Part shown: positions 1-64,000 of the stretch, piece by piece
How positions within the stretch are numbered: position 1 is the stretch's first letter
Layout: every line of letters begins with the position of its first letter
NCBI GenBank assembly: GCA_964612895.1
Contig: CAZTFL010000001.1
Location: 265,043 to 329,042 of the forward strand
DNA: 64,000 nt
From: Candidatus Woesearchaeota archaeon
GTDB lineage: Archaea > Nanobdellota > Nanobdellia > Pacearchaeales > GW2011-AR1
Reading direction: 5' to 3'
Notes under the pieces: generated by a model
The model's input: the letters and a program-made list of their open reading frames with translations, nothing else
Databases searched by the model: none
Told to the model about the DNA's origin: nothing
Position numbers and translations under genes: made by a program

Positions 1-523
1 CAAATAAATTATTTAAATTATTAATCTCCCATTCAGTAAAATTCCAATTAGATAAGTCTCCATTAAAATTAGTAGAATCAGCAAAAAGATAAGTAGCTGT
101 TGGAACATAAGTTCCAACAGATTTCCAATTAGACAAATTTCCAGAAAAATTTGATGAATACCTAAATAATCCTTCTAAAGGCATGTTCATTTTAGTTTTA
201 AATTCCCAATTAGATAAATCAGCACTAAAGTCAGTTGAATTATAAAATAATTCAAAAATACTATTTACATTACTTACATCCCACGAAGTTAAATCACAAT
301 TAAAATTATTAGTATCTTTAAACAATTCTAAAAAATCAGTCATTTGACTTATATCCCAATTTTCTACAGCATCACAGTCATTTGCTAAAATTGCTTCACT
401 TAAATTATTATAAGACTGAACATTAAATCCAACAAAACCCGTTAATGATAAATAATTAATAATAAAAAACCCAAAACATAAAATAACTATAATTGCTAAA
501 AAATACACTCTTTTTTTGTCCAT
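1..523 (-). CDS. DUF285/BspA-like repeat surface protein, 3' end truncated by the window edge. ATG is at 523 on the minus strand.
   Basis: Own translation from 523 downward gives MDKKRVYFLAIIVILCFGFFIINY, an N-terminal TM/signal anchor. It continues with repeated F-N-x-D-L-S/T-x-W-D/N-V-S-N-V units typical of the DUF285 family, with no stop before position 1. This ORF is not in the supplied track because it is incomplete. Confidence 0.5.
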   Translation of the reverse strand, partial: MDKKRVYFLAIIVILCFGFFIINYLSLTGFVGFNVQSYNNLSEAILANDCDAVENWDISQMTDFLELFKDTNNFNCDLTSWDVSNVNSIFELFYNSTDFSADLSNWEFKTKMNMPLEGLFRYSSNFSGNLSNWKSVGTYVPTATYLFADSTNFNGDLSNWNFTEWEINNLNNLF

Positions 524-1095
524 TTATACTATTCCTATTAGTAAATTAATTTCATTATATTATTTAAATATATCTTAAATACATAATTTAGATAATATAA
601 TTTTTTTAATAATTATATATATGAAATTATAATTTAAAATAATTAAAAAAGTATCAAATATAACAAATTACCTTTATTTATTTAAAATACTAAATGTAAA
701 AAAATATATATCTTGTTTGAACGTTTCAGGTCATTCTGATGGGGGGGAAAAGGTGACTACAAAATATTATTTTTTAGACTCTGTGGACACATTTTTTAAT
801 GTTTTTTTGTATTGTTTTATCATAAAATCCAAAGTTGATTTAAGGTTGTTATTCTTTGAATATTCTTGTAATATTTGTTCGTAATTATATATTTTTCTTC
901 TCTCGCTCACCATCAGTGTGGTGTCTGTTTCGTGTCATATATATATCTTGTCGACCACCAACCTGTGACACAAATATAACATTTTACCGAGAATAAACTA
1001 GATTGTGCGAAAGTACGCCCATGGAAATGACATACTTTATAGACCGCCCCAACCGCCGTGATTGGGACGTTGTGGTTTTTAGGGGTGAATAGATA

Positions 1096-1398
1096 TCAAG
1101 CAGTTATAGAAGGCAAATTTGATGAACTATTAAATTCATTAATTACCCACTTAACTAACTTATATACAAAAAATAAAAATCCTATTATTCCTACAATTCC
1201 ACTTATTAAAATCCATAAATTAATACTATCCCAAAATGTATTCTCTTGTTTTTGTATTATCTCTTTGGTTTGATTGTTAGGAGAACTATCTTTTATTGTA
1301 TTAAAAATAATGGCTGCAATAAAAATTAAAAGAATAAATGAAATTGTACTAATTATTTCTTTTGAAAAATAATTTTTTAAATTAAAATTTTTACTCAT
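1096..1398 (-). CDS. Small hypothetical membrane protein
   Basis: 100-aa ORF with two hydrophobic helices (ISFILLIFIAAIIF and ISGIVGIIGFLFFVY). No recognisable family. Confidence 0.3.
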   Translation of the reverse strand: MSKNFNLKNYFSKEIISTISFILLIFIAAIIFNTIKDSSPNNQTKEIIQKQENTFWDSINLWILISGIVGIIGFLFFVYKLVKWVINEFNSSSNLPSITA

Positions 1399-1500
1399 TG
1401 AATAAATTTGAAAATAGATTATAAAAATTTTATCTTAATTATTTGTCACCTTCTGGTGGACCGACAAAATTTATAAAATCCTTCCATCGCACACACAACA

Positions 1501-2661
1501 ATGAAACGGAGTGCAATTAATCATAAAATAAGATACCAAAACTGGAAAAATAATTATGGTAAGAGAATTCCAGATATCAGTGAAGAAAATTCAAAAATAA
1601 TATTAAATTATATTAATGATATGGAATATGGTCTTAATGTTGGAAAAAGTAGTAAAAAAGGAGGTAGAAGTTATAACCGACTTTATAATTTACAACAGAG
1701 GATGGTTTTCATAACAAAAAGATTAGAATCTTTCTATGGAGTAAAAGATTTAACTAAAATAGAAGAAAGAGAAATTCATGAATTTTTTACTGGAATGAAA
1801 AGTGGTGAAATAAAAAGAGTAGATGGTGGTATATATCAAGATCCTGCAAATTTTGTTAAAATTTTTAAAGCTTTTTGGCATTGGCATCAGAAAGTTAATC
1901 GTAAAAAAGGAATCGAAATTTATGATATTACTCAAGACTTAGATACTAGTGTTGATAAACCAAAATGGGTTTACTTAACTGAAGAAGAAATAAGGCTTCT
2001 TTATGATAAAGCTCAATATCATTACAAAGTATTAATAATGTTTCTTTTTGATACTGGGATAAGAGCTCCTAGTGAATTAATTAATATTAAAGTTTCAGAC
2101 TTTCAAAATAATTTTAAAGAATTAATAATTAGAGATGAAATAAGTAAAACTTTTGGAAGAAGAATAAAATTAATGATTTGTTCTGACATTATACGAGGTT
2201 ATATCAAAAATGAATCTTTAAAAAATGATGATTTTTTATTTAATCGAAGATCTGATACTATTAACCAATATTTACAGAGATTAGCTAAACGAGTATTGGG
2301 AGAGAAAAAAAGTCCTGCTGGCCAAAGATATTCTGAATTAACAATGTATGACTTCAGACATTGTAGTTGTTGTTATTGGTTACCAAGATATAAATCTGAA
2401 TCTGCATTAAAATATAGATTTGGTTGGAAAAAGTCAGATAAGATTCATTATTATTCTGAACTTTTAGGGATGAGAGATACTATAAGTGAAGAAGATATGT
2501 TAATAGATGTAACTAAAACAGAAATTGAAAAACAATTAACTAAATCTGAAAATAAAAATGAAATATTACAAGAAAGAGTTGATATCTTAGAAAAACAAAT
2601 GAAGATATTAGCAGAAGCAACACAAAGAATTTTATTGAAAAGTCAAGGATATTTATGTTAA
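1501..2661 (+). CDS. Tyrosine recombinase / phage-type integrase
   Basis: LFDTGIRAPSEL matches box I with the conserved Arg. DFRHCSCCYWL matches the H-x-x-R box. IHYYSELLG fits the catalytic Tyr region. The C-terminal coiled-coil tail is atypical. Confidence 0.7.
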   Translation: MKRSAINHKIRYQNWKNNYGKRIPDISEENSKIILNYINDMEYGLNVGKSSKKGGRSYNRLYNLQQRMVFITKRLESFYGVKDLTKIEEREIHEFFTGMKSGEIKRVDGGIYQDPANFVKIFKAFWHWHQKVNRKKGIEIYDITQDLDTSVDKPKWVYLTEEEIRLLYDKAQYHYKVLIMFLFDTGIRAPSELINIKVSDFQNNFKELIIRDEISKTFGRRIKLMICSDIIRGYIKNESLKNDDFLFNRRSDTINQYLQRLAKRVLGEKKSPAGQRYSELTMYDFRHCSCCYWLPRYKSESALKYRFGWKKSDKIHYYSELLGMRDTISEEDMLIDVTKTEIEKQLTKSENKNEILQERVDILEKQMKILAEATQRILLKSQGYLC

Positions 2662-2727
2662 AAAAACCACAAACTTAAATATATCTTTTTCTTAAAAAAT
2701 TAAAGAGGCACAATTATTTTATTAAAC

Positions 2728-5304
2728 ATGAAATTAAAAAAATTAAATAATAAATCTATTAAAATAATACTTCTTTTATTAATCTTCATCTCATTATCAT
2801 TAGGAATAGCATATGCTTCTGGAGCATTCTTAGGAGGAAGTAATGAAGTCTCCTTAACAAAAGGATTAGTCGGACACTGGAAATTAGACGAAGAAAGTAC
2901 GATAGATTTTACTATTAATGAATATTCTTATCCTACATTTGATACATCAAATTCAAATGGTGGATGGAGTCATTGGGGCAGGAGTGGTGCAATAGGAAGT
3001 TATTCTCAAAATACAAATAAAGATTATATTTTTAATAAATCAAATACTTATTCACATAGGGTTTCAAATGGACCTAGTGCTACAGGTGAATATCTTTTAT
3101 ATAAATCTCCATCAATCGAAGGTATTACTAATAGATCTCTTTCAGCAATTGTAAAATTAAGTGATGGAAGCCAAGTTACTAATGATAAAATCTTTCCGTC
3201 ATGGAATGCTATTACTTCAGGAAGTATTCCAAATAATATGTGGACTTCAATAGAATATTTAGGTGATGGTTTTTATTTATGTAAAGCTGAAGGTATTAAA
3301 CAAGATGGAAGTAATGATTTAGTTGGAATTTATGTTTCACCAGGCATAGAAGCTTATTTTTCTATTGTTCAATTAGAACAAAAAATCTATTCTAGTTCAT
3401 TTGTAAATGGTGCTAGAAATGGTACAATTGATGATAGAAGTGGATATTCAAATAAAGGAATTAATTATGGTGCAATTTTAACTAATGGGATAAAGGGAGA
3501 AAGTAAAGGGGCCTTAAGTTTTGATGGTATTAATGATTATATAGAATATGATGATAATAATAATCTATTTAATTCATTACCAATTAGTTTTTCTATTTGG
3601 TTTTATCAAGATGGTACTCGTAGTGGAGATTTTATTAATAAATATTATTCTGGTTCTGTTAATGGTTATAGTATTACTTTGTCTCCAACAGGAGGTATAA
3701 GACTTTATTATTTTAAAGATGCTTCAAATTATATAGAATCTTATAATGGTTATTATGGTCAACCAATATTAAATTCTTGGAATCATGTTGTTGTTAATGT
3801 TGATGAAAATAATGCGAAAATTTATTTAAATAATAATCTAGTTGTAACTAAAAATTGGGTTGGAACTTCCGGAAAACCTACAACAAATCAAAAATTATCT
3901 TTAGGTCGTTATCCTGGATCAACAAATGTTTATTCAAATAATATTATTTCAGATGCTAGAATTTATAATCGTGCCTTATCAGAAGAAGAAATAAAATTAT
4001 TATATGATTCTTATAAGCCTCAAACAACTATTGGAAATTTGAATAAAGGTTTAGTTGCACACTATCCTTTAGACGGAGGATATGAAACAAAAGATATAAC
4101 TTCATATGAAAATCATGGAACTAATTCTGGTGCAACCTTAAGTACAGGAGTAAAAGAAGAAGCAAATGGAAGTTATCTTATAGGAACAACTCAAACAATA
4201 AATATTCCTTATAAAAATCAATTGAATGTTAAAAATGCAATAACTATTTATGTTTGGTTAAAAAGAAATTCAACTTATACTCAATCGTCTGATTGTTTTT
4301 ATATTTCTAGACAACCTTCTTGGTACTTTTATGATTCTTATGGTAGTGGAGAGATTAGGGCTGAAGTATTCATAGATGGAACCCGAAGAGCAGCAAGAAC
4401 AGTATCTTTACCTTATGATAATAATTGGTATAACATTGCATATACTTACGATAGTAATACTAAAACTGGTTCTATTTATAGAAATGGATTATTTATTTCA
4501 AATATTACTTTATCTGGATTATCCAATTATTTGATTGATGATTCTTCTTCAGGTATAAATATGGGAAGCGGTGGTGCTGGGAAAAAAACATTTATGTCAG
4601 ATGTCCGTATTTATAATCGAGCATTAAGTGCAGAAGAAATAAAATTATTATATGATTCTTATAATCCTCAAACAACAGTAGCTTCATTAAATAAAGGATT
4701 AGTCTTAGACATGCCTCTAACATCAACTTGGACAAAATCTGAAACACCTGGTTCTGAAATCATAACAGATAAAACTCCTTATTCAAATAATGGGCAAAAT
4801 TATGGGACAGTACTCTCTGGTGAAGGAGCCACATTTGATGGAAGTAATGATTATATTGTAACAGGATGGGGTCAAGGACTTAATCCTTCAACAAATCCTT
4901 TAACAATAACAATGTGGGTTAAACCAAATAATGTAAATTCAGCTACTATGTTTTTTTCTAATAGACAATCGGGAGGATCAAGTAACCGTCTTTATATAAG
5001 CATATATAATGGGAAATGGGATTTAGGAATTCATACAACTACTTGGGGTAGTGGAACAATTAATGCAAATACAGACTGGAATTTCATTTCAGTTGTTATG
5101 GATGGTTCCCAAGCTACAATGAAAGCAAACTTACAAACAACAAGAACAATTTCTTATGGCTCTTATAATTTAAATTTAAATGCACATTTAGGAACACATG
5201 ATCTTAATTATTGGTATAATGGATTAATTAAAAATGTTAGAATATACAATAGGGCTTTATCAGATGAAGAAATAAAATTACTTTATGACCAAGGTAAAAC
5301 TTAA
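2728..5304 (+). CDS. Secreted LamG/concanavalin-A-like lectin repeat protein with signal peptide or N-terminal anchor
   Basis: N-terminal KLKKLNNKSIKIILLLLIFISLSLGIAYA is signal-like. Three or more LamG-type modules each end in the diagnostic motif (D/N)xRIYNRALS(x)EEIKLLYD. Confidence 0.6.
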   Translation: MKLKKLNNKSIKIILLLLIFISLSLGIAYASGAFLGGSNEVSLTKGLVGHWKLDEESTIDFTINEYSYPTFDTSNSNGGWSHWGRSGAIGSYSQNTNKDYIFNKSNTYSHRVSNGPSATGEYLLYKSPSIEGITNRSLSAIVKLSDGSQVTNDKIFPSWNAITSGSIPNNMWTSIEYLGDGFYLCKAEGIKQDGSNDLVGIYVSPGIEAYFSIVQLEQKIYSSSFVNGARNGTIDDRSGYSNKGINYGAILTNGIKGESKGALSFDGINDYIEYDDNNNLFNSLPISFSIWFYQDGTRSGDFINKYYSGSVNGYSITLSPTGGIRLYYFKDASNYIESYNGYYGQPILNSWNHVVVNVDENNAKIYLNNNLVVTKNWVGTSGKPTTNQKLSLGRYPGSTNVYSNNIISDARIYNRALSEEEIKLLYDSYKPQTTIGNLNKGLVAHYPLDGGYETKDITSYENHGTNSGATLSTGVKEEANGSYLIGTTQTINIPYKNQLNVKNAITIYVWLKRNSTYTQSSDCFYISRQPSWYFYDSYGSGEIRAEVFIDGTRRAARTVSLPYDNNWYNIAYTYDSNTKTGSIYRNGLFISNITLSGLSNYLIDDSSSGINMGSGGAGKKTFMSDVRIYNRALSAEEIKLLYDSYNPQTTVASLNKGLVLDMPLTSTWTKSETPGSEIITDKTPYSNNGQNYGTVLSGEGATFDGSNDYIVTGWGQGLNPSTNPLTITMWVKPNNVNSATMFFSNRQSGGSSNRLYISIYNGKWDLGIHTTTWGSGTINANTDWNFISVVMDGSQATMKANLQTTRTISYGSYNLNLNAHLGTHDLNYWYNGLIKNVRIYNRALSDEEIKLLYDQGKT
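3952..4029 (+). repeat. Intragenic direct repeat, copy 1 of 2 near-identical ~78-bp segments. Copy 2 is at about 4600-4677, and a third, diverged copy is at about 5233-5301.
   Basis: Copy 1 reads gatgctagaatttataatcgtgccttatcagaagaagaaataaaattattatatgattcttataagcctcaaacaac. Copy 2 reads gatgtccgtatttataatcgagcattaagtgcagaagaaataaaattattatatgattcttataatcctcaaacaac. Confidence 0.7.
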
Positions 5305-5446
5305 CTTAATTGGTAGAAATAAATAACTCTAAAAAATTATAATAAAATAAGATACTTTTGAACAAAAAGATTATTTAGAATTAATTAAAATTTTTCTTAA
5401 TTTTAGATAAAGTAAATTATTTAAATAGATTCTATATATATTATAT

Positions 5447-6304
5447 ATGGAAAGAATTAATACACGTTCTGTTTACATTGATTTCAAGAATAAAGGATTA
5501 TTAGAAAAGAAATTTAATATTAATAATAGACTCTTAACTGCATATATTATTCCTAGAACACTGGTGTCGGAAGCAAAAAAATTTTTTGAAGATAATATAA
5601 TCAATAATCGAGGTATTTACTATTTAATTGAAGAAGATGAAAATAGTCCATTACAAAAAATTTATGTTGGACAAACAATTAATGGTATAAAAAGATTAGA
5701 TGATCACTTGAAGAAAAAAAATTATTGGGGCAAGGCAATAATGTTTTTATTTGATCATAATGAGGATAATGATATCGATCTTAATGCTTTAGAAACTTAT
5801 GCTCTATCTAAATTAATAGAGCTAAGAAAATATGATGTTCAAAAATATGACGTTCAAAATAAGCAAATAACCGATAACAAAATGGATTATAATAAGACAG
5901 ATGTAATAAAAAAATGTTATAATTTAATTAAATTTTTAATGATCTCTTCAGGATATTCTTTAGAGTCAAATCAAAATAATAGTTCTATATTTAGAACAAA
6001 CAGAAGAGGAATAATTGGTTTAGGAATATATACTGGAAATTCTTTTGAATTAATTCAAGGTTCTGAAATTGATGTAAATATCCGATGTAACTTGGATAAA
6101 TATAATCAAATGCGTGAAGAGCTAATAAACGAGAATATATTAGTTAAAGAGGGTGAAAAATATATCCTAAAAAAGAATTTAGAATTTAAAACTCCAAGTG
6201 GAGCAAGTGATTTTGTTTTAGGTGGTGCTACCAATGGATGGACTGAGTGGAAAAACAATGAGAATAAAACATTAGATGAAGTTTATAGAAAAATAAATAA
6301 TTAA
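5447..6304 (+). CDS. GIY-YIG superfamily nuclease-domain protein (T5orf172/DUF4357-like). Possible restriction endonuclease partner of the adjacent MTase.
   Basis: The motif RGIYYLIEEDENSPLQKIYVGQT has GIY, a 13-aa spacer, then YVG. It is followed by KRLDDH, which supplies the conserved Arg. The gene is convergent with the MTase at 6429-7073. Confidence 0.45.
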   Translation: MERINTRSVYIDFKNKGLLEKKFNINNRLLTAYIIPRTLVSEAKKFFEDNIINNRGIYYLIEEDENSPLQKIYVGQTINGIKRLDDHLKKKNYWGKAIMFLFDHNEDNDIDLNALETYALSKLIELRKYDVQKYDVQNKQITDNKMDYNKTDVIKKCYNLIKFLMISSGYSLESNQNNSSIFRTNRRGIIGLGIYTGNSFELIQGSEIDVNIRCNLDKYNQMREELINENILVKEGEKYILKKNLEFKTPSGASDFVLGGATNGWTEWKNNENKTLDEVYRKINN

Positions 6305-6428
6305 AATTAATTGTTATTACAACAACCATCATCATATCCATCAGCATAAACTTCTTCTAGTAAATTATCAATTTCTTCATCAGTTTTAGATTTCTTTAAA
6401 CTTTTTCTTTTTTCTTCAATATTATAAT

Positions 6429-7073
6429 TCATATTTTACCTCCATCAGATTTAGTTACATCTATCCATCTCTCGTCTAATTCAATACCAATCCACTTTCT
6501 ATTCAGTTCATTACAAGCTTTACAAGTAGAACCAGAACCTGCAAAGGGGTCTAAAATTAGGTCTCCTTCTTTAGAACTATGTAAAATAATTTTTTTCAAT
6601 AAATCTAATGGTTTTTGATGAGGATGATTTAGTTTATTATGATTAATATGTGAAGAAGTTTGTACATCAGAAAAATCAGTTAAATTATATTTTGGTTTTC
6701 CTTTTTCTAAAACTAAAATTAATTCATATTGATGCCTAAATGCCCAACCTAATCCAAAGTTATGTTTTTTCCATACGATTAAATGTCTAATATTAAATTT
6801 AGTATATCTAATAATAAATTCTGTTAAAAAAGGATAATGTTTCCAGTTTGTGAATATATAAAGAGAACGATTTTGTTTTAGGATACGATACATTTCAATT
6901 AAGGCATTACAATTAATTAAAGGATTTTCATTATTTTTGATTATTTTATTATTCCAACCATAAGCAACATTATCTCCATAAGGAGGATCTGTTAAAATTA
7001 AATCTATACAATTGTTGGGATAAGTTTTCATTATTTGAAGACAATCTCCTTGAATTATTTTATTTAGTTCCAT
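6429..7073 (-). CDS. DNA N6-adenine/N4-cytosine methyltransferase, beta-class (N4/N6 MTase domain)
   Basis: ILTDPPYG is motif IV (DPPY). DPFAGSGSTCKAC is motif I (FxGxG) and lies C-terminal to DPPY, which is the beta-class order. The protein is 214 aa. Confidence 0.75.
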   Translation of the reverse strand: MELNKIIQGDCLQIMKTYPNNCIDLILTDPPYGDNVAYGWNNKIIKNNENPLINCNALIEMYRILKQNRSLYIFTNWKHYPFLTEFIIRYTKFNIRHLIVWKKHNFGLGWAFRHQYELILVLEKGKPKYNLTDFSDVQTSSHINHNKLNHPHQKPLDLLKKIILHSSKEGDLILDPFAGSGSTCKACNELNRKWIGIELDERWIDVTKSDGGKI

Positions 7074-7328
7074 TAATCAATTCATCAAGTAAAGCATTTA
7101 TTTCTCTTAAATTATAAATAATCTGATCAAATAAATCTTCAAAATTATTTTCTTCCATAATTAATCAATATAAAAAAGAATATATAATAAATCGGAAACA
7201 AAAAGTGGATAATTTTTTGGATAAAAAAAGTCTCCGATTTCATTTATAAGGATATAATCTCATCACATCATGACAAAAAAATGTTATGTTTGTGGAGATT
7301 TTATTATTGAAGGAGAAATCTGTACTAC

Positions 7329-7724
7329 TTGTTTAAATGTATTAAAATTAAAATATCCAAACAAAAAAGAATTAGAATCCATTTTACAATGGCACAAAAT
7401 AAATGCCGAATTAAATCAAGAAAGTTGACTATAACTCCAATATTATTATTGTTGTTTTTGGTTTTACAATTAAGTTTGGTTTTAGCATCAAGTGAATCAG
7501 ACTTTGAAGAGATTTTACAACCATTAATGACAATTTATAACTTGGTGAAATATGCAGCAACAATAATAGCAGGACTAGTAATGTTATTTGCTGGAATAAC
7601 TTATATCTCTAGTGGATCAGATCCTGGGAAACGAGAAAAAGCAAAAAATATGGTTATGTACGTTATTATTGGTTTAGCAGTAATTTGGGCTGCACCTTTT
7701 ATAGTTGACTTAATATTGAAATGA
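7329..7724 (+). CDS. VirB2/TrbC-like or CedA1-like small pilin/membrane protein. True start is probably the internal Met at about 7389 (MAQNKCRIKSRKLTITPILLLL).
   Basis: A signal peptide ending LVLASSE is followed by two hydrophobic helices. The loop motif YISSGSDPGKREKAKNMV is shared with the N-terminus of the ORF at 9039-9860. Confidence 0.5.
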   Translation: MFKCIKIKISKQKRIRIHFTMAQNKCRIKSRKLTITPILLLLFLVLQLSLVLASSESDFEEILQPLMTIYNLVKYAATIIAGLVMLFAGITYISSGSDPGKREKAKNMVMYVIIGLAVIWAAPFIVDLILK

Positions 7725-9052
7725 AGAAATTTCTTTTTTGGGTGGTTGTTTTTTTATTACCACTAACAACCGCCCTTAATTGTCAAGAATTAAATAAAGA
7801 GTATCAAGAAATTTGTTTTAAAATTAAAAGTCTTAATTTATCTCAAGAATATGAGACTAGTCTAATTTTAGATATGATTAATAATTGGAGATTAAAACCA
7901 AATCATGAATTTGTTAATAATTGGAATTCGGGTTTAAAATTAAATAATTCTCCTTATAACAGAGGGGTTGGAGCAGAGTATATCCAAGATGCTTGGTTTA
8001 ATATTTTAACGATAAGTCCTTCTGTTAAAGAAGATAATATTCTATATGTTCCTAATAAAGCAAAAATTTTCTCTGCGTATAATTATCAAATATCCCATCC
8101 AACTAAACTTTATCCAGGAGATTGTAAAACCGAATATAAATTAGTTGAAAATACATCAACATTAGAAATTTATGCTAATAATGAATTAATTGGAAATGAT
8201 AAGATTACATCTTTTGAAATAACAGATAAATTAGATAATATCACTTTTGTAGGAATACTTTCTATAAGAGTAAGATATCAAGTAATTAGATATAGATTAG
8301 TGAATAGTGTTTGTACATTTTATCGTGATACAGATTATACAGGTGAATCTACTGTTAGAAATGATGTTTTAATTGTAAGATTGTATAATAATAATTTAAA
8401 TTTTGATTTGAATCTTACCCCACAATATAATCAAACGATTCAAGGGGAATTAATCTCAAATAATTATACAGCTATTAATTTATTCTTTGGAGATTCATAT
8501 TATCAAAAAACAAAGTATCAATATTATTATGAATTTGAATCAGGAAATGTTTTATCAATTAAAGCAAAAAAAGACGAAAAAATTAATTATTCACAAATTA
8601 TTGTGAACTCTTTTTTAAACAAAGTTATTTTTAAAGTTAGTCAACCTTCAGAATGTGAAATTAGAATTTATGATCACTTTAATTTTAATTCTAAACATTG
8701 TGAACTTAATTTTTTAGAAGAAGAAATTAATATAATAATAGATAATAAAACTCATTTTAAAGAAAATGAAACAATAAAAATAGAGATTATTCCTAGAGAT
8801 GTTTATGTTAATGTTACTTATGGAAATAAAAAATTTATAGTTAAAGATAAAATTTATTTGAATGCAATTCCAGGTCAAAATGAGATTATAATAGAATTTG
8901 ATAATAAAACCATAAGGAAAATAATAACTGTCTTTGATTCATCCAAACTAAAAACTATAAGAAATATATTCCTTATTTTAGGTTTGACTTTTGTTATTTA
9001 TATTATCCTAAAGAAATTTTATATTTCATTAAATTCAAATGAGCGAATGTAG
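7721..9052 (+). CDS. Surface/exported protein with N-terminal signal peptide and C-terminal TM anchor. Part of the transfer module.
   Basis: N-terminal FLFWVVVFLLPLTTALNC. C-terminal IFLILGLTFVIYIILKKF. The start overlaps the upstream gene by 4 nt (ATGA), and the end overlaps the downstream gene. Confidence 0.4.
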   Translation: MKKFLFWVVVFLLPLTTALNCQELNKEYQEICFKIKSLNLSQEYETSLILDMINNWRLKPNHEFVNNWNSGLKLNNSPYNRGVGAEYIQDAWFNILTISPSVKEDNILYVPNKAKIFSAYNYQISHPTKLYPGDCKTEYKLVENTSTLEIYANNELIGNDKITSFEITDKLDNITFVGILSIRVRYQVIRYRLVNSVCTFYRDTDYTGESTVRNDVLIVRLYNNNLNFDLNLTPQYNQTIQGELISNNYTAINLFFGDSYYQKTKYQYYYEFESGNVLSIKAKKDEKINYSQIIVNSFLNKVIFKVSQPSECEIRIYDHFNFNSKHCELNFLEEEINIIIDNKTHFKENETIKIEIIPRDVYVNVTYGNKKFIVKDKIYLNAIPGQNEIIIEFDNKTIRKIITVFDSSKLKTIRNIFLILGLTFVIYIILKKFYISLNSNERM

Positions 9053-9860
9053 TATTTCAAACTTAGGCTCTTGTATTATGGAAAGTTTTTCTAATTTTCT
9101 TATTGATCTATTAAATTTACCTATAAAACCTTTATTAGAAGGAATTAGAAATTTACTTATTCAACCTGTTAATATTAATCTTTTCTTAGAAATTTGGTCT
9201 ATAATAATTTATATTTTATCTTTATTTTATGGTCTTTTATTATTATTCATTGGATTTCAATTTATTGTTTCAGGCTCATCGCCAGAGAAAAGAGAAAATA
9301 GTAAGACAAATCTTGCTAATATTGTCATAATGATGGTTCTTATTCAAGCTAGTTTTTTATTGTATGAATTAGTTCTAGAAATTGTCTCATCTCTTACACT
9401 TACAATTTTTAGTTTAATCCCTTCTGATTTCTTTTTAATGATAAATAATAACTTAATTGGTTTAGAATTACAAATAGTTTTATTGATTCCTTATATTATG
9501 ACTTTAGTATTAACATTAATTTTATTATCTTTGAGATATATTTTGGTAGGGATTGGTGTTATTTTATTAGCTATTGGAATTTTTTTATATTTCTTAGAAC
9601 CATTAAAGAATTATGGTAAATTAATATTAAATTTCTTAGGAGTTCTAATTGTCTTACCCTTCTTTTATTCAATTATTTTATTAGCATCATCTAAATTTTT
9701 AGAAGTTAATATATTTTCTAATCTAAAAATTTTAGTTATGATTGGTGGTTTTAGTCTACTAAATGTTTCCAGTCTTACTTTAATATTATTTGTTATAATC
9801 AAATCAGCTCTTGCTGTTAAAACCCCAATTAAAGAAATAAAAAGCACATTTTCTAATTAA
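9039..9860 (+). CDS. Polytopic membrane protein (VirB6/CedA-like)
   Basis: About 6-7 hydrophobic helices. The N-terminal SGSSPEKRENSKTNLANIV motif is paralogous to the pilin-like protein. It is tightly packed with the flanking genes. Confidence 0.45.
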   Translation: MSECSISNLGSCIMESFSNFLIDLLNLPIKPLLEGIRNLLIQPVNINLFLEIWSIIIYILSLFYGLLLLFIGFQFIVSGSSPEKRENSKTNLANIVIMMVLIQASFLLYELVLEIVSSLTLTIFSLIPSDFFLMINNNLIGLELQIVLLIPYIMTLVLTLILLSLRYILVGIGVILLAIGIFLYFLEPLKNYGKLILNFLGVLIVLPFFYSIILLASSKFLEVNIFSNLKILVMIGGFSLLNVSSLTLILFVIIKSALAVKTPIKEIKSTFSN

Positions 9861-9861
9861 A

Positions 9862-12771
9862 ATGTACGAAATACCTCAACAATTAGAATATAAAGAAAGA
9901 ATTATTTTTGGTCTTACCTTTTCTCAATTAATCTATGCTTTTTTATTTTCATTTATTATTCTTTTAATTTTTAAAACAAATTTAACTCTTTTTATTAAAG
10001 TTTTATTATTTTGTTTTATTGTAATAATTGCTTCGGGTTTTATGTTTTTTAATTTATCAATATATCTTAAAAATTGGTATACTTGGTATAGATCACAATA
10101 TCTTGAGGGTTTTAAACTAAAAAATGAATTAGAAATTGGAGAAATAAAAGATAATTTAATTTATCATAAAAATAAAAAAATTGCTATTTTAAATGTAGAA
10201 TCAATTAATTTTTCTATTAAATCACAAAAAGAACAAGAAGCTATAATATTATCTTTTCAAAAATTATTAAATTCTATTGATTTTCCAATTCAAATTTTAA
10301 TGACTACTGAAACTTTAGATTTAAGTGATTATTTAGATGGTTTAAAAAACAAAATGTCTAAACACGAAAGAATCTTTGAATCATATCAAAATCATATCAA
10401 AGATATTATATCTAAAAATTCTGCAATGAATCGTAATTTTTATTTAATTATTCCTGAAATATTAGATATTAATGTTCAATTAAAATTATGTGAAGAAAGG
10501 TTACATAGTTTAAATTTGAGAACTTATAGATTAAAAGATAATCAGTTAAAACAAGTCTTTTCTAAAATTTTTGATAGTAATGGAGAATTACCAAATAAAA
10601 TATTAAACAATCCTGAATATCTTAAGATTGATAATAAATATCATAAAATTATTTATGCACATGGTTATCCGAGGTCTGTAGAAAAAGGATTTTTAGATAA
10701 ATTAATAAGTTGTTCTGGTAATTTTAATTTCTCTTTACATATTAATCCTCAAACAATTGAATATACATTATTAACTTTAAATAGAGAATTACAAAAACAA
10801 AGAGCTGATTTATACTCAGCTCAAATAAAAAACCAGTTTAATCCTAGTTTAGAAATTAAATATAAAGATACTAGGTTTGTACTTGAAAATTTACAAAAAG
10901 GTTCAGAAAAATTGTTTAATCTTGGATTTTATATTGATTGTAAAGCTAATAGTTTAGGAGAATTAAAATTATTATCAAGGAAAATAGAATCTGAATTAAA
11001 TTCTTTATTAATAATTCCAAAAGATTCAAGATATAGAATGATAGCAGGATTAAAATCTTGTTTACCTTTTGGTAAAGACTTTTTAAATATTAATAGAAAT
11101 ATTACAACATCAGCATTATCAGCTTTTTTTCCTTTCACTTCTTCATTTTTTAAATTTGATAAAACTGGAATTTGGCTTGGTTTAAATAAGAATAATATTC
11201 CTTTAATTAGAGATATTTTTAAGTTATCTAATTCTAATGGAATGTGTTTAGCAAGTTCAGGTGCTGGTAAAAGTTATATGACTAAATTGTTTATTACTAG
11301 ACACTTATTGAATGGTACAAAAGTGATTGTAATAGACCCACAAGGTGAATATAAGAATTTAATTAATAAATTTCAAGGACAAAGAATTGATCTTTCAAGA
11401 GAATCTAAAACAATAATAAATCCTTTAGACTTAATGGGCCATGATTATACTGAAAAAAGATTAGCTTTAGTTGATTTAATGCCTGTAATGTTAGGACAAT
11501 TAACAGAACCACAAAAATCTTTTATTGATCAAGCCTTAACAGAAGCTTACGAAAAAAAAGGAATTTATATGAATGATAATAAAAGTTGGAATAATGAACC
11601 TCCGATTTTAGGCGATGTATTAAATGTTTTAGAAAGAATGGAGAAAAAGGCCAGTAGTCTAGAGAAAAACACCTTACGAAGCCTTACAAACCGTTTAAAA
11701 TTATATGTTACAGGGGTATTCTCTTTTCTAAATAAGCATACAAATATTAATTTTAATAATGATTTTGTTTGTTTTGATATTGGTAATATGCCTAAACAAG
11801 TTAAACCAACTATAATGTTTCTTGTTTTAGATTATGTTTATATGAAAATGAAAAAAGACATTCAAAGAAAATTGTTGGTTATTGATGAATCTTGGTCTTT
11901 ATTATCTAGAACTGAAGAGTCTTCTTATATTTTTGAAATTGTTAAAACTTGTCGTAAGTTTAACATGGGTTTATTTTTAATTAATCAAGAAGTAGAAGGA
12001 ATGTTAAATTCTGAGGCTGGTAGATCTGCTCTTGCTAATTCTTCTTATACTATTTTGTTAAGACAAAAACCAGCAGTAATCGAGAGTATACAAAGAATTT
12101 TTAATTTGAGTAATGTTGAAAGAGTAACCCTTTTAACTGCTGGAATTGGAGAAGGTATACTTCTAATAGAAGATGAACATTCTGAGATTAAAATTGTTGC
12201 ATCAAGTGAAGAACATAAACAAATAACTACAAATGCTGATGAATTATTAGAAGAAAAAATCACTGAAGAAATAATAGTTTCAAGAGATATTAATATTAAT
12301 GTTGATTGTGATGTTTTAGTTCATAAGAAGAGTAAGTTATCTATTGAAGAACAAGAATATCTTATTAAAAAAGGATTTAAAGAAGAATTATTAAAGAGTA
12401 TTTCTTGTGAAACAAAAGAAAGATTCTTTGTTAAACCTAGATTTAATGAGAGTATTAATCATTTATTTGCAATATATGATATTAAAGATTATTTAGAAGA
12501 AAAAGGAATTAAAGTTGAAATCTTTGCAACTAAAAAACCTGATATTGTTTTTGAATTTAAAGGTAAAAAGCATGCAATAGAAGTTGAAACTGGTTCAATG
12601 TTAAAAGTAAAAAAAGTTTTTAATGAAAAAGTAGATAATCTTAACAAAAATTATGATAAATGGTTCTTTGTAGTGACTAATTGGAACAAAATCCCGAAAT
12701 ATAAAAATTATGGAAAAACATGGGATTATCGTTTTGTTCGAGGACAATTAGACAAACTTTTAAAAAATTAA
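9862..12771 (+). CDS. VirB4/TrbE/CedB-like conjugation-type ATPase with N-terminal TM segments and a C-terminal Hjc/restriction-endonuclease-like PD-(D/E)xK domain
   Basis: Walker A: GMCLASSGAGKSYMTKL. VirB4-type Walker B: KLLVIDESWSLL. N-terminal hydrophobic helices. The C-terminal stretch resembles the Hjc core. Confidence 0.65.
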   Translation: MYEIPQQLEYKERIIFGLTFSQLIYAFLFSFIILLIFKTNLTLFIKVLLFCFIVIIASGFMFFNLSIYLKNWYTWYRSQYLEGFKLKNELEIGEIKDNLIYHKNKKIAILNVESINFSIKSQKEQEAIILSFQKLLNSIDFPIQILMTTETLDLSDYLDGLKNKMSKHERIFESYQNHIKDIISKNSAMNRNFYLIIPEILDINVQLKLCEERLHSLNLRTYRLKDNQLKQVFSKIFDSNGELPNKILNNPEYLKIDNKYHKIIYAHGYPRSVEKGFLDKLISCSGNFNFSLHINPQTIEYTLLTLNRELQKQRADLYSAQIKNQFNPSLEIKYKDTRFVLENLQKGSEKLFNLGFYIDCKANSLGELKLLSRKIESELNSLLIIPKDSRYRMIAGLKSCLPFGKDFLNINRNITTSALSAFFPFTSSFFKFDKTGIWLGLNKNNIPLIRDIFKLSNSNGMCLASSGAGKSYMTKLFITRHLLNGTKVIVIDPQGEYKNLINKFQGQRIDLSRESKTIINPLDLMGHDYTEKRLALVDLMPVMLGQLTEPQKSFIDQALTEAYEKKGIYMNDNKSWNNEPPILGDVLNVLERMEKKASSLEKNTLRSLTNRLKLYVTGVFSFLNKHTNINFNNDFVCFDIGNMPKQVKPTIMFLVLDYVYMKMKKDIQRKLLVIDESWSLLSRTEESSYIFEIVKTCRKFNMGLFLINQEVEGMLNSEAGRSALANSSYTILLRQKPAVIESIQRIFNLSNVERVTLLTAGIGEGILLIEDEHSEIKIVASSEEHKQITTNADELLEEKITEEIIVSRDININVDCDVLVHKKSKLSIEEQEYLIKKGFKEELLKSISCETKERFFVKPRFNESINHLFAIYDIKDYLEEKGIKVEIFATKKPDIVFEFKGKKHAIEVETGSMLKVKKVFNEKVDNLNKNYDKWFFVVTNWNKIPKYKNYGKTWDYRFVRGQLDKLLKN

Positions 12772-12817
12772 CTTAGTCACTCTATATAATAAACTATTAT
12801 TATCATGGTGACGATTA

Positions 12818-13285
12818 TTAATAATTAGTTTTATCCTTTTTTTGTTCCCAAATTTTAAATGGAATTAAAGCATCTTCTCTATCTAACCACTTAATCTTAA
12901 CTTGTTTCTTATTAGCCTTTCCACTTAAAACATCATAAATAAATTTATCATCAAAACCAATTTTTTCAGCATCTTTTCTAGTACATCCATAGTATACTTT
13001 TTTCATTTTAGCCCAATGAATTGCAGAAAAGCACATTGGACAAGACTCACCAGAAGAATAAATTTCACAATCAGATAAATCAAATCTACCTAATTTTTTA
13101 CAAGCTTTTTTAATTGCAATCATCTCAGCATGATTTGTAGGATCATTTGTCTTTATAACCCTATTATGAGCTTTTGAGATTACTTTTCCATCTTTAACAA
13201 TAACTGCACCAAAAGGTCCACCATCTTTTTTTTGAATTCCTTTCTTAGCTTCTTCTATTGCTAATTGCATAAATTTATTTTTCAT
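12818..13285 (-). CDS. Zinc-dependent cytidine/deoxycytidylate-family deaminase (TadA/GuaD-like)
   Basis: HAEMIAI and SCPMCFSAI match the H(A/C)E ... PCxxC zinc-binding signature. The protein is 155 aa. Confidence 0.7.
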   Translation of the reverse strand: MKNKFMQLAIEEAKKGIQKKDGGPFGAVIVKDGKVISKAHNRVIKTNDPTNHAEMIAIKKACKKLGRFDLSDCEIYSSGESCPMCFSAIHWAKMKKVYYGCTRKDAEKIGFDDKFIYDVLSGKANKKQVKIKWLDREDALIPFKIWEQKKDKTNY

Positions 13286-13286
13286 T

Positions 13287-14225
13287 TTAACTCACCATAT
13301 TATCAACTTCAATTTTATGATTTTCCAAAATTGCTTTACCCAATGTTTGTTCAATCTTTTCATTGATTTCTTTTAATTCTTCTCTATTTTTTACTAAAAA
13401 AGCATAATATAAATTAACATAACCTACAGCTTTTATACAAATAATAAATCTTGGGTCTTGTTCAATAAGTTTCATAAAATTTTCTAATTCTTTTACATAA
13501 GAAGGATCTATTCTAGATATATAAGTATATTCTGTAAATCCTACTTTTTTCAAATCAATGATTGGGTAACATCTCTCAATAATATCTCTTTTTTTAAGAG
13601 AGTTTATTCTCCTCATAATTGAACTAGCAGTTGTATTTAATTTATTTGCTAATTCAACTGTAGAAAGTTTAGAATTATTTTTTAATAATTTTATTAAATT
13701 TAAATCTTCTTTTTTTAATTCAACACTTTCGGGACTACCTTTAATATCAACTTTTGCTTTTTTCTTAGGATTTAAGATTCTAGCAAAATAAGTTTTTGAG
13801 TTAACACTTTGAAAAGATAAATAATTTTTTATTTTATCTTTAAAATTAATTAATATTTTTGTTTGTATTTCGTCATATCTTTCAATTGTTTTAGTCCATA
13901 CAGAAATATAAAGTTTCCATTGGCTTACTTCATGAAGCATATAACAACAACTAACTTCTTCAATAGATGTTATTTTTTTCAAATATTTATTAACATCAAT
14001 AAAAGAAACTCCTTGTATGTCTAAATAAATAGAATGTCTACTAAAACCTAATTTTGGATAATTAATATTAACTGTACATTTTTTAATAATTTTTCTTTCT
14101 TCCATCTTTTTGATACGATAATTAACTGTTTGTTGTGGAAGTTGTACTGATTTTGATATCTTAGAAATGGGTTGACGGCAGTCTTGTAATAATTCAAATA
14201 AAATTAATTTGTCTTTTTCATCCAT
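13287..14225 (-). CDS. Lrp/AsnC-family transcriptional regulator with two tandem HTH+RAM modules
   Basis: There are two AsnC-type HTH segments. One is ISKISKSVQLPQQTVNYRIKKMEERKII and the other is LSTVELANKLNTTASSIMRRINSLKKRDII. The gene abuts the deaminase gene with a 1-nt gap. Confidence 0.65.
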   Translation of the reverse strand: MDEKDKLILFELLQDCRQPISKISKSVQLPQQTVNYRIKKMEERKIIKKCTVNINYPKLGFSRHSIYLDIQGVSFIDVNKYLKKITSIEEVSCCYMLHEVSQWKLYISVWTKTIERYDEIQTKILINFKDKIKNYLSFQSVNSKTYFARILNPKKKAKVDIKGSPESVELKKEDLNLIKLLKNNSKLSTVELANKLNTTASSIMRRINSLKKRDIIERCYPIIDLKKVGFTEYTYISRIDPSYVKELENFMKLIEQDPRFIICIKAVGYVNLYYAFLVKNREELKEINEKIEQTLGKAILENHKIEVDNMVS

Positions 14226-14359
14226 TTTTCTTATATATTAGTAGATTTTGCACTTTTTAAAATTTATTTGTATTTTTGAACAAGATTTTATTACAAGAGT
14301 TTTAATAAAAAGATGAATTAACTATTATATCCTAAGGGAAAAAGTGGTTAAAACTAAAA

Positions 14360-14617
14360 ATGCAAAGACCACTAATACCACGAACAAGAATAGATAGTGA
14401 AGGAAAAATATATTACTCTGAGAGCTTTCAAGCATGGAATACATTAAAATTAAAGAAAGAGTTATTTTCTGAATTTCCCCAATTAAAAGAAAAGAGATCT
14501 AAATTCTCATATAAATTAAATTATTTCAGAAAAATTGAAGAATTACAACTACAACTAAAAGAAATTATTAAAGAAAATGGGATTCCTTTATTACTCTGGT
14601 TTTATAAAGATGAATAA
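14360..14617 (+). CDS. Hypothetical small protein
   Basis: 85-aa ORF in an intergenic gap with no recognisable motifs. Confidence 0.25.
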   Translation: MQRPLIPRTRIDSEGKIYYSESFQAWNTLKLKKELFSEFPQLKEKRSKFSYKLNYFRKIEELQLQLKEIIKENGIPLLLWFYKDE

Positions 14618-14619
14618 AA

Positions 14620-15522
14620 TTAGCTAAATCTTGTTTTTATTGAATTCACAACGGCATCGATTTGCTCTTGATTAAGGAAGTCTGGTTGTAAATCTCTGAT
14701 AAAATCATGAGTTATCCAATTAGCACCATAACACTCTCTTGAATATTCTTTCATTAAATTAAATCTCCAACATTCTTTTTCTGCTCCTAAAACATGCCCC
14801 AATTCATGAGCTAAAACCCAACCAGACATTGAATTATTTAATGTAACTATTGCAAGATTACCCTTACCACATATATGTGCCATCCCTTTTGTTGAACCAT
14901 TAAATTCTAATAGAATTAATTTTATTGTTTTCTCATCTTGATAATTAGTAAGATTAAACAATTCTTCGATGATTGTGCAATTCTGGGTAAAAATTAATTT
15001 AGTATAATTTTCTTCTAATGTTCGATTTATCTTTATTGGATCTAAAATTGAAAAAGTAATATTATACCAAGAATAAATTTCTTGGGCTTTTGAAAAATTC
15101 TCGTTAGGATAAAGATAAAACTGATTTTCAAATAAATATGGTTGAATATTAAAACTCAGGGGTTCATTGTTTAAGCCTTGCTTTTCTAATGGGAAATAAA
15201 AACTCAAAAGAAAAATAAAAAATAACATAAGCATAATTACAATGTAAAGCAGAATATATTTTATTACATCTAGTCTATATTGATGTTTTTTATCAACAAG
15301 ATTATAAAATTTTTTTATCTTTCTAGTTGAATAAATCAATACTCCCAGATAAAGTAAAGGGATTGTAAGAAATACCAAAATTGAGGTTAATCCTTGAAAG
15401 AATGGAGCTATTGCGAAAGTAAATGTCCATATTGAAGCTAGAGTTACAATTAATGTAAAGATCATCATAATTATGTAAGCTAATAAAATTTTTACGGGGG
15501 GATATTTTTGGTAGAATTGCAT
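14620..15522 (-). CDS. Membrane-anchored zinc metallopeptidase (HExxH, metzincin/archaemetzincin-like)
   Basis: N-terminal multi-TM region. C-terminal catalytic motif is AHELGHVLGAEKEC, i.e. HExxHxxG with a nearby Cys. Confidence 0.5.
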   Translation of the reverse strand: MQFYQKYPPVKILLAYIIMMIFTLIVTLASIWTFTFAIAPFFQGLTSILVFLTIPLLYLGVLIYSTRKIKKFYNLVDKKHQYRLDVIKYILLYIVIMLMLFFIFLLSFYFPLEKQGLNNEPLSFNIQPYLFENQFYLYPNENFSKAQEIYSWYNITFSILDPIKINRTLEENYTKLIFTQNCTIIEELFNLTNYQDEKTIKLILLEFNGSTKGMAHICGKGNLAIVTLNNSMSGWVLAHELGHVLGAEKECWRFNLMKEYSRECYGANWITHDFIRDLQPDFLNQEQIDAVVNSIKTRFS

Positions 15523-15966
15523 TTATTTTTCTTCCTCCTTTTTTGGAAAAAATTTCTCAGGTAACATTCTTACTTGTTTAAACATTTTTGACGAATTAAT
15601 GTCTTCATAAAAATGATGTATATACCCTATTAAATTTCTATCAAAGTCAGAGAAATTATTAAGGTAGTATTCAAAAGCTGTATCAGTATCTCCTAATGTA
15701 ACAGAGAACTGTTTTCTTAGATTGAAATAACTATTAAAGATTAAATCTAAAAAACTAAAAAAGAGGTTATCTTTTATTTGTGTTGATATTTCAGTATCCA
15801 TCTTAGATTGATTAATAGTTTCGTTTGCATTACAAAAGAAATTTATAAGTGTGGAAGTAATTATTCTCTTCTTAGTATCATCTTCTTTAGAAAAATCAAT
15901 CTCAAACTTATTCTCTCCATAAATTATTTCTTCTTTGATTAAACTCTCATAACTTTCATTTACCAA
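15523..15966 (-). CDS. Hypothetical protein. The stop abuts the downstream metallopeptidase gene.
   Basis: 147 aa with no motif recognised. There is zero intergenic distance to 14620-15522, which implies co-transcription. Confidence 0.35.
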   Translation of the reverse strand: MVNESYESLIKEEIIYGENKFEIDFSKEDDTKKRIITSTLINFFCNANETINQSKMDTEISTQIKDNLFFSFLDLIFNSYFNLRKQFSVTLGDTDTAFEYYLNNFSDFDRNLIGYIHHFYEDINSSKMFKQVRMLPEKFFPKKEEEK

Positions 15967-16076
15967 TCCTATTTACTCCTTCAATATAAGCTCTTTTTTT
16001 ATCTCTAAGAGGATCATTCTCTTCAATCTTTTTAATTTGAGTAATTTCTTTCTTTTTCATAGAATTTGTATGGAGA

Positions 16077-17906
16077 TTATTTAATAACCGGATAAAAACC
16101 TATCCTTCCAGAGATATTATTTCCAGTAAAATGTATATGATTTAATTCATCCCTGTCTTTAGAAGGCTGTTTATTATCTAAGATAATCACTTGAACATTG
16201 TTTTCAATACAGAACTGGGATATAGACTCAAAAAAATCTTCTTGAATAGTTTCAGACTTAAGATCTTCGGGTTTGATTGTGTCTTTCTCTTTATAGGTTG
16301 TTAAGGGAGAATCAATAACTATAAATCGTGGGTGAGGTTTATCGTTTTTTAAACAATATCTAAGTAGCCCCAACATAAATGCAGCTAGATATATTGCCCT
16401 ATAACCCTTTCCATGATTTCTTCTTTCATCCCCATTGATAATAATATCATTTTTATTTGGATCAAATAAAACTTCTTTCACGCCTAACTTCCAAGAGTTC
16501 AGGAAATATTTGACGTCTTCAACAAAAGTATCATAGACTTCTTTTTCTAAGATTCTTTCTTCGCCCTTAACATTTCTTGTTTGTAATTTATTTTGGTAAT
16601 ATAAAATATCCTGATTTATCTTAGCAACCTCTTCTTTCAATAAGTCCAGTTGTATTGTTTGATCCTTTATCTTTAAAAAATCTTTTAATTGATTTTCATT
16701 TATTTGTTTTACGGGGGCAATACTGTTTTTTATTTTTATATTAATTTTATCAAAAGAGACTTTTATCAATTCATGGTTTTTGAGCACTTCTTCTTTTTCA
16801 TTTTTCAAATTAATTAATACTTCAGAGAGTTCTTTCTTTTTTATCAAGATTTTATCAGCTTCTTTTTGAATAGATTCCATAAAAGCATTGTCTAGTTTTG
16901 AAACATCGGCTCCGAATATTTTACCACATACGGGGCAGTTTTTATCCGCCAATTGATCAATTAATTGACCGCCTTCATTAATAAAATCTAATCGTTTAAG
17001 ATCGCTATCATAGTGTTTATCAAGTAAAATAAATTTTCTTTCAAGGTTATCTAATTGGTTTATTTTACTCCTTATAACATCAATTTCCTTCCAAATTTTT
17101 TGTCTTTTTTCCTCTTCAATAAAAAGCTCTTTCTGATTTTCGTTTAAAATAGATGTCAACTCTTCTATCTTTAAATTGATAGAATCTACCTTAATCTCTT
17201 TTAACCTATTATCTAAATTAAAAATAATCTTCTCTTTTTCGGATAATTCTTCTTTAAGCAATTCTATTTTGGAGTTTACTCTAATCTTAAATGTTTTAAT
17301 AGGTTCGATAGTTTCAAGTTCATCATCATCTCTCCCAGATAAAAGTAGTTTAAATAAAGAGGTCTCCATAGTTTTCTCAGTATACTGCCCGGTGTAAATA
17401 GGAGAACTCTCTGAAATTACCTCCTCTTCATTAACTAAGCATATTTTTCTTAAATTTCTAAAACTAATTTCTTGTTTTTCATTAGAATCATTTTTCTTAA
17501 GTTGACATCCCTTTAGATTTATTAAATTCAATAAAAAACCAGATATATTCTCTTCCCTACTACTCCCTTTTTTAGCTTTTAATTCTTTTGAAGCTATTTT
17601 ACCATATTCTTCTACTGAACCTTCAATGAATTCTATTTTAGAATCAAACAAATCTCGAATAATAGTATACTCTTTACCCTCATAGGTTACTAAATTTAAC
17701 AACATCTTTTCATATCCTGTAGATTCTTGTATTGGTTTTGGTTTAGACTGGGCTCCAAGCATAAAGTCCATACACTGAAAAATATATGACTTGCCTGTGT
17801 TAGATGGACCCGAGATTACATTTAGAGAATTGTCTAACTTTATTATGGTTGGCTCTTTGTCTTTTCCGATAACTCTTAATTCTTTAAAATAAAATCCTTT
17901 ATACAT
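16077..17906 (-). CDS. SMC/Rad50-like ABC ATPase, Lamassu LmuB / ABC-3C ATPase-like (DUF3732-like)
   Basis: N-terminal LNVISGPSNTGKSYIFQCMDFMLG matches Walker A of the SMC/RecF type. A long coiled-coil middle carries CPVCGK, which is Zn-hook-like. C-terminal PRFIVIDSPLTTYKE is Walker B-like. The protein is 609 aa. Confidence 0.55.
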   Translation of the reverse strand: MYKGFYFKELRVIGKDKEPTIIKLDNSLNVISGPSNTGKSYIFQCMDFMLGAQSKPKPIQESTGYEKMLLNLVTYEGKEYTIIRDLFDSKIEFIEGSVEEYGKIASKELKAKKGSSREENISGFLLNLINLKGCQLKKNDSNEKQEISFRNLRKICLVNEEEVISESSPIYTGQYTEKTMETSLFKLLLSGRDDDELETIEPIKTFKIRVNSKIELLKEELSEKEKIIFNLDNRLKEIKVDSINLKIEELTSILNENQKELFIEEEKRQKIWKEIDVIRSKINQLDNLERKFILLDKHYDSDLKRLDFINEGGQLIDQLADKNCPVCGKIFGADVSKLDNAFMESIQKEADKILIKKKELSEVLINLKNEKEEVLKNHELIKVSFDKINIKIKNSIAPVKQINENQLKDFLKIKDQTIQLDLLKEEVAKINQDILYYQNKLQTRNVKGEERILEKEVYDTFVEDVKYFLNSWKLGVKEVLFDPNKNDIIINGDERRNHGKGYRAIYLAAFMLGLLRYCLKNDKPHPRFIVIDSPLTTYKEKDTIKPEDLKSETIQEDFFESISQFCIENNVQVIILDNKQPSKDRDELNHIHFTGNNISGRIGFYPVIK

Positions 17907-18368
17907 TTAAATTACCTGAGAAAACTCTTCCCCCCATTTAGTTAAATTACTATTGATAAATTTAGATATTTTTATATCATTTTCTTTTCCAAAATAATCG
18001 CATATCCATTTAGCTGTTTCATCAATATTCCTCGAATAATCGCTTTCAAAATAACTAAGGAAATTCAAAGTATCTTTATTTTTAGAATAGTAAACACCAT
18101 TTGTTTTATATTTAACAGAAATTACTCCTTTTGAAAGGAGTGTCTGGATAGCTTCTTTGTAATTTTCTCTGAGAACAATTATTTCACAAGATCTATTAGG
18201 CAAATCAGGATGTAAACTACTTGGACCTCCAGAAATATCTGAAGAATGAAGCATTAAATAATTGTAATAAAGAATTCTTTGAAGATCTAAATCTTTATTG
18301 GAATGTTTTAGTAAAAATAGAAGCCTGATAGCTAATTCTACCCTTCCATTAAAAATTACTTCTTCCAT
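17907..18368 (-). CDS. Small middle component (LmuC / ABC-3C MC-like)
   Basis: 153-aa ORF sandwiched between the effector and the ATPase. It overlaps the effector by 13 nt and abuts the ATPase. The gene order matches three-component Lamassu/ABC-3C systems. Confidence 0.4.
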   Translation of the reverse strand: MEEVIFNGRVELAIRLLFLLKHSNKDLDLQRILYYNYLMLHSSDISGGPSSLHPDLPNRSCEIIVLRENYKEAIQTLLSKGVISVKYKTNGVYYSKNKDTLNFLSYFESDYSRNIDETAKWICDYFGKENDIKISKFINSNLTKWGEEFSQVI

Positions 18369-19423
18369 TTTATCTCCAATTTTTCATTAGCTAAATGATG
18401 ACAAATTCCCTTTTTATCAGAATTAGAAGCTTGACTAGAAACCAGGGTCGGTCTTATTTGAACAAGAGAAGAATGACTTAAAACCTTTTTTAATCTTTCA
18501 AATCCATTTTGGCAATCTTCTCTAATTTTTTCTAACACTCCTTCATAGATATCGTTTTTTAATGAGTTAAACTGCTCCATCTCCGGATCTATATCTCTTG
18601 AGAACTGTTCAAGAGATTCTGCTTCATAAAAATAAGCTCTTTGTTCCTCAAAATCTTTTTTTAAATCGCTGTTTTTATCCAGTTCTGAGGAAGAAAAAGC
18701 ATCTTTTCCAAGATAATCTGCATAAGCATCAAGTATCTTTTTTATATAAACTGCCTCGCTATTCATAATTTCTTCAGGAGGTCTTTTTGATATTGGACGA
18801 GGTTTAGATAATATTCCAAAGTGGTATGAAAAACATGGCGTCTCTTTGTATTGTTCAATAAAGTCCTTTATATCTAAAAGTTTAAACACTGAAAAATCAA
18901 ACGATTCTAAATAACTTTTTAGTTCATCTGTCAATGGAATACCTGATGTACTTATAGATTTACAACAAGAATTGTCCCAGTTAGAAATCAACTCTTTTTT
19001 GAGATTTTCTTTTGAGTTCAAAATATCCCATGCATTTGGAGTGACTCCCTTTGGAGAAAATATATAATTTTCTTTTGGAGGCGTTATACTTCCTTGTTTG
19101 CAATAATAACAAATTTTCCCAACTTCAATCAAAATCTCTTTTTTTGATAATTTCTTAGCATATTTCTTACATTGATAATTTATCCAGGTTCCATCATTTT
19201 CATAAACACCAATATCTCGTCCCTTATCTCCTGGACCCCCTATCCTAATCACTTTCACATCTTTATTTTGTTTCTTCTTAAATAAATAAAAAGCCCATTG
19301 TTCAATAATTCGTTCAAACTCTTCGTCACCAACTATCTCTAAAAATTTTATTGGATCCAAAGAGTTTGATCTAAGGATTATTCCGCCTTGAGGCATTACC
19401 GGTTCAACAAGGTCGTTTATCAT
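18356..19423 (-). CDS. Effector with N-terminal Mrr-like PD-(D/E)xK restriction-endonuclease domain (LmuA / ABC-3C effector-like)
   Basis: The segment VIRIGGPGDKGRDIGVYENDGTWINYQCKKY fits a D ... E-x-D ... QCK arrangement typical of Mrr-type REase cores. It is first in a three-gene operon. Confidence 0.5.
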   Translation of the reverse strand: MINDLVEPVMPQGGIILRSNSLDPIKFLEIVGDEEFERIIEQWAFYLFKKKQNKDVKVIRIGGPGDKGRDIGVYENDGTWINYQCKKYAKKLSKKEILIEVGKICYYCKQGSITPPKENYIFSPKGVTPNAWDILNSKENLKKELISNWDNSCCKSISTSGIPLTDELKSYLESFDFSVFKLLDIKDFIEQYKETPCFSYHFGILSKPRPISKRPPEEIMNSEAVYIKKILDAYADYLGKDAFSSSELDKNSDLKKDFEEQRAYFYEAESLEQFSRDIDPEMEQFNSLKNDIYEGVLEKIREDCQNGFERLKKVLSHSSLVQIRPTLVSSQASNSDKKGICHHLANEKLEIKWKK

Positions 19424-19535
19424 AATTTTCTAAAGAAACCCTTATTTTAAAAGATTCGCATTATTTTGAGAAGCAAATAATACAGGAGTAATACGGATTA
19501 AATAACTTTTTAAAAATCAGACTCATTAATTAATT

Positions 19536-21023
19536 ATGGTGGAAAAAATAACCCTTTCAGAGATGGAATCATACCTTTGGGGTGCTGCCAATATCTTAAG
19601 GGGACCTGTTGATGCTTCAGATTTTAAGGCCTATATTTTTCCCCTACTTTTTTTTAAGCGTATTTCAGATATTTATGATGAAGAATATGAAGATGCTCTA
19701 GAAGAATCGGGAGGAGATGAAGAATATGCCTCTTTTCCTGAGCAACATGATTATATAATTCCTAGTGGAGCTCATTGGAAGGATGTGAGAGAAAAAACTA
19801 CCAACGTTGGAGAAGCAATTCAATATTCCTTTAGAGAAATTGAGAAGGCAAATCCAGATCAACTTTATGGTATTTTTGGAGATGTTAATTGGACCAATAA
19901 AGAAAGATTGCCTGATGAACTTTTGATTAACTTAGTAGAACATTTTTCAAGCAAAACCTTATCTAAGAAAAATGCAGAGCATGACCTTTTAGGACAAGCA
20001 TATGAATTTTTAATTAAAAAATTTGCAGATTTAACTAACCGAAAAGCAGGTGAGTTCTATACTCCAAGGACAATAGTTCATTTAATGGGTTCAATATTAA
20101 AGCCCAAAGAAACAGATAGTATTTACGATCCTGCATGCGGTTCGGGAGGTATGCTTTTAGAGGCATATCATTATGTTAAGGAAAGAAATGGGGACTTTAG
20201 AACATTAAGGATTTATGGGCAAGAAAAGAATTTGACTACTTCTGCAATAGCTCGGATAAACTTATTTTTACATGGAATGAAGGATTTTCAAATCATTAGA
20301 GGAGATACTTTAAGAAATCCTGCTTTTAGAGAGGGGGATAGACTAGCTCAGTTTGATGTAGTAATCGCTAATCCGCCATTTTCTTTAAAGAATTGGGGAT
20401 ACGAAAATTGGGCACAAGATCCTTTTGGCAGAAATTTTGCAGGAGTTCCGCCAGAGAGCTATGGTGATTTTGCATGGGTTCAGCATATGGTAAAATCAAT
20501 GGCCCATCCAAACGGTAGGATGGCAGTTATTCTTCCGCATGGGGCTTTGTTTAGAAGTGGGGCTGAGGCAAGAATTAGAAAAGAATTGATTGATAATGAT
20601 TTAGTTGAGACAATTATTGGATTAGGACCAAACTTATTTTATGGGACTGGAATAAGTGCATGCATTTTAGTTTTGAAACTAAACAAAGAGAAAAATAAAA
20701 AGAATAAAATTTATTTTATCGATGCTTCTAATCAATATCAAAAAGGCAGAAATCAAAATTATTTTTTAGAAGAACATACAAATAATGTTTTATCATGGTA
20801 TGAATCTTATAAAGATAAAGAAAATATCAGCCGTGTTGTCGATGCTTCAGAAATTGCCGAGAATGATTATAATCTCAACTTACTTAGATATATAAAAAAG
20901 ATAGATGAAGAAGATAGGGTTAGTTTAGAGCAAGTCTATAAATCTCTTTTAGATGAAGAAGATAAATTCAATAAATCACAAAAAGAAATGAGTAAAATTT
21001 TGGAGAAATATAATTTAATATGA
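19536..21023 (+). CDS. hsdM: Type I restriction-modification methyltransferase subunit HsdM (copy 1)
   Basis: The HsdM N-domain reads LWGAANILRG. SAM motif I is DPACGSGGML. Catalytic motif is VVIANPPFSLKNW (NPPF). The protein is 495 aa. Confidence 0.85.
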   Translation: MVEKITLSEMESYLWGAANILRGPVDASDFKAYIFPLLFFKRISDIYDEEYEDALEESGGDEEYASFPEQHDYIIPSGAHWKDVREKTTNVGEAIQYSFREIEKANPDQLYGIFGDVNWTNKERLPDELLINLVEHFSSKTLSKKNAEHDLLGQAYEFLIKKFADLTNRKAGEFYTPRTIVHLMGSILKPKETDSIYDPACGSGGMLLEAYHYVKERNGDFRTLRIYGQEKNLTTSAIARINLFLHGMKDFQIIRGDTLRNPAFREGDRLAQFDVVIANPPFSLKNWGYENWAQDPFGRNFAGVPPESYGDFAWVQHMVKSMAHPNGRMAVILPHGALFRSGAEARIRKELIDNDLVETIIGLGPNLFYGTGISACILVLKLNKEKNKKNKIYFIDASNQYQKGRNQNYFLEEHTNNVLSWYESYKDKENISRVVDASEIAENDYNLNLLRYIKKIDEEDRVSLEQVYKSLLDEEDKFNKSQKEMSKILEKYNLI

Positions 21024-22543
21024 GCAAAGCAAAACAAGAGATAGTCGAAGGAGCAATAAGTCAGCAAGAATTAGAGGGATATCTTTGGGGTGCTGCGAAT
21101 TTACTTAGAGGAGTAATTGATCCAGGAGATTATAAAAGCGTTATTTTTCCATTAATGTTCTTTAAAAGAATATCTGATGTGTATGATGAAGAATATGAAG
21201 ATGCATTGAAAGAGTCCGATGGCGATGAAGATTATGCAAACTATCCCGAACAGCATGAATTCCAAATACCAAAAAACTCTCATTGGAAGGATGTAAGAGA
21301 AGTCAGCAAGGATGTAGGAAAGGCAATTAAAAATGCAATGGACAATATTGAAAAATCTAATCAAGACAAATTAATGGGCATTTTTGGAGATACTAATTGG
21401 ACCAACAAAGACAGATTAAGTGACTCAATTCTTACAAGTTTAATAGAGCACTTTTCAACTTTAAATCTCACAATAAAAAACGTTCCTCAAGATGAATTTG
21501 GAACTGCATATGAATTCTTGATTAAGAAGTTTGCGGATGATAGCGGACATACTGCTGCAGAATTTTATACTAATAGAACAGTTGTTAAGATATTAGCTAT
21601 GATTTTAGATCCAAAGCCAGGCGAATCTATTTACGACCCTACTTGCGGTTCAGGAGGAATGTTGCTTAATTCTGCCTTGTTAGTTAAAGAAAAGGGAGAG
21701 GAATATAGAAACTTAAAATTATATGGGCAGGAAATAAATATGATCACCTCAGGTATTGCGAGGATGAATATGTTTATTCATGGCTTTAATGATTTTCATG
21801 TTGCAAGAGGAGATACATTAAGAGACCCTGCTTTTGTTGAAAATGATCAATTAAAAAAGTTTGATATTGTTATCGCCAATCCGCCTTATTCAATTAGCAA
21901 ATGGAATCAAGAAGCGTGGAAACATGATCCTTGGGGAAGAAATAAATATGGGCTTCCACCAAAAGGCAATGCTGATTATGCTTTCTTTCAGCACATAATT
22001 TGTTCAATGAAAGATAAGACTGGAAGATGCGGTGTTTTATTTCCTCACGGAATTTTAGAAAGGGATGCAGAGCAGGAAATGAGAAAAAGAATTATTGAAG
22101 AAGATTTAATTGATTGTGTTGTTGGACTTGGAAAAGATTTATTCTATAATTCTTCAATGGAGTCTTGTTTAGTCTTTTGTAAAACTAAAAAAGATCCTGC
22201 GAAAAAGGGAAAGATATTATTTATTGATGCAAGAGATGAACTTACTCGAAAACAAACTCAGAGCTTTTTAGAAAAGCACCATATTGATAAAATCTTCAAA
22301 GCATATAAAGAATACAAAGATGTTGAGGGTTTTGCTAAGATTGTAAGCAATGAGGATGTTTTAAGTAACAATGGAAACCTAAACATTAAATTGTATGTTG
22401 AGAATCATCGACACCTTAACATGGATATTATTACAACTCCATTAAAGAAGTTTGTCGATGATTGGAAAAAAAGCTCTAAAGAACTTGAAGAGTCTACTAA
22501 AGAAATGAATAAAGTTTTGAAGGAGGTAATAAATGGAAAATAA
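21020..22543 (+). CDS. hsdM: Type I restriction-modification methyltransferase subunit HsdM (copy 2, paralogue)
   Basis: Same architecture as copy 1. Motifs are LWGAANLLRG, DPTCGSGGML and IVIANPPYSISKW. It overlaps copy 1 by 4 nt. Confidence 0.85.
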   Translation: MSKAKQEIVEGAISQQELEGYLWGAANLLRGVIDPGDYKSVIFPLMFFKRISDVYDEEYEDALKESDGDEDYANYPEQHEFQIPKNSHWKDVREVSKDVGKAIKNAMDNIEKSNQDKLMGIFGDTNWTNKDRLSDSILTSLIEHFSTLNLTIKNVPQDEFGTAYEFLIKKFADDSGHTAAEFYTNRTVVKILAMILDPKPGESIYDPTCGSGGMLLNSALLVKEKGEEYRNLKLYGQEINMITSGIARMNMFIHGFNDFHVARGDTLRDPAFVENDQLKKFDIVIANPPYSISKWNQEAWKHDPWGRNKYGLPPKGNADYAFFQHIICSMKDKTGRCGVLFPHGILERDAEQEMRKRIIEEDLIDCVVGLGKDLFYNSSMESCLVFCKTKKDPAKKGKILFIDARDELTRKQTQSFLEKHHIDKIFKAYKEYKDVEGFAKIVSNEDVLSNNGNLNIKLYVENHRHLNMDIITTPLKKFVDDWKKSSKELEESTKEMNKVLKEVINGK

Positions 22544-23765
22544 AATTCCTAAGGGTTGGGAAAAAATAAAGCTCGGAGATGTTGTTGAGCATGTAAAAGA
22601 TAAAGTTCATAATCGAGAAGAGTGGACCTTTGATAGATATATTGGAGGAGAACATTTTGAGGAGGGAGAGATAAGAATTACTAAATCTGCACCAATTGAA
22701 GGCAATGAAGGAGTAATCGGCTCTGCGTTTCATATGAGATTTAAGCCAGGACAAGTTCTTTATGTTACAAGAAATCCAAGACTTAGAAAAGGAGGCATGG
22801 TTGATTTTGAGGGAGTTTGTTCTAATGTTACATTCACACTCCAAGCTAATGAAGAAAAACTATCTCAAAAGCTTCTGCCATTTATAATTCAAACAGAGAG
22901 CTTCACAAAACATGCATGCAATAGTGCTCATGGTTCTACAAATCCTTTCTTAAATTGGAAAGACATCGCAAGTTATGATTTATTACTCCCGCCATTAAAC
23001 GAACAAAAAAAGATTGCAGAAGTTTTGTGGGCTGTGGAAGAAGCCATAAAAAATAATGAAGGTGTTATTAAAAAATTTGAATTATTTAGACTTAAAACTA
23101 TGAAAGAAGTCTTAACAAAGGGAATTGGAAAACAAAATTATATTGAATCAGAATTGGGATTAATTCCTAAAGGTTGGAATATTAAAAAGATTTCAGATAT
23201 ATGCAATATTAGAAGGGGGGCTTCTCCAAGACCGATAAATGATAAAAGGTTTTTTTCCAATTCTGGACCGGGCTGGATTAGAATAGCAGATGTAACTCCA
23301 GTATATAAATATCTTAAAAAAACTACACAATATTTATCTGAATTAGGTGCATCAAAGAGTGTTCGGGTTATGAAGGGAGATCTAATTATGAGTATATGTG
23401 CAACAATCGGGAAACCAGTTATAATTGATATGGATGCATGCATACATGACGGCTTTGTATTGTTCTCCGGTATAAAAGAAAAAGAAATTTTAATGGAATA
23501 TTTATTTTATGTGTTACTTTTTAAAGAGAAAGAGTTTTTATCAAATAAACAGGTTGGGACGCAAGGGAACCTAAATACTTCTATTGTGGGAAATATAAAA
23601 TTAGGTATTCCTCCAAGCATAGATGAACAAAAAAAGATTGTAGACGTATTGGTAAAAATTGATAATGGACTTTTTAGCTATAAGGAGAATCTTAAGTCTT
23701 TAAAAGCCCTAAGGCAAAAACTTATGAATGAGCTTTTTTTGGGTAAAATAAGATTGGAGAAATAA
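22533..23765 (+). CDS. hsdS: Type I R-M specificity subunit HsdS
   Basis: 410 aa with two target-recognition-domain halves separated by conserved helical spacers. It overlaps the hsdM2 stop and abuts hsdR. Confidence 0.8.
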   Translation: MENKIPKGWEKIKLGDVVEHVKDKVHNREEWTFDRYIGGEHFEEGEIRITKSAPIEGNEGVIGSAFHMRFKPGQVLYVTRNPRLRKGGMVDFEGVCSNVTFTLQANEEKLSQKLLPFIIQTESFTKHACNSAHGSTNPFLNWKDIASYDLLLPPLNEQKKIAEVLWAVEEAIKNNEGVIKKFELFRLKTMKEVLTKGIGKQNYIESELGLIPKGWNIKKISDICNIRRGASPRPINDKRFFSNSGPGWIRIADVTPVYKYLKKTTQYLSELGASKSVRVMKGDLIMSICATIGKPVIIDMDACIHDGFVLFSGIKEKEILMEYLFYVLLFKEKEFLSNKQVGTQGNLNTSIVGNIKLGIPPSIDEQKKIVDVLVKIDNGLFSYKENLKSLKALRQKLMNELFLGKIRLEK

Positions 23766-23766
23766 A

Positions 23767-26655
23767 ATGTTTAATGAACAAAACACCGTTGAAGATTATG
23801 TAAGAGACCTTTTAGTTAAACACGGTTGGACTTTCGTTCCAAAAGAAAAACTTCCTCGTCAAGAAACAGATGTCTTAGTTGAGAAACAAGTTAGAGATGC
23901 CCTTATTAGATTAAATCCTTCAATTGAAGAAGATCATGATAGAGCGGATGAAGTTTTGTATAAATTAAAAGCCATATTGGTGTCTGCAAGAGGGACAGGG
24001 GTTGTTAAGACTAATGAAGAGTTTACTCGATGGATTAGAAATGAAAAAACCATGCCTTTTGGAGAAAATGGCGAGCACGTATCTATAAAATTAATTGATT
24101 TTGATGACTTAAAAAATAATGAATTTATTGTTACAACACAATATACTTTTATTTCTGGACAGAATAGAAGAGCAGATTTAGTTCTTTTAGTAAATGGAAT
24201 ACCTTTAGTAATCGGAGAATGTAAAACCCCTGTTAGACCTGCAATTTCATGGGTTGATGGGGCGATTCAACTCGAAGAATATCAAAATTCCTTACCTACA
24301 TTATTTGTCCCTAATTTATTCTGCTTTGCTACAGATGGTAAAGAATACAGAGTTGGTTCAATTAAACTACCAATTGAAAAATGGCAACCTTGGAAAAAAA
24401 CAACAGATACGGTTTTTGAGAAATTAACCGAATTAAAAAATTCTGTTGATTTAATGTTAAAACCTGAGATTGTTCTTGATTTATTATTAAACTTTACTTT
24501 ATTTAGCACAGATAAAACTGGACAAAGTATTAAAGTTCTTTGCCGATACCAGCAATATGAAGCTACAAAACAACTTATACAAAGAGTTATTGATGGCAAA
24601 GTTAGAAAAGGATTAATTTGGCATTTTCAAGGTTCAGGAAAATCCTTATTAATGGTTTATGCTGCACAACTTTTAAGAAAAGAACCCAAACTAAAAAGCC
24701 CGACAGTTATTGTTGTCGTAGATAGAATCGATTTAAATTCTCAAATAAGCGGAACATTTAGTGCTTCACAAGTTCCAAATATAGTAGTTGCTGAATCTCG
24801 TGAAGAATTAAAAAAATTATTAAAACAAGATACTAGAAAAATAATTATAACAACAATTCATAAATTTGCAGAGGCTAATGGGATTTTAAACGATCGAGAG
24901 AATATAATTGTTTTAGTTGATGAGGCACATAGAACTCAGGAGGGGGATTTGGGTAAAAATATGAGAGATTCTTTACCAAATGCATTTTTATTTGGATTAA
25001 CAGGAACTCCAATTAATAAGAGGGACAGAAATACTTTCTGGGCTTTTGGAGCTGAGCAAGATAAAAATGGTTATATGAATCGATACTCATTTGAGCAATC
25101 TTTAACAGATAAGGCAACACTTCCGATTTATTTTGAACCTCGACCCGTTGAATTAAGAATTGATAAAAAGGCAATTGATGATGCCTTCGATGAAATAACT
25201 GATGCCCTTTCAGATAATGATAAAGCAGAACTATCTAAACGTGCTGCGAAAATGGGGGCTTTAATTAAATCTAAAGATAGAATTAAGGAAGTTTGTAAAA
25301 ATATGGTAGAACATTACAAAGAATATATTGAGCCTAATAATTTCAAAGGACAAATTGTTGTTTTTGATAGGGATGCGTGTGATTTGTATAAAAAAGAAAT
25401 TGACAAATTATTATCTCCAGAAGAAACTGCAGTAGTTATGACTGTTAATACAAAAGAAACTGAATGGAAAAAGAAATATTTCTTAAGCGACGATGATATG
25501 GAAAAATTGCTTAATAGGTTTAGAGATCCAAAAGATCCTCTTAAATTACTCATCGTTACATCAAAGCTTCTTACTGGTTTTGATGCTCCTATAAATCAAG
25601 TTATGTATTTAGACAAACCAATGAAGGACCACACATTATTGCAAGCAATCTGTAGAGTTAATCGACCATATAATGGAAAAAATAATGGTTTAATTGTAGA
25701 CTATTTAGGAATTTTTGATAATGTTTCTAAATCATTAAATTTTGATATAAAAGATGTTCAAAAAGTAATTTCCAATATTAGTAATCTAAGAGATGAAGTC
25801 CCTAATGCTATAAAAAAATGTTTATCCCATTTTAAGAAAATAGATAGATCTATTGATGGATACGAGGGTCTTTTACTCGCACAGGATTGTTTACCTACAA
25901 ATGAAAAGAAAGATGAATTCGCTGCAGATTATTCTTATTTGAATCGACATTGGGAAGCAGTATCTCCTGATAAGTTCTTGGATAACTATCAGAAAGATTA
26001 CAAATGGTTAACTCAAATTTACGAATCTTTACAGCCTCCAAGTGGAAATGGTCGATTAATCTGGCATACTTTAGGAGCAAAGACAATCGAGCTCATCAAT
26101 AAAAATGTAACTGTTCAAACAATTAGAGATGATTTAGAGCCATTAATCATGGATTCAAGTGTTCTTGGAAGAATTAATGAAAAAGATGCAAGAATAAAAG
26201 CAAAAGAACTTGAGATGCGTATTGTCTGGAATTTACATAAACATGCAGGCGATCCTAGATTTAAGGAGCTTGGTAAGAGATTGGAAGAGTTGAAAGAAAA
26301 ACATTATAAGAATGTAATTAATAGTTTAACCTTCTTAAAAGAACTTTTAGAAATTGCTAAGGAAACCGTTAAGCTTGAAAGAGAAACAGAGGCAGAACCG
26401 ATCGACAGCTCAAGAGAAGCATTAAGTAAACTCTTTTTAGAATGCAAAGTTGAAACTACTCCAAAAATTATAGAAAAAATAGTAGAAGAAATTGATGGGG
26501 TCGTAAAGGTTACGAGATTTGATGGGTGGCAATGGACATTATCTGGAGAAAAAGAAATAAAGATGGCTTTAAGAAGAACCCTTTTGAAATATAAACTTCA
26601 CAAAGAACAAGATTTGTTTGATAAAGCATATGATTACATAAGGGAGCATTATTAA
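23767..26655 (+). CDS. hsdR: Type I R-M restriction subunit HsdR (SF2 helicase/nuclease)
   Basis: Motif I is IWHFQGSGKSLL. The DEAH box is VLVDEAHRTQEG. The N-terminal Res-III-type nuclease region carries DLVLLVNGIPLVIGECK. The protein is 962 aa. Confidence 0.85.
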   Translation: MFNEQNTVEDYVRDLLVKHGWTFVPKEKLPRQETDVLVEKQVRDALIRLNPSIEEDHDRADEVLYKLKAILVSARGTGVVKTNEEFTRWIRNEKTMPFGENGEHVSIKLIDFDDLKNNEFIVTTQYTFISGQNRRADLVLLVNGIPLVIGECKTPVRPAISWVDGAIQLEEYQNSLPTLFVPNLFCFATDGKEYRVGSIKLPIEKWQPWKKTTDTVFEKLTELKNSVDLMLKPEIVLDLLLNFTLFSTDKTGQSIKVLCRYQQYEATKQLIQRVIDGKVRKGLIWHFQGSGKSLLMVYAAQLLRKEPKLKSPTVIVVVDRIDLNSQISGTFSASQVPNIVVAESREELKKLLKQDTRKIIITTIHKFAEANGILNDRENIIVLVDEAHRTQEGDLGKNMRDSLPNAFLFGLTGTPINKRDRNTFWAFGAEQDKNGYMNRYSFEQSLTDKATLPIYFEPRPVELRIDKKAIDDAFDEITDALSDNDKAELSKRAAKMGALIKSKDRIKEVCKNMVEHYKEYIEPNNFKGQIVVFDRDACDLYKKEIDKLLSPEETAVVMTVNTKETEWKKKYFLSDDDMEKLLNRFRDPKDPLKLLIVTSKLLTGFDAPINQVMYLDKPMKDHTLLQAICRVNRPYNGKNNGLIVDYLGIFDNVSKSLNFDIKDVQKVISNISNLRDEVPNAIKKCLSHFKKIDRSIDGYEGLLLAQDCLPTNEKKDEFAADYSYLNRHWEAVSPDKFLDNYQKDYKWLTQIYESLQPPSGNGRLIWHTLGAKTIELINKNVTVQTIRDDLEPLIMDSSVLGRINEKDARIKAKELEMRIVWNLHKHAGDPRFKELGKRLEELKEKHYKNVINSLTFLKELLEIAKETVKLERETEAEPIDSSREALSKLFLECKVETTPKIIEKIVEEIDGVVKVTRFDGWQWTLSGEKEIKMALRRTLLKYKLHKEQDLFDKAYDYIREHY

Positions 26656-26700
26656 ATAAAAATAAAACAAAATAAGATATAATATTTTTTATAACTAAGA

Positions 26701-27759
26701 TTAATCTATTTTATTTAATTCTTTAATAAAAGAAATTAATATATCATATGCTTCTAAAAACTTATTATAATCCTTTCTTTCATACAACATTTCTGAAGGA
26801 ATATTCCCAGAATCTTGTCTTGAAGAGAAATCTTTATTATGCATAACAGTATTTCTAAAATAAATAATCTTTTGTATCCCTTTTTTTAATTCTTTTTTTG
26901 AAGTATATTGTAAAGATATTGCCTTTTCACTCAGTGAATAATATAGTAAATCTCTTAATTCTATATGTTGAAATGGAGGTAGTTTTTGTTCATAGATATT
27001 TTTTTCTAATTTTTCTAATTTTTCTTTATTTGAACTTTCACGATTTTTTAAAAATAGTAATATATCCTTATCCTCTTTTTTTATTAGAATTAATTTCTCT
27101 CTTAATAATCTTTCAAATACATTTAAAATAGAATAAAAATAAATATATGCCGTTGAGCTAATTAAATCACAAAAGTGTATCACTCCTACTAACTTTTTAT
27201 TATCTAATACGAATAACAAATCTCGCTTTTTTGTTTTGTCTATTAGTTCTGATAAATTAGATTTAGCTGAGATTGTATCCTCTTTTTTAAACTTTTTTTT
27301 AGTGAATCTTTTTGTTTGTTTATTAAAAAACATATAATATTTAGTAGAATTTTTTATTGGTACTTTCTCTATATCTCTTCTCAAACAAAATTCTTTTGAT
27401 TCTTCTTTGTTCTTAAAAAAGAATAACTCTTTGACCATTAATTCTTCTACAAGAATCATAGATCTTATTTGAGATAATATTTTATCTTTTCCTCCTTCAG
27501 CATAAAATTTAACTCTTACACCACCATTAATCTTCTTTGTTCCAAATTTTTGTATATCATTTTTAATAATTTGGTAATATTTTACTTTATTCTTAAAATC
27601 TTTAGAATATCTTGAACCAATCCATGCACAATAACCAACATTTAAACCAAAAGCTTCTCCAAGTTCCTCAAGACCTTTTCTTTTAGCATCTTCTTCATTT
27701 ATATTTTTTAAAATAACAGTTTTGTCTATAAATTTAATTTTAATATCTTCCGGATTCAT
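26701..27759 (-). CDS. Abi-like abortive-infection protein with C-terminal HEPN motif
   Basis: C-terminal KIIYFRNTVMHNK fits the HEPN R-x4-H signature. The architecture resembles the Abi_2/AbiD-F family. It sits between the Type I R-M system and other nuclease genes. Confidence 0.45.
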   Translation of the reverse strand: MNPEDIKIKFIDKTVILKNINEEDAKRKGLEELGEAFGLNVGYCAWIGSRYSKDFKNKVKYYQIIKNDIQKFGTKKINGGVRVKFYAEGGKDKILSQIRSMILVEELMVKELFFFKNKEESKEFCLRRDIEKVPIKNSTKYYMFFNKQTKRFTKKKFKKEDTISAKSNLSELIDKTKKRDLLFVLDNKKLVGVIHFCDLISSTAYIYFYSILNVFERLLREKLILIKKEDKDILLFLKNRESSNKEKLEKLEKNIYEQKLPPFQHIELRDLLYYSLSEKAISLQYTSKKELKKGIQKIIYFRNTVMHNKDFSSRQDSGNIPSEMLYERKDYNKFLEAYDILISFIKELNKID

Positions 27760-27819
27760 AATAATAAAACTAATCTTATCTTTAAATAATTTTTTCTATA
27801 CATTTCTTTTTTTAATCTC

Positions 27820-28338
27820 TTACTTTATTCTTTTTTCCCATTTTTCCCTTTCAAGATCTTCCAATTTTATTCCTTTTTCTTTAGCTTTTTTTCTCATAAG
27901 TTCAATATACTCTAAATAATGAGAAAGATACCCGAAAAAGGGGTAATCTTCTGAATTTATTGTATCTTTTGGTATATCGTTTTGTTTAAAACATTTCTTT
28001 TTTCTTAGTTCATTTATAGTGATTACATCAAAAGGTACATATCTTTCTGGAAATTTTATTGTAAGTATAAATGAAGCAATAGATATGGTAACTCCATTAA
28101 TATTACATAATTCTTTTATTGCATCTTCTGTTTTATCTCTTTTTGCTAATTTAAAAGCCTTTCTTGTTATTTCTTTAATCTTTTCTTCAGAGTCTAAAAA
28201 GTTTTTTTTAGGTTTAAAGTTTTTAAGTTTTAAGAGATCAGAACTAGACCATTCTTTTTTATTCCTTATTTGCTTCGCTATTTCTTCAAATTTTTTTCTT
28301 GCATTATCCATTTTTTCTTTGTTAGTTACTTTTACCAT
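27820..28338 (-). CDS. Hypothetical protein, co-operonic with the DUF2779-like gene
   Basis: 172 aa with no motifs. It overlaps the upstream gene's stop by 17 nt. Confidence 0.35.
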   Translation of the reverse strand: MVKVTNKEKMDNARKKFEEIAKQIRNKKEWSSSDLLKLKNFKPKKNFLDSEEKIKEITRKAFKLAKRDKTEDAIKELCNINGVTISIASFILTIKFPERYVPFDVITINELRKKKCFKQNDIPKDTINSEDYPFFGYLSHYLEYIELMRKKAKEKGIKLEDLEREKWEKRIK

Positions 28339-29821
28339 TTAAAACCTCCCACAATCCTTCAACAATCTTAACTTCTGCTAATGTGTCTAATTCACAATAT
28401 TTTTCTAAGGCATTTCTCATTTCTTGTTTTTCTTTAGGATTAATGTCATTAAAAGTAATTCTTTCCCATTGATATGATGCTTCATCTCCTTTTTTTATAT
28501 GCTCTAAATTTTTATAACTTAAATCAGAAATTACTGGAAGAACATATTTGATAGAGCAAGAGCCTTTTTGCTCGGGATCATAATAATAGAAATTCCTGAA
28601 AACATCCCATAAATCTTTGATTCTTGGCAGGATATTCTCCTCGTACCATTCTCTAAATTCTGGAAAAGCAATTGCTGATTCATTCAGAACTCCCTTTTCA
28701 AATCCTTGATTATACACAAGTATACTTCCTTTATCTCCTAAATTCTCTTTTAATGATTGCATAAATTTAAGTCTTGGATCATTTGTTCCATCAGCTAAAA
28801 AAGAAATATGTTTTAATTCAGCATTTTTACTTTCTTGAATATGTAAACTAAATTGAAAAGGTATCCTTTGATAAGGTTTCATTCCATCAAATTTAGGTAA
28901 AATAGGGTTTATTGTCTCAAAGTCTAAATAATAAATAGGATATTGTAAATTTTTCAAGAAGTTATCAATTTCTAATTTATTGATATGAATTCCATTATCA
29001 TAAACTAATCTTTTTTGAATTTCTTGTTTATCATTTAACTTAAAACTTTCAGGAACATCTTTCATAGTAATATAACCTTTTTTGTATAATTCTACTGCTT
29101 TTTTCTTTAATATTCTATAAAACTCAAAAATATTATCTTTAGGTAAAGAACTCATAAATTCATCAAGACATAAATTATCATATTCTATTGTTAAAACATC
29201 ATCAACAGAGAATTCTGGTTCAGGTCCTTTAATAATATTAAACATTTTATCTATGTTCTTTTCTAATTCTTCTTCAAAAGGTTTTATTTTATCAGTTATA
29301 TTTGTTTGAACAAATAATTCAGAAGGTTCAATTTGCCCATCTTTTATATATTCATTATTAATATGCATTAAAAAACACTTTCTTATTTTCAAACCTGCTT
29401 TTTCATAAACATATTTTTGAAAAGCAACATCATGTAAATTAATATCTTTTACTTTTGTAGCAGATTTTACTTCAATAATATCCCATTCATCTTTTCCTAC
29501 AGGATTAAGAATATCTGCTCTTGAATATATAATTCCTTCTTTTAATATTGCTTGAATCCCAAATTCAAATAAAGGACGTCTCATTTCTAAAGCATTAATC
29601 CCAAGTCTTAGATTTTCTTGATAATCTTCTCCAGGAATTTTAATTCCTCCTTCAAATAAAGTAGTTGCTAATTCTCCTACTAAAGTTCCATCATCAAACT
29701 TCTTTTGTTCAATTTCATTAGGTTCAGGGATTCTCTCTTTATCGTTTTTAGTAATCCACAAGAATTTAGGACATTGTATTCCTAAAAGATAGTTTGATTT
29801 TGTTAAAATTATAGGTTTCAT
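28322..29821 (-). CDS. DUF2779-like protein (predicted RecB-like PD-(D/E)xK nuclease superfamily), tentative
   Basis: The N-terminal LTKSNYLLGIQCPKFLWI resembles the conserved N-terminal signature I recall for DUF2779 proteins. 499 aa. This is a from-memory family assignment. Confidence 0.4.
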   Translation of the reverse strand: MKPIILTKSNYLLGIQCPKFLWITKNDKERIPEPNEIEQKKFDDGTLVGELATTLFEGGIKIPGEDYQENLRLGINALEMRRPLFEFGIQAILKEGIIYSRADILNPVGKDEWDIIEVKSATKVKDINLHDVAFQKYVYEKAGLKIRKCFLMHINNEYIKDGQIEPSELFVQTNITDKIKPFEEELEKNIDKMFNIIKGPEPEFSVDDVLTIEYDNLCLDEFMSSLPKDNIFEFYRILKKKAVELYKKGYITMKDVPESFKLNDKQEIQKRLVYDNGIHINKLEIDNFLKNLQYPIYYLDFETINPILPKFDGMKPYQRIPFQFSLHIQESKNAELKHISFLADGTNDPRLKFMQSLKENLGDKGSILVYNQGFEKGVLNESAIAFPEFREWYEENILPRIKDLWDVFRNFYYYDPEQKGSCSIKYVLPVISDLSYKNLEHIKKGDEASYQWERITFNDINPKEKQEMRNALEKYCELDTLAEVKIVEGLWEVLNGKSN

Positions 29822-29909
29822 TATAAAATAATTAGAAAAAGGAGATTTTTATGGTTTTGGATTAAAAGAAACTTATTTAAATTATTTAATTCCTTAAAGT
29901 TTAATAAGT

Positions 29910-30683
29910 ATGATAAAAATAAATGAAGATGTTCAAGAGATTAGGGAAGAATTAACTTCAGTTTATAAAAAATTTTTTAGAGATTTAAAGATTGATCCTA
30001 TTTCAGGCCTTACAGAGGATGGAAGAGGGAATAAACGTTTTGCAACATATGCTTATGTAGGTTCAAAATATGGTAGTAAAAAAAAGATTTTGTTTATTGG
30101 TTTAGATATTGGTAAGGATGAACCCCTAAATGGAGATACAACAAAAATAAAAGAAGATTATAGATACGGGATACAATATTTTGAAAAAAGAAGGAAAAAG
30201 ATTGAAAGGGTAACAAAAGAAGGCAAAGATTCTAAAAAAGAAGGTCATAATGCTCATATTTCTGGAACAATGATTCATGCAGGAGAGATATTGGAATTAA
30301 ATCCTAAAGAAGAATCATTTAAAGAAAAAGATTATTCTAAGGGTTATATTAAAGATCCAAGAATAATAAAACATTTTGAGAAAAATAATCCTTTATCTTA
30401 TGTAGCTCTTATAAATCTCCGTAAATTTGTAGATAAAGAGAAGCAAGATAGAGAACAGGGTAAATATGTATATCCAGAAAAGGAAAAAGAATTATTATAT
30501 AAAGAAGTTGAAAGACTAAACCCTGACTTAATAATATTACAAGGCATCAATTTTAAAAATCAAAAAGAAACTTTAAAAGAATTAAAAAAAACTAATGTAA
30601 AGGTTCGTTGTGGGTATCATCCAGCTTATCGTAATAAAAAAAGAACATTAAGTAACTTATTGAAGACATATAAAATGTTATAG
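29910..30683 (+). CDS. Hypothetical protein
   Basis: 257-aa Lys/Glu-rich ORF with no recognisable motif. Confidence 0.4.
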   Translation: MIKINEDVQEIREELTSVYKKFFRDLKIDPISGLTEDGRGNKRFATYAYVGSKYGSKKKILFIGLDIGKDEPLNGDTTKIKEDYRYGIQYFEKRRKKIERVTKEGKDSKKEGHNAHISGTMIHAGEILELNPKEESFKEKDYSKGYIKDPRIIKHFEKNNPLSYVALINLRKFVDKEKQDREQGKYVYPEKEKELLYKEVERLNPDLIILQGINFKNQKETLKELKKTNVKVRCGYHPAYRNKKRTLSNLLKTYKML

Positions 30684-30695
30684 ATCTCTTAGTTT

Positions 30696-31283
30696 TTAGA
30701 TTAAATTATTTATTTTTGATAACTTATCATATATTTTTTCTTCTTCATTTATTGCTTTTTTTATTAGATATTTTAATTCTTTTTCTTTGTATTTACTATT
30801 ATTCTTTAAAATTTCTAATGCTAAATGTAAATTACTATCTAAATCACTCAAATTATTAAAAAGAGAATTCTTATTTAACATTTTAATCCCTTCTTTTATT
30901 TCCTTTGTTGCCTTTGGTCCTGGTACTATTTTAGAGGTGGTGTAATAAATATTATTTTTTCTATCAATCCACTCTTTTTTATATGCTGTTTTAAATAACT
31001 CAGAAGGGTTTACTTTTTGATTAATAGGATTTACTTTTTTTAAATAACCTTTTTTAACATAAAATATAATACCTGATTGGATTAAAATCTTAAAAATCTC
31101 TTTTATTTCATCTGAAGTTAATTTTATATCTAAATATTTGAGTTCTTTATTTATTCTTTTTATTAAGTCCTTTTCTGAGATATAATTCTCAAGAGAATTT
31201 TCATATTTGTTTATACATTCAACAACAAGAGATATTATTTTTATCTGTTCTAATGAGGGTTTAGTTTTCTTCTTGGATTCCAT
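30696..31283 (-). CDS. Hypothetical protein (possible helical/wHTH regulator)
   Basis: 195-aa ORF with no catalytic motif. It is the last gene before tRNA-Asp. Confidence 0.35.
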   Translation of the reverse strand: MESKKKTKPSLEQIKIISLVVECINKYENSLENYISEKDLIKRINKELKYLDIKLTSDEIKEIFKILIQSGIIFYVKKGYLKKVNPINQKVNPSELFKTAYKKEWIDRKNNIYYTTSKIVPGPKATKEIKEGIKMLNKNSLFNNLSDLDSNLHLALEILKNNSKYKEKELKYLIKKAINEEEKIYDKLSKINNLI

Positions 31284-31592
31284 AAATAAATAATCAATTT
31301 AAACTTTAAATAAATTTAGAAATTAAAAAGTATATTCTTTTATGAGTATTAAAACCTATAATGTTATTACAATGTAACCACCAAATTAAATATATTAATT
31401 GTCTTTTAATCTCTAAAAATAATATTTTCTACTTTTTAACTTTTATTCAAAAAGTGGGATAAATTTTATAAAAGTACAAAAAAGGAAAAGATATCTTAAG
31501 TGATATTCAAATAAATGATGAATCTAAAATAGAATTCTTTTTAATTAAACAATAAATAAAAATACGCCCATAAAACCCACAAAAGTCCCTAA

Positions 31593-31664
31593 CGCCCAAA
31601 CCGGGAATTGGACCCGGGTCTCGAGCGCGACAGGCTCACGTACTAGCCACTATACTATTTGGGC
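31593..31664 (-). tRNA. tRNA-Asp (anticodon GTC). CCA is not encoded.
   Basis: Hand-folded from the minus strand. Acceptor GCCCAAA pairs with TTTGGGC. D-stem GTAT pairs with GTAC. Anticodon stem TGAGC pairs with GCTCG, with loop CTGTCGC. T-stem CCGGG pairs with CCCGG, with loop TCCAATT. Discriminator is G. Total 72 nt. Confidence 0.85.
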
Positions 31665-31815
31665 ATTTCTTGACTGAAGTTTACTCCCAAATTACTTAAT
31701 CAAGATAATTTTTATTGGTTTTTGACCTTTTTAAGATTTATGTTCACTACTTTTTTTAAGTAATTTTTAATTTCTTTTTTATTATCTAAATTCTTTTAAA
31801 TAATTCGAAATATTA

Positions 31816-32544
31816 ATGTATATGCCAACTGAAGAATTTAACAATGGATTTATTTTATACGTTGGAGCTATGTTCGGTGGAAAAACAGCGCAGGCAATAA
31901 TGGATGCTCAAAGAGCCGTTGTAGCAAATAAAAAAGTTTGTGTATTTAAAACAAGTTGGGATAATCGCTATTCTGATACATATTTAACAGCAAATAATGA
32001 ACAATTAAAATTTCCTTCTATATCAGTACCTCATTTAGATGATTTAATTAGAGAGACTAAAAAAAAGAATCCAGAAATTTTAATTATAGATGAAATACAA
32101 TTTTTTGATGAAAGAATTTATGATTATATATTAAATAATAAAAAAAATATGAGAATTATTGCTACTGGTTTACAAATGGACTATAGAGGAAATTCTTTTC
32201 CATTAAGAGATCCTAGAGGAAAAGAATATGATTCCGAAAAAATAAAAATTGGAACACTTATGGGAATTAGTACAAAAGTAAAACAATTCTGGCCAATTTG
32301 TGTTGAAAACACGAAAGAAAGCCCTTGTGATTCTGCATATTACAACCAAAGAATAAATGAAGACGGGAATTTATCTAAATATTCTGAACAAACTGTTGTA
32401 ATTGGTGCAACAAATAAATATAGAGCTGTTTGTGATAAACATTTTATAAGACCAATATCCAACGATAAATTTTTGACTCCTAATGGAGAAATTATTAATT
32501 ATGAGAATACAAGAGATTATATAGAAATTCTAAAAAATAAATAA
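31816..32544 (+). CDS. tdk: Thymidine kinase
   Basis: P-loop YVGAMFGGKTAQ. Walker B-like IIDEIQFFD. C-terminal Cys cluster (C...C...C..H) is typical of the TK zinc ribbon. Confidence 0.7.
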   Translation: MYMPTEEFNNGFILYVGAMFGGKTAQAIMDAQRAVVANKKVCVFKTSWDNRYSDTYLTANNEQLKFPSISVPHLDDLIRETKKKNPEILIIDEIQFFDERIYDYILNNKKNMRIIATGLQMDYRGNSFPLRDPRGKEYDSEKIKIGTLMGISTKVKQFWPICVENTKESPCDSAYYNQRINEDGNLSKYSEQTVVIGATNKYRAVCDKHFIRPISNDKFLTPNGEIINYENTRDYIEILKNK

Positions 32545-33273
32545 AAACAAACTTATTAGTCCAAGTAACCAACAATATATACTAAATATCCAAAATTTGT
32601 CGTTTTTTATTATTTTAACTAAAACATTTAGGAAAAAAAGACTTGTGATAAAACAAATTACAAATCCAATTAACATATCTAACGATACAAAAAATTTCTC
32701 CAACTTCAAGAATTCCAATATAAAAGCTCCTAAACTTAATGGTATAAATAACATAAATGAAAACTTTGTGGCTTGTTCTTTATTTATTCCTTGAAATATT
32801 GCTGTTGAAATGGTTGTTCCGCTACGACTTATTCCTGGAAAGAGAGCGAAAATCTGCATTAAACCAATAATTAATGTATTTTTTGTATTTAATTTAATAT
32901 TTTTTTTCTTTACAAATCTAGTTAAAAATAGAATCGTTCCAGTAAAAATAAAAGCTATTGATAAAAAAATATAAGATGAAAATGTTTTTTCTATGAAATC
33001 ATTAAACAAAAAACCAAATAGAGCTCCTGGTATAGTTGCTAAAATTAAATATATCCATAATTTTTTATGAGTTTTTTTGAATGTTAATAAATTAAAAATA
33101 TCTTTTCTTAAAAAAAAGATAACTGCTAATAAACTCGACAAATGAAGCAAGACAAAAAAAAATAAATTAGGAGATGAAATAATATTAGAAATTAAAGCTA
33201 AATGCCCTGAAGATGAAATTGGAAGAAATTCGGTTGCACCTTGTATAATAGACAATAATATTTCATTAAACAT
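32530..33273 (-). CDS. uppP: Undecaprenyl-diphosphatase (BacA/UppP)
   Basis: Polytopic membrane protein with the conserved PGISRSGTTIS motif and an N-terminal GATEFLPISSSGHL motif. Confidence 0.8.
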   Translation of the reverse strand: MFNEILLSIIQGATEFLPISSSGHLALISNIISSPNLFFFVLLHLSSLLAVIFFLRKDIFNLLTFKKTHKKLWIYLILATIPGALFGFLFNDFIEKTFSSYIFLSIAFIFTGTILFLTRFVKKKNIKLNTKNTLIIGLMQIFALFPGISRSGTTISTAIFQGINKEQATKFSFMLFIPLSLGAFILEFLKLEKFFVSLDMLIGFVICFITSLFFLNVLVKIIKNDKFWIFSIYCWLLGLISLFLFIF

Positions 33274-33323
33274 GTTTAAAAAAGAAAGAAAATATTTATA
33301 AAGATATACTCTATTATGTTTAT

Positions 33324-33596
33324 ATGAAGAAGGGGTTAGATTTAGGTGTAATTGATTATTATTTATTTGGAGTCGCGTGCTTATTTATAGGATTTTTTTT
33401 ATCAAGTATTTTCTTAGAAATTAGTCCTATAAGGGTTCTTTTTGTTTTTGTAAAATATAAGTGGTTGTTTTTATTTCTTTCTATAATTATTGGAATAAAA
33501 CCTTGGTGGACTGCTATGTTCGGTAAAAAAAGTGCTGAGGGAATAATTATTGTAGAAAAAAAGAAAGCAAAAAAGAGGAAAACAAATAAAAAATGA
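33324..33596 (+). CDS. Small membrane protein
   Basis: 90 aa with two hydrophobic helices and a Lys-rich tail. It overlaps the downstream prepilin-like gene by 4 nt. Confidence 0.3.
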   Translation: MKKGLDLGVIDYYLFGVACLFIGFFLSSIFLEISPIRVLFVFVKYKWLFLFLSIIIGIKPWWTAMFGKKSAEGIIIVEKKKAKKRKTNKK

Positions 33597-34144
33597 TTTT
33601 TAAAAACAAAAAGGGTGCTATGGAAATGTCTATTGGGACTATTGTTACTATCGTTTTGTCTATGACTCTTCTTATTGGTGGAATTGTATTGGTTAGAAAT
33701 ATTATTAATAGTAGTAATGATGTTGTCGACATGACTGATGCTCAATTAAAAAATCAAATTAATCAACTTTTTGGAAGTGATAGTAAAGTTGTTATGTTTC
33801 CAGATTCAAGAGAAATAAAAGCTAAAATTGGAGATGACATAGCTTTTGCCTTTGGTATAAAAAATTTATTAGTAGGAATAGCCGGACAAAATGCTGAATT
33901 TCAATATGAAGTTAATGTTGCGGATTCTGGGAATTGTGGAATAGGAAATTCCATTATTCTTGACTGGATAATTCTTGGGAAATCAGGAACTGTAACAATT
34001 CCACAAGGAGAAACTTATTCAAGTAAAGTAAGAATGTCTATTCCCGATGGTTCTCCTTTATGCTCATTTAGATTATCTATAAATGTAAAATCAAATGATA
34101 AAAATTATTATACTGATTATATGGATGTAAAAATAGCATCTTAA
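33593..34144 (+). CDS. Archaeal-type (class III signal peptide) prepilin-like protein
   Basis: The N-terminus KNKKGAMEMSIGTIVTIVLSMTLLIGGIVLV has a basic stretch, then Gly, then a small residue, then a hydrophobic helix. That is the pattern cleaved by PibD/FlaK-type prepilin peptidases. Confidence 0.45.
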   Translation: MIFKNKKGAMEMSIGTIVTIVLSMTLLIGGIVLVRNIINSSNDVVDMTDAQLKNQINQLFGSDSKVVMFPDSREIKAKIGDDIAFAFGIKNLLVGIAGQNAEFQYEVNVADSGNCGIGNSIILDWIILGKSGTVTIPQGETYSSKVRMSIPDGSPLCSFRLSINVKSNDKNYYTDYMDVKIAS

Positions 34145-34167
34145 GAAAAACATTTAAATTACTAAAA

Positions 34168-34767
34168 TTGTATTCTTTTATGATAAATAATAGCAAACAA
34201 CCAGATTTAAAAGATTTAATAGAAAATTTCATTAATATAAATAAGTTAAAAATTCCCAGATTAAATATTCTTAATTTACAATTATACGCCGAACATTATG
34301 TAAATGAAATAATATCAACACAAGTAAAGGATTCTGTAAAAGAAGAATTAAGAAAGTATATAACATTCCCTCAAAAATTAAGAATATTAAAAAAAATGAA
34401 TGTACTTGACGAAAAACAAATTAAAATTTTAGAAGTTCTTAATAAAATAAGAGATGAAATTGTTCATGAGTTAATTTTTGATGAAGAATCTATTAATAAT
34501 AAATTAAAATACACAAAATTTGATTTTGTTTATGGTTGGGGATATGTTGATAGTAATGGTAAAAATATAAGTAAAATAACTGATTTAAAAAAAATATATA
34601 AAAAAATAGATAATAATTTACATAAATTTTTTATTTCAAGTACTTTAATTATAGGAATATTATATAATCATTTCAGAAAAATGAAAAATGAAAATGTTAA
34701 TCAATTTATTGATATTATCTTAAAAAATGATTCTGATATAAACTTAATTGTGAAACAAATTAATTAA
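34168..34767 (+). CDS. Hypothetical protein
   Basis: 199-aa ORF with no recognisable motif. Confidence 0.35.
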   Translation: MYSFMINNSKQPDLKDLIENFININKLKIPRLNILNLQLYAEHYVNEIISTQVKDSVKEELRKYITFPQKLRILKKMNVLDEKQIKILEVLNKIRDEIVHELIFDEESINNKLKYTKFDFVYGWGYVDSNGKNISKITDLKKIYKKIDNNLHKFFISSTLIIGILYNHFRKMKNENVNQFIDIILKNDSDINLIVKQIN

Positions 34768-35017
34768 TTTTATTTAGGACCTTCTTCCCTTTTGATGTTA
34801 TTTGATAATATCTAAAATTTGAACTTTCTGGATTTTTACATTCTGCGATTTCTCTATCTTTTAAATCTAAAAGAATTCTGCTTATTGATTCTCTATGTTT
34901 TCCTAAGTCTTTAGCAATAAAAGATGCCACTTGTGGTTTATCTCTTAATTTATATAAAACCTCTCTTCTTAACTTACTTCTCGCAAAAAACACTTTATCA
35001 TCATCTGTGATAATCAT
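34760..35017 (-). CDS. Small winged-helix transcriptional regulator (ArsR/MarR-like)
   Basis: 85 aa. VASFIAKDLGKHRESISRILLDLKDREI looks like an HTH recognition helix followed by a wing. Confidence 0.45.
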   Translation of the reverse strand: MIITDDDKVFFARSKLRREVLYKLRDKPQVASFIAKDLGKHRESISRILLDLKDREIAECKNPESSNFRYYQITSKGKKVLNKIN

Positions 35018-35332
35018 AAAAAAATATCAAGATTTTAAGATTTAAACAGGCGTGATAAAATGCGTAACATTTAAATAAAATTATATATAATATATAGTAT
35101 GAAGAATTTTATAATTAAAATAACTTGGTGGATGTTTCACAAAAAAATAATTTCATTCAGATCACATGAAAAAATTTATAATTTATTATTTTATTAATTA
35201 ATTATTAATGGCTTTATTGATTTAAATTTTGACAATTCTTTATAATAGAAAACTTCTGTTAATAATACTATAATGTTGAACATTTTTATTTATAATAAGA
35301 TTTATATAATACTTGTTATATTTATTTATAAA

Positions 35333-37609
35333 ATGGGTGATACTTTTATTAAATGGCTTTCTGAGTTGTCTAAATCTGATATTGGTATAGCTGGTGGAAA
35401 AGGAGCTAATTTAGGAGAAATGTACAATGCAAAATTTCCTGTTCCTCAGGCTTTTGTTATTACAACCGATGCATTTTTTTATTTTTTAAAAAAAACTAAA
35501 ATTGAAGAAGAAATAAAAAAAGAATTAGATGTTATTGATGTAGATAATACTGGTGATTTACAAAATAAAGCTAAAGAAATACGAGAATTAATAGTACGAA
35601 CTCCTATGCCTATTGAATTAGAAAAAACTATACTTGAAGCATATGAACATTTTAATATTGATTTGGATGAAGTTAAAAATTCTCCTGGCGCTTTAGCTAT
35701 ATTAAAATCTGCTCGTGAACCTGTTTTTGTTTCCGTTAGGTCATCAGCAACTGCTGAAGATTTAAAAGATGCTAGTTTCGCTGGGCAACAAGATTCTTTT
35801 ATTAATGTTAAGGGAAATCCTGAATTAATAGAAAAAGTAAAAAAAGTTTTTGCGTCTATTTTTACTGCTCGTTCTATATATTATAGAAAGAAAAAAGGAT
35901 TTGATCAGTTAGTTGGAATTGCTGCTGTTGTTCAAAAAATGATTAATTCTGATAAATCTGGTGTTATGTTTTCTAAACATCCTGTGACTGGAAAAGAAAC
36001 AATTTTAATAGAGTCCGTTTGGGGACAAGGAGAGGGAATTGTTTCTGGGAAAATAAAACCTGATCAACATGTTGTTAATATGGATTTGGAAGTTCTTGAA
36101 GAACATATTTCAGATAAAAAAGTTGCAATTGTAAGAACAGCATCAGGACAAACAAAAAATGTTCCTCTAACTGAAGAACGTTCAAAAATGCGTGTTTTGA
36201 AAACTTATGAAATAAAACAATTAGCAGAATTTGCGTTAAAATTAGAGAATCATTATCAAAAACCACAAGATATTGAATTTGCTGTTGAAAATGATAATAT
36301 TTTTATTTTACAGACGAGACCTATAACAACTTTAGATAATAAAAAAGATATTCAAGATATTGACGGTAGGTTATTAACTGAAGGAATGGCTGCATCTCCT
36401 GGAGTAGCTTCTGGTATTGTAAAAATTATTCACTCAATGGATGATTTATCTAAAATAAAATCTGGAGATGTTTTGGTTACAACTATGACAAATCCTGACA
36501 TGGTTGTTTCTATGCAAAAAGCTTCAGCTATTGTAACTTCTGAAGGTGGTGTTACTGCCCATGCTGCCATAGTTTCAAGAGAAATGGGAATTCCAGCAGT
36601 TGTTGGAGCACAAAATGCTTTAGATGTATTAGAAGATGGAATGCAAATAACTGTTGATGGATTTAATGGAAAAGTTTTTGATGGAATTGCTCAGAATAAA
36701 AGTGTAGAGATAAAACCAATTGAAGAAACAAAAATAAAAATTAAGGTTATGGTTGATTTACCTCAATTCGCACAAAGAGCAGCTAAAACTAAAGCAGATG
36801 GAATTGGTTTAATAAGAATAGAAGGAATTATTGCTTCTAATCAAAAACATCCTTTAGCTTATGAAAAAGAAAACAATTTAGATAAATATAAGAATATGTT
36901 AAAAGATAATCTAAAACAAATAGCTGAACAATTTATAGGAAAACCTATTTGGATTAGAACTTCAGATATCAGAAGTGATGAATATTCAAATTTACAAGGA
37001 GCTCCAAAAGAAATAGAAAGAAATCCTATGCTTGGATTTCACGGAATAAGATTTTCTCTTAAACATCCTGATATACTAAAAGCAGAACTTAATGCTGTAA
37101 AAGAATTAGCTGAGAATGGACATAATTTTGGTGTAATGTTTCCACAAGTAATATCTGTTGAAGAAGTAATAGAGGCAAAAAGAATATTTGATGAAATTGG
37201 ATGTTCTGGAAAAGTAAAGTTTGGGGTAATGATAGAAACTCCAGCAGCAGCAATTATAATAAAGGATATTTGTGAATTAGGAATTGATTTTATTTCTTTT
37301 GGAACTAATGATTTAACTCAGTATACTTTAGCTATTGATAGAGGAAATGATGATGTCCAATATATTTATGATGAAACTAATTGGGCTGTATTAAAACAAA
37401 TAAGTAGAGTGATTAGAGAATGTAAGAATTATAATGTTGAAACTTCCATTTGTGGACAGGCGGGAAGTAATTTAAAGATGGTAGAATTTTTAGTAAAATG
37501 TGGAATTGATTCTATTTCTGTAAATGCTGATGCTGCTTATGATGTATCAAAATTAATACAAAAGTTAGAAAATGAAAATAATTCTAAAAAAGAAGATATA
37601 TACACATAA
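35333..37609 (+). CDS. ppsA: Phosphoenolpyruvate synthase (pyruvate, water dikinase). The track ORF starts at 35273, but the Met at 35333 is the more likely start.
   Basis: The PpsA N-terminus WLSELSKSDIGIAGGKGANLGEM matches the ATP-grasp signature. The phospho-His region reads GGVTAHAAIVSREMGIPAVVG. There is a C-terminal PEP-utilising TIM barrel. The 20-aa extension from 35273 is pure Ile/Tyr/Leu low-complexity. Confidence 0.8.
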   Translation: MGDTFIKWLSELSKSDIGIAGGKGANLGEMYNAKFPVPQAFVITTDAFFYFLKKTKIEEEIKKELDVIDVDNTGDLQNKAKEIRELIVRTPMPIELEKTILEAYEHFNIDLDEVKNSPGALAILKSAREPVFVSVRSSATAEDLKDASFAGQQDSFINVKGNPELIEKVKKVFASIFTARSIYYRKKKGFDQLVGIAAVVQKMINSDKSGVMFSKHPVTGKETILIESVWGQGEGIVSGKIKPDQHVVNMDLEVLEEHISDKKVAIVRTASGQTKNVPLTEERSKMRVLKTYEIKQLAEFALKLENHYQKPQDIEFAVENDNIFILQTRPITTLDNKKDIQDIDGRLLTEGMAASPGVASGIVKIIHSMDDLSKIKSGDVLVTTMTNPDMVVSMQKASAIVTSEGGVTAHAAIVSREMGIPAVVGAQNALDVLEDGMQITVDGFNGKVFDGIAQNKSVEIKPIEETKIKIKVMVDLPQFAQRAAKTKADGIGLIRIEGIIASNQKHPLAYEKENNLDKYKNMLKDNLKQIAEQFIGKPIWIRTSDIRSDEYSNLQGAPKEIERNPMLGFHGIRFSLKHPDILKAELNAVKELAENGHNFGVMFPQVISVEEVIEAKRIFDEIGCSGKVKFGVMIETPAAAIIIKDICELGIDFISFGTNDLTQYTLAIDRGNDDVQYIYDETNWAVLKQISRVIRECKNYNVETSICGQAGSNLKMVEFLVKCGIDSISVNADAAYDVSKLIQKLENENNSKKEDIYT

Positions 37610-37673
37610 ATGTATTTACTAATAAATAGTTACATAAAGAAAGGTTTATAAATAATGAAATTCTTAAGTAGTT

Positions 37674-38423
37674 ATGGTAGAAAGTATAAAAAAGTTAGAT
37701 GATTTGAAAGGACAATTAATTAAATATTCCGAATTAGAACGAAGTCCTGACACCCAAAATTATTTGGAAACTTCAAAAAAGATAAAAAAATCTTATCCAA
37801 AAGGAATAAGCATAGAGGCATTAGAATCTTTAGAAGAACAAGCTGGATTGTCTTATAAGATAGGACAGAATGATTTTTCTAAAATGCAACAAATTTGGAC
37901 AAATATGACAGATTATCTTAAAGATTCAAAGAAATTTGATAGCTCTCTTAAATCTTTTTATGAACCAAAAGATTTAGTGAGTATAACATTAAGTATTGAT
38001 AAATGTGAATTAGCTAAACAAATAAGAACGGAAACAAAGACTTTACAAAATTTTTTTGAGAATGGCAGTGTTGTAGAACAAGATTCTATGAAACAATTAA
38101 TTATAAATAAATATACAAGTGGAGACGAGAATGAGATTCTTTTGAGATATGCTATTAATAATGTTAAAAATCCTACTAAACTTGCTCAAGTTGTACAAAA
38201 AATAATAAATGAAGATACAAATAATTATACAAAACAAAATGAATTTTTATATAATGAAAATATAAAGACAAAAAATGGTAAAAAAATAATTCACAAAAAG
38301 GGAGATTATAACGCCGATAAAATAATAAAATATATTGATAAAAATATCTTTGAAGGTAAATATGACTCTCAAAAGGCTAGTGAATTCTTAATAGGCTATT
38401 CTCAATATATAAAGAAAAAATAA
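37674..38423 (+). CDS. Hypothetical protein
   Basis: 249-aa ORF with no motif recognised. Confidence 0.4.
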   Translation: MVESIKKLDDLKGQLIKYSELERSPDTQNYLETSKKIKKSYPKGISIEALESLEEQAGLSYKIGQNDFSKMQQIWTNMTDYLKDSKKFDSSLKSFYEPKDLVSITLSIDKCELAKQIRTETKTLQNFFENGSVVEQDSMKQLIINKYTSGDENEILLRYAINNVKNPTKLAQVVQKIINEDTNNYTKQNEFLYNENIKTKNGKKIIHKKGDYNADKIIKYIDKNIFEGKYDSQKASEFLIGYSQYIKKK

Positions 38424-38430
38424 TAAAATA

Positions 38431-38513
38431 TGTGGAAGGGAGGATTCGAACCCCCGTAGGCATAAGCCACTGGATCTTAAGTCCAGCCCGTTTGGCCACT
38501 CCGGCACCTCCAC
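38431..38513 (-). tRNA. tRNA-Leu (anticodon TAA), class II with a long variable arm. CCA is not encoded.
   Basis: Hand-folded. Acceptor GTGGAGG pairs with CTTCCAC. D-stem is 3 bp. Anticodon stem CTGGA pairs with TCCAG, with loop CTTAAGA. Variable-arm hairpin TGGCTTATGCC. T-stem GGGGG pairs with CCTCC, with loop TTCGAAT. Discriminator is A. Total 83 nt. Confidence 0.8.
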
Positions 38514-38596
38514 ATGTATTAAAAAAAGAATAATTCCTTATAAATTTATTGATAAAATACCAAAGCAATTAAAAATGTTAATTTATTGTTATTTCT

Positions 38597-39955
38597 ATGA
38601 AATTTAATTCAATAGAAGACAAAGTTAGTGCTATAAAAAATCAAAAATTTTCTGCTTTTAAAAATACTATATCATTTTTGAAAGAAATAAATTCTTCTAG
38701 AATAAAAGATATGAATATTTTATTAAATATTAACGAAGATGCAATTCATCAGGCAGAGAATATTGATTTGAAAATAAAAGAAAATAAATCTGTAGGAAAG
38801 TTAGCAGGTATTTGTTTTATTGTAAAAGCTTGTATTTCTGTAAAAGGAATGGAAACTAATTGTGCGAGTAGAGTTTTGGAAGGATATATTTCGCCCTATA
38901 ATGCTAGTGTTGTAAATAAATTATTATCAGAAGATGCAATTATTTTGGGAATCGCAAATATGGATGAATTTGCTTGTGGTTGGAGTGGTGAAACTTCTGC
39001 TTATGGACCAACGAAAAATCCAAGAAATATAAAATTAGTAACTGGTGGTTCTTCTTCAGGTTCTGCTGCTTCTGTTGCTGCTGATATTTGTGATTTTTCT
39101 TTAGGAAGCGATACAGGTGGTTCTGTAAGAGTTCCTGCAAGTAATTGTGGTGTTGTTGGTTTAAAACCTAGTTATGGAGCAGTAAGCCGTTATGGATTAA
39201 TTGATATGTGTATGAGTTTTGATAGTATAGGACCAATAACAAAAAATGTGAAAGATTGTGAGTTAATTTTTAATATAATCCGTGGTAAGGATAATCTTGA
39301 TTGTACAACTTATGAAAAAGAAAATAACTTTGAATCAAAGAAAATTATAGGACTTGTTGATGTTGATGGTTTTTGTGATAAAGAAATTTCTGATAAAATA
39401 ATAAATATTACAAAAATTTTTTCTGATAAATACAAATACAAAATTAAATCTATAAAATTACCATTAGATATTTCTGTAGAGACTTATTTTATAATTGTTT
39501 ATTCTGAATTTTTTTCTGCAACAAGAAAATTTGACGGAAGAAGATTTGGTAAAAATATTGAAAATTTTGCTGGGCCCGAAGTTATTAGAAGAATATTGGG
39601 AGGAAAAGAAATTACAAAAGCAGAATTTTCTGGAAGATATTATAAAAAGGCTTTGATGGCAAGAGAAAAAATAAAAAAAGATTTTGAAGAAATTTTTAAG
39701 AATATAGATTTTTTAATTTTACCTACAACTCCTAGAACAGCCCATGAAATAGGAGAAAAAGTTAGTTTAAAAGAATTAATGAGTTATGATAAATTAACTT
39801 GTTTGGTAAATATTGCTGGTCTCCCAGCGATTAGTATTCCAGGACTTAAAAAAAATAAATCTGATTTTGGAATTCAATTAATTACAAATAAATTCAACGA
39901 AAAAGAAATATTTGGTATATCAAAAAAAATGGAGAAATTATTAGAAAATGAATAA
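38597..39955 (+). CDS. Amidase-signature enzyme, GatA-like (Glu/Asp-tRNA amidotransferase subunit A-like)
   Basis: GGSSSGSAASVAA and GSDTGGSVRVPAS are the amidase-signature Ser-cisSer-Lys family motifs. 452 aa. No gatB/gatC in the window. Confidence 0.65.
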   Translation: MKFNSIEDKVSAIKNQKFSAFKNTISFLKEINSSRIKDMNILLNINEDAIHQAENIDLKIKENKSVGKLAGICFIVKACISVKGMETNCASRVLEGYISPYNASVVNKLLSEDAIILGIANMDEFACGWSGETSAYGPTKNPRNIKLVTGGSSSGSAASVAADICDFSLGSDTGGSVRVPASNCGVVGLKPSYGAVSRYGLIDMCMSFDSIGPITKNVKDCELIFNIIRGKDNLDCTTYEKENNFESKKIIGLVDVDGFCDKEISDKIINITKIFSDKYKYKIKSIKLPLDISVETYFIIVYSEFFSATRKFDGRRFGKNIENFAGPEVIRRILGGKEITKAEFSGRYYKKALMAREKIKKDFEEIFKNIDFLILPTTPRTAHEIGEKVSLKELMSYDKLTCLVNIAGLPAISIPGLKKNKSDFGIQLITNKFNEKEIFGISKKMEKLLENE

Positions 39956-40955
39956 AAAAAATAATGCTAAAAAATTTTTGAATCATATAAAAAACTACGA
40001 TAATATTCTTATTATTCATCATACAGATTTAGATGGAATTGCGTCTGGAATTTTGCTTTATGATTATTGTAAAAAAAAAACAAATTCTGTTTCCGAATTA
40101 GCATATGATCATGGAGATAAATTTAATTTTAAAAAAAATAAATATTTTGATAAAGTTATTTTTGTAGACTTAGCAGATAACAGTGTTATACATATAATAA
40201 AATATTTCTTAAAACAAAATAAAGAAATATTATTTATTGACCATCATCCAAAAAATTTAGAATTACCTAAGGAAACAATTATTTATTATAATAAAAATAA
40301 AAAATACTATCCTTGTAGTAGAATGGTTCAAGAAATTACTAATGATAAATTATGGCTTGGAGTTGCTGGAACTCTTTCTGATTACGGAAATAAGTACAAA
40401 GAAAATAACAGATATATTAATGATTTTTTAAAATCTGAAAAAATTGAATTAGATTGGTTTTTAAAAAATGTAGTTTTTACTCTTTCTAATTCTATAAGTT
40501 ATTTTAATAAAAAATATAAAAAAATATTTAATTTAATAAAAAATGTAAATGATTTCAGAGATTTAAAGAAATTTAATACATATTCAATAAAAATAGAAAA
40601 AGAAATTAATAAAATATATAAAAAATATCCCAAAGAAAAAGAAAATATAGGAATTTTTAAATATTTTTTTATAAAAACAAAATATCCTATAAAAGGAATT
40701 GTTATATCAAAATTATCTTCAGAATTTCCATCTGAAATATTTATTTTCTTAGGACCTAATTTTAGAGATAAAAATAAATTATTTGTTTCATCTAGAACAC
40801 AAAATGATAATATTAATTTATCTAAAATACTACAAAAGTGTATTAATGATTTTGAAGATTCTTCTTATGGAGGACATAAAAGAGCATCTGGAGGATATTT
40901 CCCAAAAAAATATTTATCTGAATTTAAAAATAGACTTAAAAGAATAAAAATATAA
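39948..40955 (+). CDS. DHH-family phosphoesterase (NrnA/RecJ-like)
   Basis: The motifs are IIHHTDLDGIASG, FVDLADN and IDHHP (DHH). It overlaps the amidase gene by 8 nt. Confidence 0.55.
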   Translation: MNKKNNAKKFLNHIKNYDNILIIHHTDLDGIASGILLYDYCKKKTNSVSELAYDHGDKFNFKKNKYFDKVIFVDLADNSVIHIIKYFLKQNKEILFIDHHPKNLELPKETIIYYNKNKKYYPCSRMVQEITNDKLWLGVAGTLSDYGNKYKENNRYINDFLKSEKIELDWFLKNVVFTLSNSISYFNKKYKKIFNLIKNVNDFRDLKKFNTYSIKIEKEINKIYKKYPKEKENIGIFKYFFIKTKYPIKGIVISKLSSEFPSEIFIFLGPNFRDKNKLFVSSRTQNDNINLSKILQKCINDFEDSSYGGHKRASGGYFPKKYLSEFKNRLKRIKI

Positions 40956-41187
40956 ATTTTAATTTAATATCTAAAAATACATATTATTTTATAATTCAAA
41001 CTCTTAATTCTTGTATAAAAAAGAAATACATTACATAAAAAAATATCTTAGTCATATTGAAAAATTAATAACTTAAACAGAATTCTGTTTATAATAATTT
41101 TGTTCATTTTACGACGATAAAACAATAAAATATAACACAAATATTTATAAAGGTTCTTTAACTTTTTAAGTTGAATTTGAGGTAAAA

Positions 41188-43089
41188 ATGGTTGATAATA
41201 GTTATTCTTCAGAAAATATTAAAGTATTAGAAGGTTTAGAAGCTGTAAGAAAAAGACCAGGTATGTATATTGGTTCTACAGATAAACCTGGATTGCATCA
41301 TTTAGTTTGGGAAGTCGTTGATAATTCTGTTGATGAACATATGATTGGATTTGGAAATACAATTTATGTAACAATAAATAAAGATGGTTCTGTTACTGTT
41401 GAAGATAATGGTAGAGGAATGCCTGTAGATATGCATCCTGTATATAAAAAATCAGCTATGGAAATTATTGTAACTAAATTACATGCTGGTGGTAAATTTG
41501 ATGGTAAAGCGTATGCCGTAAGTGGAGGACTTCATGGAGTTGGAATATCAGTTGTTGCTGCATTATCAAAATTAATGACAGTAGAAGTTAGAAAAGATGG
41601 AAAAATTTATACACAATCATATAATATAGGAAAACCTACTTGTGAAGTTCATGAAATTGGAAGTTTTAGTGATGGTCCAAATGGAACTAAAGTTACTTTT
41701 TTACCAGATGAAGAAATATTTATTTCAACAGAATTCGAATATAAAACACTAGCAACTCGTTTTAGAGAAATGTGTTTCTTAAATGCTGGACTAAAAATAA
41801 TTCTTAAAGATCAAAGAGGAGATTCTGAAAAGAAAGATGAATTTCATTATGAAGGAGGTTTACAAGAATTTGTTAAATTCTTAAATAAAACAAGAAATCC
41901 TATTCACCAAAAGGTTATTTCTTTTAAAAAACAAGAAGAAAAAACTATTGTAGAAATAGCTATCCAATATACCGATTCGTATAATGAGAATATCCAAAGT
42001 TTTGTTAATACTATAAATACTATTGAAGGAGGTACTCATGTTTTTGGATTTAAAAGTGCTTTAACAAAAGTCATAAATGATTATGGATTAAAATGTGGAT
42101 TATTAAAAAAAGATCAAAAATTATCTGGAGATGATGTTAGAGAGGGAATAACTGCTATTATTTCATTAAAGTTAGCAGAACCACAATTTGAAGGACAGAC
42201 TAAAACAAAATTAGGGAATGGTGAAGTTAGAGGAATTACTGAATCTATTACTTCTGCATCACTTTCAGATTTTTTTGAAGAAAACCCTACTGTTGCAAAA
42301 AGTATAATTGTTAAATGTATGAGTGCGTTAAAAGCTAGAGAAGCAGCTAAACGAGCAAAAGATTTAGTTAGAAGGAAAAATGCATTGACATCAAGTGGTC
42401 TACCTGGGAAATTGGCTGATTGTTCTTCAAAAAAAACTGAGGATACAGAATTATATATTGTAGAAGGAGATTCTGCTGGAGGAACCGCAAAATCTGGAAG
42501 AGATAGAGAAACACAAGCAATTTTACCTTTAAGAGGAAAAATACTTAATGTGGAAAAGAGCTCACCATCAAAAGCACTTGAAAGTGAAATGATTTCTAAT
42601 TTGGTTACTGCGATAGGAACAAGTGTTGGAGAACATTTTGATATCTCAAAAATAAGATATGGAAAAATAATTATAATGACAGATGCTGATGTAGATGGTG
42701 CACACATAAAAACACTTTTGTTGACATTCTTTTTTAGATATACTCCTAAATTAATCGAGAGTGGGAAAATTTTTGTAGCTGTTGCACCTTTATATTCTAT
42801 TAAGAAAGGGAATAAAATTAATTATATATATACAACTGAAGAATTAAAATCTATAAAAAAAGATATTGGAGAAAAAACTGAAATTGGAAGATTTAAAGGA
42901 TTAGGAGAAATGAATGATGAACAATTATGGGATACTACGATGAATCCAAAAACTAGAAGATTAAAACAAATATCTATTCGGGATGCTATTGAAGCAGATG
43001 AAACATTTTCTTTATTGATGGGAGATGCTGTTGCTCCAAGAAGACAATTTATAGAAGAAAATGCAGATAAAGCGGAGGTTGATTTATAA
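41188..43089 (+). CDS. gyrB: DNA gyrase subunit B
   Basis: The GHKL ATPase motifs are HHLVWEVVDNSVDE and GGLHGVG. The Toprim motifs are EGDSAGG and PLRGKILNVE. The protein is 633 aa. Confidence 0.9.
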   Translation: MVDNSYSSENIKVLEGLEAVRKRPGMYIGSTDKPGLHHLVWEVVDNSVDEHMIGFGNTIYVTINKDGSVTVEDNGRGMPVDMHPVYKKSAMEIIVTKLHAGGKFDGKAYAVSGGLHGVGISVVAALSKLMTVEVRKDGKIYTQSYNIGKPTCEVHEIGSFSDGPNGTKVTFLPDEEIFISTEFEYKTLATRFREMCFLNAGLKIILKDQRGDSEKKDEFHYEGGLQEFVKFLNKTRNPIHQKVISFKKQEEKTIVEIAIQYTDSYNENIQSFVNTINTIEGGTHVFGFKSALTKVINDYGLKCGLLKKDQKLSGDDVREGITAIISLKLAEPQFEGQTKTKLGNGEVRGITESITSASLSDFFEENPTVAKSIIVKCMSALKAREAAKRAKDLVRRKNALTSSGLPGKLADCSSKKTEDTELYIVEGDSAGGTAKSGRDRETQAILPLRGKILNVEKSSPSKALESEMISNLVTAIGTSVGEHFDISKIRYGKIIIMTDADVDGAHIKTLLLTFFFRYTPKLIESGKIFVAVAPLYSIKKGNKINYIYTTEELKSIKKDIGEKTEIGRFKGLGEMNDEQLWDTTMNPKTRRLKQISIRDAIEADETFSLLMGDAVAPRRQFIEENADKAEVDL

Positions 43090-43343
43090 TGAAGAAAGAA
43101 AACAATTCTTGTGAGTTGTGCGGAGAAGAACATGTTTGTGATTGTAATAATGAGAAACCAATTAAAGTAAAATTTTGTCCTCAATGTAAAAGTACTGACG
43201 TGAAGTTCGTTTTTGAATTACAAAATTTATTTGGATTAGTTCCAAGGATAAGATGTAATAAATGTTTAAACCAATCAAATGATTTTCCAATATTAATTAC
43301 TAGTAAAAAAGAATTAAATAATAAGAGGAAAAAGAATGGATGA
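43089..43343 (+). CDS. Small multi-CxxC zinc-ribbon protein encoded between gyrB and gyrA
   Basis: [12 protein letters not shown], then CPQCKS, then CNKC. It overlaps the gyrB stop by 1 nt and the gyrA start by 8 nt. Confidence 0.45.
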
Positions 43344-45996
43344 TGATATTCCCGAGGAAACAAAAAAAGTATTAGATGAACTGATGAAGGAGAAAGAATC
43401 TTCTAATGGAAAAGTTATCGAATTAGTTGGAGTTGAAAATATAGATAATTTAGATGCTGCTGAAGAAGAACAAAAATTATTTCAAAAAGAAAAAAAAGAA
43501 CTCTTAAAGAATATTAATGCTAAAGAATTATTGGACGTAGAGATTTCTCCTGAAATGAGACAGGCTTATTTGGATTATGCAATGAGTGTTATAATTGGAA
43601 GAGCATTGCCTAGTGCTGAAGATGGACTTAAACCTGTACATAGAAGAATTTTATGGGCGATGCATCAAATGGGATTAGAATATAATAAACAGACAAAAAA
43701 ATCTGCCCGTATAGTAGGAGATACTATGGGAAAATATCATCCGCACGGGGACGCTGCTATTTATGAATCTATGGTTCGTATGGCACAAACTTGGTCTATG
43801 AGATATCCTTTGGTTCTTGGACAAGGTAATTTTGGTTCTATGGATGGTGATGGAGCTGCAGCTATGAGGTATACTGAAGCTAAAATGCAAAAGATTAGTG
43901 AAGAATTATTAGATTCAATAGAAAAAAATACTGTTGATATGAGACTTAATTTTGATAATACTTTAGAGGAACCTATTTTAATGCCAGCAAAAATTCCTAA
44001 TTTATTATTGAATGGAGCAAATGGTATCGCGGTTGGTATGGCTACAAATATTCCAACACATAATTTGGTAAATGTTTGCGATTCTATATTACATTATATT
44101 GATAACCCTAATTGTGAGATAAAGGAATTAATTTCAAAGATTAGAGGACCTGATTTCCCAACTGGTGGAATTATTAGCGGACAAATAAAACAAATATATG
44201 AAACCGGTAAAGGAAGAATTGTTATTGATGGAAAAGTTGATGTAGAAGAGTCTACAAAAAAGACAGATAAATTAAAAATTATTATAAGTGAAATTCCTTA
44301 TCAAGTTAATAAAGCAGATTTAGTTGAACAAATTGCTAATCTTGTAAGAGATAAAAAATTGCCAGATGTCTCTGATATTCGTGATGAATCCAGTAAAGGG
44401 AAAATAAGAATTGTTGTAGAAATGAGAAAAGATACTGATCCTAAATTTACAATTAATAGAATTTATAAATATACAAATTTGAGAACGAGTTTTAATGCGA
44501 ATATGTTAGCGCTTGTTGGACAAAAACCTTTATTATTAAATTTAAAACAAATAGTTGGTGTTTATGTAACTCATCGTCAGGGTGTTATTAGAAAAGCAAA
44601 AGAATTTGATTTAGATAAAGCACAAAAAAGATTACACATTGTTGACGGACTTTTGATTGCACAAAAAAATATTGATGAGGTTATTAGAATGATTAAATCT
44701 TCAAAATCAAAAAATGATGCAATAGCATCTCTTATTCAAAAATTTGAATTAACTCAGAAACAATCTGAAGCTATATTAGATATGAAATTATCAAATCTTA
44801 CTTCTCTAGAATTAGATAAGCTTATTAGTGAATCTGAAGATTTGATAAAATTAATTGCTCAATTAAAAAAGATTCTTGGAGATGAAAAGGAAGTATTAGA
44901 TATAATAAAAAATGATTTGATAGAATTAAAACAAAAATATGGCGATAAGAGAAGAACAAAAATTATTGGAGAAGTTGGAGATTTCTCGGAGGAAGATTTG
45001 GTTGATAAAAAAGATGTAATTGTAACTATTACTGATAAGGGTTATATAAAAAGAATTGATGTTGATGATTATAAAGAACAAAAAAGAGGTGGGAAAGGTG
45101 TAATTGGTTCAGATTTAAGTGAGGATGATTTTGTTTCTGAGTTAATAACTTGTTCTACTCACGACTATTTATTGTTTTTTACAGACAAGGGAAAAGTTCA
45201 TTGGCTTAAGGCATATGAAGTTCCGTCAAGTTCTAAAAATTCTAAAGGTAGAGCTATAATTAATATTTTAGATTTAAAGGATGAAAGTATAGCAAGTGTT
45301 ATTGCTGTAAAAAAATTTGAGAATTATTTAATGATGGCAACGGAAAAGGGTATTGTAAAAAAAATAGAATTATCAGCTTTTGATTCTCCTAGAAAAGGCG
45401 GAATTAAGGCAATAAAACTTGCTGAAACTAATGATACATTAATAGATGTAAAAGAAATAAAAGATAAACAAGAATTATTATTAGTAACAAAAGATGGACA
45501 AGCTATCAGATTTAATAGTGACGAGATTCGTTCTATGGGTAGAGCAAGTTACGGAGTTGCTGGAATAAAATTAAATAAAAGCGATAAAGTTGTTAGTTTA
45601 GAAGTTTTACCTTTAACAGAAGGAGAGATGTTCTCTATTTTAACTGTTACGAAGAATGGTTATGGGAAGAGAAGTGAAATTGAAGATTATAGATTAACAG
45701 GTAGGGCTGGAAAGGGTGTTATAAATATGAAAGTTACTGATAAGACTGGAGAAATTATTAAATCTACTAGTGTAAGTAATGAAGATGGCGTTATTATTAC
45801 AACAACAAAAGGAATTGTTATAAGAATTTCTTTAGATAATATTCGTGTTATGGGTAGAGCAACTCAAGGAGTTAAAATAATTAATTTATCTAATGATGAT
45901 AATGTTAGTGATATTGTTAGAATTCCAAAAGATGATGTGATAATTGAAGACGATAATATAAATAAAATTGAAAACCAAAGTATTTTAGATATTTAA
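43336..45996 (+). CDS. gyrA: DNA gyrase subunit A
   Basis: The active-site region reads AAAMRYTEA. The GyrA-box-like segment is [10 protein letters not shown]. There are C-terminal beta-pinwheel repeats. The protein is 886 aa. Confidence 0.9.
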
Positions 45997-46316
45997 TTTA
46001 ATTTTACCGCTGTTCCATAAGCTAACATTTCCGCTGCACCTTGCATCACAACTGAAGTAGAAAATCTTATTCCTATTACTGCGTCTGCTTTTAATTCTAC
46101 GGCTTGATTTACCATTCTATTAAAAGCTTCTTCTCTTGCGAGAATTGTCATATCTGTATAAGATTTTACCTCTCCACCTATTATATTTTTAAAACTAGCC
46201 ATAATATCAACTCCTATATTTTTTACTCTAATAGTATTTCCTTTGACCACACCTAAAATTTCTTTAATCTTTTTCCCAGGTATTTCATTTGTAGTAGTTG
46301 TTATTATTTCTTTCAT
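45993..46316 (-). CDS. YbjQ/UPF0145-family protein
   Basis: 107 aa with characteristic [25 protein letters not shown] and GTAVKL segments. Confidence 0.65.
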
Positions 46317-46535
46317 ATTATTTTATATTTTCTTTTTTATTAAATCTTTCCTTTCTTCTATTGTATTTTCTTTTTTAGTAAAAAATAAAAGTAATATTCC
46401 AATAATAAATAAGGGTATTGTCACCCATTTTTTGAAAAATAATCCAATTATCCCTGTAAATAAAAATAAAAGTCCAAAAAAAAATCCAGATTCCATAATG
46501 TTTATGATGTTTTTATATTTTTAATATCTTTTGTT

Positions 46536-46802
46536 TTATTTAATGTCTTTTTCTCCAATATATAATCCACCATATACAGCTCCATAAACAAATGGAAGTG
46601 TTTTATCTACAATTCTCATATTTGTAATATAATTTTTAACTAAATTAAAAATGTTTTCCGAATTTGGATTTGCATAATATTCATTTAGAAATTGAACTCC
46701 ATTAATAACTAAATATGCTCCACCAATCCAAGCAGCCATTGTTAAAATATTAGTTAAATTTTTCTTACCATCATCTTTTGATAAACTTTCTAAATCTTTC
46801 AT
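46536..46802 (-). CDS. Small membrane protein
   Basis: 88 aa with a hydrophobic helix AAWIGGAYLVINGV. Confidence 0.3.
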   Translation of the reverse strand: MKDLESLSKDDGKKNLTNILTMAAWIGGAYLVINGVQFLNEYYANPNSENIFNLVKNYITNMRIVDKTLPFVYGAVYGGLYIGEKDIK

Positions 46803-46859
46803 TAAATATTATGATAACTAATGTTTTTAAGATTTAATATAGTAAAATGAATATTTAAA

Positions 46860-48095
46860 TTATTTTTTTGTAATATATTTCCTTAGAACTAAGAACCATA
46901 GTATATTAACTAATACCAATATTCCTATTACTATTATTAAAATTGTTACAGTATCATTACTTCCTGATGAATTTGATGAACGTTTGTCCGCACTAATTAC
47001 ATATCCTAATCCTAAAACTTTTAATTCATTTGAACTAACTATTAACTCTAAATCATTGTCTATTTTTTTGTTTCCATATTCTAAACTTACTGTTGTATCG
47101 TAACTACCTTCTTTAACACCTGATGTATCCCAATATGAAGATAATATTTGTTTTCCTAATGGTTCTATATCATAATTTGGTGATTTTATACTATCTAATT
47201 TTTTCCCATCTTTACTGTAAATTTCCATAATACTATGAACTCCTATAATTGCTTCACTCCACTTATTTTCTAAAAGCATATTTACTTTTACTATTTCACC
47301 TAAAGAGAATTCGTTTACATATAATTCTTGAAGCTCTATATTTGCCTCTCCAACCGCAAATTCATCTTCTAAATTAATTATTTTGTCGTCGTATATCAAA
47401 GCAACTTTTGCTTTATAATTTCCTATAGGGACAGAAGCTTTCCATTTGTATATTATATCTTTTTTATCTCCTGATGCTATAAAATATTTTTCTGTAAATA
47501 AACTATCTATCTTTTCATTTAATGCACTATAAACATCTATATTTGCATATACGTCTGTTAGATCAAAGTCACCTTTTGAAGCCACTGAAATAATAAATGT
47601 TGCATCCCCATTTGAATCTGCGTTTATTACATTTAATTTTGCTTCGGCGTATTTTCCCGGATATGGGACATAAACATAAACTTGAGTTACTACTGCTAAA
47701 GTCGCTCCAATATAATTCTCTCCTTCTTCTAATTTTGGATTTTCCGTTATGACAATTTCCCCAACTTGAGTCCCTGGAGATAATTGCTCAGGAAGATTTA
47801 GAAAATATGATATTTTTACTTGACTATCTGAAGAACTCATAGATACACTGCTTTTTTCTAAATTTATATAATTCGCTAAATCTCCTCTTGCCGAAATTTT
47901 CAAATTCATATCTTTATTTTCGGAATTTACTATTGTGAATGAGTATGTGTTTGAAGATTTTCCTATATAATCAATTGTATTTCTTGCTGGAGTAACTCCC
48001 AGAGCAGATATTGATGATATAAAAAATATAAAAAAAACTAAAATCAATACATAATGACTGATTCCTGATAGATAATTTTTTACGATTGATTTCAT
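46860..48095 (-). CDS. Cell-surface protein with signal peptide and C-terminal TM anchor
   Basis: N-terminal VLILVFFIFFISSISALG. C-terminal TVTILIIVIGILVLVNILWFLVLRKY. It overlaps the upstream gene by 4 nt. Confidence 0.5.
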   Translation of the reverse strand: MKSIVKNYLSGISHYVLILVFFIFFISSISALGVTPARNTIDYIGKSSNTYSFTIVNSENKDMNLKISARGDLANYINLEKSSVSMSSSDSQVKISYFLNLPEQLSPGTQVGEIVITENPKLEEGENYIGATLAVVTQVYVYVPYPGKYAEAKLNVINADSNGDATFIISVASKGDFDLTDVYANIDVYSALNEKIDSLFTEKYFIASGDKKDIIYKWKASVPIGNYKAKVALIYDDKIINLEDEFAVGEANIELQELYVNEFSLGEIVKVNMLLENKWSEAIIGVHSIMEIYSKDGKKLDSIKSPNYDIEPLGKQILSSYWDTSGVKEGSYDTTVSLEYGNKKIDNDLELIVSSNELKVLGLGYVISADKRSSNSSGSNDTVTILIIVIGILVLVNILWFLVLRKYITKK

Positions 48096-48607
48096 TTTCC
48101 CTGTACTCCTATGTATTTACTTTGTTCTAATAATATTTTTTTATCTGGAGACAAACTTACATTTTCTATAAAATGACTTTCGTTATCGTAAACTTCAACA
48201 TTAAGAATTACACTTCCTGCATTTAGTACATTATAACCATTTTCTCCTTTTACTATATTTAATATAACAGAATCTTTTATCGTTAATGTTCTTATTTCAC
48301 TTTGTGTTATTCCTATAACTTTCCAGTAATATATATTTGGTTCTAATGAAAGTGAAAGATTTTTGTTTAAATCATATTCTTTAGGATTTGTAAAATTCAA
48401 ATCTGTATCAACTATTAATTTGTCTGCGTTTTTTATAGAGAATAAAATGTTTCCACCTAAAGATTCATAGTTATCAATTGGAGCTATTACTAATGGAGTA
48501 GAAATTCCTATAATCCACATTACAGCAAATAAACTCCCAAATATCAAAAAACTATCCATTATTTTAATCATCGGATTCTGACGTCGGACATCGGATTTTC
48601 TTATCAT
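48092..48607 (-). CDS. Hypothetical membrane/exported protein in the surface-protein operon
   Basis: 171 aa with N-terminal hydrophobic segment IFGSLFAVMWIIGISTPLVIA. It overlaps both neighbours by 4 nt. Confidence 0.4.
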   Translation of the reverse strand: MIRKSDVRRQNPMIKIMDSFLIFGSLFAVMWIIGISTPLVIAPIDNYESLGGNILFSIKNADKLIVDTDLNFTNPKEYDLNKNLSLSLEPNIYYWKVIGITQSEIRTLTIKDSVILNIVKGENGYNVLNAGSVILNVEVYDNESHFIENVSLSPDKKILLEQSKYIGVQGK

Positions 48608-51600
48608 GCTTCTGTCTCCGCAAATTTAGCTTCAAATACTACCGTAGAACTCTTTAATCCTGGACCTTCATTTGGCGGCACTTCTAAATGAATATCTATT
48701 TCGGCTGAATCATTATTATCGTGAAAATCAAGAGAATCAATTATAGTAACTCTTCCTGTTATACTCATATTTACCCAATTAAATAATGATGTTAACCATT
48801 TGAATGCTCCTTCTTCTCCTGTTCTATTATCTATTTTTGTTTTATAGTATTTTGATTCTGTTTGTTGACTTGTCCATATTGGTGTAGCATTTGTACTAAT
48901 GTTTATTTTTACATTTCCGTCATTTTGTATTACAAATGGTTGTGGATTTCCTGTTGATGTGTTTTTGCTTCCTAAGTATTCTATTGAACCAAAATTTATT
49001 TCACTATTTGTTAAACTTACTACAACATATGCATTTAACCTAAATGTGTTATAATTTGTCCATGGACCATATGTTTCTCCATCGTGCGCTCTAACTCTCC
49101 ATGTATAATAATATCCGTAATCTCCTAAACATTTCAAATCTTGAGTTGGTGTCCATTCATTATTATTTAAATTATTTCTTGATATATCGTCGTTACATAT
49201 TGCTGTTCCTGCACTTTTATGTTCCTCGATTTGTAATTCGTATGTTAGTGTATCTCCATCTAAATCTGTTCCTGTCCAATTAAATTCTGGTGTTCTGTTT
49301 GTTATATCTGAATTATTTGATGGTGAATTTAGGACGACTGTTGGTAAGTTATTTTTCAAACTAATTATATTTGATTCTAAACTCATTCCGTCTTCTACTA
49401 AATCATTTGGTGTTACTACAACTGACCAGTTTTCTAAGTCTACAGTTTCATAAGAAGATAAATTTTGCATCGAGTGATTATTTAATCCTGCAGTATATAT
49501 CATTTTAATTTGTTCTTCTGATAAGGAACGGTTGAAAATTAAAACTTCGTCGATTAGACCATCCCAAGGATAAGAGCCCCCTCCTGAATGTATTCCTATT
49601 TGAAAATTTTGATTAAATGTATATGATGTATAACTTTTTTGCATACTAAATGTTCCATTTACATATAATTTTGCCATTGTTCCATTCATAACTAAAGTTA
49701 TATGTGTCCAATTTGTTGTTGCGGATGTAACTGGAGAAGATCCCCAACCACTGTTCTGTATTCCCATATCCCAATATCCATTATAATGAGATAGATACAT
49801 TCTAGCATTTGCGTCAGGAGATTGTCCTAAAGACATAAACATTTTCGCTACACTTGGATTATCAGATTTCACCCACATAGAAAATGTTATTGGTTGAGTT
49901 GATGGATTCTTTCCAGCTCCATAAGGAATGTTAATATAATCATCTGTGCCGTCAAAATTATATGCTCCACCAACTTTTCCGTTAGTTGTCCATGTTGCTC
50001 CATAAACTGTTCCGTTATTCCCGTTTTTTGAATAATCTTTTGTCCACGATGATGTGCTGCCTCCTTCAAATGGCATATTTAAAACTGCTATACTATTATT
50101 GTTTACTCTCCAGTCTGTAATGTTGTAAACTGTGTCTTCTGGATCTGAATCGTGAGATTGTATTACTACAGACATATTTTCTGATGTTCTTATTCGTCCG
50201 TTTGTTGTATTTAATACGACTGAATCAACTACTGGTAAAATATTTACTCTTGACCATACTCTAGTTTCTGTTGAATTACAATTATTCGCCATATCACACG
50301 CTTTAGATGAATACCAGTGTTCTCCACGAGATAAATTCGTTATATTCATTGATAGTGACCAATCTGATTCTGAGAGTTTTTGTAAATTTGATTCGTATAA
50401 TAATTTAATTTCTGCGTCAGTTAAAGAACGATTGTATACACGAACTTCGTCCATGTGTCCGTTTAGATAATTTGCAATACTTCCACTTGCTCCAATTATT
50501 AAATCTTTATTATTATTCCAACTACTTGTTGATAGTGCACTTCCTCCTATCAAAATCCCGTCTACGTATAAATATCTTACATTGTTTCTAACAACTCCTA
50601 CTAGATGATGCCATTGATTAATGTCTGATGCCACTCTTGTTGCGTATGGAGAATTTGCTCCGTTCCAAGAGATAAACATAAAACCATTTTCTTCAAATCC
50701 GTATGCTAATCCTGCTCCTTTTAGCGTGCTGTCTCCTTTGTGTATTATTCCGTAACTTCCAACTGATTTTAGTTTTACCCAAGCAGAAACTGTAAAATTA
50801 TCTGATAAATCTAATGTTGGATTGTCGTAAACTCTAATATAATCATTTCCGTCGAAACTCATTCCTTTATTATGTTTCCCTGACTCATTATAGACTGCGC
50901 CTACGACTACTCCGTTATTTCCTGTTCCTGAAATATCTCTGACGAATGTATTATTTTCTTCTAAGCTTGTTAAGTTTTGGAAGTTCATAGCGAGAACTAA
51001 TCCGTTTCCTAAAGAACTGAAATTTGTATTATCTAATGTAAAATTTAAATCTCTCAAACTGTAATCTATTACTTCTACTTTTATATTCGTATAAGAATTT
51101 GGCGTTTGTGTTTCGTTTGTTGGTGTTGGTGATACGAATCTTATTTGTGGGGATCCACTATCTATATAAAATGGTCCTAATCTTGTAACATTTCCGGCAT
51201 TTCCGGCGCCATCCAATGCTTTAATATGGAAATAATTAACTCCTTCATTTAATGAACAGGTAAAATTTGTTTGTGTTGTATTTATAATATTATTTGGAAG
51301 TGATCTTTCCCAATCATCACATATAACTGAATACCCAGCAACACCTGTTGTTATTGATTGGTTTTTTATTTCGTATATTTTTACTGAATTTATTGTAATA
51401 TCTTTTGCAGAGCTTGAAGCAAAATCATCTAATAATATTTTTCTTAAGCCTTCTGTTGTTGGTGTGTAGGTAAATTCGTAAACTCCTGTTGCTGTAAAAT
51501 TTGGCGCTGTATTTTGCCAGGCTAACATTCCTGCATTAATTGTTAAGTTTAAGATTACTCTATATGGTTTATTTAGTTCCATTATATTTGTTGTTGAAAG

Positions 51601-54600
51601 CATATATGTATCAGAACCGCCTGCGCCATAGTATATTCTTGGTTTATTGTTTGCTCCAACTTCCCACTGTCCTGCGTTTGCTGTCCATCCCGACCATTTC
51701 GACGACATAGGATTTGTTGCTGTGTAATTTGAAAAATCTCCGTTATAAACTAAATTATCTTCATTTCCTTCTTTATCTTGAGTTCTAACATAGTAAAAAT
51801 AATCATCTCCTGTGTCTGTTGAGGCTGTCCAGTTAAAAATTGCTGAATTAAATGTGTAGAAACCGCCAACTGAAACGTTCGGAGATGATAAACTTGAAAC
51901 GTTTGAAGGAGATTTAATGTCTGAAGATGTGAATTCTAAATAATTTGATTTTGAGATATTTTCTCCGTTAACTGTTAATTTTAAATTATCAATTATCGTT
52001 GTGTATGTAGAATCTTGAGCATAATTTACTCCCATACTAAATTTTACAAACTTTGTACCATGCCAGAATTTATTATTATTAGTACTGTATAATGCTTCTC
52101 CTTTTATTGTACCACTTTTTTGCGTCCAAGAAAATGGAATTAAACTTCCAGAACTTGCTGTGTAAATATCTCCACCACTTGTGTGCATTCTTATTTTTGT
52201 TCCGGCAGAATATGTTTTTCCGACTGTAGTTCCGAATTCAATTTCACAATAATCTCCCATATTTTGAACTCTTGTAATATTTCCATTTCCTAAATCTCTA
52301 TTAGGTAAATCTGCATAGTTTCCTGAATCGTCTACGTTAAACGCTATACGACCATGATTTAATACATACCAATTGGTACAATTTTTTATTTTTACTATTT
52401 TATCTGTTGATTTTATATCTTCATATAATTCAGTATGTGTTCCACCCACAGTATTAACATTCGCAGCACCTATACTTTGTTTGTTTTGATCATAACCAAC
52501 AAATCCGAAATATAATCTACTTTGTCCACCTGTTCCATTTGATTTAAACATTCCGGACAATATATATTCAGAAGTATTATCCACTGGAATTAAATCTGTT
52601 GTATAAAGCCATTTATTTCCTATTTCATAAAATGCGTAATTTCCTTGATAAGAATCTGTAGTTACTCCGTCAAATCCGAAATTTGTTAGAGTTCCAAGTT
52701 CTGCATCTCCATTTATTATTGGTAAGTTTACGTCCAAATATTGTCCTGTTTGTGTTTCTGAACGATAAAGTTTATGTTTAATTAATCCGGATTGCATATC
52801 GTTTATAATTTCTTTTTGTGTAAGAGAACGATTGTATACACGAAGTTCGTCTAATTTTCCTTTAAACCATTGTCTTTGATTCCATGCACCTATTTGTGAA
52901 TATATTGGAATTGTTCTTAAAACACTAGAAGTATTTACTAAAACTCCATCTAAATACAATGTTTGTCTTGTAGAATTTTGAACTAATGAAAAATGATGCC
53001 AATTATTAAGAGTATAATAAGCACTTGCTCCTCCAGAATACATTACTAATCTACTTGTGCCACTCCAAATACTTTCAAATTCAAAACCTGAAGAAGGAGG
53101 CCTACTTCCTAATATAGTTCCCCATGATCCAGAAACATCAGTTCTATAAAACCAACCCGATAATGTATAAACAGATAGAGCTGTTGAAAGAGTTATATTA
53201 ATATAATCATCTGTTCCGTCGAAACTTAAAGCTCCACCATTACCTTCTTTTCCAGATGTCCAAGTTGGATTTCCATTCATTATTCCGTGATATTCATTCC
53301 CGCTCCAATCGTATGCTATTGTTCCGTTTCCTTCTTCAAATGGCATGTATAAAACTAATCCGTTGTCTTGTGCGTCTATTTTAACGTCTATTTTGTTTGT
53401 AGATGAATTTGCTATTGGTATTAACAATGGATTGATTGGTTTTGTTCTGTCGGCTGTTATGTTGTATGCAGTATTACTATAACCTGAATATGTTCCTCCT
53501 ATGAAACTTCTTATTTTATAAAAATATATTGAATTATCTAATAAGTTATCGTCTAAATATATTTCTGTGTTTTCTGATGTCGTGTTTATTTCATTGAATG
53601 TTGAATTGTCCGGACTTCTTTCTATAGAGAAACCGTCTTCTCCACTTGAACTATCTACCCAAGTTAAATTTAGAGCTCCTTTTCCGGAATTTAATACTTT
53701 ATCATTAATTACACTAACGTTTAAGCTGGATGGGGACATATCTATTGTCAGATTTCTTGTAGATGAGTTTGTATTTCCCGCTAAATCTTGAGAGTAAATT
53801 GTATAATTATAAAATCCGTTTCCGATATCTTGAAAATTGTTCCCGTATTGATTTGATTGCGCGTTATAAATTGATTTTATTTCTGAGTCGGATAAAGCAC
53901 GATTAAAAATCATAACGTCGTCAAGAGAGCCGTTGAGCCAATAATTTCCTCCGCCTAACCTTGCAGTTGCTATTGTTTGAGGAACATAATTTAAATTCCA
54001 AGTTCCAGTATTGTCTAAGACTCCATCTACATATATTTTTGTATTAGATGAAGGTTTTGTCCCATCAAATGTTACTGTAATATGATACCATTGCTTTGCG
54101 TTCCAGGTATTTTTTATACTATTTAACGTATAGTAAGTTCCTGCATTATCTTTAATTTCCCAATATAACTTATTAACACCTTTCTGGAAAGATAAAAAAT
54201 ATGCTCTTTGTGTATCAACATCCCTTTTCCCAATTAATTGAGGATATTCACTAACTTGTCCAGATGGAATTTGATTTAAATTTACCCATAAAGATATTGT
54301 TTCTGATGTTGTTGGATTAATAACGCTACTATTTCCTAAATTTATATAATCGTTTCCGCCAAATTCATACGCTAACCCTCTTTTCCCGCCGGTCACACTT
54401 GGACAAGATGCGCCTGAACATGTTCCATTATTTCCATATTTTGATGAATCAATAAATGTTATACCATCTGTTGTTTCTTCTAACTTCCACCATCCAACTA
54501 GTGAATTATTGAAATCTAAGAATGCTGAATGTTCTCCTGCGGCGTCGGACGATGTTGCGTTTATTGTAAAATAAGAATTTTGTAGCGTAGAATTACTTGC

Positions 54601-55137
54601 TGGTGTACTTCCACTAAAATATACGTTTGGTGTTACATTGTCTACATTAAAACTTACTGTGTCTTTTCCTATGTTGTTTGCCGAATCGTTACAATAAACG
54701 GCCCAGTTGTTTTTTCCTATTACGGTTTTTGAATATATATTTGTCCAGTTTGTTCCAGCGACAAGGGCTGTTGAGTTTGTTATTCCATTATCTTTACTAT
54801 ACCAACAATAAAGCGCTGTGGCATCTACTGTATAGTTCAAATTTCCTATGAGACTATAATATAAATTATCTCGAACTGGATAAGTTATCTGAACATTTGA
54901 GGATGTTGTATCTATTCCATAAAATAATCCTACAAAATTGTTAAAATTTAAAGATGAAATAACTCCTGATAAAATTCCTAAGGCTGTTTTTGATAAAAAA
55001 TTTGATGAGTTTGTTTGTGTTCCACCTGAAGAGACGACCGCAGCGTCTATATTATAGTTTGTACTATTAATTCCTGCACAAACAAACCCTATCCCAAATA
55101 GAAAAATAAAAATTCCTAGAACTAATTTATTTTCCAT
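48604..55137 (-). CDS. Giant secreted surface protein (2177 aa) with multiple LamG/ConA-like jelly-roll and Ig/FN3-like domains
   Basis: N-terminal signal VLGIFIFLFGIGFVCAG. There are at least four LamG terminal motifs: DDVMIFNRALSDSEIKSIY, DELRVYNRSLTQKEI, DEVRVYNRSLTDAEIKLLYE and DEVLIFNRSLSEEQIKMIY. Confidence 0.7.
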   Translation of the reverse strand: MENKLVLGIFIFLFGIGFVCAGINSTNYNIDAAVVSSGGTQTNSSNFLSKTALGILSGVISSLNFNNFVGLFYGIDTTSSNVQITYPVRDNLYYSLIGNLNYTVDATALYCWYSKDNGITNSTALVAGTNWTNIYSKTVIGKNNWAVYCNDSANNIGKDTVSFNVDNVTPNVYFSGSTPASNSTLQNSYFTINATSSDAAGEHSAFLDFNNSLVGWWKLEETTDGITFIDSSKYGNNGTCSGASCPSVTGGKRGLAYEFGGNDYINLGNSSVINPTTSETISLWVNLNQIPSGQVSEYPQLIGKRDVDTQRAYFLSFQKGVNKLYWEIKDNAGTYYTLNSIKNTWNAKQWYHITVTFDGTKPSSNTKIYVDGVLDNTGTWNLNYVPQTIATARLGGGNYWLNGSLDDVMIFNRALSDSEIKSIYNAQSNQYGNNFQDIGNGFYNYTIYSQDLAGNTNSSTRNLTIDMSPSSLNVSVINDKVLNSGKGALNLTWVDSSSGEDGFSIERSPDNSTFNEINTTSENTEIYLDDNLLDNSIYFYKIRSFIGGTYSGYSNTAYNITADRTKPINPLLIPIANSSTNKIDVKIDAQDNGLVLYMPFEEGNGTIAYDWSGNEYHGIMNGNPTWTSGKEGNGGALSFDGTDDYINITLSTALSVYTLSGWFYRTDVSGSWGTILGSRPPSSGFEFESIWSGTSRLVMYSGGASAYYTLNNWHHFSLVQNSTRQTLYLDGVLVNTSSVLRTIPIYSQIGAWNQRQWFKGKLDELRVYNRSLTQKEIINDMQSGLIKHKLYRSETQTGQYLDVNLPIINGDAELGTLTNFGFDGVTTDSYQGNYAFYEIGNKWLYTTDLIPVDNTSEYILSGMFKSNGTGGQSRLYFGFVGYDQNKQSIGAANVNTVGGTHTELYEDIKSTDKIVKIKNCTNWYVLNHGRIAFNVDDSGNYADLPNRDLGNGNITRVQNMGDYCEIEFGTTVGKTYSAGTKIRMHTSGGDIYTASSGSLIPFSWTQKSGTIKGEALYSTNNNKFWHGTKFVKFSMGVNYAQDSTYTTIIDNLKLTVNGENISKSNYLEFTSSDIKSPSNVSSLSSPNVSVGGFYTFNSAIFNWTASTDTGDDYFYYVRTQDKEGNEDNLVYNGDFSNYTATNPMSSKWSGWTANAGQWEVGANNKPRIYYGAGGSDTYMLSTTNIMELNKPYRVILNLTINAGMLAWQNTAPNFTATGVYEFTYTPTTEGLRKILLDDFASSSAKDITINSVKIYEIKNQSITTGVAGYSVICDDWERSLPNNIINTTQTNFTCSLNEGVNYFHIKALDGAGNAGNVTRLGPFYIDSGSPQIRFVSPTPTNETQTPNSYTNIKVEVIDYSLRDLNFTLDNTNFSSLGNGLVLAMNFQNLTSLEENNTFVRDISGTGNNGVVVGAVYNESGKHNKGMSFDGNDYIRVYDNPTLDLSDNFTVSAWVKLKSVGSYGIIHKGDSTLKGAGLAYGFEENGFMFISWNGANSPYATRVASDINQWHHLVGVVRNNVRYLYVDGILIGGSALSTSSWNNNKDLIIGASGSIANYLNGHMDEVRVYNRSLTDAEIKLLYESNLQKLSESDWSLSMNITNLSRGEHWYSSKACDMANNCNSTETRVWSRVNILPVVDSVVLNTTNGRIRTSENMSVVIQSHDSDPEDTVYNITDWRVNNNSIAVLNMPFEGGSTSSWTKDYSKNGNNGTVYGATWTTNGKVGGAYNFDGTDDYINIPYGAGKNPSTQPITFSMWVKSDNPSVAKMFMSLGQSPDANARMYLSHYNGYWDMGIQNSGWGSSPVTSATTNWTHITLVMNGTMAKLYVNGTFSMQKSYTSYTFNQNFQIGIHSGGGSYPWDGLIDEVLIFNRSLSEEQIKMIYTAGLNNHSMQNLSSYETVDLENWSVVVTPNDLVEDGMSLESNIISLKNNLPTVVLNSPSNNSDITNRTPEFNWTGTDLDGDTLTYELQIEEHKSAGTAICNDDISRNNLNNNEWTPTQDLKCLGDYGYYYTWRVRAHDGETYGPWTNYNTFRLNAYVVVSLTNSEINFGSIEYLGSKNTSTGNPQPFVIQNDGNVKINISTNATPIWTSQQTESKYYKTKIDNRTGEEGAFKWLTSLFNWVNMSITGRVTIIDSLDFHDNNDSAEIDIHLEVPPNEGPGLKSSTVVFEAKFAETEA

Positions 55138-55145
55138 AAAACTAA

Positions 55146-55397
55146 TTATTTAGACACATTTAGACATTCGATTGCAACTATTGTTAGAGTTTGATTTCCA
55201 CTCATTAACGGAACTGATTGACAACTGCCAGTCTGTTGCATTATCTGAGAGATTGCGTACTCATAACCTGCTTGATAGACTTGAACTTGTTCGTTATATC
55301 TAGCGGTTGTGTAAAAGCCATACCCTATATATCCTAAAGCAACAATCAACAAAACTCCTAAAATAATCGCAACAATCAAAGAAATATTTTTTTTCAT
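55146..55397 (-). CDS. Small pilin-like/anchor protein heading the surface operon
   Basis: 83 aa. KKNISLIVAIILGVLLIVALG is a single N-terminal hydrophobic helix after a basic stretch. There are two Cys in the C-terminal half. Confidence 0.4.
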   Translation of the reverse strand: MKKNISLIVAIILGVLLIVALGYIGYGFYTTARYNEQVQVYQAGYEYAISQIMQQTGSCQSVPLMSGNQTLTIVAIECLNVSK

Positions 55398-55494
55398 TTT
55401 ATAAACCTCCTTTTGATTTTTACCATCGTAATATTAAAAAAATCTAAGTTTATAAAAGCAACGGATTTTAGAAAAATACTGAAAAATTATTCTA

Positions 55495-56250
55495 TTAGAA
55501 ATGTTTTAAGATATTATTGAAATATTCAAAATCTCTTTTACTAACTTGTCCTAAAATTTTTAAATCAGGAGAAATAATCTTTCCTTCATCATTTATTGTC
55601 GCTGGATTTGTAGGTTCTGAAAATCGAACAAATTTCAAATTATCTAAAATTAAATCATATGTTCCTCCAAAATCTTGAGAGAAGTTATTTATGTCCATTT
55701 TTTGTGTTCTATATCCTATAGAAAACATTTTATCATTTGCTAGATTTATAATAGATCCTGCTTCTGCTTTTAATATTTCTAAAAAAATAGACGGATATTC
55801 ATCCTCTTTTGTGATTTCTCTTTTCACAAATTCAACAATATTATTATCTAATACAAAATACCAGACAAATTCTTTTCTATTAGTATTTGGATTTTTCTGA
55901 ATATCAGAATATGTTTCTATATTTTCTAATTTTGAATACATCGCAAAATTAGGATCTTCTAATTTTCTTGTTATTGATTTAGAACTTATTCCATATTTTT
56001 GGTTTAATAGTTCATATTCTTCATTAGATAAATCTTCATGAAAATGAGCTTGTTTTAGTTTTTGTTCTAATTTGCTTTGATATTTAGATGTTGTTTCTTT
56101 TTGTTGTTCTGCCACAATTGAAGTTCCTGAATAATTTTCTGTTGGTTGAACTTCTCTTGAACAAGAACTAAATAATAAAGGAATAGACAAAAGCCCAGCT
56201 GCTAATATATTTTTTAATGAGTATTTGTGATTTTTATAACCACTTTCCAT
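55495..56250 (-). CDS. Putative lipoprotein
   Basis: Signal peptide ends LLFSSCS (lipobox-like). 251 aa. Confidence 0.4.
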   Translation of the reverse strand: MESGYKNHKYSLKNILAAGLLSIPLLFSSCSREVQPTENYSGTSIVAEQQKETTSKYQSKLEQKLKQAHFHEDLSNEEYELLNQKYGISSKSITRKLEDPNFAMYSKLENIETYSDIQKNPNTNRKEFVWYFVLDNNIVEFVKREITKEDEYPSIFLEILKAEAGSIINLANDKMFSIGYRTQKMDINNFSQDFGGTYDLILDNLKFVRFSEPTNPATINDEGKIISPDLKILGQVSKRDFEYFNNILKHF

Positions 56251-56287
56251 GAATATCTATATAATTACTACTATATAAATGTAACTT

Positions 56288-57262
56288 TTATAATATAAAA
56301 TAATGCCCATATGAAAATTTCAGATCATAATTTAAACCCTTTAATCCTATTTTTATTTGTTCAATATTGGAACATCCTATTTTGGTATTTCCATATAAAT
56401 TAATTATATTCACGGCTATTTGCTCTCCTTTCAAATCAGAATTACATATTTTACTGGCTTTTTCACAGTTAGGTTCTGTACATTCGCAATATCTTTTTAT
56501 GTTTTCTATTAAACATTTATTCTTAGAATTAATTAAATATTCTGATAATATTTGTGAAAAAGATTCTCCTTCTTCTAATTTTACTTCCGAATAGCCCTTT
56601 GATGCTTCAAGCTCAATACTACCATATGAATAACATGCATCTTGCATTGTTACTAAACTATAACTTCTACCTGTTGGAATCTGTTTATTTATTTTTGTAA
56701 ATGAATCGCTACAAGCTTTTTTCCTTATGTTTGTTGTATTATATTTTGATGCATCTGCTATTTCTGATTTAATTTCTTTTATTCGAAGATTAGTCTCGTC
56801 AAAACTGATATCGAATGAAGAACCTAAATCAAGTGGAGCTGATGTAAAATCTTTTATTGGATATTTTAAATCTTTACAATATTTTATATTACAGGTTATA
56901 GAATTCTCATCGTCTTCATATACTGGACATACACAAATTGTGTTTTTTGGAGATTTTTTTAAAAAGAAATTATATAAGTCAAAACTCTCGCAATCTTGAT
57001 AATTAGTTTCAAAATATACTAAAAAATATCTTGTAGGTGAATAATCCCTATATACCAAATAGTTATCTTTTCCATTTTTTTCTGCAAGTGATATTGATTC
57101 TTCTAAATATTCAAAGAAACCTTTTGCAATTTCGTCTTCTTTATTGTATTTTCCTATGAGACTTACTAATAATATTATTAGAATAAAAACACTTGCTGCG
57201 GCAAGAATAATTTCAGGCATACTTTCAGAAAGTAAAGTTGAACCTCTTTTGTTTGATTTCAT
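56288..57262 (-). CDS. Cys-rich exported protein with class-III-like N-terminal signal
   Basis: The N-terminus NKRGSTLLSESMPEIILAAASVFILIILLV has KRG followed by a small residue and a hydrophobic helix. There are more than 15 Cys in the mature part. Confidence 0.4.
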   Translation of the reverse strand: MKSNKRGSTLLSESMPEIILAAASVFILIILLVSLIGKYNKEDEIAKGFFEYLEESISLAEKNGKDNYLVYRDYSPTRYFLVYFETNYQDCESFDLYNFFLKKSPKNTICVCPVYEDDENSITCNIKYCKDLKYPIKDFTSAPLDLGSSFDISFDETNLRIKEIKSEIADASKYNTTNIRKKACSDSFTKINKQIPTGRSYSLVTMQDACYSYGSIELEASKGYSEVKLEEGESFSQILSEYLINSKNKCLIENIKRYCECTEPNCEKASKICNSDLKGEQIAVNIINLYGNTKIGCSNIEQIKIGLKGLNYDLKFSYGHYFIL

Positions 57263-57303
57263 GAATTTATAAATCTTATTTAATTAATAAAAGTTATGGG
57301 AAC

Positions 57304-58110
57304 TTATGCCCAACTCTTACTGATTTTTTCTTTCCAAAAAGATGGTAATGGAATGTCAATAAATCCTTGAAACTTATTAGAATATACGTAAGTTAGTCCT
57401 TTTATTTCATTATACTTCTCAAAATCTTCTTGTATTTTTTTATATATTTCTTGAATTATTTTTCTTTCAAAATCTTTTTGTAATAATGAGGATTTTTTTA
57501 ATATCAAAAAATCTGCTTGTCTTAAAATATTAACTTCTAAATTTGAAGAATTTTGTGATACAAATAATATACTTATGTCTTTATGTCTTGCAATCATAAT
57601 TAATTCGCTTAGTAATCTATTAGCGTTTGTCATGGACTTTCTTGAATTAAATAAAATTCCACCTTCATCTATTAAAACAAAAGACTTATTTGTTATTTGA
57701 GCAATATCAGATATCGAATTTATCCATTCTGGTAATTCTTCCTCGTTAAAACCTATTGCAAAAATTTTTTTATTTGATTTTGAATGAATATTTTCTAATA
57801 ACTTCAAACCGAAAGCACTTTTCCCAGAGCCCCTTGAACCTAGAACTATCCCAATCTGACTATCTGATTTTAGTAAATTATTAAACAAATCTAAATATTT
57901 TCCTTTCTCTGATTTAATTATTTTGACTTCTTCATATTTTGATTCAATCAGGATTCTTTTATGTTTTTGATTTATTTTTTTAATTTTTTGTTTAGATTCT
58001 TTAAATAATGAAATGCAAAATTTAATCAATATGAATGGTAATTTAAGTAATAATAAAATTATTTTAAATAAATTATATAAAACATTTTTCTTCTTTTTGT
58101 TCTTTTTCAT
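57304..58110 (-). CDS. Membrane-anchored P-loop NTPase
   Basis: N-terminal TM. Walker A is VLGSRGSGKSAFGLKL. Walker B-like is FVLIDEGG. Confidence 0.5.
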   Translation of the reverse strand: MKKNKKKKNVLYNLFKIILLLLKLPFILIKFCISLFKESKQKIKKINQKHKRILIESKYEEVKIIKSEKGKYLDLFNNLLKSDSQIGIVLGSRGSGKSAFGLKLLENIHSKSNKKIFAIGFNEEELPEWINSISDIAQITNKSFVLIDEGGILFNSRKSMTNANRLLSELIMIARHKDISILFVSQNSSNLEVNILRQADFLILKKSSLLQKDFERKIIQEIYKKIQEDFEKYNEIKGLTYVYSNKFQGFIDIPLPSFWKEKISKSWA

Positions 58111-58134
58111 ATTATATAGAAATAAATCTTGTTT

Positions 58135-59046
58135 TTATTTTCTTGCTTTAACTAAATCTGTGACTAATTTTGACATTTCTCCTAAAAAGGCGTCAGACAT
58201 TACAAAAAGTTCATCTAACATTTTTCCTTCTATACTTGTTTTTACTCCATGAACTATATCTTTAGCTATTGTATGAATGATATCATAATATTTAACATAT
58301 TTTTTATCTAATAATTTGTTTTTTACAAAATTATCTTCTAATACTTTTGAAATATCCTCTGGAGAAGCGGGCATTATATCTGCAGAAATTAAAGCTGCGT
58401 GTGCTGCATCAACCATTCCCCAATAAATACCATCAACTACAGCCAACATTAATCCTTTTGCTCTTGTAAAATGAGTTGGAGCCCTTTCTAATAATGTATA
58501 AATTGATTCTGGGGTTGCCCTAATTTTCCCTTCTTTTAATAATAGCCTTAATGGTGCAAAGAAACCTCCGAAATCTATCAGTGGTTCTCCACTTCTTAAT
58601 ATATTTAATACTATTGGATCACCTCTTAGTAAATCGTTCCACCATGTAGATAACTTAACAGAACTTATGTGTAATGGTTTTTGATATTTATTTTGTTCTA
58701 ATATTATCGCAAGTCTTTTTCTATACCATGCAATTAATTCTTCATCAAATTTTATAGAAATATCATCAATTAATATAATTACATCTATATCTGATTGTTG
58801 AGTAGAATCTTTTTTAACACTTGAACCAAACAAAACTATAGATTTAATCATTGTATCAAATTCTTTATAGATTTTTGTTGCGAAATCCATCGCAATTTCT
58901 TGTTCTGTTGCTAACAACATTGTGTTTTTAACTGTCTGAATTCTTTTCATTAGTTGACTCTTATTCTTTGGTGGAATAGAATAATCTTCTTTTTTATTAT
59001 TTTTAGAACTATTATTAGATTTTTTTGCCATAATCACTCTCTTCAT
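58135..59046 (-). CDS. Polbeta-superfamily nucleotidyltransferase with C-terminal helical (possibly HEPN-like) domain
   Basis: LFGSSVKKDSTQQSDIDVIILID matches the minimal NTase signature GS-x(n)-DxD. The C-terminal ~150 aa is helical and includes ERAPTHFTRAKG. Confidence 0.55.
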   Translation of the reverse strand: MKRVIMAKKSNNSSKNNKKEDYSIPPKNKSQLMKRIQTVKNTMLLATEQEIAMDFATKIYKEFDTMIKSIVLFGSSVKKDSTQQSDIDVIILIDDISIKFDEELIAWYRKRLAIILEQNKYQKPLHISSVKLSTWWNDLLRGDPIVLNILRSGEPLIDFGGFFAPLRLLLKEGKIRATPESIYTLLERAPTHFTRAKGLMLAVVDGIYWGMVDAAHAALISADIMPASPEDISKVLEDNFVKNKLLDKKYVKYYDIIHTIAKDIVHGVKTSIEGKMLDELFVMSDAFLGEMSKLVTDLVKARK

Positions 59047-59175
59047 TAGTTTATAGTAGTCATATTTTATAAATCTTTTTGAAGAGAAAATATTTTAATA
59101 AACATAATAATAATAATGTTTTCAAAAAGTATTAAATTTAATTAACTTTAAATAGTATATATATTAATTTATTAT

Positions 59176-59337
59176 ATGGCATCAACACCACCTGGACCAC
59201 AAAAAATGAAAATAGATTATACTATTGACAGAAAAGTCTATGATTCTTTTGTTAAAACATGTAGCCATAAGGGATTTGCCCCACAGGTTATAGTTGAAAG
59301 ATTAATGGGCAAGTTTGTGGAAAAAGGCCAAGTTTAG
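59176..59337 (+). CDS. Small ribbon-helix-helix (CopG/RHH-type) DNA-binding protein, 53 aa
   Basis: Own translation: MASTPPGPQKMKIDYTIDRKVYDSFVKTCSHKGFAPQVIVERLMGKFVEKGQV. It has a beta-strand then two helices in the RHH pattern. It is below the 60-aa ORF-track cutoff, so it is absent from the track. Confidence 0.4.
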   Translation: MASTPPGPQKMKIDYTIDRKVYDSFVKTCSHKGFAPQVIVERLMGKFVEKGQV

Positions 59338-59374
59338 ATTTTATAATAATTTTATTTTTTTATTTAATATTTTT

Positions 59375-60190
59375 TTATTTATAACATTTATCCAATATTG
59401 TATCAAAAGAACTATTTATTTTTCCTGCCATAAATTCATAAAATTCTTGTTCTCCTTTGGATAGTCCAGTATTGTCCTGTGCTCTATTATTATTATAACC
59501 ATCTACAGCATTTTCCAGATGAGTATAGTAATCAAATCTTTCTCCTGATTTTATTATTGGCATTGGAATTTTGTAATGATTTAAAATTATATTTTGTAAT
59601 GTTCTTGCGGTCCTACCATTCCCATCAACAAATGGATGTATTCTTGCTATTTGAAAATGGGCAAATGCTGAAGCAATTATTACATCAACTGGATCAATTG
59701 GATTAGCATTTTCTATTTTACTAAATTGTTTATTTAAAGAACAAACGAAACTTGGAATTTCATAATTTGAAATTTTTTCATAATTTGGCATCACTTTACA
59801 ACCATTTTTACCATTTAATCTAGCAGAAACTGTTCTATATTTTGCTATAGAATTATCATATATTTCTGGTGAAATCATTCCTGCTATTTCTCGAACAAAT
59901 GATTCTTCAAAATTTTTTGGATTAAAATTTTTTATTCCCCATAATCTTGCATTATTAATAGATTTTATACCATTTCTTGTTGTTTTTTTTCTTGTACTTC
60001 TTGATACTGATGGAAATTCATTGTAAACATTGGGATTTTCTATTTTGTATGATTCATATTCGGCATCTTCTATAATTCTTTTCATTTGATTTTTTTCACA
60101 TTGAAAATAAAAATTATCATTTTCTATAGAATTTAGTATTCTATATTTATTTCTTAATTCAGAAGATAATTGCCTAGAAACGCATTCCAT
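59375..60190 (-). CDS. Fic/Doc-family protein (AMPylase-type)
   Basis: Canonical Fic motif HPFVDGNGRTARTL. Confidence 0.8.
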   Translation of the reverse strand: MECVSRQLSSELRNKYRILNSIENDNFYFQCEKNQMKRIIEDAEYESYKIENPNVYNEFPSVSRSTRKKTTRNGIKSINNARLWGIKNFNPKNFEESFVREIAGMISPEIYDNSIAKYRTVSARLNGKNGCKVMPNYEKISNYEIPSFVCSLNKQFSKIENANPIDPVDVIIASAFAHFQIARIHPFVDGNGRTARTLQNIILNHYKIPMPIIKSGERFDYYTHLENAVDGYNNNRAQDNTGLSKGEQEFYEFMAGKINSSFDTILDKCYK

Positions 60191-60286
60191 GTAAAAAGAA
60201 TGTAAATAGTATATTTAAGTGTTACTATATAATAGTATATAAATCATATAACAAGAAATAAAAATATATTTTGTTTGTTTTAAAAA

Positions 60287-60922
60287 GTGAAAGAAAAATT
60301 TTACAAAAATAAAAAAAGAAATAATGGATGGGTTGTTAAAAATGATAGACCTGAAGAATATTTAGGAAATCCTTATTTATATTATACTGACGATGAGGTG
60401 GAAAAGTACGCTCGTTCTGGTGGAATGAGAAGAGCTCAAGAAAAAATAGCTTATAGAGTTTTAGAACTTTTAGAATTAGAGCCTGGATGTTTTTTATTAG
60501 ATGTCGGCTCTGGACCGGGGTATACCGCAGAAATTTATCGTTCTGAAGGATATAATGTAACTTGTATGGATTTAATTCCTAAAATGATAGATAAAGCAAA
60601 AGAAAAAAAGTTCGAGGCATATGTTGGAGATATGAGAAATATTGAAGAAGTTTTTCAAGGACGTAAATTTAACGCGGTGGTTTCTGTTTCCGCACTTCAG
60701 TGGATTAAGGATAAAGAAGAAATACAAAAAGTAGCTAAAGGAATTTATTCTGTTTTAGAAAAAGATGGAGTTCTTGTTATTCAATTTTATCCAAAAAGTG
60801 AGCAAGAATTAAAAGATACAGCTAATATATTTTCCCAAAATGGTTTTCATGGACAGATAATTACTGATTGGCCAGATATTCCAAAGAACAGGACAACTTA
60901 TTTAGTTATGAAAAGGAATTAG
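60287..60922 (+). CDS. Bud23/WBSCR22-like SAM-dependent methyltransferase (small-subunit rRNA m7G MTase-like)
   Basis: YLYYTDDEVEKYARSGGMRRAQEKIAYRVLELLEL is the Bud23 N-terminal region. LLDVGSGPGYT is motif I. AVVSVSALQWI and VIQFYPKSEQEL parallel the eukaryotic/archaeal Bud23 segments ISISAVQWL and LQLYPENSEQLE. Confidence 0.65.
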   Translation: MKEKFYKNKKRNNGWVVKNDRPEEYLGNPYLYYTDDEVEKYARSGGMRRAQEKIAYRVLELLELEPGCFLLDVGSGPGYTAEIYRSEGYNVTCMDLIPKMIDKAKEKKFEAYVGDMRNIEEVFQGRKFNAVVSVSALQWIKDKEEIQKVAKGIYSVLEKDGVLVIQFYPKSEQELKDTANIFSQNGFHGQIITDWPDIPKNRTTYLVMKRN

Positions 60923-61078
60923 AGATGAGAGTTTATTTCTATTAACATTAAAATTAAATATAATTTTACGAAAATAAATGAATATTCAAAAAATAAATGA
61001 ATGTGAAATAAATTGACAAACAAAATATAGTAAAGTTATTAAATACTAAATAATATTAATTATTAGGGATGTATAAAA

Positions 61079-61384
61079 ATGGGAATGATATCAGAATTTA
61101 TGGAATTTTTGAAGGAATATAAGGTAGTTGCTTTAGCAGTTGCTTTTATAATGGGTGTTGCCGCTACATCATTAATTCAATCATTAGTTAGTAATATAAT
61201 TATGCCAATAATAACCCCTATGATTCCTGGTGGAGCTTGGAAAACAGCAACACTTGTTTTAGGTCCAATAGTTATAGGATGGGGATCATTTTTAGGTGAA
61301 TTAATAAATTTTATAATTGTGGCATTTGTAGTTTTTGTGATTGCAAAAAAAGTAATGAAAGAAGAAAAGGTTACTAAAAAATAA
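61079..61384 (+). CDS. mscL: Large-conductance mechanosensitive channel MscL
   Basis: EFMEFLKEYKVVALAVAFIMGVAATSLIQSLVSNIIMP aligns with the MscL N-terminus/TM1, which is conserved as ([38 protein letters not shown]). TM2 is FIIVAFVVFVIAKKV. Confidence 0.75.
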   Translation: MGMISEFMEFLKEYKVVALAVAFIMGVAATSLIQSLVSNIIMPIITPMIPGGAWKTATLVLGPIVIGWGSFLGELINFIIVAFVVFVIAKKVMKEEKVTKK

Positions 61385-61524
61385 TTTGTTTTTTAATTTT
61401 TATAAAATGTCTATTTATTGTATTTAACATCGGGGTTTAAGGGAAGTTTATAATAGGATTTTGAGCGAAGCGTCCTTTGAATTTTTGAATTGCATATAAT
61501 GTTCACAGAACTAAGAGGGAAATT

Positions 61525-62268
61525 TTACTTGTATATATTTATCGTTTTAGATTTTCTATAAGGTTTTTGTGCAGAATTTTGGAGATGTATTTTTGTCAAA
61601 GATTCAGCAATAGAATGACAACCTGTACAAACCACAATTAAATTATTCTTATTATTATTTGATGGATTTTTATCTATGTGATGAATGTGTAATTGTCTTT
61701 TATTTTCTCCACATAACTGACAAGCATTGTCTGCCCTATTAAATAATTCTTTTTGAACATTATTCTTTATTGGAACTCTAACTTTTCTATTTAATTCTTT
61801 TTCGTCATCAAATCCTAAATCTATTGAACTTCCTTTTTTCTTTATGTATTGAGGTTTTGGTGCTTCTCCTAACCACTGGCCTTCCTCTTCTTTCCATTCT
61901 TTATCAGAACCATATTTACATTTTTTACAAATATAATAATGTCTGTCATACTTTATATCTCTCATTATTGTTTTTTGACTCCCAGGGTCATTTTCAGTTG
62001 TTCCATCAGAATATTTGTAAACTTTGGAATGATATGTATATGGTTCTTTCTTTATTCCTAAATCTTCTTTCCATTCAATATGTTCTTTTTTAAAAAAAGG
62101 TCTTTTACAATGAGGACATCTTGTGTCCCAAATAAAATAAGTTAATCCACAAAAAATGAAAGCAATTATAATGGAGGTAGTCATTAGATTTGAAGAAACG
62201 TTACTTCCAACAATAGAATAAATAACTAAACCAATCCAAATAAGACTAACAAACACGGTATAATACAA
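61525..62268 (-). CDS. Membrane-anchored zinc-ribbon plus HNH endonuclease-domain protein
   Basis: Two N-terminal TM helices. The middle has CPHCKRPFF and CKKCKYG. The C-terminal HNH motif is CQLCGENKRQLHIHHIDKNPSNNNKNNLIVVCTGCH. Confidence 0.6.
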   Translation of the reverse strand: MYYTVFVSLIWIGLVIYSIVGSNVSSNLMTTSIIIAFIFCGLTYFIWDTRCPHCKRPFFKKEHIEWKEDLGIKKEPYTYHSKVYKYSDGTTENDPGSQKTIMRDIKYDRHYYICKKCKYGSDKEWKEEEGQWLGEAPKPQYIKKKGSSIDLGFDDEKELNRKVRVPIKNNVQKELFNRADNACQLCGENKRQLHIHHIDKNPSNNNKNNLIVVCTGCHSIAESLTKIHLQNSAQKPYRKSKTINIYK

Positions 62269-62379
62269 TGGATCTTTGTAAAATGGAAGTGGTTCTGTAT
62301 TATTTATTATATAAATATTATAATTATTAATATTAAATACTTTTCTGTTTTGATTTAAGACGCCCCTTCATATTATTTT

Positions 62380-62660
62380 TTTCCGCAGAAAAAGGCACTC
62401 TGTCCGTAGGACTCGGAATCCCCCCTCGTTCGTTTCGTTTTTAGAAAATTACCCCCTTCGTTAGCCCCTGAAATTATTGAATAGAACATCGGAATTTAAC
62501 GAAGTCGTGAGTGTAGCGAACGATTTGGGTGGAGAAACCTGCAAGGTTTCGGAACCGTTAAATTCCTGTTAGTTTCCCCTGAATACTTGGAAGGGTTGAT
62601 TTTTAGTGCAACGATGCCGAAGGCAAAAACTCAAAGTTGCAAATTCTCGTTTATCAATTT
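62380..62660. ncRNA. Candidate structured non-coding RNA of unknown class: a GC-rich, hairpin-dense, non-coding stretch
   Basis: Local GC is far above the window background. Perfect hairpins include gatggt-ggga-accatc, ggaa-ccgttaaa-ttcc and aacc-tgca-aggtt. There is long-range cgttcg/cgaacg complementarity. A repeated gttag(n)cccctgaa motif occurs twice. No ORF lies in it. Identity and strand are unresolved. Confidence 0.2.
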
Positions 62661-62661
62661 A

Positions 62662-62674
62662 AGAGGGCACTTCA
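62662..62674. repeat. Left terminal inverted repeat (agagggcacttca), paired with 63584-63596
   Basis: Perfect 13-bp reverse-complement match to tgaagtgccctct at 63584-63596, read directly from the sequence. Confidence 0.8.
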
Positions 62675-62724
62675 GGATGGTGGGAACCATCAGTTTGTAG
62701 AATTAGGAGTTTGTCGCTGTTTTA

Positions 62725-63474
62725 TTATTGAGTCCTTGTTTTATCAATTACTTGGAGTTCTTGTTCTAGCATTGGATGACCAACACCAAAATAAAGTCTT
62801 CCACCTTGCAAAACTTCTGTTGCTCCAACTAGCAAATTCTGAGTTTTCTCAAATAATTCATAATTAAATGGAACATCAGTTTCTAGAACTCTTGGAAGAT
62901 TGTTTCCAGAGCGAGGTCGAGCAATATCAAAAATATAAGTTTTTGAGGTTGGATCTCTGACTACAATAAAAGAATGATTGCCTAAATCTGCTGAAGGAGA
63001 TTGTGCCTCAACTCCGCTCATATAAGAAGCAGAGTATCCATCTTGTAGAACATTTTGAAGTAGATATTGACCTAAAGAAGCTTGTTCTGCACACATTGCA
63101 ACACCCTTTAAATCAGTTAGTTTCGCTTTTTCATCATGGAATTTAGCTTTTCTTTCTAAATCGCTTGGAGGACTTTCAGGTTTTACATCCATTACTGTTT
63201 GAACTTTTCTTTGAACTGTATTTGCAACAAAGAAAAGATAAGGGTCAACTTTTGAACCTACTTGAGACAACCAATCTGTTACTGATTGTCTATGTTGCTC
63301 GTAAGCTTCTGAAATTTTTTGTGGAGAATGATAGTTATCTAATTCTCCATTGAAACTATCAAAATCTAGGGCAATTTTGGTTGTAAGCTCATCGCTAAAT
63401 ATAGAACCTCCAACAGGCAATTCTTGTCCTCTTTCTAGTCTATCTGCCCAAATACCCCTATATATCTTTTTCAT
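62725..63474 (-). CDS. Hypothetical protein with atypical composition, possibly a transglutaminase/papain-like Cys-His fold
   Basis: 249-aa ORF. It is much less Lys/Asn/Ile-rich and more GC-rich than all other genes here. GVAMCAEQASLGQYLL followed by GNHSFIVVRD loosely resembles Cys ... His-Asp transglutaminase-like cores. Confidence 0.35.
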   Translation of the reverse strand: MKKIYRGIWADRLERGQELPVGGSIFSDELTTKIALDFDSFNGELDNYHSPQKISEAYEQHRQSVTDWLSQVGSKVDPYLFFVANTVQRKVQTVMDVKPESPPSDLERKAKFHDEKAKLTDLKGVAMCAEQASLGQYLLQNVLQDGYSASYMSGVEAQSPSADLGNHSFIVVRDPTSKTYIFDIARPRSGNNLPRVLETDVPFNYELFEKTQNLLVGATEVLQGGRLYFGVGHPMLEQELQVIDKTRTQ

Positions 63475-63583
63475 ACTATTATAGTGTAAGAGCTGGTTTT
63501 AAATGTTTCGTTTTGTTACTACTATCAGGTGTCTAATTAACAAGGCGACAAGCTCCATTTTAGGGGCGGGTGGTCGGGGGAAT

Positions 63584-63596
63584 TGAAGTGCCCTCT
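63584..63596. repeat. Right terminal inverted repeat (tgaagtgccctct), paired with 62662-62674
   Basis: See left repeat. Confidence 0.8.
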
Positions 63597-63740
63597 CCTA
63601 TCTTTTAACTCAAAATTTAGAGAATTTGCAATTGAAACTAACATAGATTAAACGAACTTTTATTCTGAGGACATTTCGTTTAATCTTCCTATTTATCCTA
63701 AAAAGAGAATAAATCTTTTATTTTATCTATACAAAATTCT

Positions 63741-64000
63741 ATTATGAGTTATACATTACCTATTGATACTTTTATTTCAAAACTGCAAGAAAGAATTAAA
63801 CTAAGAGAATTTAGTGAACAAACTAAGAAAAGTTATTGCTATCATGTTAAGGATTTTCTATTATTTTTAGATAAAAGTAGACTTAATCTGAACGAAGAAG
63901 GAATTAAGTCATATCTACTTTCTCTTAATTTATCAAATAATTCTGTTCGTCTAAAAATTATGGCTATTAAATTTTTCTTCTTGGAAGTGCTAAAAAGTCC
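63741..64000 (+). CDS. XerC/XerD-like tyrosine recombinase, N-terminal SAM-like domain only (truncated by the window end)
   Basis: Own translation: MSYTLPIDTFISKLQERIKLREFSEQTKKSYCYHVKDFLLFLDKSRLNLNEEGIKSYLLSL. This matches the N-terminal core-binding domain pattern of Xer/phage integrases. No stop before 64000. Confidence 0.5.
   Translation, partial: MMSYTLPIDTFISKLQERIKLREFSEQTKKSYCYHVKDFLLFLDKSRLNLNEEGIKSYLLSLNLSNNSVRLKIMAIKFFFLEVLKS

Follow-up and report, generated by a model that had tools for sequence, protein, structure and literature searches.

Whether the genes lying between a tyrosine integrase gene and a tRNA-Asp gene form a mobile element was investigated in a 64,000-nucleotide stretch of DNA (here termed the window) from a tiny DPANN archaeon of the Pacearchaeota/Nanoarchaeota group, and approximately 90 related loci were used for comparison. 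An earlier note on this DNA had read the region as an element bounded by the tRNA-Asp gene and a copy of the tRNA end to the left of the integrase gene; the features that it named were all located where it had placed them, and its central reading is backed by family-level evidence. The 3' end of the tRNA-Asp gene very probably carries a genuine mobile island of 30 kb, and the region from ~1045 to 31603 is likely to be one integrated mobile element, of ~30.5 kb, in the 3' end of tRNA-Asp(GTC). This assignment follows from the association of the integrase family with tRNA genes, the exact repeats which bound related elements, a junction at the tRNA end, matches to an att profile and a block of genes with 97.5% identity to another species.

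The integrase and its attachment sites

The integrase gene (1501-2661, plus strand) is intact and encodes a protein of 386 aa (PF00589, 1.9e-9; phrog_1 integrase, 1.7e-16). Residues R188, K216/K223, R286, H287, W309 and Y317/Y318 do not vary among 115 homologues; the predicted catalytic residues are complete, and the gene is under strong constraint. A promoter/operator region on the plus strand (1435-1500) is conserved in 20 loci, also gives blastn matches, and has the layout tgtcac N7 gtggaccgacaa .. tataaa .. ccatcgcacacac ATG. Between this and the att site is a small 2-TM ORF of 100 aa (1096-1398, minus strand; ORF list and hydropathy), a position occupied in relatives by other minus-strand ORFs.

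More than 2,000 homologues of the integrase are found in Pacearchaeota/Nanoarchaeota, with several copies per genome. Of 66 informative loci, at least 53 have either a tRNA-Asp/Glu gene or a duplicate of its 3' end directly upstream of the integrase gene. In 30 of the 66 this is a tRNA gene, usually that for Asp or Glu, which is on the same strand and ends <400 nt upstream, and 3'-end fragments are plus-oriented in 12/66 and minus-oriented, as in the window, in 11/66, the fragment calls being partly circular because the profile was built from those same loci. Across the family, the att core occurs in either orientation relative to the integrase gene.

The predicted integration target, tRNA-Asp(GTC), is located at 31592-31665 on the minus strand (ARAGORN; Rfam, 60.7 bits) with its 3' end facing left, toward the island. 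It is 100% identical in the independent assembly L002, and both junctions of the window are 100% identical in independent assemblies. The proximal, attR-like site (31557-31603, minus strand) has the tRNA 3' end as its core (CGCCCAAACCG, 31593-31603) and an arm carrying ACGCCCAT at 31564-31571; this arm is homologous to that at an inter-element junction in locus L088 (cacaaaagtcc..). The distal, attL-like site (1012-1055, minus strand) duplicates the final 11 nt of a tRNA-Asp, with the core CGCCCCAACCG at 1045-1055 (minus-strand reading CGGTTGGGGCG) and ACGCCCAT in its arm at 1015-1022. This copy is displaced from the tRNA gene, being 450 bp upstream of the integrase gene and in direct orientation relative to the tRNA end, and the two sites are the only such pair in the window. 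A putative integrase-proximal arm, ccgtgattgggacgttgtggtttttAGGGGTGaatag (1056-1095, plus strand), was assigned by sequence comparison and aligns by eye with the stretch from the tRNA end to the integrase gene in L098 (ttttaAGGGTGtatgg) and in L156 (ttaaGGGGGTGTc).

The repeat in the window is degenerate, matching at 10/11 positions in the core and 11/14 when the downstream bases are included. Both strings reported in the earlier note are present (1045-1055 and 31593-31603), but their similarity is no better than chance on the window alone. Local alignment of 31580-31670 against 600-1500 scored 10, compared with a mean of 9.8 for shuffled sequence, with 264 of 500 shuffles equalling or exceeding it; AT-rich matches dominated a wider alignment (207/1000 shuffles at or above the observed score), and no long att-like repeat was detected by k-mer and repeat scans of the window. 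The 12-mer ACGCCCNAACCG, allowing at most one mismatch, occurs at just the two core sites, where 0.03 occurrences are expected. The octamer ACGCCCAT, a pattern defined post hoc, occurs twice in 128 kb (both strands), each time 29-30 nt left of a core. A profile HMM of the 'tRNA 3' end + 40 nt', trained on other loci only, had its best and second-best matches in the window at the proximal (31605-31557, E=0.11) and distal (1055-1012, E=0.17) sites, both on the minus strand, and the third match dropped to E=14. The left string CGCCCCAACCGCCGTGA(Y)T also recurs 5' of homologous integrases in L085 (8290-8310), L088 (7717-7737) and L091.

Related elements and movement between species

Exact repeats of 13-15 nt, comprising the last ~11 nt of the tRNA and 2-4 further nt, bound five related elements of 7-16 kb: those of L134 (7.1 kb, repeat 15/16 nt), L153 (7.5 kb, 14 nt), L163 (15.7 kb, 15 nt) and L125 (7.4 kb, 13 nt), and the tandem elements of L156 (8.3 and 8.6 kb, 13 nt; the core, GGGACGGGCG, is specific to that host). 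L153, L156 and L163 share the layout of the window, with a minus-oriented fragment, the integrase gene on the plus strand and tRNA-Asp on the minus strand, and have exact direct repeats. L098 and L153, which belong to one species, are 99.7% identical across 1,256 nt of host flank and tRNA-Asp; the identity breaks off exactly at the 3' end of the tRNA, beyond which each has a different element, and this junction is thus polymorphic inside one species.

L098 belongs to a different species from the window, the host gene beside the tRNA being 61% (aa) and 73.5% (nt) identical between them. Their integrases are 79% identical and the genes in the slot that follows are unrelated. Positions 6305-14095 of the window (the block from the methyltransferase and pilin to VirB4 and the HTH regulator) have 97.5% nt identity to L098, documented to 14095 only as the L098 locus ends there, and 98% to L174. 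As this type IV secretion system (T4SS) block is 97.5% identical while the flanking host gene is 73.5% identical, the block moves horizontally. Neither an empty site nor a circular junction was found, because the host species is without a close relative in any collection; the best relative of its tdk has at most 69% identity among 5.8e9 proteins, whereas VirB4 has one at 99% (aa).

These data bear on the suggestion that there is no element here, and that the integrase gene and tRNA gene are 29 kb apart by accident in a defence-rich region poor in core genes, with the similarity of the two sites due to chance. The window-only shuffle tests, which are not significant, would fit this. However, an independent profile selects just these two sites in the right orientation, the left one is conserved 5' of homologous integrases elsewhere, the tRNA association is family-wide with exact repeats in relatives, and the T4SS block is transferred horizontally; this suggestion is extremely improbable and effectively refuted.

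For an integrated element, the attP core would match the 3' strand of the tRNA acceptor and be flanked by two inverted arms, each with a GGG(C/T)GT motif ~22-26 nt from the core, and the expected junction would read ..cacaaaagtccctaa/CGCCCNAACCG/ccgtgattggg... Recombination of attP with the tRNA end would leave the host-type base in the tRNA (TTTGGGC) and the element-type base in the distal copy (TTGGGGC), which would put the crossover within GGGCG or beyond it. To the left of the distal copy, the flank resembles the arm of an older resident element.

Backbone, cargo and extent of the element

The backbone consists of the integrase, an orphan N6/N4 methyltransferase, a VirB2-like pilin, a surface protein, a polytopic VirB6-like protein, VirB3-VirB4, an HTH regulator and p85, and its T4SS is minimal and MPF-FATA-like. 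The methyltransferase gene (6429-7073, minus strand; PF01555, 5e-39) is beside the pilin gene in ~25 related loci, at 73-99% aa identity and regardless of cargo; it is a backbone gene and not, as had been suggested, half of a Type II R-M pair. The VirB2/TrbC-like pilin (7329-7724, plus strand; PF18895, 3.7e-14; PF04956, 8.5e-11) is followed by a 443-aa protein (7721-9052, plus strand) with a signal peptide and C-terminal anchor by hydropathy, a putative surface/adhesin component. This has 96% aa identity in L097/L098, is matched in L088 over the N-terminal ~58 aa only, and is replaced in some relatives by a ~124-aa protein. A VirB6-like role is inferred for the 273-aa polytopic membrane protein (9039-9860, plus strand), which has ~5-6 hydrophobic segments, a pilin-like N-terminal part, a weak PF18895 match, and a match to the NCBIfam Mbov_0395 pilin-like conjugal transfer protein (3.6e-5).

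The predicted VirB4 module was confirmed by Pfam as a VirB3(PrgI)-VirB4 fusion ATPase (9862-12771, plus strand; PF19044, PF01935, PF12846, PF12666), which matches the NCBIfam models of CD1110-family VirB4 (308 bits) and the Mbov_0397 ICE ATPase (291 bits) as well as PDB 4AG5 (5.8e-34). It has at least 918 homologues, of which those with a named source are all from DPANN archaea; the closest is 99% identical (aa; P0121), and those of L097/L098 are 98% identical. The block continues with a dCMP deaminase (12818-13285) and a double wHTH regulator of AsnC/MarR type (13287-14225), both on the minus strand and identified by Pfam, and then with the 85-aa p85 (14360-14617, plus strand), which recurs with the HTH gene in relatives.

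The T4SS would most likely assemble a pilus or mating channel through which the element passes from cell to cell, by archaeal-style conjugation without a recognisable relaxase; this step is the least secure in the whole explanation. Searches of the window with Pfam and NCBIfam detected no relaxase, coupling protein (VirD4/TraG) or replication gene, and conjugation is unproven as neither of the first two was found. This, together with the degenerate att repeat of the window and the several diverged copies per ~1-Mb genome, would also suit a fixed, domesticated island whose T4SS-like genes benefit the host, as has been proposed for the chromosomal T4SS without relaxases in Patescibacteria. They would then act in attachment between cells, in the uptake of DNA or nucleotides from the host cell, or in the delivery of effectors, with the integrase and att sites being relics or merely reshuffling cargo. 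The set of pilins, polytopic protein and VirB3/4 is as small as the Ced/Ted systems for DNA import in archaea (PMC9905601), and the virB4 clusters of CPR bacteria are mostly relaxase-less and thought to be co-opted to serve a different role (PMC12102498). Such domestication is possible but doubtful, as the block has moved between species, its visible ends always place it within integrase/att-bounded units, and the integrase is intact and strongly constrained. Archaeal conjugative elements are moreover generally without recognisable relaxases (PMC6563490, PMC9905601), and service to the host and horizontal movement can coexist.

The cargo of the element is an exchangeable defence slot, from the integrase to the methyltransferase, together with Lamassu and Type I R-M systems. 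The slot (2701-6304, plus strand, between the stop codons of the two genes) contains a secreted protein with three LamG domains (2728-5304, Pfam) and a GIY-YIG/DUF4357 protein (5447-6304, Pfam; PADLOC candidate system PDC-S14). Homology with L098 breaks off at ~2700 and returns at 6305, and relatives carry a C5-MTase with HATPase, GmrSD with HEPN, or a PLD-like nuclease in this position. A variable slot directly 3' of an integrase that adjoins a tRNA, and a weak match of that integrase to the NCBIfam XerA/integron-integrase (40.9 bits against a cutoff of 220), could be taken to indicate a provirus or an integron-like cassette platform. However, no capsid, portal, terminase or other virion gene was found with Pfam and PHROGs, the integrase had no match in 50,697 phage records, repeat scans showed no attC-like repeats flanking the cargo, and conserved coding sequence, not recombination sites, borders the slot, making either identity highly unlikely.

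Beyond p85 are genes for a 300-aa membrane protein with a HELGH metalloprotease motif and an uncharacterised 147-aa protein (14620-15966, minus strand; hydropathy and sequence); only weak Reprolysin-like matches were obtained. The Lamassu-like trio of the earlier note was verified by PADLOC and Pfam (MC2, CTD6) as Lamassu/ABC-3C, with LmuB (8.6e-143), LmuC (3.6e-40) and LmuA (6.1e-88) at 16077-19423 on the minus strand, and Pfam likewise bore out its Type I R-M system, with two hsdM paralogues, hsdS and hsdR (19536-26655, plus strand). The Abi gene that it listed is not supported, as none was found. The tail genes (26701-31283, mixed strands; Pfam) encode uncharacterised proteins of 352 and 172 aa, a DUF2779 protein (28322-29821, minus strand), a UDG-like protein (29910-30683, plus strand) and an uncharacterised 195-aa protein (30696-31283, minus strand).

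The HTH-p85 pair recurs near the element end, and the elements of L134 and L088 terminate directly after p85, with an att copy ~120-170 nt past it, whereas the window continues for a further 17 kb. The recently mobile unit may therefore be the segment from the integrase to p85 only (~1.0-14.6 kb), with the rest being older island material or stacked tRNA-Asp elements whose internal att copies have decayed. Tandem stacking at tRNA-Asp is common (L156, L097, L091, L085/L088), the Type I R-M region has a GC content of 0.31-0.34 compared to ~0.25 elsewhere, and the near-identity to L098 is documented just to 14095. This composite origin is nonetheless unlikely: no internal att-like site was detected in 1056-31556 (profile matches E=21 or worse), and a convergent gene abuts p85 with no intergenic space. 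L085/L088 hold a T4SS and a double-hsdM Type I system in one att-bounded unit, the latter being 70-77% identical (aa) in L088, where VirB4 and the next att copy are on either side of it. L173 has the T4SS, Type I R-M and DUF2779 together in the same order, its DUF2779 homologue (53.5% aa) being the second-last gene before housekeeping-type genes. As L098 ends at 14095, the unity of the distal 17 kb rests on analogy with L088 and L173 and on the lack of att copies within the island. A single element of ~30.5 kb may itself have grown by accretion, of which the distal 17 kb could be the product.

Comparison with known systems

The best models for VirB4 and the 273-aa protein are from the MPF-FATA ICEs of Mollicutes and Firmicutes (the Mycoplasma ICE and the clostridial CD1110-family VirB4), although the window scores fall short of the curated cut-offs. 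The closest plasmid-borne relatives of VirB4 are Firmicutes CD1110-type proteins, at 25-31% identity over the best matches. Such ICEs encode a coupling protein and rely on DDE transposases or other recombinases.

Archaeal ICEs and conjugative plasmids (the Thaumarchaeota ICEs and Sulfolobus pNOB8/pING) share with the window a tyrosine integrase and integration at tRNA 3' ends (PMC6563490, PMC9905601), as well as short att repeats, tandem arrays, VirB4/VirB3/VirB6-type components and no recognisable relaxase. The thaumarchaeal att repeats have a median of 17 bp (PMC6563490, PMC9905601). The archaeal elements carry VirD4/TraG in addition to VirB4, whereas no VirD4/TraG-like ATPase was found in the window, which differs also in the affinity of its VirB4 to the Firmicutes/Mollicutes models (CD1110, Mbov_0397), its VirB2/TrbC-type pilins and its DPANN host.

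The minimal set of VirB2-like pilins (PF18895/PF04956), polytopic membrane protein and VirB3/VirB4, with no relaxase and with MPF-FATA affinity, is shared with the relaxase-less T4SS of Patescibacteria/CPR (PMC12102498) and with Ced/Ted (PMC9905601), and CPR hosts are ultra-small symbionts, as here. The CPR clusters are described as chromosomal, often near dnaA and usually single-copy (PMC12102498), and Ced/Ted is not reported on mobile elements (PMC9905601); unlike the CPR clusters, the T4SS of the window family is found in integrase/att-bounded units, is multi-copy and is near-identical across species.

The small relatives without a T4SS (L153, L134) are most similar, by description, to the tycheposons of Prochlorococcus, a diverse family of cargo carriers that move into and out of tRNA genes and reshape the larger genomic islands in which most flexible genes of a streamlined genome are found (10.1101/2020.12.28.424599). 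Tycheposons have no T4SS, and their dispersal is proposed to occur via vesicles and phage particles (10.1101/2020.12.28.424599). The parent family of the island is apparently large and not yet described, and combines a minimal secretion/conjugation machine of bacterial type with swapped anti-virus genes.

Genes between the integrase and tRNA-Asp

The tRNA-Asp(GTC) gene lies on the minus strand at 31592-31665 with its 3' end facing left (ARAGORN and Rfam), and a tyrosine integrase of 386 aa (PF00589) is encoded at 1501-2661, both as described in the earlier note, which had proposed an ICE-like element of about 30 kb between the two. The window has a GC content of 25%, and the genes to the right of tRNA-Asp are gyrA/B, uppP, PPDK and similar genes. 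Beyond the integrase there follow a secreted protein with three LamG domains (2728-5304), a GIY-YIG/DUF4357 protein (5447-6304) assigned by PADLOC to candidate system PDC-S14, and an N6/N4 DNA methylase (MTase; 6429-7073, minus strand). The proposed VirB4 transfer module was recovered next to these, and comprises a VirB2/TrbC-type pilin (7329-7724), a 443-aa protein with a signal peptide and C-terminal anchor (7721-9052), a 273-aa polytopic, pilin-like protein (9039-9860) and a VirB3-VirB4 fusion (9862-12771); the VirB4 ATPase is thus accompanied by further mating-pair-formation genes. A dCMP deaminase (12818-13285, minus), a double-wHTH regulator (13287-14225, minus), an 85-aa protein (p85; 14360-14617) and a membrane HELGH protein (14620-15522, minus) separate this module from the defence genes.

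Two of the defence systems were confirmed as complete sets. The Lamassu genes (16077-19423, minus) encode the LmuB SMC-like ATPase, the LmuC middle component and the LmuA effector together (PADLOC 8.6e-143, 3.6e-40 and 6.1e-88, respectively; Pfam MC2 and CTD6), and the Type I R-M system (19536-26655) has hsdM, hsdS and hsdR together, with two copies of hsdM (Pfam N6_Mtase and HsdM_N twice, Methylase_S, and HSDR_N with SWI2_SNF2). The hsdM paralogues are adjacent (19536-22543) and each is approximately 50% identical to the other paralogue's counterpart in L088, one of the related loci (L numbers) fetched from genomes and metagenomes, where the duplicated arrangement is likewise kept. The remainder consists of two genes without an assignment (26701-28338, minus), a DUF2779 gene (28322-29821, minus), a UDG-like protein (29910-30683) and a 195-aa protein without an assignment (30696-31283, minus). 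An Abi gene had also been suggested, but searches of Pfam, PADLOC and PHROGs matched none of the ORFs to an Abi family.

Comparison of approximately 25 loci revealed a constant gene order: integrase, variable genes, MTase on the minus strand, pilin, a small or 443-aa protein, the 273-aa protein and VirB3/VirB4. The variable slot (2701-6304 in the window) contains the LamG and PDC-S14 genes here, a C5-MTase, a HATPase protein and a 448-aa protein in L085, GmrSD and HEPN in L088, and a PLD-like nuclease with small secreted or membrane proteins in L098. As the MTase keeps its place by the pilin gene while its slot neighbours are unrelated from locus to locus, it is a backbone gene and not the partner of the GIY-YIG protein, and the Type II R-M pair suggested for 5447-7073 is therefore unsupported.

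Two further observations were made on the cargo. The repeat unit of the LamG protein (..RIYNRALSEEEIKLLY..) also occurs in a 2,177-aa LamG/Ig-like giant surface protein encoded at 48604-55137, outside the element and on the opposite strand. Immediately before the 195-aa gene, 105 nt of non-coding sequence (31303-31407) match, inverted and at 94% identity, L098 5051-5154 inside the cargo slot of the element shared by L098 and L097; the two could have a promoter in common or mark a past recombination event.

The VirB4 protein reaches 308 bits with the CD1110-family model of conjugal ATPases and 291 with the Mycoplasma-ICE model, below or just below the cut-offs; its ATPase domain matches PDB 4AG5, and its closest plasmid-borne relatives, at 25-31% identity, are from Firmicutes. 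The 273-aa protein has a weak match to a Mycoplasma-ICE pilin-like family and approximately 5-6 hydrophobic segments. VirB3 (PrgI-like) and VirB4 form a single 969-aa protein in the window (9862-12771); in the elements of GCA_018303845.1, compared at L085 18243-21155, VirB3 has its own gene of 108 aa. Neither a coupling protein (VirD4/TraG/TcpA) nor a relaxase family match was found among window ORFs of at least 80 aa (Pfam, NCBIfam); the called genes of L083-L089 and L173 likewise gave no coupling protein and those of the related loci no relaxase, and neither the window nor the called genes of related loci yielded a replication gene. Archaeal conjugative elements can also be without a relaxase, although they normally have a VirD4/TraG partner (PMC6563490), so that the absence of a relaxase does not exclude transfer. 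We prefer the reading in which the T4SS-like apparatus would transfer the element between cells, because it travels with the integrase and attachment (att) site as a unit.

Proposed attachment sites in the window and those of related elements

The two strings aligned in the earlier note as the ends of the element are present (CGCCCCAACCG at 1045-1055 and CGCCCAAACCG at 31593-31603) and match at 10 of 11 core positions, or 11 of 14 when downstream bases are included. Their resemblance did not stand out against shuffled controls: the local alignment of 31580-31670 with 600-1500 scored 10 compared with 9.8 ± 1.4, and 264 of 500 shuffles scored at least as high. A wider version of the alignment was dominated by AT-rich matches and was not significant, and k-mer and repeat scans found no long repeat of the tRNA region anywhere in the window. 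On the window alone, the repeat is indistinguishable from chance.

The related loci provide an independent profile. A profile HMM of the tRNA 3' end plus 40 nt was built from other loci only and searched against both strands of the window; its two best matches were 31605-31557 (E=0.11) and 1055-1012 (E=0.17), both on the minus strand, with the next match at E=14 and none between the two sites. The octamer ACGCCCAT lies 29-30 nt left of the core at both sites and nowhere else in the window, a pattern chosen post hoc. The left string CGCCCCAACCGCCGTGA(Y)T has been conserved in L085, L088 and L091, where it again precedes a homologous integrase. Logan assemblies made independently from three runs reproduce both junctions with 100% identity.

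The copy in the tRNA gene reads TTTGGGC, complementary to the GCCCAAA of the tRNA's own 5' strand, and the distal copy reads TTGGGGC, the version found in most relatives. The single core mismatch would fit integration of an element adapted to TTGGGGC-type tRNAs, with a crossover that, judging from this difference, may have fallen in or after GGGCG. An integrase-proximal arm, AGGGGTG, lies to the right of the distal core at 1081-1087 and can be aligned with the arm between tRNA and integrase in L098 and L156, and attP therefore seems to consist of a core between two inverted arms. The predicted attP is ...ccacaaaagtccctaa-CGCCC[A/C]AACCG-ccgtgattgggacgttgtgg... and the predicted attB ...catactttataga-CCGCCC[A/C]AACCG-ggaattggacccgggtc... 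Left of the distal core, the flank again resembles an arm, as would be expected if an older element already occupied the tRNA; the same situation is seen for L153 versus L098.

Five related elements were complete within the fetched loci, each flanked by direct repeats that comprise the final ~11 nt of the tRNA and a further 2-4 nt: L134 (7.1 kb, repeat of 15/16 nt), L153 (7.5 kb, 14 nt), L156 (two in tandem, 8.3 and 8.6 kb, 13 nt), L163 (15.7 kb, 15 nt) and L125 (7.4 kb, 13 nt). The repeated core of L156 (GGGACGGGCG) is the acceptor sequence of its own host, so that each repeat copies the local tRNA end instead of following a fixed motif. The layout of a minus-strand tRNA fragment, a plus-strand integrase and a minus-strand tRNA-Asp is common to L153, L156, L163 and the window. 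In JAGVXH010000003.1 two T4SS units are present in tandem, and their junction (L088 ~7700-7745) consists of an arm plus a copy of the tRNA end, resembling both the left site of the window and the sequence beside its tRNA.

Loci L098 and L153 belong to one species (flank and tRNA-Asp 99.7% identical over 1,256 nt), and this identity ends at the tRNA 3' end, beyond which entirely different elements are found. The element in L098 is also present in L097 (99.97% over 11.3 kb), where it begins after a degenerate copy of the tRNA end, compared with 18 nt past the tRNA end in L098. The comparison of sites proposed in the earlier note has thus yielded a differently occupied site within the family, but none for the window's own species. 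A genome scan based on tdk, the host thymidine kinase gene beside tRNA-Asp, returned one relative at 69% (a 'Nanoarchaeota archaeon' MAG; a Woesearchaeota MAG had 33%), with only four syntenic genes and no tRNA-Asp there; a search for tdk homologues among 5.8 billion proteins gave no relative above 69%, and look-ups of the window's own proteins for empty-site relatives returned the same strain only.

Several other features of these regions were recorded. In the GC-rich patch at 500-1500, an ncRNA or tmRNA/RNase P target was considered and rejected, the only Rfam match being a chance-level one to VrrA. The conserved motif of the integrase promoter/operator (tgtcac N7 gtggWCGACAAG .. tatata) recurs in inverted form at 940-975 and faces a 48-aa ORF (767-913, minus); a decayed divergent integrase was sought in 524-915, where no protein similarity was found, only the promoter-like motif and this ORF. 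The T-loop of the window's tRNA-Asp (31592-31665) reads TCCAATT, with a C at the normally invariant U55 position, whereas the tRNA-Asp of 19 of 19 related loci has T at the second T-loop position (TTCAAxT or TTCGAxT). The T-loop sequence is identical in an independent assembly, and the C may stem from recombination with an element-borne copy or be a real oddity of this tRNA.

The integrase family and exchange between species

Homologues of the integrase number more than 2,000 (60-82% identity), and its catalytic residues are intact, with R188, K216/K223, R286, H287, W309 and Y317/Y318 invariant across 115 of them. The family is multi-copy, with four clusters on a single 964,825-bp contig, and the sources named for the integrase and VirB4 homologues are Pacearchaeota, Nanoarchaeota or Nanobdellota. 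Together with the tdk matches, these names make the host a DPANN archaeon. Two such homologues (P0029 and P0137; 68-73% identity) are on a 569,417-bp contig deposited as Methanococcoides sp. SA1, which probably represents DPANN sequence from a contaminated assembly or a co-culture.

Eighty metagenome loci around integrase homologues were fetched and tRNAs called with ARAGORN. A tRNA-Asp was found in 19 of the 80, mostly on the same strand as the integrase and ending 80-250 nt upstream of it; in some loci tRNA-Glu or tRNA-Gly takes its place. Sixty-six loci had 200 nt or more of sequence upstream; a tRNA gene lies directly upstream of the integrase in 30 of them, a plus-oriented copy of a tRNA 3' end in 12, a minus-oriented copy, as in the window, in 11, and neither at the thresholds used in 13; the tRNA calls are independent, and the fragment counts are partly circular as the profile was derived from the same 66 loci. 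The share of tRNA-adjacent integrases is an underestimate, since an intron-containing tRNA directly upstream of the integrase in L173 (1680-1835) was missed by default ARAGORN.

Within the family the core occurs in either orientation relative to the integrase (L098 and L134 versus L153, L156, L163 and the window), which places the integrase either beside the tRNA or at the far end of the element. The distance between core and integrase is similar in both orientations (~90-150 nt in compact cases), and the arms on either side of the core resemble inverted repeats (L090-L169). Tandem integrase pairs (388 and 384 aa) and divergent pairs 200-850 bp apart also exist (L087/L088 8838-11155; L100; L166).

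The transfer block is far more similar between loci than the genes around it. Window positions 6305-14095 are 97.5% identical at the nucleotide level to L098/L097, and 6697-14283 are 98% identical to L174; VirB4 has a relative at 99% aa identity (P0121) and is 98% identical in L097/L098. In comparison, the integrase is 79% identical to that of L098/L097 and the slot (2701-6304) is unrelated, while against L098 the tRNA-Asp is 80% identical and the host gene beside it 61% at the amino acid and 73.5% at the nucleotide level. As the block and VirB4 are nearly identical and the host genes and tdk have diverged, the T4SS block has recently moved between distinct species and the elements are mosaic. 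Smaller relatives carry only the integrase and defence or other cargo, such as the MTase, GmrSD and DpnII R-M of L153, or the cysteine desulfurase-methyltransferase fusion, HTH gene and p85 of L134; they would be mobilisable counterparts if the T4SS elements are conjugative.

Extent of the element and comparison with known systems

The region between the two ends probably forms a single integrated unit of about 30.5 kb, perhaps enlarged by accretion. In favour of this, the att profile finds no internal site between the ends, the double-hsdM Type I system lies within the att-bounded unit of L085/L088, and L173 has the T4SS, Type I R-M and DUF2779 genes in the same order, followed by housekeeping genes. 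Against it, the units of L134 and L088 end right after p85, and the near-identity with L098 is known only as far as 14095.

DPANN archaea are host-dependent cells with genomes of ~0.6-1 Mb, and to our knowledge how they exchange genes and keep pace with viruses is largely unknown. It is possible, although in this full form rather doubtful, that Pacearchaeota and Nanoarchaeota host a large undescribed family of self-transmissible elements which use tRNA-Asp/Glu and a lineage-specific integrase with an att core in either orientation, and which combine an MPF-FATA-like pilus/T4SS of bacterial type without coupling protein or relaxase, a dedicated hot-swappable defence slot, and T4SS-less mobilisable satellites sharing the integrase and att. 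If true, DPANN archaea would have their first known conjugation-like gene-exchange system, and it would be among the main forces behind the turnover of their defence genes. If the family is as it appears, a noticeable share of each tiny genome would be mobile (several copies of 7-30 kb each), and the family would carry most recognisable defence systems, move between species, and serve to test which substrate is transported by a T4SS that has neither a coupling protein nor a relaxase. We know of no genetic tools at present for its hosts, and an integrase with a short, defined att site in tRNA-Asp would be a natural genetic vehicle; the surprise is moderate, and the practical value lies in this defined system for a lineage without such tools.

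Other kinds of element were considered and rejected. An integron was excluded by a TIGR02249 score of 16.8 bits against a cut-off of 265 and by the lack of repeated attC-like sites, and a provirus by searches of phage records and PHROGs. A circular plasmid form was looked for among the VirB4 contigs, where L173 proved chromosomal, with a junction between its intron-containing tRNA and the integrase.

In kind, a tRNA-integrated island with a T4SS is a known category, and to that extent the ICE-like description holds, but the element does not fit the bacterial ICE definition of CONJScan, with which it shares VirB4 and mating-pair genes and from which it differs in having no detected coupling protein or relaxase. 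No description of T4SS-bearing integrative elements in DPANN archaea was found in the limited literature searched, which is absence of evidence. Archaeal ICEs of the pNOB8 type have a VirB4+VirD4 signature, whereas only VirB4 is present here. The minimal set found in the window, of VirB2-like pilin(s), a VirB6-like membrane protein and a VirB4-like ATPase with no relaxase or coupling protein detected, is as small as those of Ced/Ted (PMC9905601) and of the relaxase-less CPR system (PMC12102498). The likeness to Ced/Ted is one of architecture and not of membership, as homology to CedD is marginal (31.5 bits against a cut-off of 600).

Follow-up and report, generated by a model that had tools for sequence, protein, structure and literature searches.

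The locus described here raises the question of what a nuclease domain does at the C-terminus of a VirB4-type T4SS ATPase. A relaxase has been identified for no archaeal conjugative plasmid, and it is unclear how substrates are handled by the Ced/Ted importers and by those T4SSs of ultra-small symbionts (Patescibacteria, DPANN) that have no relaxase (PMC12857230, PMC12102498). The fusion, from tiny DPANN archaea, may show how DNA is processed by archaeal transfer machines of this kind. Its gene is found at positions 9862..12771 on the plus strand of the window, i.e., the whole stretch of 64,000 nt that was analysed, and encodes 969 aa plus a stop codon (ORF list, Pfam, NCBIfam).

The ORF encodes a complete VirB4, with a TM hairpin, N- and C-terminal domains, and intact Walker A and B motifs. 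The N-terminal VirB3/PrgI-like hairpin (9862..10095, residues 1-78) has a weak PrgI match at residues 4-75 (E 5.8e-4), and its helices are residues 20-38 and 43-62 of the full-length model. It is followed, on the same plus strand as all parts of this gene, by the VirB4 N-terminal domain and the P-loop ATPase domain (10096..12228, residues ~79-789; profiles, Foldseek). The Walker A motif, A464-S471, SSGAGKSY (11251..11274), and the Walker B acidic pair, D675-E676 within LLVIDESW (11884..11889), were read from the sequence; G467, G469, K470 and S471 of the former and both residues of the latter are unchanged across an alignment of 52 homologues.

In NCBIfam, the CD1110-family VirB4 profile NF045971 matches residues 244-770 (E 9.4e-92) and the Mbov_0397 VirB4 profile NF045975 matches residues 4-787 (E 1.6e-86), with further matches to the TraC-F profile TIGR02746 (E 9e-43) and to TIGR00929 (E 1.3e-25). 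The Pfam family PF19044 covers residues 455-759 at 87.5 bits versus a cut-off of 25.8. All NCBIfam equivalog cut-offs are missed (308.5 vs 325), and thus the VirB4 of the fusion is a divergent family member. By Foldseek, the full-length model (pLDDT 75) aligns with R388 TrwK/VirB4 (8rtd, 7o42/43) over ~770 columns at E 4.4e-25, and the Thermoanaerobacter VirB4 4ag6 is 29% identical to it.

A homologue search with the fusion yielded 916 sequences at E<=1e-10, and the C-terminal module is present in all of the best 120 of these. Homologues of ~870 aa were considered as VirB4s whose nuclease had moved to a separate gene, but this was rejected; they keep the module and only the N-terminal hairpin is missing. 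The first-pass annotation had described a VirB4-like protein with a C-terminal nuclease-like domain and had suggested a survey of VirB4 homologues for the same extension. The VirB4 profile matches over residues 4-787 and the retention of the module by the best 120 of the 916 homologues bear this out, and the peptide that it quoted, ERFFVKPRFNES...AIEVETGS, is located at residues 853-912 (positions 12418-12597). The domain had been drawn from residue ~770, at 12170-12771. A C-terminal domain does exist; however, the module begins at about residue 815-820 and residues ~759-805 are a low-confidence linker, while the stated start misses the reading frame by one base (residue 770 begins at 12169) and the end takes in the stop codon.

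The ATPase and the module are joined by a flexible tether (12229..12315, residues ~790-818) in a region of low model confidence that starts at residue ~759. Residues 759-805 have a pLDDT of 33-55 in the full-length model, in the model of the module the opening 20 residues have 50-54, and among homologues the tether varies in length and is poorly conserved. The module model then shows a small beta-alpha-beta-beta subdomain ahead of the nuclease core (12316..12432, residues ~819-857), with elements at module positions 31-33, 39-47, 51-56 and 63-68, all with pLDDT >86. This subdomain is also found in the TM-anchored and in most stand-alone paralogues. The PD-(D/E)xK nuclease core itself occupies 12433..12768 (residues 858-969) and shows the alpha-beta-beta-beta-alpha-beta core fold of that superfamily.

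Four short motifs stand out in the core. Conservation among homologues marks N-E863-S-x-x-H867 in helix alpha-1 (12448..12462) and the "PD" motif K892-P893-D894 at the start of strand beta-2 (12535..12543, codons checked). Strand beta-3 carries E907-V-E909-T-G911 at the "(D/E)xK" position (12580..12594), with Glu instead of Lys, and the helix after beta-3 carries the near-invariant K923 (12628..12630), a candidate for a relocated catalytic Lys. E863, P893-D894 and E907 of this putative catalytic motif are on the expected superfamily elements, and the usual Lys is E909, a rare variant. E863, H867, D894, E907, E909 and G911 are invariant in the best 120 of the 916 homologues, which are full-length and 57-99% identical, and K923 is present in 114 of these 120 fusions. 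Among 129 diverse cluster representatives, D894 and E907 are each found in 128, E909 and G911 in all 129, and H867 and K923 in 126, while E863 is kept in 108 and replaced by His in 16. The E..D..E-x-E arrangement, noticed in the first-pass annotation as being of PD-(D/E)xK type, is thus not a product of chance as judged by conservation.

Invariance of this kind bears on whether the fold is kept only for DNA binding or oligomerisation. Many PD-(D/E)xK domains of other proteins are inactive, and the replacement of the canonical Lys by Glu would fit with such a loss. However, four acidic residues and a His remain invariant over hundreds of sequences that are otherwise ~45% identical, and the same E..D..E-x-E set, with Glu for Lys, is catalytic in BamHI/OkrAI (PMC3025578). 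A purely non-catalytic role is therefore very improbable.

The ~150-aa module is covered by no Pfam, NCBIfam, PADLOC or PHROG model. The only Pfam family matched repeatedly is CoiA_nuc (PF06054), found with 12 of 23 module members (best E 7.9e-4) in alignments that span profile positions 1-53(87) of 158; its gathering score is never reached, the best member having 20.2 bits vs 20.3 and the window protein 14.3-14.9. An AHJR-like profile match is likewise sub-threshold (E 0.02), and PDB chain sequences gave no useful match, either to a single sequence or, by hmmsearch, to two profiles. Structural comparison places Hjc, VRR-NUC and other junction-resolving enzymes among the best matches of the module, and OkrAI is also among its Foldseek matches.

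The resemblance to the resolvase Hjc seen in the first-pass annotation holds at the level of structure. It does not extend to sequence, as there is no Hjc Pfam match at E<=1, and the tetrad E-D-E-K is not found, Glu909 being invariant. No sequence-profile match of the module to the PD-(D/E)xK clan reaches a curated threshold, while the predicted catalytic acidic residues are conserved among relatives. The annotation had also known of no described fusion of a nuclease to a VirB4-type ATPase, and a published description of one was not found. The module is a new nuclease family and the VirB4 fusion a new architecture, both within known kinds.

The fusion is the last gene of a tight operon on the plus strand, in the order pilin, DUF8186, polytopic membrane protein and VirB4::nuclease. 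The first gene (7329..7724) encodes a VirB2/TrbC-type T4SS pilin (PF18895, E 3.7e-14; PF04956, E 8.5e-11; both above threshold), and a pilin is found upstream of the fusion in 34 of the 37 loci with enough flank. Overlapping the pilin gene by 4 nt is that of a DUF8186-like 443-aa protein (7721..9052), which has no Pfam match in the window; an orthologue has a weak match to PF26589 DUF8186, and the protein recurs in 30 of 65 loci. The third gene (9039..9860), which ends 2 nt before VirB4, encodes a polytopic membrane protein of 273 aa with a weak T4SS_pilin match (E 2.5e-4). This protein and the pilin recur together in 46 of 65 loci; it is a putative VirB6-like channel or a second pilin-like protein, the VirB6 assignment being based on position. 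Neither a relaxase nor a type IV coupling protein (VirD4) is found in the island of the window or among the families that recur in the 65 loci. A scan of the locus for sigma-70 promoters and terminators was uninformative because the archaeon is AT-rich.

Upstream of the operon is a gene for a tyrosine integrase of 386 aa (1501..2661, plus strand; PF00589, E 1.9e-9; phrog_1, E 1.7e-16), from a family linked to the module. A conserved element at 1426-1495 precedes this integrase gene. An orphan N6/N4 DNA methyltransferase gene lies on the minus strand at 6429..7073 (PF01555, E 6e-39; PADLOC type II / orphan MTase models), and the same methyltransferase family is found in 29 of 65 loci. Also on the minus strand is tRNA-Asp(GTC) (31592..31665; ARAGORN, Rfam), a likely integration target whose 3' end faces the island. 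A tRNA gene is directly upstream of the integrase in 8 of 10 fused loci examined, tRNA-Asp(GTC) in seven and tRNA-Glu in one. No exact repeats that could represent att sites flank the window island, 13 loci showed no repeats of at least 16 nt, and no partial copies of the tRNA 3' end (<=10% mismatch) were found in the window or in +-10-kb flanks. Thus neither att repeats nor partial tRNA copies delimit an element, and the island is a candidate for mobility only; the tRNA-integrase-T4SS synteny could be inherited vertically. At 700-1100 there is a GC-richer patch; Rfam gave no match to it, and its folding energy shows no excess (z 0.96).

A pilin, a polytopic membrane protein and a VirB4-like ATPase, without relaxase or T4CP, are also the components of the Ced/Ted set (PMC9905601, PMC11868833), which would fit with DNA import. 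In a Ced/Ted-like importer, the nuclease would cut or degrade incoming host DNA as it leaves the VirB4 motor, either for recombination, as with CoiA, or for nucleotide scavenging by a genome-reduced symbiont. CoiA works on imported transforming DNA (bioRxiv 10.1101/2024.02.06.579203), and CoiA_nuc is the sole recurrent sequence signal of the module, albeit sub-threshold. Genes for a cytidine/dCMP deaminase (12818-13285) and a thymidine kinase (31816-32544) are nearby, but are not recurrent neighbours in the 65 loci. The VirB4 of the fusion, however, belongs with the MPF-FATA conjugative ATPases (CD1110 / ICE VirB4 families) and is not CedB/TedB-like; a CedD match is confined to the P-loop (E 7.3e-8, 31.5 bits vs a 600-bit cut-off). 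Moreover the pattern resembles that of a mobile element rather than of housekeeping uptake, with an integrase, a tRNA gene alongside, an orphan methylase, several copies and a patchy distribution. Import is thus unlikely, and export of the element is favoured over it.

VirB4::nuclease fusions occur widely among Pacearchaeota, Woesearchaeota and Nanoarchaeota, and the module family as a whole, with 719 clusters at 50% identity, is confined to DPANN. Relatives of the module are absent from 72,556 plasmid and 50,697 phage records (tblastn), and none were found in a scan of IMG/VR. Modules without a VirB4 part also exist, either with a membrane anchor, as in most unfused copies, or on their own, and fused and unfused forms are found within one island on one contig. 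Representatives that appeared to carry an N-terminal extension without TM are fragments of truncated VirB4s and were rejected as new fusion partners. Fused and anchored copies in the same genome are 70% identical on one contig, but their similarity is mixed, 0.34-0.78, across eight assemblies, and concerted evolution of the two within a genome was not upheld given this mixed pattern. Since fused and anchored modules are inseparable on ~100 core positions, neither a single origin of the fusion nor repeated exchange can be claimed.

Unfused modules are linked to integrases. The window integrase is 54-57% identical to those directly upstream of unfused module genes, and the module gene is directly downstream of such an integrase (gap <=14 nt or overlapping) in 3/3 metagenomic loci and in 7 of ~13 evaluable reference loci; an integrase is upstream on the same strand in 12 of 37 fused loci. 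The primary job of the module might thus be in site-specific recombination, e.g., resolving or processing the Holliday junctions or excised circles that the co-encoded tyrosine integrase makes, with the VirB4 fusion merely coupling excision to transfer. The junction-resolving enzymes among the top structural matches, and the contig that holds both forms in one island, would agree with this. However tyrosine recombinases resolve their own junctions and have no need of a nuclease, and the membrane anchor on most unfused copies is hard to fit with a recombination cofactor. In addition, a 10-kb neighbourhood without an integrase is seen for about half of the unfused copies and for two thirds of the fused loci. 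A role as partner of the integrase is improbable. It should be noted that the module is often paired with an integrase where T4SS genes are absent, and thus its primary role may lie outside the T4SS.

The neighbourhood also includes defence genes, i.e., ABC-3C, type I R-M, DUF2779, reverse transcriptase and Fic, and type I R-M adjoins the cluster in 15-16 of the 65 loci. A membrane-tethered nuclease could destroy entering foreign DNA, as in entry exclusion or anti-plasmid immunity, with the VirB4-like ATPase in the role of the ATPases of DndH- or MADS-type defence; in PADLOC, its ATPase domain matches mad8 and DndH. These matches reflect generic P-loop similarity, however, and PADLOC has no model that matches the module. 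Moreover a complete VirB4 is present, N-terminal domain included, with a pilin in the same operon, and defence islands often build up beside integrative elements without a functional link. A defence function is quite improbable.

The reading preferred here, to which we give about an even chance, is that the fused module is an active PD-(D/E)xK endonuclease tethered to a minimal DPANN T4SS motor, where it processes the DNA handled there. It builds on the observed fold, invariant residues, ATPase motifs, operon, lack of a recurrent relaxase or T4CP, and distribution. The predicted nuclease activity would be Mg-dependent, with an active site of the BamHI/OkrAI type (E863, D894, E907-x-E909) to which H867 and K923 are added. 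The nuclease would hang from the ATPase domain by a flexible tether of ~30-45 residues, on the cytoplasmic face. As VirB4 has its ATPase domain at the end away from the membrane, a presumed hexamer would display a ring of nucleases at the cytoplasmic mouth of the motor. In classical systems this is where relaxosome and coupling protein dock. The minimal machine would consist of the VirB2-type pilin, the DUF8186 protein, the polytopic membrane protein and VirB4, encoded on tRNA-adjacent, integrase-bearing chromosomal islands of DPANN archaea of the Pacearchaeota/Woesearchaeota type. The substrate is presumably the DNA handled by the motor, which the nuclease would cut or resect, so that the DNA-processing step is on the same polypeptide; the direction of transfer, outward, is likewise a presumption. 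The fusion may in this way be a covalent analogue of HerA-NurA and a functional stand-in for a relaxase. That it would couple translocation of DNA to its cleavage or processing, for example in place of a relaxase, had been suggested in the first-pass annotation, and this interpretation is supported.

A more specific form of the endonuclease proposal is possible rather than probable. The fused domain would be the missing "relaxase equivalent" in T4SS-mediated DNA transfer by archaea, a BamHI-type ring on the VirB4 hexamer that cuts the excised tRNA-Asp-targeting island and feeds one strand to the motor. Four genes and an integrase would then make a self-transmissible element of only ~7 kb, and the anchored copies beside lone integrases would be DNA-processing enzymes of mobilisable elements that borrow the apparatus. 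Points against the preferred reading are the sub-threshold profile matches, the lack of att repeats or partial tRNA copies, the absence of module relatives from sequenced plasmids and viruses, and the pairing with integrases where T4SS genes are missing. In Patescibacteria, moreover, comparable T4SSs without a relaxase are believed to have roles outside conjugation (PMC12102498).

A nuclease on a VirB4 motor, with catalytic residues invariant across a large clade, is a testable candidate for the missing DNA-processing step, and at 150 aa the isolated domain should lend itself to expression and assay. The module defines a nuclease family that current domain databases do not include and that is recurrently partnered with one tyrosine-integrase family. 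The locus also hints that some integrative transfer elements of DPANN genomes may be unusually compact.

Compared with known systems, the fusion resembles the MPF-FATA VirB4/TraC ATPases (CD1110, Mollicutes ICE VirB4, R388 TrwK) in having both domains, the Walker motifs and an operon with a VirB2-type pilin, and it shares the N-terminal VirB3/PrgI-like TM hairpin with many Gram-positive VirB4s. Unlike these MPF-FATA VirB4s, it adds a C-terminal tether and PD-(D/E)xK nuclease that are outside all matching profiles and structures, and unlike MPF-FATA systems its locus has no relaxase or VirD4. The crenarchaeal Ced/Ted importers are similar as minimal T4SS derivatives (pilin, membrane channel, VirB4-like ATPase) without a relaxase; however their ATPases are non-orthologous and without a nuclease domain, and the systems are chromosomal, damage-inducible and not integrase-linked.

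The module has a predicted four-residue acidic site, E..D..E-x-E, like that of BamHI/OkrAI, with Glu in the usual place of Lys, but is much smaller, without sequence homology or evident recognition elements, and with an extra invariant His and Lys. It differs from Hjc/VRR-NUC in having E-x-E and not E-x-K, no profile-level sequence match and an extra N-terminal beta-alpha-beta-beta subdomain, and in being fused or membrane-anchored where those enzymes are free dimers. CoiA (PF06054), the competence D-loop resolvase of Bacillota, shares its fold with the module and works on DNA that has been transferred, but is bacterial and not fused to a translocase. By description, the MOBC relaxases (pAD1 TraX, CloDF13 MobC), PD-(D/E)xK-type enzymes that start conjugative DNA transfer (PMC12857230), are a precedent for a restriction-enzyme-like nuclease as relaxase, although they are free-standing, HTH-bearing and partnered with a coupling protein. 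HerA-NurA, an archaeal end-resection complex in which an FtsK/HerA-superfamily hexameric motor has a nuclease at its entrance (PMC9905601), may be a mechanistic analogy for the layout suggested here, whereas NurA, a separate protein with an RNase H-like fold, serves repair, not transfer.

The fusion ORF (9862-12771, +) encodes 969 aa, of which residues 4-787 form the VirB4 region. NCBIfam matches are to the CD1110-family VirB4-like conjugal ATPase (E 9.4e-92), the VirB4 of the Mbov_0397 ICE (E 1.6e-86), TraC-F (E 9e-43) and VirB4_CagE (E 1.3e-25). Pfam finds P-loop_TraG, DUF87/HerA and AAA_10, and gives residues 4-75 a weak PrgI/VirB3-like match. Homologues show no variation in Walker A (GAGKS, 467-471) or Walker B (DE, 675-676). 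Foldseek matches the AlphaFold2 model of the full-length protein (pLDDT 75) to R388 TrwK/VirB4 (E 4e-25, ~770 columns) and, at 29% identity, to the C-terminal domain of Thermoanaerobacter VirB4. The VirB4 motor of the fusion is intact. Profile and structure matches to VirB4 all stop by about residue 790, and 30-45 flexible residues (pLDDT 33-55 in the full-length model) tether the C-terminal module of ~150 aa to the ATPase.

The first-pass annotation had placed a Hjc/restriction-endonuclease-like domain at 12170-12771. The peptide it quoted is encoded at 12418-12597 (+; residues 853-912), but the interval starts one base out of frame and takes in the stop codon. The last 200 residues have only a sub-threshold Pfam match to CoiA_nuc (E 0.045), and no credible match in NCBIfam, PADLOC or PHROGs. 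With residues 770-969 as query 126 relatives were found. When 1.84 billion cluster representatives were searched exhaustively with a profile, 719 matched at E<=1e-3, and 527 did so at E<=1e-10. Residues 790-969 were modelled confidently with AlphaFold2 on 121 sequences (pLDDT 89.9, pTM 0.81). In the model ~25 disordered residues and a small beta-alpha-beta-beta subdomain precede a core of helix 76-91, strands 96-98, 106-110 and 113-120, helix 128-141 and strand 144-149 (module numbering), and this predicted order is the canonical one of PD-(D/E)xK nucleases, the class that had been proposed.

The E ... D ... E-x-E arrangement read earlier from the sequence is likewise borne out. Residues E863, H867, D894, F897, E907, E909 and G911 are invariant in 120/120 full-length fusions (57-99% identity), and the motif residues lie on the expected elements of the model, the E on helix alpha-1, the P-D opening beta-2 and the E-x-E on beta-3; from this topology they would cluster in space. 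Among 129 representatives (clusters at 50% identity), E909 and G911 are kept in 129/129, D894 and E907 in 128/129, and H867 and K923 in 126/129, while position 863 is Glu in 108/129 and His in 16/129. The last motif position is Glu, not Lys. This E-x-E variant is rare yet fully active in BamHI (E77, D94, E111, E113) and OkrAI (E71, D86, E99, E101), both of which employ two metal ions (PMC3025578). The module combines a nuclease fold with an invariant site of the BamHI type. It could instead be an inactive DNA-binding fold; however, the strict conservation of these residues in sequences otherwise ~45% identical argues for a catalytic module rather than a relic fold.

Membership in the Hjc family did not hold, as there is no Hjc profile match and the catalytic tetrad differs. 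Three different queries found no match for the module among PDB sequences. The sole repeated sequence signal is CoiA_nuc, in 12/23 members (best E 7.9e-4), with a best score of 20.2 bits against a cut-off of 20.3 and only the first third of the profile covered; AHJR-like matches occur in 3/23. Within the PD-(D/E)xK superfamily, the module is best treated as a new family restricted to DPANN. One relative, P0040 (157 aa), carries the N-terminal segment of Vsr mismatch endonuclease (PF03852, E 1.3e-8, residues 3-34) ahead of the core, where the beta-alpha-beta-beta subdomain would usually be.

The full-length fusion has 916 homologues at E<=1e-10. All of the best 120 of these carry the module; their source MAGs bear the labels Pacearchaeota, Nanoarchaeota or 'archaeon', and their annotation is solely 'DUF87 domain-containing' or 'ATP-binding protein'. 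A set with one genome for each GTDB species contains 147 module-coding stretches, and the best 80 comprise 64 VirB4 fusions and 16 others. Diverse representatives fall into 59 with one or two TM segments and a charged linker before the module, 45 stand-alone or short modules, 18 VirB4 fusions and 7 other architectures. Sequence fails to separate fused from anchored modules; for the anchored module, a cytoplasmic location is predicted from the net positive charge that follows the last TM. No relatives were found on sequenced plasmids, phages or IMG/VR contigs. Some VirB4::nuclease contigs (L019, L031, L063, L024, L029, L054, L061, L084, L085) are filed under Bdellovibrionales, Babeliales, 'bacterium' or Methanosarcinales MAGs; these are most likely mis-binned DPANN contigs, but could hint at transfer to hosts.

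In the window the fusion gene closes a tight operon of pilin (7329-7724; PF18895, E 3.7e-14), DUF8186-like protein (7721-9052, 443 aa), polytopic membrane protein (9039-9860, 273 aa) and VirB4::nuclease, with junctions of a 4-nt overlap, a 14-nt overlap and a 1-nt spacer. Just upstream of the pilin gene lies an orphan N6/N4 DNA methyltransferase (6429-7073, -); similar enzymes in conjugative elements and phages serve restriction evasion. Further upstream are a tyrosine integrase (1501-2661, +; 386 aa), directly followed by a LamG/concanavalin-like surface protein (2728-5304, +; 858 aa), and a DUF4357 protein (5447-6304, +). In locus L003 the integrase is likewise flanked by large LamG/RCC1 proteins. 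A ~70-nt non-coding element right before the integrase start (1426-1495; GTCACC-N5-GTGGACCGACAA...TTTATA...TCCATCGCACAC), kept at the DNA level in L072, L033, L023 and L022, resembles an archaeal promoter that has a TATA box and a partly palindromic operator. An intergenic patch farther upstream (700-1100) has a G+C of 0.36-0.48, compared with ~0.25 for the whole window and 0.02-0.14 in the preceding 100 nt; it matches neither Rfam models nor tRNAs, and its folding energy is not in excess (z 0.96).

Downstream of the fusion are a cytidine/dCMP deaminase (12818-13285, -) immediately adjacent, a double-wHTH (Lrp/AsnC-like) regulator (13287-14225, -), a small 85-aa protein (14360-14617, +), an ABC-three-component (ABC-3C) defence system (16077-19423, -), a type I R-M system made up of HsdS, HsdR and two HsdM genes in tandem (19536-26655, +) and a DUF2779 protein. 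The ABC-3C genes encode a 609-aa ATPase-like protein, Middle Component 2 (PF20288, E 3e-40) and a CTD6 effector (PF20282, E 4.5e-38). A tRNA-Asp(GTC) (31592-31665, -) follows, its 3′ end towards the island, and past it are the core chromosomal genes thymidine kinase (31816-32544, +), PEP synthase, GatA and gyrase. An ORF of 2177 aa is located at 48604-55137 (-); in related DPANN loci, giant surface proteins occur near the T4SS cluster (2780 aa in L087).

Across 65 loci, the pilin/membrane protein recurs in 46, the DUF8186 protein in 30, the methylase in 29, a ~90-aa protein downstream of the fusion in 19, the integrase in 17, type I R-M in 15-16 (orientation varies) and the double-wHTH regulator in 10. 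The remaining recurrent families are defence or cargo genes, and none of the families recurring in these loci is a relaxase or VirD4-type coupling ATPase. Among the 37 loci with >=9 kb of upstream DNA, pilin and membrane-protein synteny is kept in 34, and in 12 the integrase lies upstream in the same orientation. Ten loci with such an integrase were examined; seven have tRNA-Asp(GTC) 85-180 nt directly upstream of it (L007:3459-3533, L014:4100-4173, L032:1674-1745, L033:3408-3481, L046:1020-1093, L064:643-716, L070:3429-3500) and one, L009, has tRNA-Glu. The window's tRNA-Asp and integrase are ~29 kb apart and on opposite strands. Two or three loci are present in some genomes. In the most compact loci the integrase-to-nuclease span is only ~7 kb. 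Flanking direct repeats (att) and partial tRNA copies were sought, and none was found. The gene pattern is the signature of a putative tRNA-targeting integrative element.

Because of the integrase, tRNA target, methylase and multiple copies, export of the island is tentatively favoured over a Ced/Ted-like import in which the nuclease would process incoming DNA. DNA scavenging would fit the nucleotide-salvage genes nearby, the deaminase and thymidine kinase; however, these two fail to recur in related loci.

Unfused module genes are found directly downstream of an integrase, overlapping it or <=14 nt apart. The paired integrases (~386-395 aa) are 54-57% identical to that of the window. This pairing was seen in 3/3 metagenomic loci examined (L001:5437-7493, L003:6826-8504, L005:8839-10912) and 7 of ~13 evaluable reference loci (L038, L044, L045, L051, L055, L059, L075), the modules being stand-alone or membrane-anchored. 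A tRNA-Ser directly precedes the integrase in L059 and L075; in L044 a tRNA-Gln precedes it by ~900 nt. The 39-kb contig L087 (JGI Ga0233410_10000046) has a VirB4 fusion (P0164) ~15 kb from an integrase and anchored-nuclease pair (P0075). Their modules are 70% identical, where ~45% is typical, but this closeness is not general, as identity within genomes ranges from 0.34 to 0.78 across eight assemblies with >=2 copies. The module might alternatively be an integrase cofactor, or a defence or exclusion nuclease; none of the readings considered fully explains the pairing.

In R388 structures the VirB4 C-terminal ATPase domain is at the membrane-distal end of the hexamer, an arrangement that would put a ring of fused nuclease domains around the cytoplasmic entrance to the motor. 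Neither a relaxase nor a coupling protein belongs to the machine. On the most economical reading, the nuclease provides the DNA-processing step; it would cut or resect the substrate, which VirB4 would then handle. In full-text literature searches no account was found of the fusion, as the first-pass annotation had supposed, or of the DPANN cluster. Pfam covers only the VirB4 parts of homologues, PF26593 being a TraC-like N-terminal domain. Both components are of known kinds; the family and architecture appear new. The proposed action of VirB4 and nuclease would be analogous to that of HerA-NurA, and MOBC relaxases, which are of PD-(D/E)xK type, offer a functional precedent for it (PMC12857230).

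Follow-up and report, generated by a model that had tools for sequence, protein, structure and literature searches.

Three co-directional minus-strand open reading frames, identified by an ORF reading of the window (the whole 64,000-nucleotide stretch of DNA analysed here), occupy positions 16077-19423 and encode an effector (LmuA), a small middle component (LmuC), and a coiled-coil ABC ATPase (LmuB). Specifically, the lmuC ATG lies 13 nt inside the 3′ end of lmuA (…aaATGGAAGAAGTAA), while the lmuB ATG directly follows the lmuC stop codon TAA with a 0-nt junction; both junctions were read directly. When the coordinates were re-read, the ORF sizes, the gene order, the 13-nt overlap, and the 0-nt abutment were exactly as described in the initial annotation of this DNA. 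Its quoted motifs are also present, namely GDKGRD, YEN (residues 74-76), and YQCKKY (residues 83-88) in LmuA and GPSNTGKS, CPVCGK, and FIVIDSP in LmuB (Table 1). The A-C-B order with the same LmuA type is found in 74 of 80 related loci, and profile E-values of 1e-38 to 1e-143 across the operon proteins exclude chance resemblance. Two further ORFs downstream, at 15523-15966 (147 aa) and 14620-15522 (300 aa), were considered as extra components and rejected: neither matches a defence model, and the gene at that place differs both in a relative with 84% LmuB identity and in a Nanoarchaeia MAG.

Table 1. Positions of the operon genes, their domains and motifs, and the upstream intergenic region (window coordinates; residues numbered within each protein).
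Feature	Position	Strand	Remarks
lmuA, effector, 355 aa	18356-19423	-	Predicted N-terminal nuclease and C-terminal ABC-3C docking/oligomerisation domain
lmuC, middle component, 153 aa	17907-18368	-	ABC-3C MC2
lmuB, Rad50/SMC-like coiled-coil ABC ATPase, 609 aa ('short' LmuB)	16077-17906	-	
LmuA nuclease domain, ~res 23-205	18809-19357	-	Predicted PD-(D/E)xK, Mrr-like; E37, GDKGRD 65-70, Q84-C-K86
LmuA CTD6, res 223-353	18365-18757	-	Includes invariant GICHHLAN motif, res 339-346
Walker A GPSNTGKS, LmuB res 33-40	17787-17810	-	G33, T37, G38, K39 invariant (24 homologues)
Putative zinc-hook motif CPVCGK, LmuB res 324-329	16920-16937	-	Coiled-coil apex
Signature-like GKGYRA, LmuB res 499-504	16395-16412	-	~28 residues upstream of Walker B
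Deviant Walker B FIVIDSP, LmuB res 528-534	16305-16325	-	Ser in place of catalytic Glu
Divergent intergenic region, lmuA (-) / hsdM (+)	19424-19535	.	Putative archaeal promoters and conserved tandem motif
Tandem motif TCCGTATTA-CTCCTGTATT	19479-19497	.	Conserved, in lmuA/hsdM intergenic region

LmuA is a predicted PD-(D/E)xK nuclease with the motif E37…D70…Q84-x-K86, fused to a C-terminal CTD6 domain. Its N-terminal domain has the alpha-beta-beta-beta-alpha-beta core of the superfamily, and in a fold search its nearest match outside Lamassu is Cap4, followed by other nucleases that we take to be Mrr-like. The conserved core among 37 homologues consists of E37, G63, G65-D66-K67-G68-R69-D70, Q84-C85-K86, and Y88, with G63, the GDKGRD loop, and Q84-C85-K86 invariant or nearly so. 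The catalytic signature of Mrr is D…(Q/E)xK after a Gly-rich GDxGxD loop; LmuA contains this signature, and D70 is probably its catalytic Asp. YEN, which had been assigned to the nuclease core, is not conserved among the 37 homologues and is therefore rejected as a catalytic motif.

Against Pfam Mrr_cat (PF04471), LmuA scores 14.4 bits (E=0.043, residues 35-97), which is below the gathering threshold of 21 bits, and 18 of the 37 homologues match at E<=0.01 (best 7.6e-07). LmuA is therefore a divergent relative of Mrr rather than a formal Pfam member, and its description as an Mrr-type nuclease holds for the family but not, by this threshold, for the protein itself. The CTD6 domain matches the full Pfam model (PF20282, 4.5e-38, 1-130/130) and is found in all 37 relatives; G339, H342, and N346 within it are invariant. 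PDB sequence searches with LmuA, as a single sequence and as a profile, returned nothing significant, and its tie to solved LmuA proteins comes from the fold search only.

LmuC is the MC2-type middle component and matches Pfam PF20288 over its full length (3.1e-40). Its gene has a pN of 0.12 against a saturated pS of 0.78. Single-sequence and profile searches of the PDB with LmuC gave nothing significant.

LmuB is a short coiled-coil ATPase whose AF2 model (pLDDT 87.5) comprises an N-terminal head (residues 1-190), two long helices (203-319 and 340-443), and a C-terminal head (455-609). CPVC (324-327) lies in the loop that joins the two helices (320-339), at the apex of the predicted coiled coil, where the suggestion of a zinc hook would place it. 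All 24 homologues compared keep C324, P325, and C327; CxxC occupies the hook position in 80 of 80 related loci and CPxC in 75 of them, and the motif aligns with the CPMCG hook of the solved Salmonella LmuB (9hqu_A). CPVC is thus a putative zinc hook that is predicted to bind zinc. GKGYRA, with G499 and G501 unchanged and K500 almost unchanged among the 24 homologues, aligns with GSGSNW of 9hqu_A and, judging from its position, is probably the equivalent of the ABC signature. D532-S533-P534 is invariant in the same homologues, and D-S is present in 77 of 80 related loci. Published consensus patterns for short LmuB are Gx4GK[S/T] for Walker A and hhhhD[Q/S/T/E] for Walker B (PMC12663957), and GPSNTGKS and FIVIDS fit both. 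In a PDB profile search, LmuB aligned nearly end to end with 9hqu_A (4.2e-20 over residues 15-547) and reached SMC/Rad50 proteins at ~1e-3 (Rad50 itself ~2e-3) in the Walker A region only. Foldseek ranked five solved LmuB entries (4e-19 to 7.5e-12) above Rad50 (2e-11 to 1e-7).

All three proteins match their PADLOC models over full length: LmuA at 6.1e-88, LmuC at 3.6e-40 (PDLC03871), and LmuB at 8.6e-143 (PDLC03863, residues 5-607 on model positions 3-609/610). CTD6 in LmuA and MC2 in LmuC are the ABC-3C modules recognised by Pfam. The operon also has the architecture of short Lamassu, with a ~600-aa LmuB composed of a split head and a coiled coil, an effector-CTD fusion in LmuA, and lmuC encoded between lmuA and lmuB. 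PADLOC, Pfam, fold, and profile evidence thus agree with the initial annotation, which proposed a Lamassu/ABC-3C operon of effector, middle component, and ATPase with an Mrr-type nuclease. Its suggested LmuB marker, DUF3732, fared otherwise: the Pfam model gave no match to LmuB at E<=1 and reached an E. coli LmuB of the same sub-family at only E=0.025. This LmuB clade evidently falls outside the range of the model, and neither PADLOC nor the published Lamassu classification uses DUF3732 as a defining feature. The locus is best read, with a probability of about 0.88, as a short Lamassu (LmuACB = ABC-3C) operon of the Mrr-nuclease subtype, complete and kept by selection, within the defence island of a DPANN archaeon.

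The surroundings of the operon are those of a defence island and include a complete Type I R-M system, a methyltransferase, and a PDC-S14 candidate. Three lineages share the linkage of the operon to Type I R-M, and the lmuA/hsdM intergenic region has a mean identity of 86% over these lineages vs ~78% in coding DNA. It contains GCGAATCTTTTAAAATA ~20-36 nt upstream of the lmuA ATG and the tandem motif TCCGTATTA-CTCCTGTATT, which occurs once in the window with 0.06 occurrences expected by chance. These features suggest a putative promoter or operator role. A scan for bacterial promoters and terminators gave counts no higher than in shuffled sequence; such a scan does not suit an archaeon. Upstream of the operon lie genes for an integrase, a T4SS pilin, and VirB4/TraG-like proteins, and synteny with a relative of 81% GyrB identity breaks down beyond gyrBA. 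The proposed mobile island is supported by these upstream genes but not by borders: no island ends were located, and no att-like direct repeats were found at tRNA-Asp, tRNA-Leu, or the integrase-proximal end.

The same genes raise the question of whom the operon serves. As part of an integrative/conjugative-like island, the Lamassu machinery might mainly serve its carrier, by excluding plasmids and rivals or as an addiction module, rather than act in host antiviral defence. LmuB relatives occur in 449 species genomes, on 148 plasmids (78 predicted conjugative), and on 55 viral contigs; of the 70 places of the E. coli version, 58 are on plasmids, and Vibrio cholerae DdmABC restricts plasmids besides phage. 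The missing borders and repeats weigh against an element-serving role, as does the R-M linkage, which resembles that of ordinary defence islands, and this role is possible but the less probable one. The two roles are compatible with each other, and the mechanism would be identical in both.

A more speculative proposal is that the Lamassu-Mrr operon and the divergent Type I R-M system of DPANN archaea form a co-inherited, co-regulated, two-layer defence cassette. It would be controlled by the 112-nt intergenic region, which is conserved and contains the tandem TCCGTATTA motif, and an integrative element with a T4SS would carry the cassette between archaea and anaerobic bacteria. This is unlikely as a whole. 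If true, it would place a suicidal, SMC-type abortive-infection system in a small genome (contig ~0.64 Mb) whose host, like DPANN in general, most likely lives as an episymbiont, which makes the logic of altruistic death puzzling.

The operon genes are under strong purifying selection: compared with the relative of 84% LmuB identity, dN/dS is 0.02-0.07 (~0.02 for lmuB), and synonymous sites are saturated. This selection bears on whether the operon could be a bacterial-type cassette that arrived by recent transfer and is not expressed or does not work in its archaeal host. The clade is overwhelmingly bacterial, and the GC content of the operon (0.29) is slightly higher than the local background (~0.26), both of which speak for such a transfer. 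However, this value is near that of the host and not bacterial-like, all catalytic and structural motifs are intact, A/T-rich TATA-like boxes lie upstream in a region kept in three lineages, and the nearest relatives include archaeal MAGs from Nanoarchaeia and Bathyarchaeia. A silent cassette is accordingly improbable.

Characterised Lamassu systems provide a mechanistic model for the defence operon, in which stoichiometry, DNA-end trigger, effector release and oligomerisation, and abortive outcome would all be carried over by analogy. Two LmuB subunits would dimerise via the CPVC zinc hook at the tips of their short coiled coils. LmuC (MC2) and the CTD6 of one LmuA would bind near the hook, which would keep the nuclease monomeric and inactive. 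The LmuB heads would then bind free DNA ends or replication intermediates from an invading virus or plasmid; because their Walker A is intact but their Walker B deviates naturally (D-S), slow turnover is expected. LmuA would subsequently be released and oligomerise through its CTD, which would assemble the PD-(D/E)xK site (E37, D70, Q84-x-K86) for indiscriminate DNA cutting and abort the infection.

An LmuA1:LmuB2:LmuC1 stoichiometry is established for the Vibrio and Salmonella systems, and in the Lamassu members tested, the phenotype was abortive and defence depended on lmuC, the effector, and the ATPase site. All solved Lamassu structures contain Cap4 effectors and other CTD and MC families, and in PDB sequence and profile searches neither this LmuA nor MC2 had a recognisable solved relative. 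Applying sequestration and tetramerisation to the Mrr/CTD6/MC2 type is therefore an extrapolation. Alternatively, LmuA could work as in modification-dependent (Type IV, Mrr-like) restriction and cut modified foreign DNA selectively, while LmuB would serve as its motor or sensor. This is very improbable, as the remainder of LmuA is CTD6 with no winged-helix or SRA-like modification reader, and the Lamassu members tested act as abortive-infection systems.

A housekeeping identity for LmuB as a Rad50/SbcC, RecN, or RecF-type repair protein beside unrelated genes, for which the shared Rad50 fold, coiled coil, and CxxC hook, the Foldseek matches to Rad50, and the label 'DNA repair ATPase RecN' given to a relative by one source could be cited, is ruled out by profile, fold, and neighbourhood evidence: solved LmuB proteins outscore Rad50 by 7-8 orders of magnitude in profile and fold searches, LmuB reaches none of the NCBIfam repair equivalogs, it is only 609 aa long with Ser533 in place of the catalytic Glu after the Walker B Asp, and its gene is translationally coupled to the CTD6 and MC2 genes upstream and followed by unrelated ORFs, with no Mre11/SbcD adjoining. 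The initial annotation would have yielded to a grouping with Rad50/SbcC beside Mre11/SbcD, or with RecN/RecF; this was looked for and not found.

The DPANN-like archaeal host proposed at the outset is supported: the genes of the window alone did not settle the assignment, but GyrB relatives did, and they make a Nanoarchaeia/Pacearchaeota-like DPANN archaeon the most likely host. The weight first given to the archaeal occurrence and to the Rad50-like CxxC was overstated. Lamassu has already been reported in archaea: a published survey of complete RefSeq genomes counted just seven archaeal ones with it, belonging to Euryarchaeota and Thaumarchaeota, and homologues in Nanoarchaeia and Bathyarchaeia MAGs are already named 'ABC-three component system protein' by NCBI. 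The CPxCG zinc hook is a published feature of many, though not all, LmuB proteins, and Salmonella LmuB no longer gives protection once the hook is mutated (PMC10586767; bioRxiv 10.1101/2025.03.14.643221). The published classification (PMC12663957) likewise includes both Mrr effectors and the D-S Walker B, so that the A-C-B order, the effector type, the CxxC hook, and the deviant Walker B have all been catalogued previously. Bacteria commonly carry the subtype, often on plasmids, where it has already been annotated, and its presence in a tiny DPANN genome is the only, modest novelty. The operon adds little to the understanding of Lamassu. What it offers is taxonomic and practical: a DPANN example of an intact Lamassu that purifying selection maintains, and a pointer to a small LmuB sub-clade enriched in archaeal sequences. 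Because its LmuA (Mrr/CTD6) and LmuC (MC2) have no solved relative detectable by sequence, the sub-family is suited to testing the mechanism beyond Cap4 effectors.

Rad50-Mre11/SbcCD, the proposed evolutionary source of Lamassu, shares with LmuB the ABC ATPase head, the antiparallel coiled coil, the apical CxxC hook, and presumed DNA-end recognition. LmuB instead has no Mre11/SbcD partner, a much shorter coiled coil, and Ser for the catalytic Glu, and it is predicted to function with LmuC and LmuA in defence rather than in repair. Set against the nuclease domains of Mrr-family, Type IV, and Type ISP enzymes (Mrr_cat; AF1548, 1Y88; LlaBIII, 4XQK), LmuA differs in having neither modification-reading nor helicase domains, its nuclease domain being joined to CTD6.

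Vibrio cholerae DdmABC (Lamassu Vc-Cap4; PDB 9NXX, 9NY1, 9NY5, 9NYG, 9UXH) shares the A-C-B architecture, a short LmuB, and an effector from the PD-(D/E)xK superfamily. It is the best-studied mechanistic model, with a 1:2:1 complex, DNA-end sensing, and LmuA tetramerisation. However, its nuclease is Cap4 with CTD7 and MC3, and its LmuB has lost the zinc hook; it is a different subtype, and its mention in the initial annotation was a minor error. Salmonella enterica LmuACB (PDB 9HQU/9HQX) has an LmuB with ~16% identity and a D-Q rather than D-S Walker B. Its effector N-domain, CTD, and MC families also differ, and no sequence-level match to LmuA or LmuC was found in it.

A bacterial counterpart of the same subtype is an E. 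coli IncF-plasmid operon (WP_072714138 / WP_001015823 / WP_001339650), a short Lamassu with an Mrr effector that is known as 'Lamassu-Mrr' in DefenseFinder and as CTD6/MC2 in ABC-3C terms. E. coli SE15, the source of the experimentally tested 'Lamassu-Mrr', which may belong to this CTD6/MC2 sub-family, is absent among the best 60 of 68 matching records. The plasmid operon has the identical gene order, similar proteins (366/161/608 aa vs 355/153/609 aa), and tightly coupled junctions, and it shares the best PADLOC sub-models (PDLC03852, PDLC03871, PDLC03863) and the Pfam CTD6 and MC2 domains; its LmuA is 36% identical over 90% of the length. In contrast, protein identity across the operons is only ~29-36%, and the operon described here resides in a DPANN archaeon, has an archaeal-style A/T-rich promoter region, and is linked to Type I R-M, whereas its E. 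coli counterpart is linked to IS elements.

The lmuA, lmuC and lmuB genes encode the effector, middle component and ABC ATPase of a Lamassu/ABC-3C defence operon, as the initial annotation had proposed. The three ORFs have exactly the coordinates, strand and sizes it gave, and every motif that it quoted was found, with positions checked. Direct reading of the sequence places the lmuC ATG 13 nt within the 3' end of lmuA, and the lmuC TAA is followed by the lmuB ATG with 0 nt between them. LmuA, LmuC and LmuB match PADLOC sub-models PDLC03852 (6.1e-88), PDLC03871 (3.6e-40) and PDLC03863 (8.6e-143), respectively, all over their full length. Residues 223-353 of LmuA match Pfam CTD6 (4.5e-38) and LmuC matches Pfam MC2 (3.1e-40), both of which are ABC-3C modules. 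The operon is real and its original interpretation is correct.

Features of the Lamassu operon and its surroundings (window coordinates)
Feature	Coordinates	Strand	Description
Tyrosine integrase	1501-2661		Upstream of operon, near T4SS-like cluster
PDC-S14 candidate, DUF4357 protein	5447-6304		PADLOC candidate defence family, 5.4e-49
Type II-like N6/N4 DNA methyltransferase	6429-7073		Convergent with neighbouring PDC-S14/DUF4357 gene
T4SS-like cluster	7329-12771		TrbC/T4SS-pilin-like protein and VirB4/TraG/HerA-type ATPase
lmuB	16077-17906	minus	ORF, 609 aa
lmuC	17907-18368	minus	ORF, 153 aa
lmuA	18356-19423	minus	ORF, 355 aa
Type I R-M	19536-26655		Complete, two HsdM paralogues
Zot-like P-loop protein	57304-58110
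Nucleotidyltransferase	58135-59046
Fic/DOC protein	59375-60190
247-aa protein	61525-62268		Partial match to IscB HNH region, 6.2e-08, far under cut-off

LmuB contains a Walker A motif (G33, T37-G38-K39), a C324-P325-x-C327 motif, a signature-like GKG motif at residues 499-501 and a Walker B motif (D532-S533-P534), all of which are invariant in a 24-sequence alignment. Among the 80 best related loci in reference genomes, the D-S Walker B occurs in 77, CxxC is found at the equivalent position in all 80, and CPxC in 75. In the AlphaFold model of LmuB (pLDDT 87.5), helix 203-319 ascends from the N-terminal head to a loop (320-339), and helix 340-443 descends from it to the C-terminal head. CPVC sits in the loop that joins the two helices, and the CxxC, whose position relative to the coiled-coil apex the initial annotation had left to be checked, is therefore at the apex. 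The CPVCG sequence aligns with CPMCG of 9hqu_A, the solved Salmonella LmuB.

Searched against the PDB, the LmuB profile matches 9hqu_A across residues 15-547 (4.2e-20), whereas SMC and Rad50 heads reach only ~1e-3 over the Walker A region alone. Foldseek likewise ranks the LmuB model with solved LmuB chains (9uxh_F, 4e-19; 9hqu_A, 2.9e-18; 9nyg_B, 2.6e-14; 9ux7_A, 7.5e-12), and Rad50 (2e-11 and weaker), SMC, MukB and JetC all fall below them. The alternative that the ATPase is a Rad50/SbcC with an adjacent Mre11/SbcD is rejected, since solved LmuB ranks ahead and no Mre11/SbcD gene lies beside the operon. An NCBIfam search of LmuB returned no repair-protein equivalog. Pfam DUF3732, the family first suggested for the ATPase, gives no match to LmuB. 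In the fold search the LmuB model also matches PDB 9a6c_A (8.5e-16), an integrative model of Bacillus YydD-YydB, which ranks below the Salmonella and above a Vibrio LmuB entry; this suggests that YydD is another LmuB-like ABC-3C ATPase.

LmuA adopts the alpha-beta-beta-beta-alpha-beta core of PD-(D/E)xK nucleases in its AlphaFold model (pLDDT 89.5), with D70 at the start of the second strand and Q84-x-K86 on the third. E37, G63, G65-D66-K67-G68-R69-D70, Q84-C85-K86, Y88 and K103 are common to LmuA and its homologues (n=37), as is a GICHHLAN motif in the C-terminal domain; YEN, initially counted as part of the nuclease core, is not conserved among these 37 homologues. MspJI has a D…QxK site, and both AF1548 and the nuclease domain of LlaBIII belong to the Mrr family. 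Pfam CTD6 is matched by 37/37 homologues and Mrr_cat by 18/37 at E<=0.01 (best 7.6e-07); the description of the effector as Mrr-type is therefore right for the family, but the LmuA of the window has diverged so far that it falls below the Pfam cut-off for Mrr_cat (E=0.043). Among solved structures, no sequence-detectable relatives of LmuA or LmuC (MC2) were found.

The operon belongs to a coherent and widespread subtype. In 74 of the 80 related loci, an A2-type LmuA gene and an MC2-type gene precede lmuB on the same strand in A-C-B order, and the LmuA match spans both nuclease and CTD6 in 67 of these 74. An operon that is widespread on E. coli plasmids (366/161/608 aa) shares all three PADLOC sub-models with the window operon, as well as Pfam CTD6 and MC2, and its RefSeq names are ABC-three component system protein, ABC-three component system middle component 2 and AAA family ATPase. 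At identities of at least 99% it is present in 66 of 5,426 complete E. coli genomes, mainly on plasmids, and its LmuA is 36% identical to that of the window over 90% of the length. Relatives of the window LmuB occur in 449 species-representative genomes, on 148 plasmids (78 predicted conjugative) and in 55 IMG/VR viral contigs. The closest named LmuB is from a Nanoarchaeia MAG (43%), those of a Clostridia MAG (41%) and two Bathyarchaeia MAGs (38% and 35%) come next, and an unbootstrapped NJ tree groups these with the window LmuB as a sub-clade within a large bacterial radiation. The LmuA homologues from Nanoarchaeia and Bathyarchaeia already carry the NCBI name 'ABC-three component system protein'.

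Comparison with L087, a relative from metagenomic data with 84% LmuB identity, gives a dN/dS of 0.07 for lmuA and ~0.02 for lmuB, with synonymous sites near saturation in the latter; for lmuC, pN is 0.12 versus a saturated pS of 0.78. These substitution patterns indicate that all three genes are under strong purifying selection.

The proteins of the operon are found unchanged on an NCBI contig of 635,481 bp. The DPANN-like archaeal host originally proposed is supported by the GyrB of the window. Its named relatives (74-80% identical) are nearly all 'archaeon', 'Candidatus Nanoarchaeia archaeon' or 'Candidatus Pacearchaeota archaeon', and the gyrBA of an 81% relative adjoins genes for an eIF2_C-domain protein (aIF2-gamma) and ribosomal protein S6e, both archaeal/eukaryotic markers. 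A DPANN archaeon is thus the most likely host.

The Lamassu operon is placed in a defence island with the PDC-S14 candidate, the methyltransferase and the Type I R-M system; the first two are possibly another defence or R-M-like pair. The tandem HsdM paralogues (19536-22543; 495 and 507 aa, 49% identical, 4-nt overlap) lie ahead of a single HsdS and HsdR, and their GC content of 0.31-0.34 versus ~0.25 is the highest in the first half of the window. The divergent lmuA-hsdM intergenic region (19424-19535) is 86% conserved in three lineages versus ~78% in flanking coding DNA, with TATA-like A/T-rich boxes on either side and a central tandem motif, TCCGTATTA-CTCCTGTATT (19479-19497), that occurs once in the window. 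In 3/3 lineages lmuA has hsdM as its divergent neighbour, so Lamassu and Type I R-M appear to travel together and are perhaps regulated together.

The integrase and the T4SS-like cluster, whose ATPase (969 aa) has a PrgI-like N-terminus and ~180 extra C-terminal residues, suggest an integrative, conjugation-like element in the DPANN genome. A search for att repeats of this putative element found none, and the island borders were not located. Other features of the window include an 858-aa protein (2728-5304) with three Laminin_G_3/ConA-like lectin repeats and ~640-nt internal DNA repeats (3946-5288); the protein probably acts at the surface or in adhesion. The stretch from the Type I R-M system to tRNA-Asp (31592-31665) contains a 499-aa DUF2779 protein (28322-29821, 3.7e-40) and several ORFs without annotation (26701-28338 and 29910-31283), none of which matched a PADLOC model. 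Further along are a 2177-aa minus-strand ORF (48604-55137) in a region of raised GC (~0.33) and an accessory-looking gene cluster (57304-62268).

A CPxCG zinc hook is present in many LmuB proteins (PMC10586767). In the Salmonella system, defence needs the hook, ATP binding and head engagement, and LmuA and LmuC are located near the hook (bioRxiv 10.1101/2025.03.14.643221). Mrr-family endonucleases are among the effectors listed by Millman et al., who find that the ATPase site, effector and lmuC are needed in the four family members that defended, and demonstrate abortive infection with an E. coli SE15 system that their Methods name Lamassu-Mrr (bioRxiv 10.1101/2022.05.11.491447). A PNAS study distinguishes short (~600 aa) from long LmuB, both of which occur with Mrr effectors; short LmuB has an hhhhD[Q/S/T/E] Walker B and zero to two zinc hooks (PMC12663957). 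Structural papers describe an LmuA1:LmuB2:LmuC1 complex that sequesters the effector as a monomer, with LmuB heads that sense DNA ends and turn over ATP slowly through a naturally deviant Walker B; released LmuA forms a CTD-mediated tetramer with an active nuclease site.

The analysis of the window itself covers the genes and their families, the motifs, the predicted folds, the position of the hook and the selection. A mechanism can be proposed by analogy, with its stoichiometry, trigger, LmuA release and oligomerisation, and outcome extrapolated from Cap4-type systems, whose CTD and MC families are different. The archaeal LmuB would dimerise via its zinc hook and, with MC2, hold one LmuA by CTD6. 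When the complex binds DNA ends or replication intermediates of an invading virus or plasmid, coupled to ATP binding and slow hydrolysis, it would release LmuA, which would then oligomerise, cut DNA with E37/D70/Q84-x-K86 and abort the infection. Among complete RefSeq genomes, Lamassu is recorded in only seven archaeal genomes, from Euryarchaeota and Thaumarchaeota (PMC12663957). The window operon is an ordinary representative of an already catalogued Lamassu subtype, and the one thing new about it is that a DPANN archaeon carries it intact and under selection.
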